Shown piece by piece: positions 1 through 44,540 of a DNA stretch of 44,540 nt (position 1 is its first letter; each line of letters begins with the position of its first letter). Origin of the DNA: a virus. The stretch lies in IMG/VR virus record IMGVR_UViG_3300045988_177818, positions 1 to 44,540 of that record; one strand, written 5' to 3'. The translations under genes were made by a program, and so were the position numbers. Under the pieces are notes generated by a model. That model worked only from the letters and a program-made list of their open reading frames with translations. It was not told where the DNA came from and made no database searches.

Positions 1-168
1 CAGTGCAACGGTGAAAGCCTACGACAGTGCAACGGTGAAAGCCTACGACAGTGCAACGGTGGAAGCCTACGACAGTGCAACGGTGGAAGCCTACGACAGT
101 GCAACGGTGAAAGCCTACGGCAGTGCAACGGTGGAAGCCTACGGCAGTGCAACGGTGGAAGCCTACGA
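1..168 (+). repeat. Seven tandem 24-nt units (cagtgcaacggtgRaagcctacgR), plus a degenerate eighth unit at 169-192
   Basis: Read directly from the sequence. The period is exactly 24 nt and in frame. Confidence 0.95.
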
Positions 169-292
169 CAATTCCTACGTAGAGGATTGTACAGGTAATG
201 TCCGACCTCAATCCGATTATGCAATAGTCAAAGATTACCATAGCCATAAGATATATATCAAAAAAGGAAATTTTGAAATCATAGAGGTTTGA
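1..292 (+). CDS. 3' part of an octapeptide-repeat protein, continuing the ORF left open at 44177..44540
   Basis: It has the same codon phase as the open ORF through the 47-nt end overlap. The 24-nt units encode SATV[EK]AY[DG]. The stop is at 290-292. Confidence 0.6.
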   Translation, partial: SATVKAYDSATVKAYDSATVEAYDSATVEAYDSATVKAYGSATVEAYGSATVEAYDNSYVEDCTGNVRPQSDYAIVKDYHSHKIYIKKGNFEIIEV

Positions 293-406
293 CCTATTCC
301 AGCCGCAGAAAAGGTCAGAGCTATTACCGTACTAAAAGCCGTGAGAGAAGCGAAGTGCGCACCGCTTCCCTTTAACCTTGTGCGGGCGGTTTAAAAATAT
401 AAGACG

Positions 407-643
407 ATGAAAGATAAACTTGAAGAACTGTACAAAGAGCTGAATGATGTAAAGTCTTGCGATTTGGACTATCTTCCCAAGTATGGGTATTCCTCAAAAG
501 AAGAAATCATTCAGCTTATAGAAGAAGACATCGAGGAGTTGCGCACGGAACTCGAATGCAGTCAATATGACTACACGCCTGATGAACTCGAAGATGAAAG
601 GATGATGCTTTGTGTCAGTCAGGGATTATCAAGATATTGTTGA
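407..643 (+). CDS. Small acidic hypothetical protein
   Basis: 78-aa ORF, D/E-rich, co-oriented with the early genes. Confidence 0.5.
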   Translation: MKDKLEELYKELNDVKSCDLDYLPKYGYSSKEEIIQLIEEDIEELRTELECSQYDYTPDELEDERMMLCVSQGLSRYC

Positions 644-662
644 ATTTAAAATTTATTATATT

Positions 663-1550
663 ATGCCAATCGTAAAAAAGAACGACGTTCTACCTGAACG
701 TCCTGTTATCATTGTGCTTTATGGAGTGCCAGGAAGTGGAAAGACAAGTGTTGCAACAACAGCCGATACCCCCTTACTGATTGATTGTGACAGAGGCGCC
801 GACCGAGCAGTACAGCGTTGCGATACTATAATGGCTAAAAACTGGAAAGACATAGACAGCGAGCGTGAATCAATGAAAGACTATAAAACAATTGTGGTTG
901 ATACAGCAAAGTCTATGCTTGACGATTATTTGAGCCAATACGCCATTGAAAACAACTATAAGTTAAAAACAAATTCTTTAAAACGTTTCGGACAGATGGG
1001 CGAAGATTTTAAAGAGTTCGTCAATTTTCTTCGTTCAAATGGCTCTGATATTATATTTATCTGCCATGATAAAGAAACAGCAGATGGTGATGTGATAAAG
1101 CACTCTCCGGATTGTACCGGGCAATCTAAAGACCTTCTTGTTAGGATTGCAGACCAAGTGGGATATGTATTTATCCAAAATGGAAAACGCTGTATATCTT
1201 TTGCTCCGTTAGATAATTTTGTAGGGAAAAATGTTGCCGGGCTTGAAACTGTTACGATTCCGGATTATGGCACAGCCCAATTTGATACTTGCATGTCTGA
1301 CATTGTTTCAAAAGTAAAAATATCTATTCAAGGAAAAGGAGAAGCACAAGTAAAAGCCAATGAGCAACTTGCGGCAATACGAGAGCAACTTGCGGCTGCA
1401 ATGACTGACGAAGATATTATCGCATTAATGGAAGCGACCAAGACGCTACCTAAAATCATGCAATTACCGTTCTTCTCTGAAATGCAAAAAAATCTTGCTA
1501 CAAAAGGATACGCATTCGACAAGGATAAAAAAATGTTCATTAAAGCATGA
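663..1550 (+). CDS. Sak4-like / AAA_24-type RecA-fold ATPase (recombination)
   Basis: Walker A GVPGSGKTS and Walker B-like IVVDT. The ATG at 663 is inside track ORF 612..1550. It lies in a recombination gene neighbourhood. Confidence 0.75.
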   Translation: MPIVKKNDVLPERPVIIVLYGVPGSGKTSVATTADTPLLIDCDRGADRAVQRCDTIMAKNWKDIDSERESMKDYKTIVVDTAKSMLDDYLSQYAIENNYKLKTNSLKRFGQMGEDFKEFVNFLRSNGSDIIFICHDKETADGDVIKHSPDCTGQSKDLLVRIADQVGYVFIQNGKRCISFAPLDNFVGKNVAGLETVTIPDYGTAQFDTCMSDIVSKVKISIQGKGEAQVKANEQLAAIREQLAAAMTDEDIIALMEATKTLPKIMQLPFFSEMQKNLATKGYAFDKDKKMFIKA

Positions 1551-2287
1551 AACCACTTATAAGGGTAACACAACTGGAAGCATTTCGAAAATACATAGAG
1601 CAAAGTGATTACGCCAGTTATGAGATAACAGAGCAGTCTGTTATTGACAGTATAACTGGTGTTTTCACTGGAAATTTCTATACGAAAATCGGGAAGGCTT
1701 TCCATAAAATTATAGAAGAGGGTGCGCCGAAATGCGAAAAGGTTGACGCTGGGGAACGCACCTTTCTATATTACAGTAAAGAACAAAAAGAACCTGTACC
1801 TTGCGGAAGGTCATTTGATATAGAAGGCGATAAAGTTATTATGGATATTCCGCAATGCAAAACCGCACTTGCTTACCGAGGCGAATATCCGAATGCCTTC
1901 CATGAGATACGGTTATATAAGGATTTTGGAGATGCTATTATAACAGGATGTGCCGATGTGATAGATGGTATAGAAATAAGAGATATTAAAACCAAATATT
2001 CTCATCCCACTGATGCCGATTACATCAATTCTTGTCAATGGCGGTTCTATCTCCAATTATTCAATGCAGATGTATTCCATTTTGATTTGTTTGTATATGA
2101 AGGATATGATAAAGAGAAGCATGGATATGATGTCAGAGGTATTCCGTTGAAACGTTATGAGCCTGCAATAACATGTTATCGCTACGATGGCATGGAGCAA
2201 GATAATTATAACCTGCTTTACTTGTTTCTTGAATGGGTAGAGCACAGAGATTTAACCAAGTATTTACTTAAAGAAACAATAGAATAG
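1547..2287 (+). CDS. PD-(D/E)XK (Cas4/RecB-like) nuclease
   Basis: ADVIDG...EIRDIKTK matches the D...(D/E)xK motif. ATGA overlap with the upstream ATPase gene. Confidence 0.55.
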   Translation: MKPLIRVTQLEAFRKYIEQSDYASYEITEQSVIDSITGVFTGNFYTKIGKAFHKIIEEGAPKCEKVDAGERTFLYYSKEQKEPVPCGRSFDIEGDKVIMDIPQCKTALAYRGEYPNAFHEIRLYKDFGDAIITGCADVIDGIEIRDIKTKYSHPTDADYINSCQWRFYLQLFNADVFHFDLFVYEGYDKEKHGYDVRGIPLKRYEPAITCYRYDGMEQDNYNLLYLFLEWVEHRDLTKYLLKETIE

Positions 2288-2291
2288 CATT

Positions 2292-2591
2292 ATGATTTTA
2301 ACAGGAAGCATTTGTCTTAGTGACATTCCCCGTGAGCAAATGAAGAAAGTAGTCTGCAAAGACGGGAAAGAGAGAATTTATTTAAATGTGGCGGTTATCG
2401 AACGCAAGGAGCCTTCACAGTTTGGGCATACCCATTTTATTACGTGCGCTCCCAAACAGGAAGAGCGCAAAGAGGGCACACAATATATTTTTGGAGATTT
2501 CAAGGAATATAAGCCTGCTCAGAACAGCCCAACGCCGGAACAAGTTGCGGAAGCTCCGGGATTATCCCCGCAAGATGATTTGCCATTCTAA
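2292..2591 (+). CDS. Small SSB-like protein with an acidic C-terminal tip
   Basis: 99 aa ending in ...SPQDDLPF, which resembles the SSB C-terminal D-D-D-I-P-F client-binding tip. It sits in the recombination module. Confidence 0.5.
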   Translation: MILTGSICLSDIPREQMKKVVCKDGKERIYLNVAVIERKEPSQFGHTHFITCAPKQEERKEGTQYIFGDFKEYKPAQNSPTPEQVAEAPGLSPQDDLPF

Positions 2592-2597
2592 AATATT

Positions 2598-3035
2598 ATG
2601 CAATACGACCTATCCAACCCACTCCACAAAGAACAGTTCAAAATACGATGCAACCATCTATTCTCAAAGGGCTGTATTGTGGAACTGACGGAAAAGAAGC
2701 CTAAAAGGACAACGCAGCAGAACAAATACCTGCACACTCTTTTAGGCTTCTTCGCTTGTGAGACCGGGAACACACTGGAATACGTAAAACAGAACTATTA
2801 TAAAAAGCTGGTAAATCCTGCAATATTCACCCGTAGGATTAATGATAAGTTTTTGGGAGAAGTGGAAGTCTTACGTAGTTCCACTGATTTAGATACGGCG
2901 GAAATGACGATGAGCATTGAGCGTTTTCGCAATTGGGCGAGTGCCGAATGCGGTGTCTATCTGCCAAGCCCTGATGAAGAGAGGTTATTGCAATTAATGG
3001 AGATTGAAATAGACAGAAACAAAACTTTTATTTAA
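2598..3035 (+). CDS. NinB/Orf-like recombination mediator (tentative)
   Basis: RTTQQNKYLHTLLG resembles the lambda NinB segment RSLDQNRKLWACLG. Position in the module is consistent. Confidence 0.4.
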   Translation: MQYDLSNPLHKEQFKIRCNHLFSKGCIVELTEKKPKRTTQQNKYLHTLLGFFACETGNTLEYVKQNYYKKLVNPAIFTRRINDKFLGEVEVLRSSTDLDTAEMTMSIERFRNWASAECGVYLPSPDEERLLQLMEIEIDRNKTFI

Positions 3036-3046
3036 AATAGAAAATT

Positions 3047-3652
3047 ATGCATACATGGTTTGAGTGTAAAATCCGTTACGAGAAAACAATGGAAAACGGA
3101 ATGAACAAGAAAGTTACCGAACCTTATCTGATAGACGCACTCAGCTTTACGGAAGCGGAAGCGCGCATCATTGAAGAAATGACGCCGTTTATTTCCGGTG
3201 AGTTTACCGTATCGGATATTAAACGGGCGAATTACAGTGAACTCTTCCCTTGCGAAGAAGATGCTGCCGACCGTTGGTTCAAATGCAAACTGGTTTTCAT
3301 CACATTGGATGAAAAAAGCGGTGCGGAGAAGAAAACATCTACTCAGGTACTGGTACAAGCCGCCGACCTGCGCGACGCAGTAAAGAAACTGGATGAGGGT
3401 ATGAAAGGCACAATGGCCGACTATCAAATTGCGTCGGTAGCAGAAACCGCCATCATGGATGTATATCCGTATGATCCAAAGGAAACTGAAGGTGATAACA
3501 ATACGGAAGTATCCCGATTTATCAATAGATTCCCAGAGGGTCAGTGTACAGAGGTCACAATTGGCGGCAAATCGGTCATCATCGATAAAACCGGAAATAA
3601 ACCTAAAGTCATTCCAAACGGAAGTATAGAAAGTGAGGCTAAAAATGAATGA
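3047..3652 (+). CDS. DUF4494-like Bacteroidetes conserved protein
   Basis: The N-terminus MHTWFECKIRYEKT...VTEPYLIDALSFTEAEARI matches my recollection of DUF4494. Confidence 0.5.
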   Translation: MHTWFECKIRYEKTMENGMNKKVTEPYLIDALSFTEAEARIIEEMTPFISGEFTVSDIKRANYSELFPCEEDAADRWFKCKLVFITLDEKSGAEKKTSTQVLVQAADLRDAVKKLDEGMKGTMADYQIASVAETAIMDVYPYDPKETEGDNNTEVSRFINRFPEGQCTEVTIGGKSVIIDKTGNKPKVIPNGSIESEAKNE

Positions 3653-3817
3653 TTATATCCCGGATTGGTATATCCCTAATAAATAACCATAATTATTAAC
3701 CAAACGCCCTCTGCTCACGCAGAAGTCCCGTGAAAGGTTCGGGTTAAGTGAAATCAGCTAACAGTTAACTATCCCGGTGTGGCTTGACCGCCTATCCGGG
3801 AGCAATTTGTTAACCTG

Positions 3818-3845
3818 CCTACTCGATCTGTGAAGATAGAGTAGG
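3818..3845 (+). ncRNA. GNRA(GUGA)-capped hairpin, copy 1 of a conserved motif
   Basis: cctactc-ga-tct-GTGA-aga-ta-gagtagg. The core cgRtctgtgaagatag is shared with 44126-44141. Confidence 0.5.
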
Positions 3846-3852
3846 CGAACAT

Positions 3853-3951
3853 GGAGAAGTGGCGGACGCACGAAGAGTACTGGAACTTTACCCAGCCGGA
3901 AGGGTTACTCAAATCAGAAAGTTCGTCCCGGTTCGAGTCCGGGCTTTTCCA
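3853..3951 (+). tRNA. Degenerate tRNA-like gene with a Leu(CAA)-type anticodon-loop candidate
   Basis: 7-bp acceptor ggagaag/cttttcc and U8. Canonical T arm cccgg-ttcgagt-ccggg. CUCAAAU at 3908-3914. The D loop is missing, and there are about 25 extra nt 5' of the loop. Confidence 0.4.
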
Positions 3952-3970
3952 CAAACTAAAATTATAAACT

Positions 3971-4447
3971 ATGCCATATTACATAAAACGAAAGGCTAAG
4001 AAGAAAGACAAGCCTTTGCCCCTGTTTGACAAAGCAGGGGTGACAGTGAAGAAGAAGCCGGATTTGAAAACCAAACTCGACAAGGAGTTTTCCCTTTTCA
4101 TCCGGCTTCGTGATTGCATGCCAAACGGATTTTTTAAATGTATCTCGTGCGGACAGATAAAGCCGTTTACACAAGCAGACTGCGGGCACTATTTCAGCCG
4201 CACACACCTGGCGACACGTTTCGATGAAAATAACTGCCATGCTGAGTGCCGTCACTGCAACAGGTTCAAAGCCGATCATTTGGAAGGCTATCGGGTGAAT
4301 CTGATAGCCAAAATCGGGCAACAGAAATTTGACTTGCTGAAAGTGAAAGCTGCTGATACTTCTAAGATGTCAGATTTTGAGTACGAGCAACTAATTAAGT
4401 ATTACAAAGCACTCAATAAGAAGTTACGAAAGGAGAAAGGTTTATGA
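3971..4447 (+). CDS. ninG: NinG/Rap-like recombination endonuclease
   Basis: Cys/His pattern CISCG...CGHY...CHAECRHCN, typical of lambda NinG-family proteins. Confidence 0.7.
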   Translation: MPYYIKRKAKKKDKPLPLFDKAGVTVKKKPDLKTKLDKEFSLFIRLRDCMPNGFFKCISCGQIKPFTQADCGHYFSRTHLATRFDENNCHAECRHCNRFKADHLEGYRVNLIAKIGQQKFDLLKVKAADTSKMSDFEYEQLIKYYKALNKKLRKEKGL

Positions 4448-5616
4448 GTTATGTATTGCGAGATTACCAACAGAAAGCCTCTGATGCAGCCGTTTCCTTC
4501 TTCAATAACAAGGCAAAGAAAACAAACGCTATCATGGTTTTGCCTACGGGCAGCGGAAAGTCGCTTATCATAGCTGATATAGCCGCAAGGCTTGACGGAC
4601 ACACTTTAGTGTTCCAGCCCTCGAAGGAAATACTCGAACAGAATTTCAAGAAACTCTGTTCATACGGTATTCTTGATTGCAGCATCTATTCTGCATCCTT
4701 TAACTCAAAGGAGATAAGCCGGATAACATTTGCCACCATCGGCAGTGTGAAGAATCATCCCGAACTGTTCACCCACTTCAAGAACATCATCGTGGACGAA
4801 TGCCACCTTGTTAACCCTAAAGAGGGTATGTACAAAGATTTTTTTGATGCGGTGAAGTGTAAGGTTCTTGGACTGACAGCTACACCGTATCGTTTAAGTT
4901 CCAGCCGTGACTTTGGTTCTATGCTGAAATTCATTACCCGGACAAAGCCTCATGTCTTTTCAGAGGTCATTTATCATGTACAGGTATCAACCCTATTAGA
5001 TATGGGCTATTTGGCGAAGCTGAACTATTACCCGATGAATCCTTCAGGATGGAACGAACTCAACTTGAAAGTAAATACCACTGGTGCCGACTATACAGAC
5101 AAGTCAGTCCAAAAGGAATATGAACGGATAGACTTCTACGGTTATCTCGTTCATATCGTTCAAAGACTGATGAACCCCAAAGCCGGTGGAAAACGGAATG
5201 GTATTTTGGTATTTACCCGATTCTTGAAAGAAGCGGAACGGCTTACATGGTCTATACCCGGAACCGCAATTGTTTCGGGCGATACTCCCAAAGGCGAGCG
5301 TGAAAGAATACTTGAAGCGTTCAAGGCAGGGGAAATTCCGGTCGTTGCCAATGTAGGTGTACTCACAACCGGCTTTGACTATCCAGAGCTTGATACGGTC
5401 GTTATGGCACGTCCTACGATGTCTTTAGCGATGTGGTATCAGATAGTTGGTCGGGCTATCCGTCCACACCCTTCAAAGGAATATGGCTGGATTGTTGACC
5501 TCTGTGGAAATATTAAACGATTCGGAGAAGTGTCCGATTTACGATTGCACGACAGCGGTAATGGCAAATGGGCTGTATTTTCTAACGGAAGACAACTGAC
5601 TAATGTAAGGTTTTAA
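4444..5616 (+). CDS. Superfamily-2 DEAD/DEAH-box helicase
   Basis: Motif I LPTGSGKS, motif II DECH, motif III TATP, and a C-terminal RecA-like domain with QIVGRAIR. Confidence 0.85.
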   Translation: MSYVLRDYQQKASDAAVSFFNNKAKKTNAIMVLPTGSGKSLIIADIAARLDGHTLVFQPSKEILEQNFKKLCSYGILDCSIYSASFNSKEISRITFATIGSVKNHPELFTHFKNIIVDECHLVNPKEGMYKDFFDAVKCKVLGLTATPYRLSSSRDFGSMLKFITRTKPHVFSEVIYHVQVSTLLDMGYLAKLNYYPMNPSGWNELNLKVNTTGADYTDKSVQKEYERIDFYGYLVHIVQRLMNPKAGGKRNGILVFTRFLKEAERLTWSIPGTAIVSGDTPKGERERILEAFKAGEIPVVANVGVLTTGFDYPELDTVVMARPTMSLAMWYQIVGRAIRPHPSKEYGWIVDLCGNIKRFGEVSDLRLHDSGNGKWAVFSNGRQLTNVRF

Positions 5617-5630
5617 ATAAAAGCAAAACA

Positions 5631-6518
5631 ATGAAAAACTACTTTCCGCATGACAGCGATGCAAGAAGCGATGATAAGATTATAGCTTTGCGCATAAAAC
5701 ACAAATGGGAAGGTTATGGGCTATATTGGGCTTTGATAGAGAAATTGAGAGACAGTAAAGACTACACACTGAAAGTGGATTACAACGTTCTTGCTTTTGA
5801 TTTACGTTCAGATGCGGCACTAATAAAAAGCATAATAAATGACTTTGGGTTATTTGCCTTCACCGATGACGGTGAGTGTTTCTACTCCAAATCTTTAAAT
5901 ATGCGCATGAAGCCATTGGATGATAAAAGAGCCAAATTATCTGATGCAGGTAAACGAGGTAACGAAAGACGGTGGAAAAGTAGTCAACATGTATCGCCAC
6001 CCGATAATAATTTAATCGCCACCCAATCGCCACCCAATCACCACCCAATCGCCTATCTATCGCAAGAAGAGAATAGATTAGAAGAAAGTAAAAAAGAAGA
6101 TAATATACCCCCCACACCCCCCAAGGGGGGAGGCAAGAAAAGTAAAAGTGAGCCTAAAGAGATTAATTCAAAAGCCCGTTTGCTATTTGAACAGCATTTT
6201 AGGGAAAACTTCGGGGCTGACTACTACTGGACAGCCAAGGATGCCGGGGCGATGTCCGGGCTCTTGAAAAAGCTGAAATTCCAGCGTGAGCAAAAGCAAT
6301 TGGACACATCGGATGAAAATGTGTTGTACGCCTTGCGCTACCTGCTTTCTTCCGTCAGGGAAGGGTGGATATTTGATAATTTCAGCGTAACCAACATCAA
6401 TTCTAAATTTAATGAAATCGTAGCACAAGCTAAAAATGGAAACAATCGGAAACCTGATACTGAACCAGACAAAAGCTCCGCCGGTATCAAATCAATCGTC
6501 TTCGGCAAACAAAGCTAA
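5631..6518 (+). CDS. Replication initiator/organiser with a DUF4373 (Lin1244/Lin1753-like) N-terminal domain
   Basis: MKNYFPHDSDARSDDKI...GYGLYWALIE matches the DUF4373 N-terminus. An iteron array lies inside the linker region. Confidence 0.7.
   Translation: MKNYFPHDSDARSDDKIIALRIKHKWEGYGLYWALIEKLRDSKDYTLKVDYNVLAFDLRSDAALIKSIINDFGLFAFTDDGECFYSKSLNMRMKPLDDKRAKLSDAGKRGNERRWKSSQHVSPPDNNLIATQSPPNHHPIAYLSQEENRLEESKKEDNIPPTPPKGGGKKSKSEPKEINSKARLLFEQHFRENFGADYYWTAKDAGAMSGLLKKLKFQREQKQLDTSDENVLYALRYLLSSVREGWIFDNFSVTNINSKFNEIVAQAKNGNNRKPDTEPDKSSAGIKSIVFGKQS
5992..6053 (+). repeat. Iteron-like array: (A/T)ATC(G/A)CCACCC at 5992, 6014, 6025 and 6036, plus a partial copy at 6047, all in 11-nt phase
   Basis: Read directly. 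It is followed by a purine/AT-rich stretch (6059-6107) and a C6..C6-AA-G6 palindrome (6108-6130). Confidence 0.6.
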
Positions 6519-7137
6519 TCAGAAACAATGGAGCAAGGAACAGGCTGATATGTACTGGCGCAACCAACTTGTAATTTCTATGAAATCCATTTCACCGACC
6601 TTTACAATTGATGACAGCAACCGCCAACTGTTGAAAGCTCTTTATCAATGGATATGGGGAATGCCTGGAATACTTGATTTAGATAAGGGACTGTTATTAC
6701 ACGGTTCTATCGGGGTAGGCAAATCCACTTTACTGAAAGGGTTACAGAATTATGCGGCGAAAATTGCCCGCTATTGTATTGGTGGTGCGGATGCCGGATT
6801 GACCTTTCAATTTACCAGCGCTGCCGAGATTGCCTTACAGTTTGCCGAGAAAGGTATTACCGGGTTAAACCAATACACAGATAGGTCATGTATGCACAAT
6901 CTTGCCATTGACGAGGTAGGACGGGAGCCTATGGATGCCAAATACTTTGGTACGGGCATAAATGCCATTCAGACCGTTTTGCAACTGCGCTATGAGCAGA
7001 GATATTGTTTCTACACCCACATGACTACCAATCTTGACCCGAACACGGAGTTTTCCGGGCGGTATGGGGATTATATTGCCGACCGGGTTAAAGAGATGTT
7101 CAATGTGGTTAAAATTGAAGGTAAAAGCCGAAGATAG
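6436..7137 (+). CDS. DnaC/IstB-like AAA+ helicase loader
   Basis: Walker A GSIGVGKS and Walker B IDEVG. The start is uncertain: 6436 overlaps the upstream gene by 83 nt, and the alternative ATG is at 6550. Confidence 0.75.
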   Translation: METIGNLILNQTKAPPVSNQSSSANKANQKQWSKEQADMYWRNQLVISMKSISPTFTIDDSNRQLLKALYQWIWGMPGILDLDKGLLLHGSIGVGKSTLLKGLQNYAAKIARYCIGGADAGLTFQFTSAAEIALQFAEKGITGLNQYTDRSCMHNLAIDEVGREPMDAKYFGTGINAIQTVLQLRYEQRYCFYTHMTTNLDPNTEFSGRYGDYIADRVKEMFNVVKIEGKSRR

Positions 7138-7296
7138 ATGGCAAAGAAAAAAGAACACCTCTCCTCCGTCCACTGCTACCAATGCTCATACGCCAAAGAC
7201 TTTATCGGAAACTCATGCCTCTGTAAGGCTAAAGGTCATAGGGTATGCGCATGTGACAGGTACGGAAGGATATGTGAGAATTTTAAGAAAAAATGA
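7138..7296 (+). CDS. 52-aa Cys-rich (zinc-ribbon-like) protein
   Basis: MAKKKEHLSSVHCYQCSYAKDFIGNSCLCKAKGHRVCACDRYGRICENFKKK. ATGA overlap with the next gene. It is below the ORF-track length cut-off. Confidence 0.5.
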   Translation: MAKKKEHLSSVHCYQCSYAKDFIGNSCLCKAKGHRVCACDRYGRICENFKKK

Positions 7297-7604
7297 TTAT
7301 GGATATAGTACCTATTTCAATAAAAGATAATCTTTCTAAGGAGCAGATAGAATATCTACAAAAACAACAGTCTGAATATAAACTCGTGAGTAGGATTAAG
7401 AAAAATCCGGGTCACATACTCTTTTCGTTTAACAGAAAAACAGGAGAGATAAAAAGAGCTTCCATTACTCATAAGGTATCTATCGGGCTTGATATGAAAC
7501 CTATAACTACCACTAAAACGGTTATTGAACCTGATTGCTATTATGAGCAGGCTCTAAATGAGAAAAATTTTAGAAAAAGATTGAAAAGAATTGGATTAAT
7601 ATAG
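7293..7604 (+). CDS. Hypothetical protein
   Basis: 103-aa ORF, translationally coupled to the upstream gene. Confidence 0.55.
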   Translation: MIMDIVPISIKDNLSKEQIEYLQKQQSEYKLVSRIKKNPGHILFSFNRKTGEIKRASITHKVSIGLDMKPITTTKTVIEPDCYYEQALNEKNFRKRLKRIGLI

Positions 7605-7620
7605 ATATTAAAACATAACT

Positions 7621-7881
7621 ATGGCAAAAGTATTTATAACCAAATATGCCTTGACAGAAGGTATTAAAGAGGTAGAAACAGACGTTCGTAAAAATGAAGT
7701 TGGAAATTATGAATACGTACTTTACAGCAATTATTCTTTCTTTCGTATAGGGAGTGATGCGTTCACTGATAAATCCGAAGCCTTAAAGAAGGCGGAAGAA
7801 ATGAGGCAGAATAAAATTGCTTCCCTTCGTAAACAGATTGAGAAACTTGAAAAGCTATCTTTTAAAAGTGAGGAGAATTGA
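7621..7881 (+). CDS. Hypothetical protein with a coiled-coil C-terminus
   Basis: 86-aa ORF, in operon context. Confidence 0.55.
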   Translation: MAKVFITKYALTEGIKEVETDVRKNEVGNYEYVLYSNYSFFRIGSDAFTDKSEALKKAEEMRQNKIASLRKQIEKLEKLSFKSEEN

Positions 7882-8150
7882 TAATGAAAGCAAACCTAAT
7901 ATTTTTTCTTGCGATATTCATCATATCAGCATTATTTATCGGACATTTCCGGTTGACATTTTCACCGTTCAGCATATCACTCCCTTATTGGCATAGGGCT
8001 GTAGGAGTTATTCTTATCGTTGCAGGATGCTTGGTATACAACATAGGTGAGCATATGTCCGGTTACAAGAAAGGACTGGATGAAGGCATGGAGATTATTT
8101 TGAAAGAGTTAAAAGAAAGATACAATGAAGAAGATAATGTTCAACGATGA
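7878..8150 (+). CDS. Small membrane protein with two hydrophobic segments
   Basis: LIFFLAIFIISALFIG and AVGVILIVAGCLVY. ATGA-type overlap with the upstream gene. Confidence 0.55.
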   Translation: MIMKANLIFFLAIFIISALFIGHFRLTFSPFSISLPYWHRAVGVILIVAGCLVYNIGEHMSGYKKGLDEGMEIILKELKERYNEEDNVQR

Positions 8151-8841
8151 ATGCGGCTTAACCCAGGCTGTATTGGAAGGTCGGAAGACTATGACGAGAA
8201 GGGGCTGCAAGTATGACAGACCAAATGAAACTTATGATATTGTGTTCCCCGTTTTTGAACCAAATGATTATGATAATAACGGGAATATAACATCACCTTT
8301 AAACTATGCTTTCGGCTGGAAAAACAACGAAGGCGACTTTACAGGTTGGAATATTCCTCAGTACAAAGTCGGCGAAGTGGTTGCCATTGCGCAAAGCTAC
8401 AAATCAATCAATGAATTTTATGAAATAGCCTACAAAAGACATAACTCTTTTCACGGTCAGATTGTAACAAATTATGATATTCCGTTTAAAGAAATAGTTA
8501 AATGGTTTGAGTTACGAGAAAGTTTAAAATACACTGCTGGATGGACAAACAAGATGTTTGTAAAAGCAGACTTGATGATTTCTCACATCCGCATCACCAA
8601 CGTAAAGATTGAACGACTCCAAGACATTTCTGATGAAGATTGCTTGAAAGAAGGAGTTTACAAAGGACAATGCGGAAGTGCAGATACACATTTTATGGAT
8701 GTTTATTATTATAAGGGAGACATTCAACCTTATTGCACCCCTCGTGGAGCCTTTGCCGCCCTCATAGATAAAGTATCCGGCAAAGAGACATGGAAATCCA
8801 ACTCCTATGTATTTGTTTACGAATTTGAATTAGTTGATTAA
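8125..8841 (+). CDS. ASCH (PUA-like) domain protein
   Basis: The N-terminus MFNDECGLTQAVLEGRKTMTRR is typical of ASCH proteins. The start could be 8125 or 8137. Confidence 0.6.
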   Translation: MKKIMFNDECGLTQAVLEGRKTMTRRGCKYDRPNETYDIVFPVFEPNDYDNNGNITSPLNYAFGWKNNEGDFTGWNIPQYKVGEVVAIAQSYKSINEFYEIAYKRHNSFHGQIVTNYDIPFKEIVKWFELRESLKYTAGWTNKMFVKADLMISHIRITNVKIERLQDISDEDCLKEGVYKGQCGSADTHFMDVYYYKGDIQPYCTPRGAFAALIDKVSGKETWKSNSYVFVYEFELVD

Positions 8842-8843
8842 CC

Positions 8844-8996
8844 ATGAATAGAAACGAATACCGTGAACGCTGCAAACATTACAGCCCGTACAGTGGGCAG
8901 TGCTATAAGAAGTCGTTCATATCGGGAATAGCAAACAATGTGCATGTGAACATGTAATGTGACGGGAAATGTCCCCGTATGAGGAATTATGATAAG
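8844..8996 (+). pseudogene. Frame-disrupted paralogue of the 7138..7296 Cys-rich gene
   Basis: Three consecutive frames read RCKHYSPYSGQCYKKSFI / GNSKQCACEHV / CDGKCPRMRNY. These are collinear with CYQCSYAKDFIGNSCLC...CACDRYGRICENF. Confidence 0.4.
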
Positions 8997-9030
8997 AGAA
9001 ACGGAGTATTAACAGATAAAGAAAGAACAG

Positions 9031-9591
9031 ATGAATCTAAATGAACTGCGCGACCGCGCCTATAAAACCGCTTGCGACCACGGTTTCCATGATGAAGAAT
9101 TGAGTAATGAACACTGCCTTTGCCTTGTCATTAGTGAACTGATGGAAGCGGTGGAAGCGGACAGAAAAGGGAAGCAACCCAACATAATGCAATTCGAGAG
9201 AGGTATTTCATATCCTATGAACGATTTTAAGCAGGTGTATGATTATTGCATTAAAGGCACTGTAGCAGAAGAACTTGCCGACGCCACTATACGCCTGCTT
9301 GATTTGTGTGGATTGCGTAAGATAGACATTGGTGATTTTTTAGATGAAATTATATCCGAAGAAGCAAAAAGATACAATGGTGAAACCTTCACAGAAAGCA
9401 TATATGCTATCTCTACAATTCCAATACGGTGTGAATATGAATATGATTTTTTGTTTAATGAACAAGTGAACGGTATGTTGTTAGGCATTATTGGGCTTGC
9501 CAAGTATCTCAACATAGACTTGTTTTGGCATGTGGAGCAGAAGATGAGATACAATGAATTGAGAGAAAACAAACATGGAAAGAAGTATTAA
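9031..9591 (+). CDS. MazG-like nucleotide pyrophosphohydrolase
   Basis: VISELMEAVEA ... VAEELADATIRLLDL matches the EExxE/ExxxD helices of MazG-like domains. Confidence 0.65.
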   Translation: MNLNELRDRAYKTACDHGFHDEELSNEHCLCLVISELMEAVEADRKGKQPNIMQFERGISYPMNDFKQVYDYCIKGTVAEELADATIRLLDLCGLRKIDIGDFLDEIISEEAKRYNGETFTESIYAISTIPIRCEYEYDFLFNEQVNGMLLGIIGLAKYLNIDLFWHVEQKMRYNELRENKHGKKY

Positions 9592-9593
9592 TC

Positions 9594-9800
9594 ATGGAAA
9601 TAGCAGAACTGATAATTAAAATATCCATCTCCCTATTCAATGCCATTGCATTGGGAATTGTCTTAATCATGGTTGGCAGATGGCACAGGCGAATGGAGAA
9701 CAAACTGGATGAAATAAGAGAATACGCCCGTAGGGTTTCCGACCGTAACGATGTGGTATATATGAACCAGCTCCAATGGTTGAAGAGGCAAGCTGATTGA
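9594..9800 (+). CDS. Small single-pass membrane protein
   Basis: Hydrophobic LFNAIALGIVLIMVG followed by a charged helix. It overlaps the convergent ORF 9667..10125. Confidence 0.45.
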   Translation: MEIAELIIKISISLFNAIALGIVLIMVGRWHRRMENKLDEIREYARRVSDRNDVVYMNQLQWLKRQAD

Positions 9801-10125
9801 TGGCGTTACCGTTACCCTGAATGGCTGACATCAGGTATTCACGACCCACATCACCGTTAAGCTCGGCAGGCAGACCGCCGCCATTGCCAAAGCGGTTACC
9901 GAAGCCGTTACCGCCCCAACAGAACCACAAAAGGATAATCCAGATGAACCACATTCCGCTTCCACCCCACATGTCTTGGTTGTTACGTCCTTGGTTCAGT
10001 AAAGCGAGAAGTCCGGGGTCTACACCCTTGCTTCCCATCAGGTTGGGTAGCATAGCCATAATGTCAAATTTGCTTCCGCCATTACCGCCGTTACCGTCCT
10101 GATTAAAAACGTACGTTCGTTCCAT
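9667..10125 (-). CDS. Gly/Trp-rich membrane protein
   Basis: GNGGNGG...MWGGSGMWFIWIILLWFCWGGNGFGNRFGNGGG. The 3' end is uncertain because of a 134-nt convergent overlap. Confidence 0.55.
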   Translation of the reverse strand: MERTYVFNQDGNGGNGGSKFDIMAMLPNLMGSKGVDPGLLALLNQGRNNQDMWGGSGMWFIWIILLWFCWGGNGFGNRFGNGGGLPAELNGDVGREYLMSAIQGNGNAINQLASSTIGAGSYIPHRYGRKPYGRILLFHPVCSPFACAICQP

Positions 10126-10201
10126 AGAGATTTATATTTATACTAATTACGGTCAATATCAACCGCATCACAAAAGTATAAATACGCAATCTGCCATGAA
10201 A

Positions 10202-10495
10202 TCAATTGTTTCCCAACGACTTCTTTATATTTTCCCAATATATTCTCAACATTTTCCCACCTTCCATGCGCTCCTGGAAATTGGAAATCATGTAGTTTAT
10301 CGCGCGTTTGGTCTCGTGGATTTTAGGAGCTATCTGCGAAGGATACATTCCCCTTTCGACAAGCAACTGTACAAGCAAATAGCGGGCGTCTACGGTTTCC
10401 GTATCCTTATCCGAAGATAGTATTCGGCTGGCGGGTATTTCGGTCTCCTGCGAGACGAGATTAAGTGTTTCGGCAAAGATTTCTGACTTACACAT
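10202..10495 (-). CDS. DnaA C-terminal-domain-like HTH protein (putative regulator)
   Basis: VDARYLLVQLLVERGMYPSQIAPKIHETKRAINY resembles the DnaA domain IV HTH. I chose the ATG at 10495 inside track ORF 10202..10567. Confidence 0.6.
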   Translation of the reverse strand: MCKSEIFAETLNLVSQETEIPASRILSSDKDTETVDARYLLVQLLVERGMYPSQIAPKIHETKRAINYMISNFQERMEGGKMLRIYWENIKKSLGNN

Positions 10496-10561
10496 AGTTT
10501 TTCTGAATTTTATATTTATCTTTGCCCTGCCACATAAAATATTTGATTCTATACGAACAAA

Positions 10562-10620
10562 GCACAAGATACCGTGTTGAAGATATTTAAGCCTCCAACG
10601 TGCGGTATCTTATGCTTTTT
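10562..10620. terminator. Long hairpin with a T-run on the plus strand; possibly a bidirectional terminator
   Basis: 9-bp core aagataccg/cggtatctt (10566-10574 / 10603-10611), followed by ctttttcaaattttt. The minus-sense side has tttgtt. Confidence 0.5.
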
Positions 10621-10708
10621 CAAATTTTTATGTGGCAATAATTATTTGAACGTTGGGGGCTTTCTTTCTACTCTAAGCCCCGAAAGAGCGCCAGCGATAA
10701 GCCGACTT

Positions 10709-11173
10709 CTACATCGTTAATTTCCTTCTTATCTTTATGGTGAGCCAAGCTATCACGAACAAAATACAGGTTAGATTTATCGAAAGACTGGCGCCGCCGT
10801 AATTGATTTTAAACTTCTCCCACCATGACAACTCTTTTTCTACTGGATAAGGCTTTGGTACTTCAACTCTTCTTATCCTTTCGATGAAATACGGTATCTT
10901 GACTGTTACCGTTGCATGAGGGTAAATGCCCAATGAATGGTTCAATATACCATTGCTCCATGAAGCGTAGCTGTAGGCATACGGGTTATGAAGGAATGAT
11001 GTTGTATCGGAAACCGATACGCTGTCCTTGTACGGTATCAGCTTCTCTTGAAATGTAGTGTCATGGTAGATTATGCTGTCGAGAACTTTTGTCTCAACGG
11101 GCATATAAACAGTCCTCGTTCTGCAAGAGCACACGACCAGCACAAGCAATATTACATACAATAATCTTTTCAT
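10709..11173 (-). CDS. Unimolecular-spanin-like protein: N-terminal lipoprotein signal plus C-terminal TM segment
   Basis: MKRLLYVILLVLVVCSC lipobox and C-terminal LTCILFVIAWLTI-KIRRK. ATGA overlap with the upstream gene. It ends the lysis block. Confidence 0.55.
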   Translation of the reverse strand: MKRLLYVILLVLVVCSCRTRTVYMPVETKVLDSIIYHDTTFQEKLIPYKDSVSVSDTTSFLHNPYAYSYASWSNGILNHSLGIYPHATVTVKIPYFIERIRRVEVPKPYPVEKELSWWEKFKINYGGASLSINLTCILFVIAWLTIKIRRKLTM

Positions 11174-12549
11174 ATTTTTTTCCAATTATCCTTTAACCAA
11201 GTAATTTCATCTTCGGTAAAGCTGCGGTCGGCGATGATGATTTTGCCGTGGCAGCCAATATATATATCTTGCGGCTTATTATTAATATTTTGTTGAGCAG
11301 CTCCAATAATCAGAACATCAGTATCATCTAATAAACCTGATTTAATTCCGATACCGTTATACGAGTTCTTTGTTTGATATACAATGCCACTGTCTGCAAA
11401 TATTATACTATTAGTTCTTCCAAAACTAAGAGCCTGATTGGCTCTAAATTCAAACTCAAATGCCCCTAAATTATCTCCGCTTCTGTTTCTTTTACCTATA
11501 AAACAAGAAACGGAACGAATATCAAACCACGTCCTATCCGCCATCACCGCGTAATCCGTTAATATAGGGAAACCGTAGCAGACGGCGTACATCATGCCGT
11601 CGTAGCAGAGCTGGTTAGGGTAGTCAGGGATTTGGGTAATAGTTATATCTACTGTTTCTTCATTCTTAATAATAGCAAAACCGTTCCACGTTTGACTACT
11701 ATTACTCTCTGAAAATGGCAATACATACTCTCCGTCTTGTTTTATTTCAAGTATCTTCCGAACTGATTCTTCGTAGTAGGCATATTGAAGTATATTAGTA
11801 GATAGTCCTTCAATAATCACTTTCATAGATTTCGTTTCATTTGCGCCTTTCGTAAGAATAGTAGTATTAGTATCATTAGAGTATTTCCAATTAAAACTAT
11901 TAGCGCCTAATTCGTAAATACCTTGAATTTTACTCCATGTAGTAAAGTCCTCTTGATAAACTCCCATTCCGCTATTCAGATTCCCCCTACCGCCGTACAG
12001 ATAGGCGTGGTTGCCGTTGCCGCTAAGGTCTTTTAGGATTGATGTAGGGAGTTGGGTTATAATGATGTTACAATCACCTGTTTTATTAACAGCAAAAGCA
12101 ATATATTTGTTATTAGAAGAAACTTTATATACACCATCAGTTTTAATAGTTTGTATTAAGCTATTGGCATTTCTAACTAAAAGATAAGTTTCATTAGAAA
12201 CTCCAGTAACTTTAATAACTAAATCAGAAAAAGGTTCAACATTATCTTCTATAAGATTATTAGTACCTGTTTTCACATTAGTTATATTAAGAGTATTAGC
12301 AGTAATGACTAAAGTTGCCCTATCAGTATGATATTTCCACGTGGTAAAGTCCTCTGCATAACTCTCTATCACATCATAGTTAGTCATACCTTGCTTCGCA
12401 GGGTCATAGATAGCCTTGATAGATTCTTTTAAACCTTTCGGCCATACAAGACCACCGCCCGAAGCAGAGGGGAAACCGACAGACGGGATGCCGATAGTAG
12501 GCAAGCCGATTACGGGGATAGTGATGTTGGGGATCGTGATTGGGTTCAT
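11170..12549 (-). CDS. Hypothetical 459-aa protein with an internal tandem domain duplication and a LamG-like SGNGNH segment
   Basis: EDFTTW...IIITQLP (aa 66-167) is repeated as EDFTTW...ITITQIP (aa 200-~315). DLSGNGNHAYLYG is present. Confidence 0.65.
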   Translation of the reverse strand: MNPITIPNITIPVIGLPTIGIPSVGFPSASGGGLVWPKGLKESIKAIYDPAKQGMTNYDVIESYAEDFTTWKYHTDRATLVITANTLNITNVKTGTNNLIEDNVEPFSDLVIKVTGVSNETYLLVRNANSLIQTIKTDGVYKVSSNNKYIAFAVNKTGDCNIIITQLPTSILKDLSGNGNHAYLYGGRGNLNSGMGVYQEDFTTWSKIQGIYELGANSFNWKYSNDTNTTILTKGANETKSMKVIIEGLSTNILQYAYYEESVRKILEIKQDGEYVLPFSESNSSQTWNGFAIIKNEETVDITITQIPDYPNQLCYDGMMYAVCYGFPILTDYAVMADRTWFDIRSVSCFIGKRNRSGDNLGAFEFEFRANQALSFGRTNSIIFADSGIVYQTKNSYNGIGIKSGLLDDTDVLIIGAAQQNINNKPQDIYIGCHGKIIIADRSFTEDEITWLKDNWKKI

Positions 12550-12552
12550 AGG

Positions 12553-12843
12553 CTATTCCTCTTTAATCATCTTAGCTTCTAATACTTCGGTAGCACTTCT
12601 TATTGTGATTTCCACGCCCGCTACTATTCCGGCGACACGGAATATAGAGTCGGGAGCGTCGTTGTTGTCACGCACGTTAGGATACAATATCACGGGCTTC
12701 ATGCCTTCGATATTGGCAAATACAGTCACCATTCCGCCCTTATTCTTTATCTGTATGGTAACGGGATTGCCGTCGCTGACAAATGTTGCGTAATACGCGT
12801 TCTCGCTTTCGTTCTTTTCAAATGATAAAATTTCTGCTGCCAT
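12553..12843 (-). CDS. Hypothetical protein
   Basis: 96-aa ORF, tightly packed between the amidase gene and the 459-aa gene. Confidence 0.55.
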   Translation of the reverse strand: MAAEILSFEKNESENAYYATFVSDGNPVTIQIKNKGGMVTVFANIEGMKPVILYPNVRDNNDAPDSIFRVAGIVAGVEITIRSATEVLEAKMIKEE

Positions 12844-12848
12844 GATGT

Positions 12849-13436
12849 TTACTTTTTAGAGTTATTCAAATAGTTCATAATTCCCTGTACATGCAGGTTA
12901 ACTATTGCCCGTTTGCCCTCTTCCGATAATAAGAAGTCAACATCTTCTCTATTGTCTTGGAACAGGTTCTCTGTAAGGACTGCTGGGCACTTTGTGTGCT
13001 TCAGGATATAAAACCCACTTTCCTTATCAGGGTCGCCGTCTGACATATCCTTGCGTATCTTCGTGCCCGGCAAAAGTCGTCCGGCTGCCGCATATAAGCT
13101 ATCAGCTAATTTATCAGCTTTCGTCTGACCTATGGAAGTCCATGCTTCCCAGCCACGTGCCTGCATCCATTCCGAACCGTTACCCGCTGCATTGCAATGA
13201 ATAGAAACAAGAAGTGTATCACTCGCTTTGTATTCGTTTGCCCGGCGGCAGCGTTCGGATAAAGGAACGTCTATTTCTTCTTTGACGATGCGTTCGGCAT
13301 CAATGCCTTTCTTTCGCAGTTCCGCTTCCAATCGTACGGCAATCTCACGAGCATACGCATATTCTTTCAATCTTCCGTCCGGTGAACACTTGCCCGGAGT
13401 GTTGCTTCCGTGTCCGTTATCAATCAATACTTTCAT
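12849..13436 (-). CDS. N-acetylmuramoyl-L-alanine amidase (Amidase_3-type endolysin)
   Basis: VLIDNGHG..TPGK, LVSIHCNA and PAVLTENLF motifs. I chose the ATG at 13436 inside track ORF 12849..13517. Confidence 0.85.
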   Translation of the reverse strand: MKVLIDNGHGSNTPGKCSPDGRLKEYAYAREIAVRLEAELRKKGIDAERIVKEEIDVPLSERCRRANEYKASDTLLVSIHCNAAGNGSEWMQARGWEAWTSIGQTKADKLADSLYAAAGRLLPGTKIRKDMSDGDPDKESGFYILKHTKCPAVLTENLFQDNREDVDFLLSEEGKRAIVNLHVQGIMNYLNNSKK

Positions 13437-13617
13437 CCTGTACGTCCCCCTTGAAGTATTTGTCATAAACCACACGAGCCACCCAACCGACAACAGCGCC
13501 GACACCGAATGACACAACAGTAGTCAAGTTTACCCAAAACGGAGTGTAGTGCATGTAAAGCATAACTCCCACGATGATAGCGATAACAATCGCTGCGATA
13601 ATCAATTTCTTTTTCAT
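13420..13617 (-). CDS. Small two-TM protein (holin/antiholin-like)
   Basis: 65 aa with LIIAAIVIAIIVGVML and VVSFGVGAVVGWV. It lies between the holin and the amidase. Confidence 0.55.
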   Translation of the reverse strand: MKKKLIIAAIVIAIIVGVMLYMHYTPFWVNLTTVVSFGVGAVVGWVARVVYDKYFKGDVQDESID

Positions 13618-13621
13618 TTTG

Positions 13622-14098
13622 TTACTCCTTATCTTTAGTTATTATTTCACTCATATCTTCTTTCTCAACATCGAGTACTTTTTTACCGAATAGTCCTAAT
13701 GCTTTTAGTAAGTTGAAATTATATCCTTTGGGCTTTAGAATGTTACTTATAATAGAGCAGAACTCTATAAAGCAGACAAACAGGCATGAATACACATCAA
13801 TATTCCACTTGCTTCCGGAAGCGATGTTTATCATCACCACCATACATACAAAAGCGAAGTAAGTCACCATCTTACCCATAGTCCTGCGGATAGCACTGGA
13901 AAAGCGCACTTCTTCGCCCATCAACAGGCTTTTCCTCACTCCAAATGCCAAGTCACACACTACGACTGAAAATGTCACTATCAGCCACGGTATCATGTGT
14001 TCCAATGACTGTGCAATAAAACTACTCGCTATTACCGAAAATCCCCCAGGTATGCTTTGGGTAATAATGTTATTCTTCATCTTATCGTTATTTGTCAA
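13622..14098 (-). CDS. Holin (toxin-secretion/phage-lysis holin-like family)
   Basis: Multi-TM protein. VVVCDLAFGVRKS...SSAIRRTMGKM resembles the D-x-x-x-G...S...G-K signature of that holin family. Confidence 0.6.
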   Translation of the reverse strand: MTNNDKMKNNIITQSIPGGFSVIASSFIAQSLEHMIPWLIVTFSVVVCDLAFGVRKSLLMGEEVRFSSAIRRTMGKMVTYFAFVCMVVMINIASGSKWNIDVYSCLFVCFIEFCSIISNILKPKGYNFNLLKALGLFGKKVLDVEKEDMSEIITKDKE

Positions 14099-14177
14099 TT
14101 ATTCATATCTTTGTGTCTCTTATCAAATAAGCGAACTACTGTCATTCCGTTTTGCTCGTGAGAGTAGGACGGGATTT

Positions 14178-14630
14178 TCATATCTTACCGTAATAGCGGA
14201 ACCACGCTCCCCATTTACGTTCTTTCAAGTAGTTCGAATTATCCTGGTTGAGTTTGGCTTCCATCTCAAATGCGCTCGCACGGTAAGCGTTTTTATTGAC
14301 CTTACCGTCCCCAATCTTGCTGTCTGTAAACAGATGGTATATAAAGCTCACAAACCATTCTGTCAAATACAAAATGTAATAGAATAGCGGGATAAGGAGC
14401 AACCACCACGCACTGACATGGAACGCCAACAATACGGACGGGATAGCCGCTATCTCCATGCACTCGAAGAACTGTTTCTGATGTGTACGCTCATGGCGTT
14501 CTATCTCGGCGGTTATCTCTTTCAGAATGGATAAGATAAAGCCGAAGAACATTATCGTTGTGTAGTTACCAAACAAAATCATTTTGGCGAGCCAGTTGTC
14601 TAAGTAGATTGTTTTCATATCAAATAGCAT
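14178..14630 (-). CDS. Membrane protein with an HExxH motif (putative zinc metallopeptidase)
   Basis: IERHERTHQKQ lies between hydrophobic segments, with a downstream FEMEA. It is adjacent to the holin. Confidence 0.5.
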   Translation of the reverse strand: MLFDMKTIYLDNWLAKMILFGNYTTIMFFGFILSILKEITAEIERHERTHQKQFFECMEIAAIPSVLLAFHVSAWWLLLIPLFYYILYLTEWFVSFIYHLFTDSKIGDGKVNKNAYRASAFEMEAKLNQDNSNYLKERKWGAWFRYYGKI

Positions 14631-15057
14631 TAAATATTAATAGCACTGTGAAATACTTTGTCCAGTTTATACAATTAAATCCATTTTCAACTGTTACATC
14701 TTCAAATACAATTTGGGGATTACCAGCCCCATTGTCAACATGAGCCGATAAACATCTAACGTCTATATCACCGTCATTATAAACATTATAGTCCATTACT
14801 TCTGCATTTAAACTATACCATTCTATGTGGCGTGCAGGAATGATAGTCGGAGAGCCTTCTCTTTCAAGAGTTATTCCATCATTATCACTAAAGTTGGCAA
14901 TCAAAATCCTACCTGCATAGGCTTGATTTTCAAAATCAGATGCAATGGTAATCTCCTTTAGTAAATTTGCTACTCCACCACCCAAGATTTCAGTACTACC
15001 CACAAACAGCCCAGCTCCAGCCGAACCAACTCTAAGATTACTATTTTCGTTACTCAT
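14620..15057 (-). CDS. Hypothetical protein, tail-fibre associated
   Basis: 145-aa ORF immediately downstream of the tail fibre gene. Confidence 0.55.
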   Translation of the reverse strand: MSNENSNLRVGSAGAGLFVGSTEILGGGVANLLKEITIASDFENQAYAGRILIANFSDNDGITLEREGSPTIIPARHIEWYSLNAEVMDYNVYNDGDIDVRCLSAHVDNGAGNPQIVFEDVTVENGFNCINWTKYFTVLLIFNAI

Positions 15058-15067
15058 AATTGTTGTT

Positions 15068-17158
15068 TTAATCGGTTACACAATATGCTGTATTGGCATC
15101 CTTAGAGCCAAGAGCCTCGTATTCGGCGGCGGTTTTCTTGGTTATGGTGGTGAGGTTGTCGGAAGTGACAATATCCTGTATAATCAATTTATCATAATTG
15201 TGATTTAACGCTTCATTAACATTTATAATACAACATTTTAGAGCATTCTTATAGAAATAAGTAAAATTACAATTAAACTCTCCTTCCGCGGTATTATGTT
15301 TGGCGTATAGATTACTGGCAGTGTAACTACTTCCTACTCCATATCCATTTGCATCATCATACATCCAATCTGTAAATTTCAGTCCGATATATACGTTGTC
15401 ATTAACTCCCTGTAATAAGGAGAGGAACTCAGAGTAAGAGCCAAATAGTTTATTAACTAAAGCTTGAACATCAGTACCATTTATACTCTTATTATTGCGT
15501 AATACTTCTTCCCAAGTACTGTTATTGACAACATATACCTTATCATCCACATACTTTTTCGTCGCCGGATGATAAGGCTGCGTAGGGGTGAACGATGAAG
15601 TGTTGGTCTTGGTGAGGACGTCACCAGTAAACACAAATTCTTTCCAATCAGTCCTAATTCCTTGTTGATTTCCACCGCCTCTTGCAAACCATCTATTAGT
15701 TAGATAAGAGCCATAGATTTGATTAGAACGGCTATAATGGGCGTTTGCGAAAATCAATGCTCCATTCTCATTAATGGGATAATTATTTTCAGGTGTTGTG
15801 TAACCAGCAATGCTTTTCTGCGTAGCAAACCCCGCTCCATTTATGTCATTTAAATCCTCTGATGTAAGATTTAAATGCTCGGGAACTTCCACCCAATCTT
15901 TATTTTTACGACCGTAGACGTTACCGTCAGAGGGGGCTTCGTAAATATGATTTAAAACCTGATACGATTGGGTAGCAACTCCATCCGTGACTGTTATACC
16001 TAATTGGAAAGTAGTTTGTGTAATAATTGCAATCATAAGATTAGCATTATTAGCATCCGTATAGGTAGCCATCGCCATTGCCGGAATATATACAATTTTC
16101 ATTCCTGATTCTTCGGGGATGTTTGCCACAACACATACAGTATCTTTATTGACGATGCTCTGACATATATCCATGAAAGCGTCTTTCCCACCAAAGGCAT
16201 TAAATATCTCATCGGATGTTGCTTGGTCGCTTATGCTCATCGCAGCAGCAGGAATAACTACCACGTTCCCCGAACCGCCGCCCGTTATCTTCCCTTGATT
16301 AACCCAGTCGCCGTTTACCCATGCGTAGTAATCGTAAGGAGCTTCAGTACCTACGGCCATGAACCCGTCAACTGCCGAACCGTCGGGAACGGCGGATTTC
16401 AAGGCTTCAAGGGTGGCGTATTCTCCGGCAATACGGAAAGGAGCACCGGGATTACCACGAGGAATGGCAAAGTTTATTTTGTACTTCGGATTGCCGTCAC
16501 TGTCCACTCCATCCTCTGATATGGTAGCCGTTGCCGTTGACCCGGCTTCAAGCGTGGATATTGTACCTATTGAAAACTGCGGTGTCTTGCCCGTAAAACC
16601 GATAGCACCTGACATATCGACAAGGAACTCAAAGTCACCATCAGCCTTGACATACAATTTTGCATTGTCGGGGTCTTCAACATCACCCGTATTCACCAAT
16701 ACAAAATCACCTTCTGTAATATCCGGATTGCTCTTATCAGCTTCCATGTTAGCAACTGAAGCATATACCTTCTTGATAGAGAAAGCATCGCCTTTGGTGT
16801 AGATGTCTGTCTTGTCGTATGCTTGGGCGGTCTTGTTCCATTTGTAGACATAGTGGTCTTGTCCGATATAGGTAGGATGTTCCGCGGTGTCGTTGGCATT
16901 GGCCGCTGCGGTATCAGCAAGTACCGCCTTTTCATTGGCATTAGATGCAGCGGTATTTGCGTTCTTGGTCGCTACCTCAGAGTTCTTGACCGCATTAACA
17001 ACATCCTGATAGGCTGTCTGAATATCTTCTAAGCTAACCTTTACACTGGTCTTGATACCATCTATGATTTTGTAACCAATGGTATATAACCCTTTCAAAC
17101 TCTCGACAAGAGGAAGTTCTGATATTTTTATCTTCTTACTTGGCATAGTTATATTCAA
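15068..17158 (-). CDS. Tail fibre / receptor-binding protein
   Basis: 696 aa with an Ala/Asn-rich coiled N-terminus, downstream of Tal. The TTG start is at 17158, or the ATG at 17146 (MPSKK). Confidence 0.65.
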   Translation of the reverse strand: MNITMPSKKIKISELPLVESLKGLYTIGYKIIDGIKTSVKVSLEDIQTAYQDVVNAVKNSEVATKNANTAASNANEKAVLADTAAANANDTAEHPTYIGQDHYVYKWNKTAQAYDKTDIYTKGDAFSIKKVYASVANMEADKSNPDITEGDFVLVNTGDVEDPDNAKLYVKADGDFEFLVDMSGAIGFTGKTPQFSIGTISTLEAGSTATATISEDGVDSDGNPKYKINFAIPRGNPGAPFRIAGEYATLEALKSAVPDGSAVDGFMAVGTEAPYDYYAWVNGDWVNQGKITGGGSGNVVVIPAAAMSISDQATSDEIFNAFGGKDAFMDICQSIVNKDTVCVVANIPEESGMKIVYIPAMAMATYTDANNANLMIAIITQTTFQLGITVTDGVATQSYQVLNHIYEAPSDGNVYGRKNKDWVEVPEHLNLTSEDLNDINGAGFATQKSIAGYTTPENNYPINENGALIFANAHYSRSNQIYGSYLTNRWFARGGGNQQGIRTDWKEFVFTGDVLTKTNTSSFTPTQPYHPATKKYVDDKVYVVNNSTWEEVLRNNKSINGTDVQALVNKLFGSYSEFLSLLQGVNDNVYIGLKFTDWMYDDANGYGVGSSYTASNLYAKHNTAEGEFNCNFTYFYKNALKCCIINVNEALNHNYDKLIIQDIVTSDNLTTITKKTAAEYEALGSKDANTAYCVTD

Positions 17159-17208
17159 TAAAAAAAGCCCTTGAGCACAACATATATGGGTGCGTCAGCT
17201 CAAAGGCT
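17159..17208 (-). terminator. Strong intrinsic terminator abutting the tail-fibre start codon
   Basis: Minus-sense AGCCUUUGAGC-N21-GCUCAAGGGCU forms 11 bp. The U-G pair exists only in the minus sense. It is followed by UUUUUUUAUU. Confidence 0.75.
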
Positions 17209-17313
17209 TGTATATATTTTTAAGTCCATTATCAAAATGCCGTACATCTTCACACGGTTTATGTAAACACACTGATAATTTTCTATTCAACATACCCATT
17301 TCTCTGTTTTTCA

Positions 17314-17387
17314 CAAAATTAGTCCAGAAGAAACAGATTTACTTGTTTTTGCTTCATGGATAACAAACCTTTTGCCAATTGTTTGTT
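17314..17387 (-). promoter_or_regulatory. Late promoter 4: dyad 17362-17387 plus 40-nt spacer plus -7 box TAatTTTG (17314-17321)
   Basis: The dyad is the exact reverse complement of the one at 32283-32308. Spacing is identical to the other three copies. Confidence 0.65.
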
Positions 17388-17423
17388 ATTTACATTTTCT
17401 CCTATTAGATACTTCATAGTATT

Positions 17424-20423
17424 CTACCAACCGGATGAGAACCTATTGCCTGTCCATATATTATTTACTTTGTCATATATGAAAATAGCCAACCAGCCTG
17501 CTGTTATATGTACACTTCTTGTTCCTGATGTAGGGTAACCTAAGGGGCTAATTCTGCCATATACATGAACATCTCCATTTGAATGGTTTCTTATGAAATA
17601 TATTTGCCCGTCCTCGGCATTGGTCGGAAGAGTTAATGTGACTCCTTGTGATATAGCTATTATAATGCTGTCCATAAGAGATAATGTTTGACTGCTGTTA
17701 ATTCTTCTTGTTCTTAATCTGAATCCACAAATATCTCCTTTGGGTACAAACAGCACATGATTGCCTGTTTCTACATAATCATCATAATTCTTAGCTCCAT
17801 CTACCGATAAATGAAAACACGTATTTATGCCGGCTGAATAGGAAGACATTCTACGATTTACATTTATTCTTATTGGAGATATAATAGCCCCGCCCGAAGT
17901 AGCCGGGACAGTATCGGCGCCGATGAATGTTGATACATATTGATTGGTAAAACGTATCAGTGAAGATGAAAGAAGCATTTTATTATTACCACTTTCAGCC
18001 GTCAGGCTTGATGAGATTTTAAATTCTCCTACAGCACCTTCTTTTGCGTTTACTTTACCTGATAAGTCCACATCAGTACCTATCATTTTTCCGTTATGAA
18101 GTACCCTAAAGGGCGCTCCCCCTCTATTTGCTTCATTGGCTCCGGCCCATATACGTACATCAGAGCCGGAATTTCCCTCTCCGGACATACCGGCATTGAT
18201 ACCATCATCATTACCGATACCGACCAAACCGGAAATAAGACCGTCCAAAAACCTGATACGCCCTGCTATCTCATTTGCTACCAAATCGAAATAGGTCTTA
18301 CCATCAGAAGAAACTATCTTATCCGTAGTTACCCGCCCCGGTAGTATCTCTGTGAATCCGTATAACGTGGCAAAGCTTCTCTCCCCGTTATTCTCACTGT
18401 TCAGGATACCGACAAGCAGATGATAATAACCGTCTATCTGTTCCAACGCAATAGCTGTTTCGCTTAAGAGGAACATCCCCGACTGGTTATCCTTGCTACA
18501 CTTGGCATATAGGTAGAATTTCTTTTCCGGGTTGGTGAGTGAGGGTGAATTGTATTCTGCCATATCCCAATACTTATAGTCGCTTGCCGCATGAGTATTG
18601 GATAAAGAAGTGATACCAAGTGTCATGTGTTGGATAATACCTGCCGGAGCGTTCAAGACCTTTGTGCTCGAATTGTAGCTAATATCATGGTTAACTACCA
18701 CCGGATTTGTCTTGGAGTTGACAAATCTGTATTGTAAACTCTCGTCACCCACAAGCATCTGCATGGTAGCAACCGTTATCGGGTTGATTGCTCCGGAAAA
18801 GCTAAGTAAACTGTCGGCAAGCATTTCCATTGTCTCTTTTGCGTCACGATAGTAACGTTTGGTGAATTGAAGGGCTTGTTTATGATTCTCTTCAACTTGT
18901 ACTTCGTTCGTTTCTATCTTATTAAGCTCGCTGGCAACGGATGTACCTACCGGAGTGTTGGACAGTTCTATTTCGGGACTGTACGGATTGTTCACATACC
19001 GTTTGATGCCGACTATACGAATGAGTGACCCTTCGGGATGGAACTGATTATCCGTGAAGCTCACGAAACCGCCCAATACGATTTTACCGCCAACAGTCAG
19101 CCAGCGTTTCTTTGCCCAAATGCCGTCAAGTGTACCAGTGAAGGTAAACTTCTTATCCTCGTGTTCGTAGAGATACTTAACAGCTTCCCGGAACACATCC
19201 CATGATGCACCTGTTCTTGTGGCGTTGTCACTTATATAGGCTTCGGGCAACTGAATGCCGAACACAGCGTATTTATCACCAACTTCCGGCATCCATACAC
19301 CACCGTCCGGCATAGTGATACCATCTATCTCCTGCGGGACTATCTCGAATTTACGTCCTACATGAGTGTATTTAACCTCGAACTCCTTGCCAGAAAGCAT
19401 ACCGGATTGGAAGATAACGGTCATTTTCTCACCCTCAATAAGGCAATCCTCAAAATTGAGGTTATTCGGGATACCGGCATCGTAAAAGTCATAGAAGTGC
19501 TTTTCCGTATTTATCGTAGTCACTTTGCTGACTTCTCCTACACGTGACGGGTAAATCTCCGTACAGTCCAAACTGTCTTCTTTGCTCGTGGTCAGCTCAC
19601 GATCGGCACGCATAACGCTCGTACCGTATTCGTCTGTCTTGTATGTGCGGGAAGCGGAAGCATTGAAACCCTCTTCACCCTCAAAGCGTGTACCGTCATA
19701 ACGGATAGTCTGCGATTTGGGCATCAGCAATTCCTTTGCGCCGTATTTGGAATAATCTATGTTTCTATCAGTCGTTTCCACAAGGATGATTTCGGGCGGT
19801 ATGTCGCCGCTTTCCCGGCCGACACCCGTCTTGAAACCGTGCCCCTTGCCATAGGATAAAGTCAGGGGATTGTCCTTGTTGTACTCGACTTTTTTCAAAT
19901 GTACAGTCTTTGTATGTACCCCCTCTATTACGGTTTCTGTAATCTGATATTCGATTTCATAGGTTTCTGCCAGTTGGCTCAAAGCGTCCAGACAAACGGT
20001 ATGGTTGTAGTTTATCAGCTTCTCCGTCCCATCTATGCAATCACCTATTACCCATCCCGAAGAACGTCTGTTCAGATTGTCCACTATCAGCTTTAAGTGC
20101 TCTTTCGGCTTGGCGGTATAGGGGAACTTGATACGGTTATCCACCGTATTGCGTATTTTCCAAAGTTCCGTATCGGCTTTGGATGTTTCGAGGACAAGCG
20201 TGTAGCTGTAATTCCTTTCACCGTTTTTCTTGAAATTACTGTCTTTCTTGAGCGAATAACGCTTACCGTAGAACTCGCACCATGAGCCTACAGGGACATT
20301 GAGATAGCCTGGATGAGAGAAATACAGTGTTAGTGTATCTTCGCCCATTACAGCCTCGTAGGAATAACTGTTGTCATCCGTAAGAAGCTCGATTGTTTCA
20401 CTTCCGTTATGTAGAGTAATCAT
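17424..20423 (-). CDS. Tail tip / Tal-like baseplate hub protein
   Basis: 999 aa, directly after Dit in the conserved siphovirus order TMP-Dit-Tal. Confidence 0.7.
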   Translation of the reverse strand: MITLHNGSETIELLTDDNSYSYEAVMGEDTLTLYFSHPGYLNVPVGSWCEFYGKRYSLKKDSNFKKNGERNYSYTLVLETSKADTELWKIRNTVDNRIKFPYTAKPKEHLKLIVDNLNRRSSGWVIGDCIDGTEKLINYNHTVCLDALSQLAETYEIEYQITETVIEGVHTKTVHLKKVEYNKDNPLTLSYGKGHGFKTGVGRESGDIPPEIILVETTDRNIDYSKYGAKELLMPKSQTIRYDGTRFEGEEGFNASASRTYKTDEYGTSVMRADRELTTSKEDSLDCTEIYPSRVGEVSKVTTINTEKHFYDFYDAGIPNNLNFEDCLIEGEKMTVIFQSGMLSGKEFEVKYTHVGRKFEIVPQEIDGITMPDGGVWMPEVGDKYAVFGIQLPEAYISDNATRTGASWDVFREAVKYLYEHEDKKFTFTGTLDGIWAKKRWLTVGGKIVLGGFVSFTDNQFHPEGSLIRIVGIKRYVNNPYSPEIELSNTPVGTSVASELNKIETNEVQVEENHKQALQFTKRYYRDAKETMEMLADSLLSFSGAINPITVATMQMLVGDESLQYRFVNSKTNPVVVNHDISYNSSTKVLNAPAGIIQHMTLGITSLSNTHAASDYKYWDMAEYNSPSLTNPEKKFYLYAKCSKDNQSGMFLLSETAIALEQIDGYYHLLVGILNSENNGERSFATLYGFTEILPGRVTTDKIVSSDGKTYFDLVANEIAGRIRFLDGLISGLVGIGNDDGINAGMSGEGNSGSDVRIWAGANEANRGGAPFRVLHNGKMIGTDVDLSGKVNAKEGAVGEFKISSSLTAESGNNKMLLSSSLIRFTNQYVSTFIGADTVPATSGGAIISPIRINVNRRMSSYSAGINTCFHLSVDGAKNYDDYVETGNHVLFVPKGDICGFRLRTRRINSSQTLSLMDSIIIAISQGVTLTLPTNAEDGQIYFIRNHSNGDVHVYGRISPLGYPTSGTRSVHITAGWLAIFIYDKVNNIWTGNRFSSGW

Positions 20424-20426
20424 ATC

Positions 20427-21383
20427 CTAATCTCCTAAATCAATAAAATATTCTTCATCTTCCGTAGTTATAAATCTGCCATCTTCCGAAGCAAGCAGAT
20501 ATTCTGTATCTCCCAGTCGGAAGCTGGTAAATACAAGGGTTAAGGTAAATGCCCACCATATACCATCAAGAGGGTTAAAACTGTCAGTTTTGCAACTCTT
20601 GTAATAACATGGATAGTTTTCACTCCATTCGTCAACGTAAAAGGAACGTTCCGCATCTTCATACTCATATCCTTCACCATCAGTTTTGGCAGACAGCTTT
20701 GTGAGGTCATGCAAAAGAGCATCATGGTTTCGCCAAAACGTGTCGAAGTCCGGGGCGCGCATTAGACACTTTATGCTTACATCTTTCGTTTGAAACTTCA
20801 CGTATTCGCCATCATATACAGCACCGTCCTGAAACTTGAAGTTCTGCAAAAGGTTTTTCTTCACAGCCGGAGTTTTGAGTATCTCCTCATTTGTACCTTG
20901 TAGAACGAGGATACCGTAAGCGGATAAGTCCACACCATCCAATTCATAGCCTTTCGGCAATAGAATACTGTTTATCGGTTCCTGATATACATAATCATCC
21001 GAGCGCGGGAAATCATTGGCAAAAGTGAACTTGGAGCGTTCGGTGTTATTATATATCTCAAAGCTATTCTGAGAAGAAAGCCTTAATTTAAACGTACGCT
21101 TCAAATGTGGGAAATAAAAATCGTGATACCCCATATCTGATAGCATGGAGACAAAATTTGAAAATTGCCATTCCCTGAAGAAGCCAAACTCAAGGATAAC
21201 ATCTTTCGTATCAAGATATATTTCCGAAAGGTCAAACTCTTTTCCGTCCTCTTCCGGCCAATCGTTACTATCCGGCGTTTTTGAAGGCGGGAACGCTACC
21301 AGTTCAGCGTAGTTGCCTTGTAATGTAGACATGCCGTACTCAGTATGTACATCTTTGCCATCTATATATAATTGGTTTTTCAT
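20427..21383 (-). CDS. Distal tail protein (Dit)
   Basis: 318 aa, immediately downstream of and overlapping the tape measure gene. Confidence 0.65.
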   Translation of the reverse strand: MKNQLYIDGKDVHTEYGMSTLQGNYAELVAFPPSKTPDSNDWPEEDGKEFDLSEIYLDTKDVILEFGFFREWQFSNFVSMLSDMGYHDFYFPHLKRTFKLRLSSQNSFEIYNNTERSKFTFANDFPRSDDYVYQEPINSILLPKGYELDGVDLSAYGILVLQGTNEEILKTPAVKKNLLQNFKFQDGAVYDGEYVKFQTKDVSIKCLMRAPDFDTFWRNHDALLHDLTKLSAKTDGEGYEYEDAERSFYVDEWSENYPCYYKSCKTDSFNPLDGIWWAFTLTLVFTSFRLGDTEYLLASEDGRFITTEDEEYFIDLGD

Positions 21384-24300
21384 CGCTTAAGTGTTATTCC
21401 TTTAGTGTTTAATGTATCGATACCACTTTTCATTGCGTACATGTATTCTCTAATTTCTACAAGATTGGATGTATAGTTATCAATGTTAGCCAAATGGTTA
21501 AGAATATCTTTGCTTTGACTTTCGATAGCCTTAGCCGTTTTGTCTATATCCGTAGTTGCTGATAAATTAGCAACAGAATAATTCAAAAGTCCGTCAATCC
21601 CTGTTGCCATACGGGAAACATTTTCATTAATGGAGTATGTATGTCCCTGCATGACAGCCAGCCGACCGTTGTTTTCGTCTACTGAATCTTGCGAGGCTGT
21701 GGCGATGCCCTTTTGTGAAGCTGTACGGGTATCATCTTCCGGCTGCGCCAAATCAATCCCAGCTTCTTTAAAATACCCGTTAACTTTACTTAGTATGCTT
21801 TCGAGTATTGGAATGTTCCTCTCGTAATTATCGACCAATGAACCAGTACGTTCGGCTACCTGCCTCATCAATTCCTCTTCGCTTAGCTGCCCACCGGCAT
21901 ACTTTTCATAAAGTTCTGCAATGTCATCATCAAAACTTCCAACAACCTTATCAAGGACGATAGTACGCATCATATCAGAAACAATATCCCTGAATGTGTC
22001 AGAAGCATAATCTTTAAAACTATCTAAAGCATCCTTCCCGTTATCCAGCCAATCCCACAAGCTGTCTACCATATTTCCCACCAGCGGCTCGTACAAAGAG
22101 CCTACATATTCGTGCAATTGTTTTGTGTATTCATCGTATTGTTTGCGAAGCTCTATCAGGGCTTCAAGGGTTTCTTTTGTCTGGCCGACAAGTTTGTTGC
22201 CGTAGTTATCGATAAGATATTGCGCCAGTTTTTTGTTAATCAATCCTTCATCATCAAACAACTCACCTAACCCTTGATTCCTTGCCCACGTAACAAGGTC
22301 TTCTGTTTTCTGCGATTTCCCACCTATACCTGTGCCTAAAAAGCCCTTACTTGCTTTCCGGGTTTCAATACGCAGGTTATTTACGGCAGCCGTCATGCCT
22401 TTGTCATAGTCACCCTGTCCCCAAATATTCTTCCATTTATCCCCCAATATTGCCAAAGGAGATAAACTACCCATTACCCAGTTAACCGCTCCTGTAAGCC
22501 ATCCACCTCCACTCTTATTTTGATATACCGCTTGTGATTCAGTCGCTTTATCAACATAAGCCTTAGCAATTTCATCATGTAATGCTTTATAGTCCCGAAG
22601 ATTTTTCAGATTATCTTTCGAAAACCAATTCTCTTCTGCTTGCTGCGCTTCCAATGTGGCAATACGACATTCATTGACAGCATCGGTAAGGGCATTAATC
22701 TCTTTAACTTTTTCTGCATAAACTTCATATTGCTTGAAAGCCTTATTACTCCCAAGGTCGCTAATTTTTTGGAGCAATTGAATCGCTGATGATATTATAG
22801 TGAGTATTACAGAGGCTTTTTCTATTGTAGATATTGATTTAGATGCAGCCTCAGAAACACTTTTCATTGCAGTTGATGAATTATCAACCAATGTCATAAT
22901 TCCATCCACCATTTGCAATGTAGAAGATGCGATTTTCCCTGCTGTCGAAAGAATTTCTCCTGCAACTCCACCGACAGCATCCCCCAAGTCTTCAAACCCA
23001 TGTTCTACTTTCTGTAATGTTTTATACAGGTCTTGCCATTCTTTAATACTTCGCTTATTCGGAGATGCTGTATTCTCATTGTTAGATTTACCTATCTGCT
23101 CGTTTAATGTATTAATCTTTGCGCGAAGCTCTGCCAGTTTTGGGCTGTTTGGAGAAATAAACTCCATCCGTTCCAATTCCTTTTCTGCATCGGTGAGTAG
23201 CCGTTGGAGCACTCTCAAACTCATAGTTGCAATACTATCAGCCCACGACTGGAACGCATCTTCACGCATGGCGAACTCTTTGTCTATAGATTTCAGCGTT
23301 TCATCACGTTGATATACTAACTCATCCTTTTGCGCACGAGTAGCACCGGACTCTTCTAACTTCTCTAAATCCTTTTGATATTGTTTTTCTGCGTTCAAAC
23401 GCTTAGTAGCATAATCTTGATATTTAGAGAGGATTTCATTATAATATCCGGCTATTTCATTGGCTTGTTTTTGAATAACGGCTTTATTTATGATGCCAAA
23501 TATAGATGTATCAACCGACACGGAGAAAGCATCAAATGTCCGTTTCTTGTAACTTTTATCTTTTGATGCTTTAGCATTTTCCTCCGCCTCAAATATTTGC
23601 CTTTGAATATCTACAACCTTACTAATGTACTCTTGCTTGTATTTATCAACAGCTTGTAGTTCTTTTTTATTGTTTAGTTTGCGCTGCGCTTGCTCTTTCT
23701 CGTAACCATCCTGCATTGCATCTATGCGGGCTTGCTCCACTTGATTCTCAAGTTCTATTTCCATTTTAATGCGTTCTACCCTCTCTTTATCACGCAAATT
23801 TTTAACTCGTTGTAAACGGTCTGCATAAGCATTTGCATCGTTTCCGCTTTTAGTCCCTATTCCATCTATTTTATTTATCAGCGCATCTATGTCTATATTT
23901 TTAGACATTCCCTCTAATATTTTATCATAACTATTAACCTCCCCAATAAGAGACTTCCACGCATCCAACTCTTTTTGCGCTTGTTCTTTAGCGTCATTTA
24001 AATCAGATGTTCGTTTTGACAGAAATACTTTTTCCTGAAGACTGCCTTCTGTCATCCCCCTTTCTCTGGCTTTTAATCTTGCATTTTCCAAAGCCAAAGA
24101 TGCCTCATCTACCTTTTGTTGGGCTTGTAGATATGTATTATATTGCACCCGTCTTTTCATTAACGCTTCTTCGCGCTTATTGGCTACATCTTCCATTCTA
24201 TTAAGCTGTGCTCTTGCGATAGCATTAGCAGTAAGTTCGCCTCTTAACTGGGCGTATATATCTTTTGCTTTGCCTGCTAAAATTGCCTCATTAGATAAAT

Positions 24301-25522
24301 TCCCAAAATAAGAAGGATACATTTTTTGCAATTCCTCAACTGCTGCGTTACGTTCTTTAAGTGAACGAGTATGGTCTTGGGTTACTTTATACAAAATATC
24401 CAATTTAACTCTCTCATTGGCAGAGCTCTTTATAGCTTCCCTACGTGCTAAAGCCATTTCTTGCTCCGCAGACAATAAGTCAAGCGTAGCCTTTTTAGTG
24501 CTAATTAATCCACCAATATAATTGAATATCTCTTTCCCATAAGCAGTGAGCAAAGTTATACCTACAACCAAAGCGGTATTCCATGAAACCACACCTGAAA
24601 TTATCTGTTTCCAAACGGGGGCTACCTTTTGAACGTCCGTATTACCCTTCTTTAGCTCTTCGATATATGCGGCATATTCTTTTCTTGCCTTTTGAACTTC
24701 ATCAAAGAAAATCGGAAGGTTATTACTGATTGCCAAAAAGAACATATTGATGCCCATCGTTGCGGCGGGAAGCTCTCTTGCTATCTGTTGGATTGACATG
24801 CCAAGTCCATTAAATGCAGAAGAATAGTTGCCAACATTTCTTTGAAAACGACCGGATGCTTGTTCAGCTTCGTTTAATTCAGCTTGAACAATCCTAATTT
24901 GAGCAAGAAGTTCTTTGCCTGAGCTACCAGAACGCTTAATTCTTCCCATATTATCATAAAGATTAAGCATAAGGGATAATTGTTTGCGCAATTGGGTTAT
25001 ACTCCCTTCTTCGGAATTATTCTGTATGATTTGTTCTTTCTGGGCTTTTATATTCGCTCGAACAGCTTCTTCTTCCCTCTTTCGTATGGCTACTTGTTGC
25101 TCGACTTGACGCAATATATTATATCCTTTATCACCCACCTTTTCTGTATCATTGAGAGCTGCAAAATCTGCTTTCAATTTCTTTATTTCGGTATCAGCCT
25201 CTTTCACAGCCTGGGTGTTTGCGACAATCCATTTATTTGTAGATTGTAAAGCCTGAGTTTCTTCATGCACTACCTTAACGGTATTGTCAGATTTTAAAAT
25301 TTCCTCATAGGCCTTTTTCATCAATGCGTACTTCTTCATGTACTTGTCAAGCTCTTTCGTAGCCTTATTCAATTGCTTTTCGAGGCTTTTCATAGCATTT
25401 CCATTATTTGGTTTACCCGCCAAAGCCATCATATCAGCCTTAAGACCCTTTATTTCGGTACGTAACTTAACAATTTTATCCAGTTCAATATCTGCGCTAA
25501 ATTTTAATCCAGCCATAATCAA
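21380..25522 (-). CDS. Tape measure protein
   Basis: 1380 aa. It is the largest gene, with extensive coiled-coil and a central hydrophobic block. Its position is canonical. Confidence 0.9.
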   Translation of the reverse strand: MIMAGLKFSADIELDKIVKLRTEIKGLKADMMALAGKPNNGNAMKSLEKQLNKATKELDKYMKKYALMKKAYEEILKSDNTVKVVHEETQALQSTNKWIVANTQAVKEADTEIKKLKADFAALNDTEKVGDKGYNILRQVEQQVAIRKREEEAVRANIKAQKEQIIQNNSEEGSITQLRKQLSLMLNLYDNMGRIKRSGSSGKELLAQIRIVQAELNEAEQASGRFQRNVGNYSSAFNGLGMSIQQIARELPAATMGINMFFLAISNNLPIFFDEVQKARKEYAAYIEELKKGNTDVQKVAPVWKQIISGVVSWNTALVVGITLLTAYGKEIFNYIGGLISTKKATLDLLSAEQEMALARREAIKSSANERVKLDILYKVTQDHTRSLKERNAAVEELQKMYPSYFGNLSNEAILAGKAKDIYAQLRGELTANAIARAQLNRMEDVANKREEALMKRRVQYNTYLQAQQKVDEASLALENARLKARERGMTEGSLQEKVFLSKRTSDLNDAKEQAQKELDAWKSLIGEVNSYDKILEGMSKNIDIDALINKIDGIGTKSGNDANAYADRLQRVKNLRDKERVERIKMEIELENQVEQARIDAMQDGYEKEQAQRKLNNKKELQAVDKYKQEYISKVVDIQRQIFEAEENAKASKDKSYKKRTFDAFSVSVDTSIFGIINKAVIQKQANEIAGYYNEILSKYQDYATKRLNAEKQYQKDLEKLEESGATRAQKDELVYQRDETLKSIDKEFAMREDAFQSWADSIATMSLRVLQRLLTDAEKELERMEFISPNSPKLAELRAKINTLNEQIGKSNNENTASPNKRSIKEWQDLYKTLQKVEHGFEDLGDAVGGVAGEILSTAGKIASSTLQMVDGIMTLVDNSSTAMKSVSEAASKSISTIEKASVILTIISSAIQLLQKISDLGSNKAFKQYEVYAEKVKEINALTDAVNECRIATLEAQQAEENWFSKDNLKNLRDYKALHDEIAKAYVDKATESQAVYQNKSGGGWLTGAVNWVMGSLSPLAILGDKWKNIWGQGDYDKGMTAAVNNLRIETRKASKGFLGTGIGGKSQKTEDLVTWARNQGLGELFDDEGLINKKLAQYLIDNYGNKLVGQTKETLEALIELRKQYDEYTKQLHEYVGSLYEPLVGNMVDSLWDWLDNGKDALDSFKDYASDTFRDIVSDMMRTIVLDKVVGSFDDDIAELYEKYAGGQLSEEELMRQVAERTGSLVDNYERNIPILESILSKVNGYFKEAGIDLAQPEDDTRTASQKGIATASQDSVDENNGRLAVMQGHTYSINENVSRMATGIDGLLNYSVANLSATTDIDKTAKAIESQSKDILNHLANIDNYTSNLVEIREYMYAMKSGIDTLNTKGITLKR

Positions 25523-25938
25523 TTATTTTTTATAAACACCTTACTTAATTCTTCTGATAATTTAATTCGTGCGCTATCGTCAACATCAAAACCTTTTGCA
25601 CTTACAAAGCTCGCATAATACATTCCATCGGCAAATACTACACCATTTTGGGGGTGGCTGCCGTAAATCAACATGTTTTCTGTCTGCTCTTTAGCTTCGC
25701 CATGTGCTCCGTCGGCCGGTACATACATATCGACGACTTTTCCATTCCGAAAGACGACAGCTCCTGGAGCATTCCGCAAATTCCAAGTATGATTTTGATA
25801 TGTTTTTTTATTACTTATGTTAGCAGTCTTTTGAGTATCAACAGCGCTATGAGCAGCATTAATCATGGCAGTAGAGACTTCGTTCTCTATTTCTTCTATA
25901 AATTCATCTAAGCCGGAAGTATCTACTTTTATATTCAT
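25519..25938 (-). CDS. Tail/neck component (HK97 gp10-like, tentative)
   Basis: 139 aa, overlapping the TMP start. The TWNLRNA segment resembles the gp10-family TG-LR-S segment. Confidence 0.45.
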   Translation of the reverse strand: MNIKVDTSGLDEFIEEIENEVSTAMINAAHSAVDTQKTANISNKKTYQNHTWNLRNAPGAVVFRNGKVVDMYVPADGAHGEAKEQTENMLIYGSHPQNGVVFADGMYYASFVSAKGFDVDDSARIKLSEELSKVFIKNN

Positions 25939-25954
25939 ATCCTATATTTTCTTG

Positions 25955-26028
25955 TAAAGGTATCGCCATACGCAATTTCTGCCTAAAAAATCAAGGACGC
26001 AGAACAAACAATTAGGGAAAGGTTTGTT
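25955..26028 (-). promoter_or_regulatory. Late promoter 3: dyad 26003-26028 plus 40-nt spacer plus -7 box TAccTTTA (25955-25962)
   Basis: aacaaacaattagggaaaggtttgtt. The spacing matches the other copies. Confidence 0.65.
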
Positions 26029-26165
26029 ATTTATAGAAAAAGCAACCCCTAAATATATAGAGACCGCTTTTAATGTTTCTCTTGCCAACCCATTCTTCAT
26101 ATTTGGGGGCTTTTTATGTTTTATAACAACGCAGAAGATTGCAATAAAAGAAAAATAATATAATG

Positions 26166-26193
26166 TTTGATTAAAATTAAACATTTAACTTTG
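26166..26193 (+). promoter_or_regulatory. Bacteroidetes-type promoter: -33 TTTG at 26166-26169 and -7 TAacTTTG at 26186-26193
   Basis: 16-nt spacer. It lies 31 nt upstream of the lipoprotein ATG. Confidence 0.55.
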
Positions 26194-26224
26194 CCGCACA
26201 TTAATCAACTAAAACGCATGCTTT

Positions 26225-26605
26225 ATGAAAAAGATTTTGATTTTATTATGTTCTGTTTTCTTGTTTTCATCATGTATGAGCATATTTTCAAGCTCTAAAC
26301 AATCTATCACTTTTATGGGAGAGAACGGCACAAGACTGTATGACGGGGCTAATAATGTGAAATTAGCAGAAATAAAAGAGGGTGGCTCTACTACAGTAAA
26401 AATTAAGAAGAAACTATCAGATAAAACGATTATTGCAAAGAAAGAAGGTTTTAAGGATACACCTTTCGTTATAGAATCTTCGTTTAATGCTAAATCTTTG
26501 TGGAATATATTATTTTGGCCGGGCTTTTTGATTGACCTCGGAACGGGGAAGATTAATAAATACGACCCTGTTATTTATAATATAGAAATGGATAATAAAG
26601 AGTAA
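26225..26605 (+). CDS. Moron lipoprotein (candidate superinfection-exclusion factor)
   Basis: Signal MKKILILLCSVFLFSSC with a lipobox. It has its own promoter and terminator and is oriented against the late operon. Confidence 0.7.
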   Translation: MKKILILLCSVFLFSSCMSIFSSSKQSITFMGENGTRLYDGANNVKLAEIKEGGSTTVKIKKKLSDKTIIAKKEGFKDTPFVIESSFNAKSLWNILFWPGFLIDLGTGKINKYDPVIYNIEMDNKE

Positions 26606-26634
26606 TTAATTGCAATATTTGAAATAAGCATTTT

Positions 26635-26662
26635 GCCCCGTTCGTGAGTTCGGGGCTTTTTT
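26635..26662 (+). terminator. Intrinsic terminator
   Basis: gccccg-ttcgtgagtt-cggggc followed by tttttt. Confidence 0.8.
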
Positions 26663-26712
26663 ATGCCTAAATGTTGCTTGTCAACAAGAAAAAATAAGCC
26701 ACAATCTTGTAA

Positions 26713-26740
26713 GTACAAAAATAAGTACCTATATTTGTAC
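26713..26740 (+). promoter_or_regulatory. yefM-yoeB promoter/operator: three GTAC cores at 12-nt spacing overlapping the -7 box TAtaTTTG (26730-26737)
   Basis: GTAC at 26713, 26725 and 26737. Palindrome TTGTA-AG-TACAA at 26707-26718. Confidence 0.55.
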
Positions 26741-26763
26741 TAAACAATAAAAACAAGTAGATT

Positions 26764-27024
26764 ATGAGAACTGCTAACTATTCAGAGCTAAGGAATAACC
26801 TTAAGCACTATCTTGATGGCGTGATAAATGACAGTGAACCGTTGCTGGTACATCGTTCAGGTAGCGAAAGCGTGGTTGTAATATCGCTGGACGAATACAA
26901 CTCCATTAAGGAGACCGAGTATATAATGAAATCCCCCGCAATGATGGATATTATACGCAAGGGGAAAGAAGAAATCGAGAAGGGAAAAGGGAAGCCTGTA
27001 AAAATTGAAGAATTATGGAAATAG
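26764..27024 (+). CDS. yefM: Phd/YefM-family antitoxin
   Basis: MRTANYSELRNNLKHYLDGVINDSEPLLVHR...VVISLDEYNSIKET is a typical YefM sequence. Confidence 0.85.
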   Translation: MRTANYSELRNNLKHYLDGVINDSEPLLVHRSGSESVVVISLDEYNSIKETEYIMKSPAMMDIIRKGKEEIEKGKGKPVKIEELWK

Positions 27025-27287
27025 TCTTTCTTGAACAGGCTGAAAAAGACCGGGAATATTGGAAAAAGTCGGGAAATAAGGCTATTATGAATAGAATAAC
27101 AGCCTTGCTTGAAGACATTATAGCTCATCCATATACAGGAATAGGCAAGCCTGAGCCTTTAAAATATGAACTGGCAGGATGCTGGTCTCGAAGAATAAAT
27201 TCCGAGCATCGCATCATCTATTCAGTCAATGATGAGATAATCACAGTATACGTACTCTCTATGAGGTATCACTATGGTAAAAAATAA
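27015..27287 (+). CDS. yoeB: Txe/YoeB-family mRNA interferase toxin
   Basis: GIGKPEPLKYELAGCWSRRINSEHRIIY...RYHY. 10-nt overlap with yefM. Confidence 0.9.
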   Translation: MEIVFLEQAEKDREYWKKSGNKAIMNRITALLEDIIAHPYTGIGKPEPLKYELAGCWSRRINSEHRIIYSVNDEIITVYVLSMRYHYGKK

Positions 27288-27312
27288 AGCCCCAATCTTT
27301 CAATGGGGCTTT
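27286..27312. terminator. Bidirectional hairpin terminator between convergent genes
   Basis: aaagcccc-N11-ggggcttt, flanked by an A-run and a T-run. Confidence 0.6.
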
Positions 27313-27314
27313 GT

Positions 27315-27548
27315 TCATTTTTCCACGAACTCCTTTAATCTGTACAGCCTATCAATTGCCGGATTATAAAATACATCCGGATAGTGTTGCTTGATGTCGT
27401 TGATATTTGCTCGAATATACAGAGATGTATCGTATATATGTTCGGATTCCGATAATATTACTTCCTTTGGCAATTGTGCGGTTTCTGCCCAATTCATGAT
27501 TGCCTTAACACTATCTTCGTCATACGCGTATTTACTTTCTTGTGCCAT
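27315..27548 (-). CDS. Orphan 77-aa moron protein
   Basis: It has its own -7 box (27567-27574) and shares a terminator with yoeB. Confidence 0.55.
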   Translation of the reverse strand: MAQESKYAYDEDSVKAIMNWAETAQLPKEVILSESEHIYDTSLYIRANINDIKQHYPDVFYNPAIDRLYRLKEFVEK

Positions 27549-27566
27549 ACTAAGATTATTTTAGGG

Positions 27567-27574
27567 CAAAGATA
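27567..27574 (-). promoter_or_regulatory. -7 box TAtcTTTG (minus sense)
   Basis: It lies 18 nt upstream of the ATG at 27548. Confidence 0.4.
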
Positions 27575-27619
27575 ACCATTTCTTTTTAATCACTAATCAA
27601 ACCTTTCTGTGTGATTACC

Positions 27620-27835
27620 CTATTTAAGAATTTTACGCTGCCTATTCTTAAAGAATTCTTCTTCAGACACCTCTTGCAGAACCTCACCGAACACTGTATG
27701 AAGTTTATCCTTTTGCATGATTATTAGATTTCGATATGGTATTTCATAGACCACTTCTTTGTAAGACAAATGCAGATTTTCCATGAATGTTGCAATTTGT
27801 CCGAGAAGACAGGAATTTCCTGCTACTTCTGTTTT
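27620..27835 (-). CDS. T extension of the tail assembly chaperone, reached by a -1 frameshift (G-T fusion of about 192 aa)
   Basis: The -1 frame is open for 70 codons from the slip site (plus-strand gtttt 27831-27835) to TAG at 27620-27622. I checked this codon by codon. Confidence 0.6.
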   Translation of the reverse strand, partial: KTEVAGNSCLLGQIATFMENLHLSYKEVVYEIPYRNLIIMQKDKLHTVFGEVLQEVSEEEFFKNRQRKILK

Positions 27836-28200
27836 GCTGTCAGGTTTCGCACATTCTTCGCTAAAACTGACAGCTTGTAAAAATTTTCAGCAGATATTAA
27901 AGATAAGGCAACTTCCAAACCTTGTACAATTTCATCAAACGTACCCTTTCTTAGTTCTTCAAAAAGGCTATCGTCACCTTTCACAAACCAAGATAACGCA
28001 TGTGCCGCATTATCCATGTCTTTCAATGACGAAAGTACGTCATGAAACGTATTACATTCAGGAAACTCCGCTAAATAACATCCCGCACCGGCAATCTTAT
28101 GGATAGTGGGTGGTGATATGACATACGACTTATTATTAATGACAATTGTTTTAAAGTCAGCACCGATAATAGAACTGTTTACTATTTTTGCAGCATTCAT
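27823..28200 (-). CDS. Tail assembly chaperone (G)
   Basis: 125 aa between the major tail and tape measure genes. An A-AAA-C slippery site lies 3 codons before the stop. Confidence 0.7.
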   Translation of the reverse strand: MNAAKIVNSSIIGADFKTIVINNKSYVISPPTIHKIAGAGCYLAEFPECNTFHDVLSSLKDMDNAAHALSWFVKGDDSLFEELRKGTFDEIVQGLEVALSLISAENFYKLSVLAKNVRNLTAKQK

Positions 28201-28262
28201 ATAGGAATAATTAAATAGGGATGCAATCGTTTTTACACCCCTATATTCAACTTTTTTACATC

Positions 28263-28856
28263 TTAGATAGTCTTACTTTTGGAAGAAAGAGTTTCTCCTG
28301 AATAGGAAGCCATAGATGCCTCAGAAGCGGAATCAACCGCATCTCCATCAAACCAATACTCATCAGCTACACCTTCCGCTTCGTTATCCATTGCCACAGC
28401 AGAAACGCCCAAACCGATATTTTTCTCTACCATGTTCGATTTTCCTACAATACCAGCGTTGGTAAAAACAACATAATTACCTGTTTTCACACGTCCTACT
28501 ACAGCCTTATAAACAAGTTCCGGTGTTTCAGGAGCTTCCCAACCAACCTCTTTTTCGGATTCTTTTATAACCTTGCCACCCTGAAGTTCAACTTTATCCT
28601 TAAAAGAATAGGCGCCCATCGTGAAAGCAATAGTTTTTGCTCCTTCGTCTGTCATATCACGATAATAAGGCTTTCCTGTAAGTTCATTGATGTAATCAGT
28701 AATAGTCGGGTCATCTTGAGTATACCCCCACGTGTCTTGGTGGGAATTTTTCACTTCGGTAGCAGTAGCCAACCATGTCTTCAGTTTTGCGGCGGTCAAT
28801 GCTTCGGTAATTACCGGCCCGTACCAAATCTGTTTAATTCCAATAAATGGTTTCAT
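28263..28856 (-). CDS. Major tail protein
   Basis: 197 aa, upstream of the chaperone pair. No sheath gene is present. Confidence 0.7.
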   Translation of the reverse strand: MKPFIGIKQIWYGPVITEALTAAKLKTWLATATEVKNSHQDTWGYTQDDPTITDYINELTGKPYYRDMTDEGAKTIAFTMGAYSFKDKVELQGGKVIKESEKEVGWEAPETPELVYKAVVGRVKTGNYVVFTNAGIVGKSNMVEKNIGLGVSAVAMDNEAEGVADEYWFDGDAVDSASEASMASYSGETLSSKSKTI

Positions 28857-28862
28857 ATTTTT

Positions 28863-29255
28863 TCAATTTATGTTTAACACTTCAAATAATAATTTCACAT
28901 TAACAAAATGACAATTTAAATCTGTATCTTCCTCTATCCCATGACTTTCAACAGAATACTGATACCATGAACCCTTGTAATATCCTACGGAATCCAAAGC
29001 CTCAACAGCCAAACGTTCAAGTTCGTTAAGCCTTTTTAGATTGGCATTCTGCTTATAATCCGGAACACAGAAATTAACTTCAATAAATCCTCTGTTCCAA
29101 TAGGTATCAGATGTTTGGCGCTTAGAAAGAACAACAACACGCTCCGTATCTACTTTCTTTTTAGGGAAAGACCAGCTACGATATAAAGGCAGACCAAAAG
29201 CTTTGCAATCATTATATACTATGATACCGGCATCTGATGATGTAATCATATCCAA
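28863..29255 (-). CDS. Tail terminator / tail completion protein
   Basis: Assigned by position in the connector gene string. Confidence 0.5.
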   Translation of the reverse strand: MDMITSSDAGIIVYNDCKAFGLPLYRSWSFPKKKVDTERVVVLSKRQTSDTYWNRGFIEVNFCVPDYKQNANLKRLNELERLAVEALDSVGYYKGSWYQYSVESHGIEEDTDLNCHFVNVKLLFEVLNIN

Positions 29256-29572
29256 ACCTCCGAATAATTAAAATAATTACAGCTCTTAGGGTTGCGTGCG
29301 ATACCTTCCGCTTTCACTGTCTCTCCAAACAAGCAGCGAATATTGCTACCTTCTTTTAAGCCACGACCTTCATAGACTATATGATAATGCGACATATACA
29401 TATCTCCATTGTCTGACTTTAGTTCTTGGGTGTTATCATCGTCGCACCGGCAAACACCTATAGTTTCCCACGTATTATTTTCCGGCTTTACAATAACTTG
29501 TCCGTTAGAGTCATACTTAGGTTCTTCTTCTGCTAATACTTGTAATATGTGAGGAGAAAAATACATTACCAT
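29246..29572 (-). CDS. Head closure / head-tail adaptor protein
   Basis: Assigned by position; overlapping gene ends. Confidence 0.5.
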   Translation of the reverse strand: MVMYFSPHILQVLAEEEPKYDSNGQVIVKPENNTWETIGVCRCDDDNTQELKSDNGDMYMSHYHIVYEGRGLKEGSNIRCLFGETVKAEGIARNPKSCNYFNYSEVWI

Positions 29573-29904
29573 ATATCAGATACATCTTTAATCACACTCA
29601 GACCGACAATTACAGCAGTTTCCTCATTCAAGTCTATGCCATATTTCTTCAACAGAAGTTTAATATGCGTCTTAATTGAATCAACGCTCCAGGATGCAGA
29701 AAATCCACTTTCATCAACCGAGGTAGGATGGAGAATGTTTTTCTCAATAAAACCATCAATTAATGTTCCTATCAACTTTTTGTCCTCAGTAGAAGCTTCC
29801 TTATCTGCATTAAACCCAAAATCTAATGCAAAATCAGAAGCTCCTACATCGGACATCTCACCGATGTAGGAAAATCTCTGCTTTATGTAGCCTGCAATTG
29901 TCAT
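29566..29904 (-). CDS. Head-tail connector protein
   Basis: It lies immediately downstream of the capsid gene, with an overlapping stop/start. Confidence 0.5.
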   Translation of the reverse strand: MTIAGYIKQRFSYIGEMSDVGASDFALDFGFNADKEASTEDKKLIGTLIDGFIEKNILHPTSVDESGFSASWSVDSIKTHIKLLLKKYGIDLNEETAVIVGLSVIKDVSDIW

Positions 29905-31010
29905 TATGCTTCTACTGTCAATGAATAGATACCGTTAATCTCAGTAATGATAGGTAGTGACAACGACTGCGCCTTTGTGAACTCAACTCCATTGGAATTG
30001 TCCGTTTCACCCTTACCCCACTGGGAAATTCGAATTCTTCCATAATTGGAATAGGTTACACCAGGTTCTTGTCTCAATTCATTGTCTGCATAGGCATTTT
30101 TGATAACCCCTAACTTTCCAGCTGGGACAAATACCAAGTTCTTGTCATTCCAGGGGGAATACTCACTTAATGTTCCGTTGTTTTGAATCCGGGTGGTACG
30201 TCTGATGGATTCAAAGATAGGAAAGCCATTCTGACGCATGAACTCGTTCATATTTGACATCAACAGCGGAGTAGAAGATTTATCTGTACCAAAAACAACC
30301 TGTTTCATCTTCTTATTTCTAAGAATATATGACAAGCGTTTGGGAGAGAGAAGAATTTTATCAAATGTCACCTTCTCTTGAGAGGCGTCCAATATCATTT
30401 GAATGTCCTCAAAACAGTCCACATTGTTTTGATTATCGTCATTCCAATTCAAAGTTACCGATGCTATATTCTCAGCAGGCATTTTGTGGTCTATAACGCC
30501 ACGGACGCCACCCTCTGGATTGTTTTTCTCATCAAATGTAAAAACTCCTTTGTTAGACAAGGCGCCCAAGAATATAATATCCAGTTTAGACTGAACAGAA
30601 TTTACAACTTTTCTGACATTTTTCCACATCAGATTAATGAGTTGTTGCGTTTTCTGCTCATCCGTCAGCATACGAGAATCAAGTATTTGAAGGACTTTTC
30701 TGTATTCTTCAATCGGCATAGGATAACTCATCTGATGGGTCAGCACTTTTTGCTTTAATGTTTCCAAGCCGTCCGTTCCCATAATAGGCTCTTTCCCCTT
30801 AGAATCTAAAGTCGCAGCAGCCACACTCAAATTGTACTGCCCAATCAATTCTTCAAAGTTCAACCCAATCGTAGGAGTGTCCCAATCTAAATATCTTTCA
30901 TAGATATTTTGGTCGAAAAGTCTCTTACGTAACTCTGACGCCGTGTCAATACGAACTTGCACTTGTTTTGTAAGCTCGCCAAAAATAGAACTATAAAATA
31001 ATCCTGCCAT
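29904..31010 (-). CDS. Major capsid protein (lambda gpE-like)
   Basis: 368 aa, preceded by decoration and scaffold genes. The N-terminal sequence resembles the capsid-E family. Confidence 0.8.
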   Translation of the reverse strand: MAGLFYSSIFGELTKQVQVRIDTASELRKRLFDQNIYERYLDWDTPTIGLNFEELIGQYNLSVAAATLDSKGKEPIMGTDGLETLKQKVLTHQMSYPMPIEEYRKVLQILDSRMLTDEQKTQQLINLMWKNVRKVVNSVQSKLDIIFLGALSNKGVFTFDEKNNPEGGVRGVIDHKMPAENIASVTLNWNDDNQNNVDCFEDIQMILDASQEKVTFDKILLSPKRLSYILRNKKMKQVVFGTDKSSTPLLMSNMNEFMRQNGFPIFESIRRTTRIQNNGTLSEYSPWNDKNLVFVPAGKLGVIKNAYADNELRQEPGVTYSNYGRIRISQWGKGETDNSNGVEFTKAQSLSLPIITEINGIYSLTVEA

Positions 31011-31013
31011 AAC

Positions 31014-31580
31014 TTATTGTCTTACATATTTAATACTTGGATTATTCTTCATACACCATCCGCCGAGCAACCATTCATCCGGCATGGGATAAGCAACATC
31101 TTTAAGAATAATCACATCATAACCCGCTGAAACGGTCTGAAAACTCATATTGGTTTTATACTCGTAATCCGTCTCTACCACAGCGTTTGGTTCACTACCA
31201 GCGACAACTGCAAAAGCATCCTTAGTGGCTCCGGTTAAAGCGGCAGCAAGGGTCAATACGTCGTAATCGGAGTTGGAATTATCAATAGCAGTAATTTCTT
31301 GTTTATTCTCTCCGATTGTAAGTTCATCTCCAATTTGCACAAGACTTCCCTTTTCAACTCGAGGAGCAGCAGTTGTCCCACCAGCTATTATCTTCACAGC
31401 TTTACAAACCGCACATTCCATTTTCGAGAAATCTAATGCAATAGGGGTTCCTTTGCGAATCAACGTTCCCTCAGGAAAGGTTTGCTTGATTCTAAAATCA
31501 CCGGGAAGCGTTTTACACTCGCCCCGCCAAAAAACGGGGAAGTTCCCTTTTACTTTTCCTTTTTCAAATACAATAGCCAT
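31014..31580 (-). CDS. Head decoration protein (putative)
   Basis: I chose the ATG at 31580 (MAIVFEKGK...). The longer track ORF would overlap the scaffold gene. Confidence 0.55.
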   Translation of the reverse strand: MAIVFEKGKVKGNFPVFWRGECKTLPGDFRIKQTFPEGTLIRKGTPIALDFSKMECAVCKAVKIIAGGTTAAPRVEKGSLVQIGDELTIGENKQEITAIDNSNSDYDVLTLAAALTGATKDAFAVVAGSEPNAVVETDYEYKTNMSFQTVSAGYDVIILKDVAYPMPDEWLLGGWCMKNNPSIKYVRQ

Positions 31581-31590
31581 AACTTTAGTT

Positions 31591-32211
31591 TTAATTAGCG
31601 TCCGGCAAACTTTCCGCCCATTCTTTAGCCAGTTCTTTGCCCTGGTCTTCTGGCGTAGACAAGGAGAATGCCGAACCTTTATCCTCCAAGCCTTTTGCGA
31701 CCTCATTTTGTCTCACTTTAGAAAGATAGTTTGTAATCGCCGCCTCATCCATATCGTCAGAGATAGCAAAACCTTCTTCTATTCTCTCCTTTGAGATTTT
31801 GAGTTCTTTTGCTTTTAAAAGAATCAGATTGTTTCTTGCGGTACGTGCCTGCTCTGCTTTCGCATTTTGATTTTCAGTCATGAGCTCGCTAATTCTTTTT
31901 TCCTGCTCTTGTTTGTACCTTGTAAACCACTCTGGCTCCTCGTTAGCAGGTTGCTGTTGGTTGCCCCCACTACCCTTTGCTTTCAAATCTTCCAATTCCT
32001 TCTTGTAGGTAGCGCCTTCCGTACGCAGCCTATCAAAGTTACTTTGGTAAGATTTCAGCATTGATTCCTGCCCCTTAATTATAGTTGCAAGATTATCATC
32101 GGTTATTAACCCCATAGCATCAAGCGAGGATGCTACCGATTGAAGAATTTCATCAGACAAACCCAGTTTTGAGAAATCCTGTTTAAGCTGATTAAATATT
32201 TTTTCTTTCAT
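31591..32211 (-). CDS. Scaffolding protein
   Basis: 206 aa, highly charged and helical, lying between the portal and capsid genes. Confidence 0.7.
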   Translation of the reverse strand: MKEKIFNQLKQDFSKLGLSDEILQSVASSLDAMGLITDDNLATIIKGQESMLKSYQSNFDRLRTEGATYKKELEDLKAKGSGGNQQQPANEEPEWFTRYKQEQEKRISELMTENQNAKAEQARTARNNLILLKAKELKISKERIEEGFAISDDMDEAAITNYLSKVRQNEVAKGLEDKGSAFSLSTPEDQGKELAKEWAESLPDAN

Positions 32212-32234
32212 ACTTAATTATTTTAAATTCAGGA

Positions 32235-32308
32235 TAAAAGTAGAGATTAGTAATAGATAGAGGAAATTTATAAAGGCTCCAAAACAAACAATTGGCAAAA
32301 GGTTTGTT
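32235..32308 (-). promoter_or_regulatory. Late promoter 2: dyad 32283-32308 plus 40-nt spacer plus -7 box TActTTTA (32235-32242)
   Basis: aacaaacaattggcaaaaggtttgtt. It lies directly downstream of the portal terminator. Confidence 0.65.
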
Positions 32309-32315
32309 ATTTTAT

Positions 32316-32345
32316 AAAAAAAGGGGATATTATTCCCCTTTTTCT
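32316..32345 (-). terminator. Intrinsic terminator after the portal gene
   Basis: Minus-sense AAAAAGGGGA-AUAAUA-UCCCCUUUUUUU, overlapping the portal stop codon. Confidence 0.6.
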
Positions 32346-33724
32346 CTATTCATAACTTGACGTTCATCCAATATTCGTTTAATTTCTTCCTGCCGGTTAT
32401 CGGCAATCGCAAGCATATTAACCGCTTGTTCAAGTGAAATAATACCATCTTGATAAGCCTTTCCCACTGCTGCCCACTTTCCTTGAACATCCTCATTAAA
32501 CGGCTCAGCAAATTCATGTTCGATACTCAATTTTTCTATCTTTTTTCTAAGATGAATATGGGTTACATTCATCATAATGGCAAGAATAAGATTCTTTTCT
32601 CTGTCAACCAATATATCATATATTTCCTTTAAATTATCCCTCTTAATGAATCCCAATATCATAGCCCGTTTCAATGCTTCTCCCGACAAAGTACCCGACC
32701 CCTTCATGTTTTCAAAAGAAAAATCAGGAGTAAATGAATCGAAAAGAATTGAAGAATTCAAATCTATCTTTTCACTCTCTTTCATGGAAGAGTATTCAGG
32801 TGGGGTCATATAATCAATCAGACTATTTTCCTTATTTGTCAGTTGGATAACCTGACCTACAGTATCAGGGTCAGCCAAAGATTTAATAACATCTGTAGTG
32901 GCCTTTATCTTAGGGTCAGCAAAATAGTTATTGGTATCAGCAGCTTTGGAATCAATCATTTCTTCCCGATCGCATCTTCTTTCAGTGCCTGCCCACGCTT
33001 TATCTTGGCGATAATAAATTACATTAATTTTGCCTGTAGGATTTTCAACCGGGGTTACATCCCATCCGATATTAGCCCGCTTGCATCGATATATAAAATT
33101 TGGAGTTTGTATATCAAAATGTTCTATTGTTCTATCTCCCTCTTTTAAAAAGTAACCATAACCAAAAGCTATCATGTTTTCATATTGGTCAAACAAAGGT
33201 CTCAGGGTATAACCTTTTGATTTGGATATAACGAGCACCTTTACGGCGGGCTTTCCACCATCATTATAAATATGATACACTTTAGCACTTTCGGTTTCAG
33301 CCCCCGCCAATCTTTTAGCTTGCCGCATGGTAGTATTAAATCTTGTATCTTTTAAAAACTGCATATAAGCACCAAAAGCTTCATCCTTACCCTCTATGTC
33401 CAAAGAAGGCTTCCATGATATAGGATTTCCCAACAAAAAGAACAACTCCACCTCATTTATGTACACTTGTCTACGTCGGGGAAGTTTTTCAACTTTATAG
33501 GGCTGTCTGTTCTTTCTCGGCTTATCAGGGCGTTTCATTACATCATGGGTTTCCGGATTATATTCCTTTATAGCATCAGATACACATATATCTCGATTTT
33601 GCATAACAGATTGTACGCGGGAAATATCTTTATTTTGAATAAGTTTCATCAAATCTCGTTCAACCCCTACAGCGTTTAGGGTCTTGTTACGGATAACATT
33701 GAATATTGCTTCTATAAAACTCAT
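32330..33724 (-). CDS. Portal protein
   Basis: 464 aa, immediately downstream of terL. Confidence 0.85.
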   Translation of the reverse strand: MSFIEAIFNVIRNKTLNAVGVERDLMKLIQNKDISRVQSVMQNRDICVSDAIKEYNPETHDVMKRPDKPRKNRQPYKVEKLPRRRQVYINEVELFFLLGNPISWKPSLDIEGKDEAFGAYMQFLKDTRFNTTMRQAKRLAGAETESAKVYHIYNDGGKPAVKVLVISKSKGYTLRPLFDQYENMIAFGYGYFLKEGDRTIEHFDIQTPNFIYRCKRANIGWDVTPVENPTGKINVIYYRQDKAWAGTERRCDREEMIDSKAADTNNYFADPKIKATTDVIKSLADPDTVGQVIQLTNKENSLIDYMTPPEYSSMKESEKIDLNSSILFDSFTPDFSFENMKGSGTLSGEALKRAMILGFIKRDNLKEIYDILVDREKNLILAIMMNVTHIHLRKKIEKLSIEHEFAEPFNEDVQGKWAAVGKAYQDGIISLEQAVNMLAIADNRQEEIKRILDERQVMNREKGE

Positions 33725-33734
33725 ATCATCAATT

Positions 33735-34916
33735 TTAATATAGTCCTAAATCTTCTTTATCATATTGCTTGGGAATCAAAACCTTTCCCATTATCTTACC
33801 AATCGTCCAATAACGGGCAGCGTCAACCAGATGGTTATAGGCATCAATAGGCGCATTTATAAACTTACCGTCTTTATTTTGTTCATATACATAATTTTTC
33901 AGTTCTTTAATGAGATTGACAGAATGTTTAGTCACACAAAGTTTATATTCCATCATCTTAAACAGGCCGCCCATAACTGAGCCTTTATATTTATCCGCTG
34001 GATAAATCACAATACCGGCATTGGATATTTCTTGAATAAGTCTTGGGTCTGCACTATCTGCATATACGAATAAACCTAATGGCTTCAACACATCTATTAT
34101 TTCACTTGTCAGCATGTGGGTTTGATAACACAATTCATCAAGATACATGCAATTATCTACTATACCACATCTTACCACCGCCGTAGGGTCAGCGCTATAC
34201 CCAAAGTCCAATCCAGCTCCAACATGTTTAGCGTAAGTAGGAAATTCATCCACAATTTCAAAATCCGGAAACACAAGTCCTTCTGCCATAGCTTGCAATC
34301 CCAAGCCGTACACGGCCCATAATACTTTGTTCTTATACTGAAGAGATTCTATCTCGTCTATAATAGTTTGCTCCAAAAAAGGATTATCCTTATAAGTAGA
34401 GATGAAATGAAAAGTCCGCGAATCTTTATTCAATTCACATAGCCAATGCTCGTCTGAAAAAGATGGATTATAATCTATAACTGAAAAATCAGTAGTACGC
34501 ATCACCAGTTGCTGCCATTCGAGGAAGGATATTTCATTGCCTTCATTACAATACAGAATATTACGCTTTCTTCCTCGTATCTTTTGCTCATCGTCGGTTG
34601 AGAAAAATTCACAGAACGAACCATTAGGAAACGTGTATACCATATCAGATTTATTCATGCAACGGTTATCCCACATTCGGAATTTATCTTGCATTATCTC
34701 CTTAAAATCTCGGAATACAGACCCCTTTAACGATGGCAGCGTCTTGCGCACAACAGAAAGAGAGGTCTTGGGATGCTGAAGTATATATACTAAAAGATAT
34801 ATCAATATATTATACGTCTTAGAACTTCTTGAACTTCCTTGCGCAGATACAACCTTATATCCAGATTTTATCGCACTATCAACAGTAGCATATATTTTAG
34901 TAGTTTGTATCAGCAT
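33735..34916 (-). CDS. terL: Terminase large subunit
   Basis: 393 aa. Walker-A-like AQGSSRSSKT and a C-terminal nuclease-like region with acidic residues. Overlaps terS. Confidence 0.85.
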   Translation of the reverse strand: MLIQTTKIYATVDSAIKSGYKVVSAQGSSRSSKTYNILIYLLVYILQHPKTSLSVVRKTLPSLKGSVFRDFKEIMQDKFRMWDNRCMNKSDMVYTFPNGSFCEFFSTDDEQKIRGRKRNILYCNEGNEISFLEWQQLVMRTTDFSVIDYNPSFSDEHWLCELNKDSRTFHFISTYKDNPFLEQTIIDEIESLQYKNKVLWAVYGLGLQAMAEGLVFPDFEIVDEFPTYAKHVGAGLDFGYSADPTAVVRCGIVDNCMYLDELCYQTHMLTSEIIDVLKPLGLFVYADSADPRLIQEISNAGIVIYPADKYKGSVMGGLFKMMEYKLCVTKHSVNLIKELKNYVYEQNKDGKFINAPIDAYNHLVDAARYWTIGKIMGKVLIPKQYDKEDLGLY

Positions 34917-35442
34917 CTACAACATCCCCCCTTTTATCTATTATCTGAATTGTTATAGAATCATTTTTGCCTTCCCCTATAATATCTTTCTGTTCAGATG
35001 CATCCCAACCCAACAATTTCGACAACTTCTCTATTGCATCAATCTTATTATATAGTTTTAGTTCATAACCTTTATCTGTACTCTTTACGGAAAGGATGGC
35101 TCTTTGAACGCCAATAGGCAAGGCAGATACATCCTTTACCACTATAGTAGTAAACATCTCATTAGACTTGATTTCAAGAGCATCAACGATATTCGCCCTT
35201 GCAATATCTGCCAAAATCCCGACTGCTTCATCTTTTGTAATATCTGACCGGCGTTGCATTTCAGAGCGCAACTCACTTATCCTTAGGGCTACCTTAGGGT
35301 TATTAGCCAATCTGGATGCTTCTACCCAAACCGTATTATCTGATTTTCCCTTGCATGAATAAGCGCGACGATAGGCGTCAGAAGCATTACCACTTTCGAC
35401 GTAATAATTACAAAAATTTTCTTGCTTAATTGAAAGGCTCAT
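34897..35442 (-). CDS. terS: Terminase small subunit
   Basis: SIKQENFCNYYVESGNASDAYRRAY is the typical N-terminus of P27-family small terminases. Confidence 0.8.
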   Translation of the reverse strand: MSLSIKQENFCNYYVESGNASDAYRRAYSCKGKSDNTVWVEASRLANNPKVALRISELRSEMQRRSDITKDEAVGILADIARANIVDALEIKSNEMFTTIVVKDVSALPIGVQRAILSVKSTDKGYELKLYNKIDAIEKLSKLLGWDASEQKDIIGEGKNDSITIQIIDKRGDVVDADTNY

Positions 35443-35467
35443 CCTATTATATTCTTTTTATAATTTT

Positions 35468-35541
35468 CAAAGATAGGACATAGTATAAAATGTGAGAAGC
35501 AAATGCCTCATCAATAACAAACAATCCGAGAAAGGTTCGTT
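35468..35541 (-). promoter_or_regulatory. Late promoter 1: dyad 35516-35541 plus 40-nt spacer plus -7 box TAtcTTTG (35468-35475)
   Basis: aacaaacaatccgagaaaggttcgtt. It lies 25 nt upstream of the terS ATG. Confidence 0.65.
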
Positions 35542-36004
35542 ATTTGATTATAAAACGTTTTAATCCATTTGAAACATCATCATTTTCCAATCGTTTCAGC
35601 ATTTCCTTGTAAATAATTTCAATGTCACTTCTAAAATATTTATATTGTTGATACAAAAAAAAGACATCGGCAATATTGTTTGATATAGTGCAAGGTTTTA
35701 CTTTTGGGAATACATGTTCAAGAGCTTTCCGAACTCCATTAGGTATACGCCCACCTGCTAATACACTTGGAACGAACAAAAAAAGTACAATAAATAAAAA
35801 CTCCTTTCTCTGAATTATTTCTTCACGAAGCGGAATATTCATAGTACGCACTATATTTTTAAACAGTTCATATATGTAGGGGATACACTCAAGATTAGTT
35901 AATATTGGACTTACTAATTCCGCCTCTCTTTCAGATAGCCTTGACTTTTGCTCACGAATATGTTTTAATTCCGAAATAGAAGAAAATTCCTTTGTTGCAT
36001 GCAT
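35540..36004 (-). CDS. Hypothetical 154-aa protein (candidate late-gene regulator)
   Basis: It is the first gene of the minus-strand arm, has its own consensus -7 box, and ends inside dyad 1. Confidence 0.6.
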   Translation of the reverse strand: MHATKEFSSISELKHIREQKSRLSEREAELVSPILTNLECIPYIYELFKNIVRTMNIPLREEIIQRKEFLFIVLFLFVPSVLAGGRIPNGVRKALEHVFPKVKPCTISNNIADVFFLYQQYKYFRSDIEIIYKEMLKRLENDDVSNGLKRFIIK

Positions 36005-36037
36005 AATAATAAGGCATTAGGTTATCATGAAGTACAA

Positions 36038-36045
36038 CAAAGATA
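36038..36045 (-). promoter_or_regulatory. -7 box TAtcTTTG (minus sense)
   Basis: It lies 33 nt upstream of the ATG at 36004. Confidence 0.4.
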
Positions 36046-36107
36046 ATACACTAATTACGAAAATAGATACAAAATGACAGTTATTACATTAATTATCAGC
36101 AATTTAG

Positions 36108-36143
36108 TTAATATATTAATTAATATTTTGATTAATATATTAA
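36108..36143. repeat. Two copies of the 12-bp palindrome TTAATATATTAA, 24 nt apart
   Basis: Copies at 36108-36119 and 36132-36143, in the AT-rich gap beside int. Confidence 0.6.
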
Positions 36144-36356
36144 TCTAACATTTAATCGCAATTAACACATAACACGCTAATTATTAACAGATTGTACATA
36201 ACTAATAAATACCTACTCCCTTAAAACAGTCGACTACAATAATATATAAATGATAGAAAGTTAAATATTAATAATAAGAGAAGTACGATTTTATATCAAT
36301 CTTATATTTGAAAAAATACAAGAGAACAATAAGGATTTTCCATATCCGGGAACCAA

Positions 36357-36376
36357 GTTGTGCAATTGTTGTGCAA
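36357..36376 (+). repeat. Direct repeat of the 9-mer GTTGTGCAA at 11-nt spacing
   Basis: Copies at 36357-36365 and 36368-36376. The same 9-mer recurs at 36563 and, inverted, at 36583. Confidence 0.7.
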
Positions 36377-36382
36377 CAAGAG

Positions 36383-36426
36383 TAAAATAAAAACGCTAAT
36401 CTCTTTGTTATAAGAAGATTAGCGTT
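36383..36426 (-). terminator. Intrinsic terminator on the minus strand
   Basis: 11-bp stem aacgctaatct/agattagcgtt. The minus-sense 3' side reads tttattttact. Confidence 0.6.
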
Positions 36427-36562
36427 TATCCGAGTACTCGAAGCGGAATATTTGTTATTCAACATTATGCAATCGTGTAAATCATAAATACCTATAACAC
36501 ATTTATAATACATAAATACATGTATCATAATGTTGCATTGAGTTTTATCAAGTTGCATATAT

Positions 36563-36591
36563 GTTGTGCAAAAACACTATATTTGCACAAC
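36563..36591 (+). promoter_or_regulatory. int promoter with an operator-like inverted repeat GTTGTGCAA-N11-TTGCACAAC enclosing the -7 box TAtaTTTG (36578-36585)
   Basis: Read directly. It lies 22 nt upstream of the int ATG. Confidence 0.55.
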
Positions 36592-36606
36592 CGATTAATT
36601 AAAACC

Positions 36607-43979: not shown

Positions 43980-44083
43980 TGCGACGTGGCGGAATGGTAG
44001 ACGTAGCACTCTATGATAGGAATGTCAAACCTTAGATGTGTGGAGCTTGACAACTCGTCCCGGTTCGAGTCCGGGTGTCGCAA
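43980..44083 (+). tRNA. Oversized type-II tRNA-Leu-like gene with anticodon-loop candidate CUUAGAU (UAG)
   Basis: Acceptor tgcgacg/tgtcgca, U8, Leu-type D arm gcg-gaatggtaga-cgt. 16-nt variable arm at 44043-58. T arm cccgg-ttcgagt-ccggg. About 19 extra nt lie before the loop at 44031-37. Confidence 0.55.
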
Positions 44084-44120
44084 CATATTCATCACAGATG
44101 AAGTGTTTGTTTAGTCGTAG

Positions 44121-44151
44121 CCGGGCGGTCTGTGAAGATAGTCCGGTTTTT
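44121..44151 (+). terminator. GNRA(GUGA)-capped hairpin, copy 2, followed by T5
   Basis: ccggg-c-gg-tct-GTGA-aga-ta-g-tccgg followed by ttttt. The core is identical to 3824-3839 except for one compensated pair. Confidence 0.5.
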
Positions 44152-44176
44152 CGTGAAACCAATTAATAACAATTAT

Positions 44177-44540
44177 ATGAAAACATTTGAAGAATTAAAA
44201 GAAGAACTCTTGACCCGCGCCAAAAATGCTGGCGCATGCCAATCCGGCTACGCAATGGGTCTAAGAAGCAATACGAAAGCCGACCTGCTAAAAGCCATTA
44301 CTGAAAATTGGTTTTGGGTTTTGAGGGATGCAAAAATTATCGATGCTGAATATTTGGAGGATAACTTCACAGAAGAAGAATTATCTCAAGCTGGTATTTA
44401 TACCAAGAATACTCATGAGGTTAGAACCTCTTCATTTGCCTGCGGCAGTGCAACGGTGGAAGCCTGCGGCAGTGCAACGGTGGAAGCCTACGACAGTGCA
44501 ACGGTGAAAGCCTACGACAGTGCAACGGTGAAAGCCTACG
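44177..44540 (+). CDS. 5' part of the octapeptide-repeat protein (open at the window end)
   Basis: ATG at 44177. MKTFEELKEELLTRAKNAGACQSGY... runs without a stop into the 24-nt repeats. Confidence 0.65.
   Translation, partial: MKTFEELKEELLTRAKNAGACQSGYAMGLRSNTKADLLKAITENWFWVLRDAKIIDAEYLEDNFTEEELSQAGIYTKNTHEVRTSSFACGSATVEACGSATVEAYDSATVKAYDSATVKAY
44446..44540 (+). repeat. Four 24-nt units (the last is 23 nt) of the same array as 1-168
   Basis: 44494-44540 is identical to 1-47. Confidence 0.95.

Follow-up and report, generated by a model that had tools for sequence, protein, structure and literature searches.

In phage P2, four late promoters, each with an upstream dyad TGT-N12-ACA, drive separate morphogenetic operons under one small phage-encoded activator (PMC3931495). 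In the temperate phages of Gram-positive bacteria, the genes for packaging, morphogenesis and lysis are controlled by a small activator of the RinA/ArpU/LtrC superfamily, encoded directly upstream of terS (PMC3152322, PMC3753634). For temperate Bacteroides phages, no published account of late-gene timing was found in the protein-family libraries and literature that we searched, and the literature searches returned no description of either the element or the 154-aa protein family considered below. Here we analysed a 44,540-nt stretch of viral DNA (the window) from a temperate Bacteroides phage. We think it probable that four dyads in its late region are upstream activating sites of four late promoters, and that the protein bound to them is encoded by the phage, the likeliest being the 154-aa product as a dimer.

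The pattern AACAAAC-N12-GTTYGTT occurs four times in the window, at the coordinates given by the original prediction (Table 1). None is expected, going by 100 dinucleotide-preserving shuffles, and the form AACRAAC-N12-GTTYGTT is likewise found four times (0 expected); no fifth dyad was found in the window even with two mismatches allowed. In 4/4 copies the dyad is followed on the minus strand, after exactly 40 nt, by a TAHHTTT(G/A) box. TAnnTTT[GA] is itself common, with 119 occurrences on both strands of the window (~0.0013 per position); from this count, and allowing for 200 possible offsets, we estimate the chance of four boxes sharing one offset at <1e-9. The 40-nt spacing that had been proposed is thus far beyond chance. 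The accompanying statement that every copy is intergenic needs qualification: D1 shares its first 2 nt with the TAA stop codon of the 154-aa gene, and D3 lies within a listed 80-aa ORF (25942-26184), which is taken to be spurious. The boxes lie 17-26 nt from the ATG of terS, of the 206-aa gene in the scaffold position and of the 139-aa gene before the tape measure, while P4 has its box ~150 nt before the 696-aa gene, whose ATG is probably at 17146 and which heads the fibre/holin/endolysin block.

Table 1. Positions of the dyads, promoter boxes, terminators and candidate regulator gene in the window
Feature	Position	Strand	Details
154-aa gene, candidate activator	35540..36004	-	just upstream of terS; large unnamed family
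Dyad D1	35516..35541	-	AACGAACCTTTCTCGGATTGTTTGTT; predicted position -78 to -53
-7 element of P1	35468..35475	-	TATCTTTG; 40 nt from D1; terS ATG at 35442
Intrinsic terminator hairpin	32316..32345	-	-15 kcal/mol; closes packaging operon, directly upstream of D2
Dyad D2	32283..32308	-	AACAAACCTTTTGCCAATTGTTTGTT
-7 element of P2	32235..32242	-	TACTTTTA; 40 nt from D2; 206-aa gene ATG at 32211
Terminator-like hairpin and T-run	26038..26071	-	-13.1 kcal/mol; upstream of D3, at head module end
Dyad D3	26003..26028	-	AACAAACCTTTCCCTAATTGTTTGTT
-7 element of P3	25955..25962	-	TACCTTTA; 40 nt from D3; 139-aa gene ATG at 25938
Dyad D4	17362..17387	-	AACAAACAATTGGCAAAAGGTTTGTT; 12-bp core inverted relative to D1-D3
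-7 element of P4	17314..17321	-	TAATTTTG; 40 nt from D4
Conserved leader, ~150 nt	17160..17313	-	downstream of P4
Leader-end intrinsic terminator	stem 17165-17209, T-run 17160-17166	-	-19.9 kcal/mol; strong; just before 696-aa gene

The four boxes conform to the sigma-ABfr -7 element: positions 3-4 are free of G, and two of the boxes end in G, the other two in A. The refined Bacteroidota consensus is TAHHTTTG, running from T-12 to G-5 (PMC6847099). In their boxes, and in the distance of these from the first gene, P1 to P4 thus resemble Bacteroidota primary-sigma promoters. In contrast, they lack the -33 element of that promoter type, a TTTG which Bayley et al. reportedly placed, in 2000, ~19-21 nt upstream of the -7 element. 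It had been claimed that three of the four spacers are without it; in fact the canonical position is empty in all four, and the TTTG of copy 1 sits 24 nt from the box. What is found instead is an A/T tract at spacer positions 11-18 (~-42 to -35), and the dyad farther upstream. Because they combine a good -7 element with no -33 TTTG, these promoters should be weak on their own. The TTTG inside the dyad was rejected as a -33 element, since 42 nt separate it from the box; a reading of the dyad as an ECF-sigma-type promoter was likewise rejected, as family searches of the window ORFs gave no sigma-like gene. A sigma-70 promoter/terminator scanner reported 70 promoter-like sites versus 64 expected, which is uninformative for this host, and it missed long-loop hairpins.

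The comparison set comprised >100 related phages; among GenBank phages, megablast with positions 17000-36100 gave no match. In the viral loci, all 64 true-core dyads of the window's type (class A) are followed by a -7-like box exactly at +40 (TAnnTTT[GA] in 60, TAAATTCG in four), while the spacers of the same 64 copies fall into 14 families that differ mutually at >12 of 40 positions. Mismatches to the 26-mer at this offset are bimodally distributed, with 170 matches at five or fewer and a background of at least seven. One prophage copy has a 41-nt spacing. The cultured strain Bacteroides gallinarum DSM 18171 carries a class-A prophage.

Copy 4 is indeed the exact reverse complement of copy 2. 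However, the conclusion originally drawn from this, that orientation is irrelevant, is contradicted by the relatives, in which 53 of 54 unique class-A units are oriented alike. The reversal of the 12-bp core in copy 4 is a single exception, and the same site in a 97%-identical relative is not inverted. The class-A asymmetry (ACCTT distal, ATTGT proximal) is conserved, and a simple symmetric dimer leaves it unexplained.

The flipped core of D4 is among the observations that would fit dyads serving primarily as recombination sites, that is, junctions where late-gene modules are exchanged, relocated or inverted, with the link to promoters being secondary. In relatives of ~95% identity, the head module follows either the portal gene or the 999-aa gene, or else lies upstream of the 154-aa gene in inverted orientation; hybrid junctions coincide with dyads; and the phage encodes Sak4-like annealase, NinB/Orf and NinG/Rap functions. 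The dyads thus also mark junctions at which whole late-gene modules have been reshuffled. Nevertheless, exchange is expected as a by-product at any repeated 26-30-bp sequence, and the only recombinase found is a tyrosine integrase beside the likely attP, with no other dedicated one. Recombination as the primary role also leaves unexplained both the invariant 40 nt to the -7 box over unrelated spacers and the co-variation with a helix-turn-helix-like protein described below, and we regard it as very unlikely.

The dyads also border the predicted late transcription units. P1 would drive terS-terL-portal, P2 the head module including the major head protein, and P3 the 139-aa gene, the tape measure, the 318-aa tail protein and the 999-aa protein. 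With a terminator ahead of D2 and another ahead of D3, every unit requires a promoter of its own; D1 and D4 have no terminator in front. The P4 leader holds a poorly conserved mini-ORF starting at ~17297 and ends in a strong terminator before the next gene, and therefore activation of P4 alone may leave the fibre/lysis block unexpressed. The window contains no tRNA genes and no Rfam families.

Inverted repeats between transcription units could instead act as RNA hairpins that stabilise 3' ends, terminate transcription weakly or serve for processing between operons. D1 and D4 would be transcribed as the 3' ends of the upstream genes, and three of the four copies fold better than shuffled sequence (z ~-3). 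Their stems, however, comprise seven A/U-rich pairs of -3.5 to -7.7 kcal/mol, lacking the G+C-rich stem and U-run of an intrinsic terminator (a U-run follows copy 2 only), real terminators sit just upstream of D2 and D3, and Rfam has no match. Furthermore, in 26 unique class-A sites a change affects one arm at a time (AACGAAC or GTTCGTT), with no compensating pair; the commonest variant, GTTCGTT, would put an A-C mismatch on the transcribed strand. This single-arm variation, together with the weakness of the RNA hairpins, favours protein half-sites over an RNA stem. Nor does a role in RNA predict a fixed distance to a promoter box, and such a role is extremely improbable in our estimation.

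The geometry recurs where the dyad itself differs. Other lineages carry different palindromes at the same offset (CCACAAT, GACACTT, CACGACAAT and others), and the core common to all dyad classes is ACA(A/C)T-N6-A(T/G)TGT. A search for exact repeated 11-mers found no motif shared in the distant relatives, whose dyads became apparent only when symmetry was scanned for with the -7 box as anchor. When Bacteroidales bacterial genomes were scanned with a 6-sequence alignment, 42 independent prophage loci were obtained, with 26 core-pattern dyads at offset 40. Eight were at offset 22, six of which reflect a second box of promoters also having an offset-40 box, and each remaining offset from 15 to 89 had 0-1 dyads. 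The cultured Bacteroides phage BS-TP2 (grown on B. salyersiae) has three sites in a dyad class of its own; at one of them a terminator-like hairpin lies between dyad and box, and two of the boxes start with G, not T. In class B and C phages, only one site was present within the ~20 kb examined and the homologue of the 154-aa gene abuts terS with no promoter between them, so regulon size differs between lineages.

As for the protein that may bind these sites, the original prediction named two candidates. The product of 10202-10495 (also given as 10202-10567) was dropped, having no PHROG or Pfam match, a far-sub-threshold NCBIfam match and no link to the sites. The other is the 154-aa protein, whose gene ends 98 nt before the terS ATG and has homologues upstream of terS in nearly all relatives; the family occurs in prophages assigned to Bacteroides, Phocaeicola, Prevotella, Parabacteroides, Paraprevotella and related genera. 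Pfam has no family for it, and 117 family members give only scattered marginal matches (Phage_Treg, two members, E 0.009); none of the 117 matches DnaA_C (Bac_DnaA_C) at E<=1. It has no NCBIfam match, a profile search of PDB sequences found no meaningful solved relative, and in PHROGs it matches only a family of unknown function. It contains two cysteines and no Cys4 zinc-finger motif (CX2CX22CX4C).

The structural model of the 154-aa protein (pLDDT 92) is all-helical, with an extra long N-terminal helix. Residues ~60-146 superpose on the DNA-binding domain of DnaA, although the Foldseek E-values of 0.07-4 are statistically weak; for the M. tuberculosis domain on DNA (3pvp_B), the TM-score is 0.63 target-normalised and 0.42 query-normalised (E 3.7). 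Many of the structural neighbours listed are small phage proteins annotated 'DnaA C-terminal', several from Bacteroidota phages (probability 0.6-0.95, E 0.07-2). In an hhalign comparison with a sequence of E. coli DnaA domain IV entered by hand, the probability is 2.6%, and the segment PCTISNNI, a loop and helix, aligns with the DHTTVLHA recognition segment of DnaA. The model thus suggests a weak resemblance to a DnaA-domain-IV-like helix-turn-helix.

Protein and site also vary together. The dyad class equals the cluster of the 154-aa homologue in 69 of 69 loci examined, and the start of the putative recognition helix changes with the half-site (SNNI with CAAAC, SDNC with CGACAAT, SHNI with CCACAAT, SDYC with GACACTT). 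In one pair of phages, L117 and L120, the portals are 95% identical and the 154-aa homologues only 38%; at the corresponding point directly after the portal gene, L117 has a class C dyad and L120 a class B dyad. Homologue class and dyad class are genetically linked, a co-variation which in itself does not demonstrate physical binding, as another linked gene could encode the binder; it nonetheless supports the 154-aa product as the candidate that had been put forward. Since this protein belongs to no recognised DNA-binding family, a host regulator might be supposed to occupy the dyads and tie late expression to host physiology. However, phages of the same host genera differ in their half-sites, which follow the phage-encoded homologue, so that a single host factor would not fit; we see only a very slim chance of it.

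Based on these comparisons, we infer that the 154-aa protein binds DNA, that it activates rather than represses, that its promoters act late, and where transcription starts. The host's primary-sigma RNA polymerase would recognise the four promoters. With the T of the box at -12, the dyad would span -78 to -53, centred at -65.5. A dimer of the 154-aa protein would bind these 26 bp, each half-site consisting of AAC(A/G)AAC and an inner AC(A/C)(A/T)T, with the inner cores 6 bp apart. From this fixed position, the bound protein would recruit or stabilise RNA polymerase, much as a class-I activator does, and switch on four units that are each terminated separately: packaging, head, tail, and the leader with the fibre/lysis block.

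The comparative data give a protein-type site at a fixed promoter distance and not the sign of regulation, and the same sites could be operators through which the 154-aa or another protein silences the late promoters in the lysogen or blocks read-through. A roadblock could matter at D1 and D4, which are not preceded by a terminator, but D2 and D3 already have one. Sites at -78 to -53 are clear of the -7 element and the start, and promoters without a -33 element would seem to need help rather than silencing. Moreover, the candidate gene heads the late region, as those of known activators do, and the window has a separate CI-like repressor (38971-39498). Repression or insulation is therefore unlikely. 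An activator regulon of late promoters, as originally proposed, is supported by the conserved unit and by the recurrence of its geometry in other lineages and the 42 prophages, with function read from sequence.

Beyond this phage, we give even odds to a broader view. In it, this large unnamed family of small helical proteins would constitute a new class of late activator in temperate Bacteroidales phages, each member binding as a dimer to a 26-bp dyad that lies upstream of the -7 element at a rigid distance of 40 bp. Changes in a few residues that begin one helix would have given new half-site specificities on many occasions, and the repeated sites would double as crossover points for moving or inverting whole packaging, head and tail modules between phages. 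What is offered is a testable rule (dyad, 40 bp, TAHHTTTG) with a named candidate regulator family, and a table of natural protein and site variants that can be used to dissect recognition; the B. gallinarum DSM 18171 prophage and BS-TP2 on B. salyersiae are cultured systems. If true, it would exemplify activation over a long range at Bacteroidota -7/-33 promoters. It would also provide a set of orthogonal activator/site pairs with which Bacteroides, the dominant genus of the gut, could be engineered, and better prediction of late operons in gut viromes.

The weak resemblance to DnaA domain IV lies in the predicted fold. DnaA binds 9-mer boxes at origins as a monomer, whereas the sites here are 26-bp dyads at promoters and the 154-aa protein has an additional N-terminal helix. 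With the RinA/ArpU/LtrC proteins it shares the position of its gene upstream of terS; according to Pfam it is unrelated to them in sequence, the host phylum and the type of promoter are different, and staphylococcal RinA acts at the promoter region that lies upstream of terS and governs the late operon, whereas here there are several insulated units with a site on each. As in P2 with Ogr (also P4 Delta and 186 B), the late units number four, and in front of each a single dyad stands at a fixed distance. The site differs, since AACRAAC-N12-GTTYGTT, with its common core and lineage-specific outer bases, is not of the form TGT-N12-ACA. The P2 late-promoter site is centred near -55 and that of the present promoters at ~-65.5, on a host polymerase that uses -7/-33 promoters, and the candidate is an unrelated helical protein without the Cys4 zinc finger of Ogr. 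By analogy, our best reading is an activator whose mode of action would be that of P2 Ogr or RinA, though it belongs to a new protein family and serves promoters of the Bacteroidota type.

Searching the window for AACAAAC-N12-GTTYGTT returned four matches, the dyads D1 to D4, and no match was obtained in 100 dinucleotide-preserving shuffles. All four 26-mers are preceded by AAAT and, on the minus strand, are followed after exactly 40 nt by a -7 box (TATCTTTG, TACTTTTA, TACCTTTA and TAATTTTG), giving the promoters P1 to P4. Thus, the four-copy dyad with fixed spacing put forward in the original prediction is borne out, as is its claim that D4 is the exact reverse complement of D2. Allowing up to two mismatches adds no dyad in the window, and a scan of the window for half-sites and for the core pattern did not find a fifth site. 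Because TAnnTTT[GA] occurs 119 times on the two strands of the window, we estimate the probability that four boxes share one offset by chance to be well below 1e-9.

Coordinates of the features discussed, with predicted stabilities where available
Feature	Coordinates	Strand	Remarks
Replication/recombination genes	1-10100	plus	Sak4-like, NinB, NinG, helicase, initiator, DnaC-like
696-aa gene	15068-17158	minus	listed start TTG 17158
P4 leader	17160-17313	minus	conserved
P4-leader terminator	stem 17165-17209, T-run 17160-17166	minus	-19.9 kcal/mol
D4	17362-17387	minus	core 17369-17380
D3	26003-26028	minus
Intrinsic terminator	26038-26071		end of head unit, just upstream of D3; -13.1 kcal/mol
126-aa ORF	26225-26605	plus
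Head module	26003-32308		D2 to D3
D2	32283-32308	minus
Intrinsic terminator	32316-32345		end of packaging unit, just upstream of D2; -15 kcal/mol
D1	35516-35541	minus
154-aa gene	35540-36004	minus	start of minus-strand arm, then terS, terL, portal
TATCTTTG box	36038-36045		in 36005-36270, upstream of 154-aa gene
TTAATATATTAA palindromes	~36107-36118, ~36131-36142		upstream of 154-aa gene
TTGCACAAC repeats (three)	within 36005-36600	minus	beside integrase start
Tyrosine integrase	36520-37941	plus	right of minus-strand arm
CI-like repressor	38971-39498		right of minus-strand arm

The -7 element of Flavobacterium johnsoniae consists of T-12, A-11, T-8, T-7, T-6 and G-5, and is better described as TAHHTTTG (PMC6847099). 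In all boxes found here, G is absent from positions 3-4. In F. johnsoniae numbering, the dyad is centred at -65.5 and extends from -78 to -53, and the predicted starts at P1-P3 give leaders of 12-21 nt. The original prediction stated that three of the four spacers lack TTTG at -33; the absence stands and the count does not, as TTTG is found at this position in none of the four window spacers. The dyads might alternatively be sites for a repressor or a roadblock. We consider this improbable, given that they do not overlap the core promoter and that the phage has a separate CI-like repressor.

Portal similarity (79 viral loci with 48-99% identity) and the DNA pattern were used to gather relatives. 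As had been anticipated for related Bacteroidales phages, the dyad, the spacing of exactly 40 nt and the -7 box are kept, in phages down to ~72% portal identity. The spacers themselves have diverged beyond recognition and cluster into 14 families more than 12 of 40 positions apart, with a spacing of 40 in all of them; their only other conserved feature is an A/T tract at positions 11-18 (approximately -42 to -35). The strict arm pattern has 86 unique occurrences, 64 of which contain the true core and all 64 of these a -7-like box at +40 (60 TAnnTTT[GA] and four TAAATTCG); the remaining 22 are chance matches in unrelated contigs. The lone spacing exception is the terS-side site at 10464 of the class-A Bacteroides gallinarum DSM 18171 prophage (L165), where a one-base insertion places TATCTTTG at 41 nt; the matching site in the viral contig L101 has a spacing of 40. 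Furthermore, when mismatches to the 26-mer were counted upstream of every box in all loci, the distribution was bimodal, with 170 cases at five or fewer and a background at seven or more that peaks at 15. We are all but certain that the composite element of dyad, 40-nt spacer and -7 box is real and functional.

The window represents a temperate Bacteroides phage of siphovirus type. After the portal gene, its minus-strand arm continues with a 206-aa gene in the scaffold position, the major head protein and head-tail genes, followed by a 139-aa gene, a 1380-aa tape measure, a 318-aa tail protein and a 999-aa protein, and ends with a 696-aa protein, holin and endolysin. P1-P4 each head one block, namely packaging, head, tail and fibre/lysis. 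Intrinsic terminators close the packaging and head units; hence, these units are mutually insulated, and a separate promoter is required for each. The 780-bp gap that separates D3 from the last head-module gene carries, on the opposite strand, a 126-aa ORF for which no PHROG family was found, and one relative (L158) has ~2.6 kb of extra DNA in the equivalent gap. Cargo seems to collect at module boundaries.

A leader of ~150 nt separates P4 from the 696-aa gene, and its final part, directly ahead of that gene, is a strong intrinsic terminator. From ~17297, a mini-ORF enters the 5' arm of this terminator in the window and in some variants; other variants have it truncated or frameshifted. The fibre/lysis block may require a further step for its expression, and the leader may act in attenuation or antitermination, or yield a short RNA product. 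The listed start of the 696-aa gene falls within the T-run and tail of the terminator, and ATG 17146 is the likelier start.

A role for the dyads as RNA elements is disfavoured by their arm mismatches and weak stems. Folded as RNA, they reach -3.5 to -7.7 kcal/mol, and Rfam gives no match for the window. Among 26 unique sites of the window's type (class A, AACRAAC-N12-GTTYGTT), arm position 4 is variable: AACGAAC is present in three and GTTCGTT in several, among them the commonest D2 variant, and the two changes never occur together in one site. The frequent GTTCGTT form therefore produces an A-C mismatch in the transcribed strand. Judging from these sites, the independent tolerance of either purine in each half is the pattern of protein half-sites.

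More distant relatives were scanned for dyad symmetry alone in the 26 nt placed 40 nt upstream of a -7 box, and different palindromes were recovered: TTACCACAATTGGCGAATTGTGGTTC (class B), ATCTGACACTTGGCGAAGTGTCATTT (class C), ACCGCACAATCTCCCGATTGTTCCGT (L152) and ATCGCACACTTTATAAAGTGTATCAA (L161, whose portal is only 48% identical). Three copies of (T/C)ACGACAAT-N6-ATTGTCGTG occur in the cultured Bacteroides phage BS-TP2 (PQ571275), one before the packaging-side operon, one before the head module and one before a tail gene, and each is 40 nt from a box (TACCTTTG, GAAATTTA or GAACTTTG). Common to all classes is ACA(A/C)T-N6-A(T/G)TGT at 26-mer positions 6-10 and 17-21, the promoter-distal half being ACCTT in class A. 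At 23906-23990 of BS-TP2, the stretch from the dyad to the box GAACTTTG contains a terminator-like hairpin (GAGTGC...GCACTC plus T-run), an odd feature for an upstream activating site.

An independent set of 42 prophage loci was fetched from bacterial genomes via the 154-aa family, with record titles naming Bacteroides, Phocaeicola, Prevotella, Paraprevotella, Parabacteroides, Mediterranea, Tannerella and related taxa. In these loci, 26 core-pattern dyads were counted at offset 40 upstream of TAnnTTT[GA], eight at offset 22 and none or one at each remaining offset from 15 to 89; all 26 offset-40 sites have the orientation of the 154-aa homologue. Of the eight offset-22 cases, six come from promoters in which an offset-40 box is accompanied by this second one, and the other two have TACCTTAG at +40. 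Many class-D-like prophages share a near-identical promoter, ataacgattgaagatatttcgttatctttggttgtggtag TACCTTTG gggtactatcgc (BS-TP2, i.e. L164, at 4115; L184, L185, L189, L193, L196 and L202), and most of the minor peak at 22 is due to its second box, TATCTTTG.

The 154-aa gene extends as far as D1. Its family comprises 592 clusters at 90% identity and 433 representatives at 50% identity, with homologues annotated in Bacteroides stercoris, B. nordii and B. faecium; it has no named family in Pfam or NCBIfam, and only a PHROG of unknown function. An AlphaFold2 model built on a 117-sequence alignment (pLDDT 92, pTM 0.84) has seven helices. Foldseek matches to this model include the DnaA DNA-binding domain in its DNA-bound form (3pvp, target-normalised TM 0.63), TrpR, and many small phage proteins, several of them from Bacteroidota phages, that carry the annotation 'DnaA C-terminal', with probabilities up to 0.95; all these matches are weak one by one, yet consistent. 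An hhalign alignment of low probability pairs KVKPCTISNNI with the E. coli DnaA segment GGRDHTTVLHA. GGR and G-R motifs ahead of this segment are nearly invariant across the family.

A stronger argument than structural likeness for the 154-aa protein as the putative binder is co-variation. The homologue cluster predicts the dyad class without exception in 69 loci, and the residues opening the putative recognition helix vary in step with the half-site: PC(T/V)ISNNI with A(A/G)CAAAC, K(S/T)TISDNC with (C/T)ACGACAAT, KTFISHNI with CCACAAT, S(S/A)ISDYC with GACACTT, and GSLISHNC with TTTCACAAT. L117 and L120 have portals 95% identical and 154-aa homologues 38% identical, and the dyad just downstream of the portal gene is class C in L117 and class B in L120. 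The converse is seen in L116, which is class C with a portal 75% identical to that of the window, and in L152, which is class A at 71%. Since portal identity and dyad class disagree in these pairs, linkage alone is insufficient to explain the co-variation. Binding of the dyads by a host factor is likewise disfavoured, the half-sites being phage-specific.

Upstream of the 154-aa gene, a TATCTTTG box and two copies of the perfect palindrome TTAATATATTAA may be its control point and operators. The TTGCACAAC repeats further upstream may be arm-type sites of attP. Many viral contigs start exactly at the 154-aa gene, as expected if a prophage end lies there. Where early genes precede the 154-aa homologue, a palindromic ATAGTACAAATATACTAT is found after a terminator and ~40 nt upstream of the start codon (L103, L107, L116, L117, L120, L124, L131 and L147); it is not the class-specific site, because it is identical across dyad classes A, B and C.

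Among relatives ~95% identical to the window, the ~6-kb head module (scaffold-position gene through the 77/106-aa genes) has three placements: after the portal gene (window, L084, L086), after the 999-aa gene (L097), or, in reversed orientation, ahead of the 154-aa gene on its upstream side (L099, L100). L095 is also among the loci cited for this relocation. Hybrid junctions combine the upstream flank of one dyad with the downstream promoter of another; the promoter moves with the downstream genes and the terminator with the upstream genes, which places the crossovers in or at the dyad. Judging from these junctions, the dyads appear to act as module crossover points. The 12-bp core of D4 is inverted relative to every other class-A copy found, including that of L009, which is 97.3% identical over 3 kb around D4 yet has the usual orientation; hence, a recent flip between the inverted 7-bp arms seems to have reversed the core. 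Nevertheless, it is unlikely that the dyads are primarily recombination sites, as such a role leaves the 40-nt spacing and the co-variation unexplained.

We therefore favour, as the probable reading, an activator acting through the dyads. The 154-aa protein, probably dimeric via its long N-terminal helix, would bind the dyad at -65.5 and, presumably late in the phage cycle, activate four promoters with a good -7 element and without a -33 element, in a class-I-like geometry. To our knowledge, no such activator architecture is known at this promoter type. The present case involves an uncharacterised protein family, an unusually rigid spacing and many specificity variants; this dyad system was not found in family libraries or in the searchable literature. 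The kind of system, a phage late activator with upstream dyads, is well known. P2 Ogr acts at four late promoters with TGT-N12-ACA (PMC3931495), much as the window has four predicted late promoters, each with an upstream dyad. Similarly, RinA-type activators are encoded upstream of terS (PMC3152322, PMC3753634), which is the position of the 154-aa gene.

What the first reader, a model, noticed from the sequence alone, without database searches (positions are those of the whole stretch)
43980..44083. Oversized type-II tRNA-Leu-like gene with about 19 extra nt 5' of a canonical-looking CUUAGAU loop
The acceptor, U8, Leu-type D arm (GCG-GAAUGGUAGA-CGU), 16-nt variable arm and T arm all fit a class II tRNA. 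CUUAGAU (44031-37, anticodon UAG) directly abuts a 3' stem strand, gtgtg. The matching 5' strand (cac-c, 44007-11) is separated from the loop by about 19 nt (44012-30). Those 19 nt can instead extend the helix as tcta/taga plus agg/cct. A near-duplicate heptamer, CUAUGAU, sits at 44011-17. The total length is 104 nt.
Basis: partly seen in the sequence, partly recalled or inferred. Interest (0 to 1): 0.62.

Follow-up and report, generated by a model that had tools for sequence, protein, structure and literature searches.

The report
Leucine-tRNA-shaped phage RNA, remodelled anticodon arm
A temperate human-gut (Bacteroides-type) phage carries a strongly conserved gene for an RNA that keeps the body of a leucine tRNA but has a fixed 19-21-base insert covering its anticodon, so it most likely does not read codons and uses the tRNA shape for another, still unknown, job.

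Summary
Window 43980-44083 is a 104-nt class II tRNA-Leu body (acceptor, U8, Leu-type D arm, variable arm, canonical T arm, A73) with 26 nt instead of 7 between the anticodon-stem strands.

ARAGORN finds it only in intron mode. Rfam's tRNA model passes its threshold (32.3 vs 29 bits) only when the element is searched alone, and it treats 24 nt as an insertion.

The gene sits in a roughly 200-nt island that is about 98-99% conserved (leader hairpin, RNA, trailer, terminator). Its flanks differ far more (mean minor-allele fraction 0.2-0.3 per column) across 87 related gut-phage loci.

Among about 110 alleles none has canonical length. The same frame instead carries five interchangeable cores (A, A', B, C, S).

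One SNP at 44041 flips the scanner's call from Leu(UAG) to His(AUG), and allele A' gives 'Pyl(CUA)'. No single excision therefore gives a consistent canonical tRNA.

The insert pairs with the anticodon (UCUA/UAGA). Its loop is also complementary to the variable loop (UGUCAA/UUGACA).

- **Best reading (about 0.55):** an unspliced, non-decoding tRNA-Leu mimic.
- **Main rival (about 0.2):** an 'enigmatic' phage tRNA intron, as reported in Lak megaphages.

This scan already reported the same element on another genome (e1-3496959).

The parts
43926..43951 (+). Candidate promoter region with a T-rich '-7-like' box, TAGCTTTT, at 43932-43939. This assignment is inferred, not shown.
   Evidence: The upstream gene is on the opposite strand (43336-43815), so the RNA needs its own promoter. 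The block TCATGATAGCTTTTTAATGTAAACAG, or a close variant, is kept in most relatives. No exact Bacteroides TAnnTTTG box lies here, and no sigma-70-type site was found here.
43952..43979 (+). Leader hairpin UCCCG-U-CCA-CGUGC-UGG-U-CGGGA (43952-43974) plus the spacer AACAC, ending at the predicted RNase P site.
   Evidence: It is read from the sequence. It is nearly invariant in 64 distinct relatives and is shared by alleles A, A', B, C and S.
43980..44005 (+). 5' half of the tRNA frame: acceptor strand UGCGACG, U8, G9, Leu-type D arm GCG-GAAUGGUAGA-CGU, and A26.
   Evidence: Rfam RF00005 aligns it. Covariation of the acceptor and D stems was counted. The D-arm word is diagnostic of tRNA-Leu.
44006..44009 (+). 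5' strand of the anticodon-stem equivalent (GCAC; U44010 is position 31 in the Rfam register).
   Evidence: It pairs with 44038-44041. The alleles seen are GCAC/GUGC, GCAC/GUGU, GCAU/GUGU and the doubly compensatory AUAC/GUAU. Two rare alleles carry mismatches.
44010..44030 (+). The fixed insert. UCUA (44010-13) can pair with UAGA (44033-36), so the codon-like CUA faces the anticodon UAG. Then come the UGAU bulge, AGG (44018-20) and the 9-nt loop AAUGUCAAA (44021-29). C44030 starts the CCU strand.
   Evidence: It is invariant in about 95 type A/A' contigs except at 44023 (U/G), 44026 (C/U) and 44030 (C/U). The pairing probability of UAGA with UCUA is 0.72-0.98.
44031..44037 (+). Canonical-looking heptamer CUUAGAU (the former anticodon loop of a tRNA-Leu(UAG)). 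It is predicted to be paired, not open.
   Evidence: It is invariant in all type A/A' alleles. It is in register with a 5-bp stem only in alleles with U at 44041.
44038..44041 (+). 3' strand of the anticodon-stem equivalent: GUGU here, GUGC in 40 contigs.
   Evidence: Rfam takes U44037-U44041 as positions 39-43.
44042..44058 (+). Variable arm G-GAG-CUUGACAA-CUC-GU. Its loop UUGACA (44047-52) is complementary to the insert loop UGUCAA (44023-28).
   Evidence: This 6-bp match is the longest Watson-Crick complementarity in the whole core module. The shuffle probability is 0.002 for the two loops alone and 0.04 for the whole segments.
44059..44083 (+). T arm CCCGG-UUCGAGU-CCGGG, acceptor 3' strand UGUCGCA and discriminator A73. 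No CCA is encoded.
44084..44151 (+). Trailer with a small hairpin (UUCAUC-ACA-GAUGAA, 44088-44102), then a terminator-like hairpin CCGGGCGGUCU-GUGA-AGAUAGUCCGG (44121-44146) followed by U5 (44147-44151).
   Evidence: Both are read from the sequence and conserved in relatives. The consensus scan missed the terminator hairpin because it has one G.A mismatch. The core UCUGUGAAGAUAG recurs at 3827-3839.
3853..3952 (+). Paralogue 1: a Leu-type frame carrying the 'S' core. In this window it has an 8-nt D-loop deletion.
   Evidence: ARAGORN -i reports it. It was compared with L135-L139. It shares the T arm with 43980-44083.
41747..41857 (+). Paralogue 2: a class I tRNA-like gene with 43 nt between its anticodon-stem strands.
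   Evidence: ARAGORN -i reports it. It is present in 75 related loci with inserts of 34, 42 or 43 nt.

Best explanation
This is a functional phage gene for a tRNA-shaped RNA that does not decode. It descends from a class II tRNA-Leu, probably a tRNA-Leu(UAG), and keeps everything that makes an RNA look like a tRNA to the cell.

**What is retained**
- a 7-bp acceptor stem
- U8
- a Leu-type D arm with G18 and G19
- a canonical T arm (UUCGAGU)
- the A73 discriminator

**What is changed**
- A fixed 19-21-nt insert remodels the anticodon arm.
- The insert's UCUA, which contains the cognate codon CUA, pairs with U34-A35-G36-A37 of the former anticodon loop.
- The remainder forms a small hairpin. Its 9-nt loop (UGUCAA) probably kisses the 8-nt variable loop (UUGACA).
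- Together these would lock the lower half of the molecule into a compact domain.

**Inferred life cycle**
1. Transcription as its own short unit of about 200 nt, from a promoter near 43930 to the hairpin-U5 terminator at 44121-44151.
2. Removal of the leader by RNase P.
3. 3' trimming and CCA addition.
4. Possibly leucylation, because in E. coli LeuRS recognises A73 and the tRNA core, not the anticodon (established knowledge).

It cannot present an anticodon to the ribosome. I infer that it works by occupying a host factor that binds tRNA. That factor could be a tRNA-targeting defence nuclease, a synthetase or a modification enzyme.

The interchangeable cores at this locus (A, A', B, C, S) would be alternative specificities displayed on one tRNA scaffold.

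**Shown versus inferred.** Shown: the anatomy, the conservation, the allelic core exchange, the lack of any canonical-length allele, and the unstable anticodon calls. Inferred: transcription, processing, charging, the kissing loop and the decoy role.
For: 1. **The tRNA body is real.** RF00005 scores 32.3 bits against a cut-off of 29 over the full model. In the acceptor and D stems 98.7% of cells are paired, 7 pairs change on both sides, and 0 of 500 shuffles do as well. The D/T word pattern at canonical spacing hits only tRNA-Leu genes, 24 of 24.
2. **Selection acts on the whole unit.** Positions 43953-44151 have a mean minor-allele fraction of 0.00-0.03 in most segments (up to 0.14 in the 4-nt 3' stem strand), against 0.21-0.32 in both flanks, in 64 distinct sequences.
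3. **The insert is part of the conserved product.** It is invariant except at three positions, and the heptamer is invariant, while the stems vary.
4. **No allele of canonical length exists.** There were no hits with the D/T pattern carrying this acceptor. There were none with the leader-to-trailer frame in IMG/VR. There were none in 241 million metagenome records.
5. **The same frame at the same locus carries other cores.** The counts are A 88, B 10, A' 7, S 4 and C 1. By my inspection of their sequences, B and C offer no U33-type heptamer next to the stem.
6. **No excision gives a consistent tRNA.** ARAGORN -i calls Leu(tag), His(atg) or Pyl(cta) for near-identical alleles, and the switch depends on one SNP at 44041. 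Allele A' has 2 extra nt in the arm.
7. **The anticodon is predicted to be paired.** The pairing probability is 0.72-0.98 in the window and majority alleles.
8. **Loop-loop complementarity.** UGUCAA/UUGACA has p = 0.002 to 0.04. The S core has an analogous match, GAACUUU/AAAGUUC, with p = 0.003.
9. **No decoding demand.** CUA is the rarest Leu codon in the phage (7%), all three stop codons are used, and there are no canonical tRNAs in 1.0 Mb of related phage DNA.
10. **No splicing enzymes seen.** No RNA ligase or endonuclease family was found among the 30 ORFs scanned.
Against: - No RNA-level evidence could be obtained.
- The extension helices UCUA/UAGA and AGG/CCU never vary, apart from one G-C to G.U change. 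Covariation therefore neither supports nor refutes them.
- RNAfold gives a different inner hairpin (UGAUA/UGUCA with a GGAA loop) and a different fold for allele A'.
- Folding energy is no better than that of shuffled sequence (z = -0.06).
- Two contigs carry G44049A, which breaks the centre of the proposed kissing helix without compensation.
- Cores B and C show no analogous complementarity.
- CUUAGAU is a perfect Leu(UAG) loop on a Leu body, and the insert pairs with the anticodon. Both are also what an intron-bearing pre-tRNA looks like.
- All relatives are close, so part of the conservation reflects recent common descent or horizontal spread of the cassette.
- The decoy function is pure inference.
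Confidence: 0.55

Rival explanations
1. It is an intron-bearing pre-tRNA-Leu. The 19-21-nt insert would be excised by an unknown host or phage pathway, and the exons would be ligated. The product would be a working tRNA-Leu(UAG), like the 'enigmatic', highly conserved tRNA introns reported in Lak megaphages of Prevotella.
For: - ARAGORN -i builds a tRNA-Leu(tag) with a 19-nt intron for the window allele.
- CUUAGAU is a canonical Y32-U33-NNN-R37 loop. Its anticodon matches the Leu identity of the body and it is invariant.
- The insert contains the cognate codon CUA paired to the anticodon. This resembles the anticodon-intron helix of eukaryal and archaeal pre-tRNAs (established knowledge).
- Paralogue 41747-41857 shows the same layout, with CCGG facing anticodon CCG plus G37.
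- There is published precedent for conserved inserts in tRNA genes of Bacteroidota phages (PMC6784885).
Against: - No pathway for removing short, non-group-I tRNA introns is known in Bacteria (established knowledge).
- No RNA ligase or endonuclease family was found among the 30 ORFs scanned.
- The bulges flanking the 4-bp helix are 4 nt and 1 nt, not the 3 + 3 of a bulge-helix-bulge motif. Cutting at those bulges would leave anticodon AUG on a Leu body.
- In the 40 contigs with 44041 C, the Leu(UAG) product would have only a 4-bp stem and no position 26.
- Allele A' needs a different excision length.
- Unlike in Lak phages, no insert-less allele exists.
- Alleles B and C at the same locus have no usable anticodon loop.
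- CUA is the phage's rarest Leu codon.
Confidence: 0.2
2. It is a disabled tRNA-Leu pseudogene with no function of its own. It would persist because the cassette spread recently among related phages by recombination, or because the DNA serves another purpose such as a promoter-terminator insulator or a recombination hotspot.
For: - Paralogue 3853-3952 in this very window has lost 8 nt of its D loop relative to its relatives.
- One contig (L101) has deleted most of the gene.
- Rare alleles carry stem mismatches: UCAC/GUGC, GCAC/GCGU, G1.A72 and C7.U66.
- All the relatives are closely related phages.
- Folding energy is not better than that of shuffled sequence.
Against: - The island is far more conserved than its flanks: minor-allele fraction 0.00-0.03 in most segments, against 0.21-0.32 in the neighbouring intergenic DNA and coding sequence.
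- Stem changes are overwhelmingly compensatory or wobble.
- The loop and insert residues, which a pseudogene would let drift, are the most invariant part.
- Five different cores are all kept inside an intact frame with the same leader and terminator.
Confidence: 0.1
3. It is a switchable ('caged') decoder. The RNA would not be spliced, but the 4-bp mask could open, or a nuclease could clip it, exposing CUUAGAU. The RNA would then decode only under particular conditions. Alternatively it reads an unusual codon context with its enlarged loop.
For: - The mask helix is only 4 bp and its predicted pairing probability falls to 0.72 in the window allele.
- An alternative local stem, CAAAC/GUGUG, could close CUUAGAU in the window allele (by inspection).
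Against: - That alternative stem has 2 mismatches in the alleles with GUGCG.
- A 20-nt bulge in the anticodon stem is not known to be tolerated in the ribosomal A site (established knowledge).
- The phage uses the standard code with all three stop codons and shows no frame anomalies.
Confidence: 0.05

Closest known systems
Bacterial class II tRNA-Leu (Rfam RF00005), including phage-encoded tRNA-Leu genes
   Same: - 7-bp acceptor stem, U8, and a 3-bp D stem with loop GAAUGGUAGA.
- A long variable arm, T loop UUCGAGU and discriminator A73.
- It passes the RF00005 gathering score when searched alone.
- The identical D/T words occur in 24 genuine phage tRNA-Leu genes.
   Different: - 26 nt instead of 7 nt lie between the anticodon-stem strands.
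- The acceptor starts U1-A72 instead of G1-C72.
- The variable arm has a 3-bp stem with an 8-nt loop.
- No CCA is encoded.
- It is not found by ARAGORN in default mode or by Rfam in whole-window mode.
Lak megaphage tRNAs with 'enigmatic', highly conserved introns (Devoto et al. 2019, PMC6784885)
   Same: - Phages of gut Bacteroidota.
- tRNA genes too long for bacterial scanners, recognised only with intron-aware settings.
- Insert sequences identical across cohorts.
- No splicing mechanism is known.
   Different: - Lak phages are 540-kb lytic megaphages with about 30 ordinary tRNAs, and only a few of those carry inserts.
- In Lak phages, alleles with and without the insert coexist and define the insertion point.
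- Here the phage is a 44.5-kb temperate siphovirus with no ordinary tRNA. No insert-less allele exists, and the same frame carries unrelated cores.
- I did not compare the sequences with the Lak supplement.
Archaeal and eukaryal pre-tRNAs with protein-spliced introns (bulge-helix-bulge motif, anticodon-intron helix)
   Same: - The insert is short.
- It pairs with the anticodon through a 4-bp helix.
- A bulge lies on each strand, in the same relative order.
   Different: - The insert lies 5' of the anticodon rather than at position 37/38.
- The bulges are 4 nt and 1 nt instead of 3 + 3.
- The host is bacterial, and no splicing endonuclease is known or was seen there.
- Cutting at the bulges would give anticodon AUG on a Leu body.
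Phage tRNAs with altered anticodon loops that escape host anticodon nucleases (van den Berg et al. 2023, PMC10264068). I saw only the title and abstract.
   Same: A phage-encoded tRNA-type gene whose anticodon region departs from the host norm. This makes a link to tRNA-targeting defence plausible.
   Different: Those are working decoders with point changes in a 7-nt loop. This RNA has a 26-nt segment, and its anticodon is predicted to be paired.
Non-decoding tRNA-like RNAs: phage T4 stable RNAs C and D, bacterial and mycobacteriophage YrlA Y RNAs, and engineered 'tRNA scaffold' chimeras (Ponchon and Dardel). These comparisons rest on my own knowledge.
   Same: A tRNA-like body is used for processing or stability, or as a protein handle, while the anticodon side carries something else. 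The interchangeable cores in one frame look like a natural version of the engineered tRNA scaffold.
   Different: - No sequence relation was found, and the Rfam YrlA family did not match.
- YrlA is circularly permuted (closed acceptor, open anticodon stem) and is linked to an rsr gene, which is not present here.
- The functions of the T4 RNAs are also unknown.

Membership tests
tRNA (Rfam RF00005; canonical decoding tRNA-Leu) | Score at or above the curated gathering threshold of the tRNA covariance model. | tested here: met
   The score is 32.3 bits against 29 (E = 1.7e-5) over model positions 1-71, with 24 nt treated as an insertion in the anticodon loop. This was obtained only when 141 nt were searched. 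The element was missed in the whole-window gathering run and in the 3-kb E-value run.
tRNA (Rfam RF00005; canonical decoding tRNA-Leu) | Cloverleaf acceptor, D and T helices maintained by compensatory change. | tested here: met
   98.7% of cells are paired. 7 of 15 pairs change on both sides. 0 of 500 shuffles reach the observed values. Slid controls give 26-48% paired. The T stem never varies.
tRNA (Rfam RF00005; canonical decoding tRNA-Leu) | A 7-nt anticodon loop (U33, R37) closed by a 5-bp stem at a fixed distance from the D and T arms. | tested here: not met
   26 nt lie between GCACU and UGUGU. ARAGORN in default mode finds no tRNA. Heptamer CUUAGAU is in register with a 5-bp stem only in alleles with U at 44041. 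The call flips to His(atg) or Pyl(cta) in other alleles.
tRNA (Rfam RF00005; canonical decoding tRNA-Leu) | Leu-type body: D-arm GGCGGAAUGGUAGACG, a long variable arm and A73. | tested here: met
   All 24 viral loci with the same D and T words at canonical spacing are tRNA-Leu genes with anticodons CAA, TAA or GAG. A73 is at 44083.
tRNA (Rfam RF00005; canonical decoding tRNA-Leu) | Aminoacylation and codon reading. | not testable with these tools
   This needs acid-gel Northern analysis, a LeuRS assay or a reporter assay.
Intron-containing tRNA gene (group I self-splicing type) | An intron of roughly 200 nt or more with a group I core (P3-P8), usually in the anticodon loop. | tested here: not met
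   The insert is 19-21 nt. No Rfam intron family matched.
Intron-containing tRNA gene (protein-spliced, bulge-helix-bulge type) | Two 3-nt bulges on opposite strands separated by a 4-bp helix, with a splicing endonuclease and ligase available. | tested here: not met
   The helix UCUA/UAGA is 4 bp, but the bulges are UGAU (4 nt) and U (1 nt) by inspection. No endonuclease or ligase family was found among the 30 ORFs scanned. The host genome was not available.
Intron-containing tRNA gene (any type) | Mature RNA that lacks the insert. | not testable with these tools
Lak-type 'enigmatic' phage tRNA introns (PMC6784885) | Presence/absence polymorphism of the insert in otherwise identical tRNA genes. 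| tested here: not met
   No canonical-length allele turned up in IMG/VR or in JGI metagenome contigs. Alleles differ by whole-core replacement instead.
YrlA / bacterial Y RNA, and tmRNA | A match to the family model. For YrlA, also a permuted tRNA-like domain next to rsr. For tmRNA, also a tag reading frame. | tested here: not met
   No Rfam match other than tRNA was found. ARAGORN found no tmRNA. The topology is a normal, non-permuted cloverleaf.

The most novel reading that the evidence does not exclude
Temperate Bacteroides-type gut phages may maintain a modular system of tRNA-Leu-scaffolded RNAs. One conserved tRNA frame, with its own leader hairpin and terminator, would display interchangeable cores in place of the anticodon arm (A, A', B, C, S). 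Several of those cores appear pseudoknotted or kissing. The RNAs would be processed, and perhaps leucylated, like tRNAs. They would act as specific decoys or inhibitors of host tRNA-binding proteins such as defence nucleases. Core swapping would then be the trace of an arms race.
Probability: 0.3. Interest if true: 0.75.

Novelty: new variant of a known kind. Interest (0 to 1): 0.52.

Why it matters
Phage tRNA genes are usually explained by codon supply or by escape from anticodon nucleases. This gene has a complete tRNA body but an anticodon that is structurally buried. It is conserved well above its surroundings, and it sits in a phage that has no ordinary tRNA at all. That combination points to a use of the tRNA shape outside decoding.

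If the RNA is made and not spliced, it would be a natural 'tRNA scaffold' with exchangeable cargo in abundant human-gut phages. It would also be a tractable entry point to whatever host factor it binds.

If it is spliced instead, it would reveal a pathway for removing short tRNA introns in Bacteria that has not been described. Either outcome is testable with one Northern blot or one tRNA-seq experiment.

Practically, it also shows that standard annotation misses these genes. ARAGORN in default mode and Rfam in whole-genome mode both failed to report it.

Tried and rejected
- **RNA evidence:** Splicing, ends and expression could not be examined.
- **Insert-less allele:** I looked for one that would define an excision point. 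None was found in IMG/VR with two independent patterns or in metagenome contigs.
- **Host or prophage copies:** the insert pattern and the frame pattern both gave 0 hits in 185,579 species genomes. 'Relatives' cannot be drawn for a virus record, so the host tRNA-Leu(UAG) could not be compared.
- **Antisense target in the phage:** apart from the insert's own site, the phage holds no complementarity of 10 nt or more. The 9-mer matches are below the shuffle expectation. An sRNA acting on the phage's own mRNAs is therefore not supported.
- **Known RNA family for the cores:** there was no significant Rfam match for type A or for the 187-nt type B allele. The best hit was AdoCbl-II with E = 2.1, which I take as chance.
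- **Tandem duplication as the origin of the two similar heptamers:** only 7 of 20 positions match at the 20-nt period, so I rejected it (inspection).
- **K-turn or box C/D reading of AUGAUAGG:** the sequence does not fit the consensus, so I rejected it (inspection).
- **Anticodon at the tip of the extended arm** (AUGUCAA, which would give GUC): the U33 equivalent is G in allele A', so I rejected it.
- **Suppressor reading** (anticodon UUA or CUA after alternative excisions): the phage uses TAA, TGA and TAG as stops and has long open frames in the standard code, so I rejected it.
- **RNAalifold on the 22 type A/A' alleles:** it gave a non-cloverleaf consensus with no covarying pair because the variation is too low. 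It was uninformative.
- **Linkage of core type to the downstream gene variant:** none was seen.
- **Promoter consensus scans:** there is no exact Bacteroides -7 box and no convincing sigma-70 site upstream. The promoter assignment stays an inference.
Full report
**1. The observation**

The window is a complete 44,540-bp virus record with terminal repeats. It encodes portal, terminase, major head protein, integrase, helicase and a replication initiator. The nearest isolates by terminase are Bacteroides phages, at about 37% identity.

- acceptor UGCGACG/UGUCGCA, with a G7.U66 wobble
- U8 and G9
- D arm GCG-GAAUGGUAGA-CGU
- A26
- GCAC(U) at 44006-10
- the two similar heptamers CUAUGAU (44011-17) and CUUAGAU (44031-37)
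- GUGUG (44038-42)
- variable arm GAG-CUUGACAA-CUC
- T arm CCCGG-UUCGAGU-CCGGG
- A73

ARAGORN in default mode finds no tRNA anywhere in the window. With introns allowed it finds three.

Rfam found nothing in the whole window or in a 3-kb slice. When only 141 nt were searched, the tRNA model RF00005 matched 43980-44083 end to end at 32.3 bits (threshold 29). It placed GCACU/UGUGU as the anticodon stem and 24 nt as an insertion. The whole-genome filters had simply dropped it.

**2. The body is a leucine tRNA body**

I scanned IMG/VR for the D-arm word GGAATGGTAGACG followed by CCGGTTCGA.
- At canonical spacing the scan gave 24 loci, and ARAGORN calls all 24 ordinary tRNA-Leu.
- At 16-46 nt longer spacing the same words hit only this phage group, in 88 loci.

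I then counted pairs across 21 distinct frames taken from alleles and paralogues.
- The acceptor, D and T helices are paired in 98.7% of cells.
- 7 pairs change on both sides. Examples are UGCGACA/UGUCGCA against GGAGAAG/CUUUUCC and GGAUAAG/CUUAUCC, and D stems GCG/CGC against GUG/CAC and GCA/UGC.
- No shuffle out of 500 does as well, and slid controls fall to 26-48% paired.

**3. Conservation and alleles**

The 3' frame word finds 103 viral stretches. The insert word finds 94, nearly the same set.

In 64 distinct sequences spanning 200 nt upstream to 300 nt downstream, the block from the leader hairpin (43952) to the U-tract after the terminator-like hairpin (44151) has a mean minor-allele fraction of 0.00-0.03 in most segments. 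The D arm (0.06) and the 4-nt 3' stem strand (0.14) are higher. The intergenic DNA upstream and the coding sequence downstream reach 0.32 and 0.21. The RNA unit is therefore a conserved island.

Within type A the insert and the heptamer are the least variable part. The only changes are at 44023 (U/G), 44026 (C/U) and 44030 (C/U).

The stem around the insert does vary:
- GCAC/GUGC (40 contigs)
- GCAC/GUGU (the window allele; 39 contigs)
- GCAU/GUGU
- the doubly compensatory AUAC/GUAU of allele A', which also has two extra nucleotides
- two rare mismatch alleles

The same locus, with the same leader, frame, trailer and terminator, carries other cores:
- a 187-nt allele B with a core of about 120 nt
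- a 133-nt allele C (GenBank MT836332)
- allele S, whose core is that of this window's paralogue at 3853-3952
- one deletion allele

The counts are A 88, B 10, A' 7, S 4 and C 1. Core type is not linked to the variant of the downstream gene.

No allele of canonical tRNA length exists:
- none in IMG/VR with either pattern
- none in the metagenome contigs
- the N{60,90} scan found only three more S alleles

Neither the insert nor the frame occurs in the 185,579 species genomes.

**4. Intron or not?**

Points in favour of an intron:
- CUUAGAU is a textbook anticodon loop, and UAG is a Leu anticodon on a Leu body.
- The insert carries UCUA, which is the cognate codon CUA plus one nucleotide, and this pairs with U34-A37.
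- The same arrangement (CCGG facing CCG plus G37) is seen in paralogue 41747-41857.
- Lak megaphages of Prevotella have tRNA genes with 'enigmatic', highly conserved introns (PMC6784885).

Points against an intron:
1. The register ARAGORN needs for Leu(UAG) exists only when 44041 is U. With C there, ARAGORN calls His(atg) with a 19-nt intron after position 38. For allele A' it calls Pyl(cta) with a 21-nt intron.
2. In the register supported by homology, by Rfam and by covariation, U44037 is position 39. The possible 7-nt loops after a single excision then have anticodons UUA, AUA or AUG, none of which suits a Leu tRNA in a standard-code phage.
3. The helix-bulge layout has bulges of 4 nt and 1 nt, not 3 + 3. 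Cutting there yields AUG.
4. By my inspection of their sequences, cores B and C offer no U33-type heptamer next to the stem.
5. Unlike in Lak phages, there is no presence/absence polymorphism of the insert.
6. No RNA ligase or endonuclease family turned up among 30 ORFs.
7. CUA is the phage's rarest Leu codon (7%), and 1.0 Mb of related phage DNA has no ordinary tRNA at all.

The intron reading therefore stays open at about 0.2.

**5. Structure of the remodelled arm**

RNAfold draws the cloverleaf with a long anticodon-side arm. U34-A37 pair with UCUA at probability 0.72-0.98 in the window and majority alleles.

The inner part is ambiguous, and the overall energy is no better than that of shuffled sequence (z = -0.06). 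The two candidates for the inner part are:
- the minimum-energy UGAUA/UGUCA with a GGAA loop

The extension pairs never vary, so covariation is silent on them.

A new point concerns the longest Watson-Crick complementarity in the whole core module.
- It is not any nested helix. It is UGUCAA (44023-28, in the insert loop) against UUGACA (44047-52, in the variable loop).
- The shuffle probability is 0.002 for the two loops alone and 0.04 for the whole segments.
- The unrelated S core has the same kind of match between its hairpin and the variable region, GAACUUU/AAAGUUC (p = 0.003).
- A one-off core (D), found once among the related loci, has UGAUAG/CUAUCA (p = 0.15).
- Cores B and C do not show this.

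Polymorphisms give a mixed picture:
- Two C-to-U changes opposite G keep a wobble.
- U44023G loses a terminal pair.
- G44049A, in 2 contigs, breaks the centre of the helix.

I treat an intramolecular kissing loop between the insert hairpin and the variable arm as a reasonable but unproven model. If it is right, it makes the insert part of a folded domain, not a spacer.

**6. Transcription unit**

- The upstream gene is on the other strand, so the RNA needs its own start.
- A conserved T-rich block, TCATGATAGCTTTTTAATGTAAACAG, precedes the leader hairpin. It does not match the exact Bacteroides TAnnTTTG box.
- Downstream lie a small trailer hairpin and then CCGGGCGGUCU-GUGA-AGAUAGUCCGG followed by U5 (44121-44151).
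- The consensus scan missed that hairpin because of one G.A mismatch.
- Its core UCUGUGAAGAUAG recurs just upstream of paralogue 3853-3952.

**7. Comparison with what is known, and novelty**

The RNA passes the sequence-and-structure test for 'tRNA'. It fails the feature that defines a decoder, which is a 7-nt loop on a 5-bp stem. It is not a group I or bulge-helix-bulge intron case by the features I could test. It matches no other Rfam family.

The nearest published phenomenon is the Lak 'enigmatic intron'. The nearest functional analogues are non-decoding tRNA-like RNAs (T4 RNAs C and D, YrlA) and the engineered tRNA scaffold.

This scan had already reported the same element on another genome as a non-decoding tRNA-shaped RNA (e1-3496959). 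It had also reported the sister element at 41747 in this genome (e1-3494817). My independent tests agree with both and add the following:
- the allele series at one locus
- the absence of any canonical-length allele in three collections
- the SNP-dependent flip of the scanner's anticodon call
- the Rfam hit that whole-genome runs miss
- the loop-loop complementarity

**Verdict.** This is a real, selected, tRNA-Leu-derived RNA gene. Most likely it is an unspliced tRNA mimic (about 0.55). Its function is unknown, and the decoy idea is inference only. One RNA experiment would settle the main question.

Noticed in passing
window 3853-3952 (compare L135:9063-9087 region, L137, L138, L139): The paralogous tRNA-like gene with the 'S' core has lost 8 nt of its D loop in this phage. 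The window reads GGCGGACGCACG where relatives read GGCGGAATGGCAGACGCACG. This copy is probably defective, while the relatives keep a full Leu-type D arm.
   Followed up: partly
L026:3800-3986 (also L023, L033, L034, L047, L060, L063, L096, L097, L102): Allele B at the same locus is a 187-nt RNA. The tRNA-Leu frame encloses a core of about 120 nt. The core contains several 6-7-bp helices, an ACCU-GCGA-AGGU hairpin with a GNRA loop, and a hairpin-loop-to-downstream match (CUAUAU/AUAUAG). It has no significant Rfam match.
   Followed up: partly
L003:52-360 (GenBank MT836332.1): Allele C is 133 nt. It has the same flanks and frame but an unrelated anticodon-side arm (UUGCC...GGCAA) and a giant variable arm (7-bp stem GCAGGUU/AACUUGC with a 17-nt loop). 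The public record is unannotated.
   Followed up: partly
L136:1560-1700: Upstream of the locus-1 tRNA-like gene, the hairpin loop is inverted relative to other phages (UCUUCACAGA instead of UCUGUGAAGA) while the stem is kept. This may be a loop inversion by recombination within the inverted repeat. It could also hint that the hairpin matters as DNA or in either orientation.
   Followed up: no
L101 (about 330 nt upstream of its frame match): One contig has a deletion running from inside the upstream membrane-protein gene to the variable arm. Only ...ACAACTCGTCCCGGTTCGAATCCGGGTGTCGCA is left. The gene can therefore be lost, but it rarely is (1 of about 110 contigs).
   Followed up: no
window 3818-3845 and 44121-44146: The same 13-nt hairpin core UCUGUGAAGAUAG occurs exactly twice in the genome. 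One copy is 8 nt upstream of the 3853 element. The other is 38 nt downstream of the 43980 element, where a U5 run follows it and it looks like a terminator (1.1 matches expected by chance at up to 2 mismatches).
   Followed up: partly
window 42527-43216: This ORF encodes a long run of GSGYGDG-type repeats at its N-terminus. Its repetitive DNA produced a spurious weak Rfam microRNA hit (MIR7526, 22 bits).
   Followed up: no
window 43980-44083 (method): Rfam's tRNA model passes its gathering score here, but only when a short stretch is searched. The speed filters hide the hit in whole-window runs, so genome-scale annotation will miss this class of gene.
   Followed up: yes
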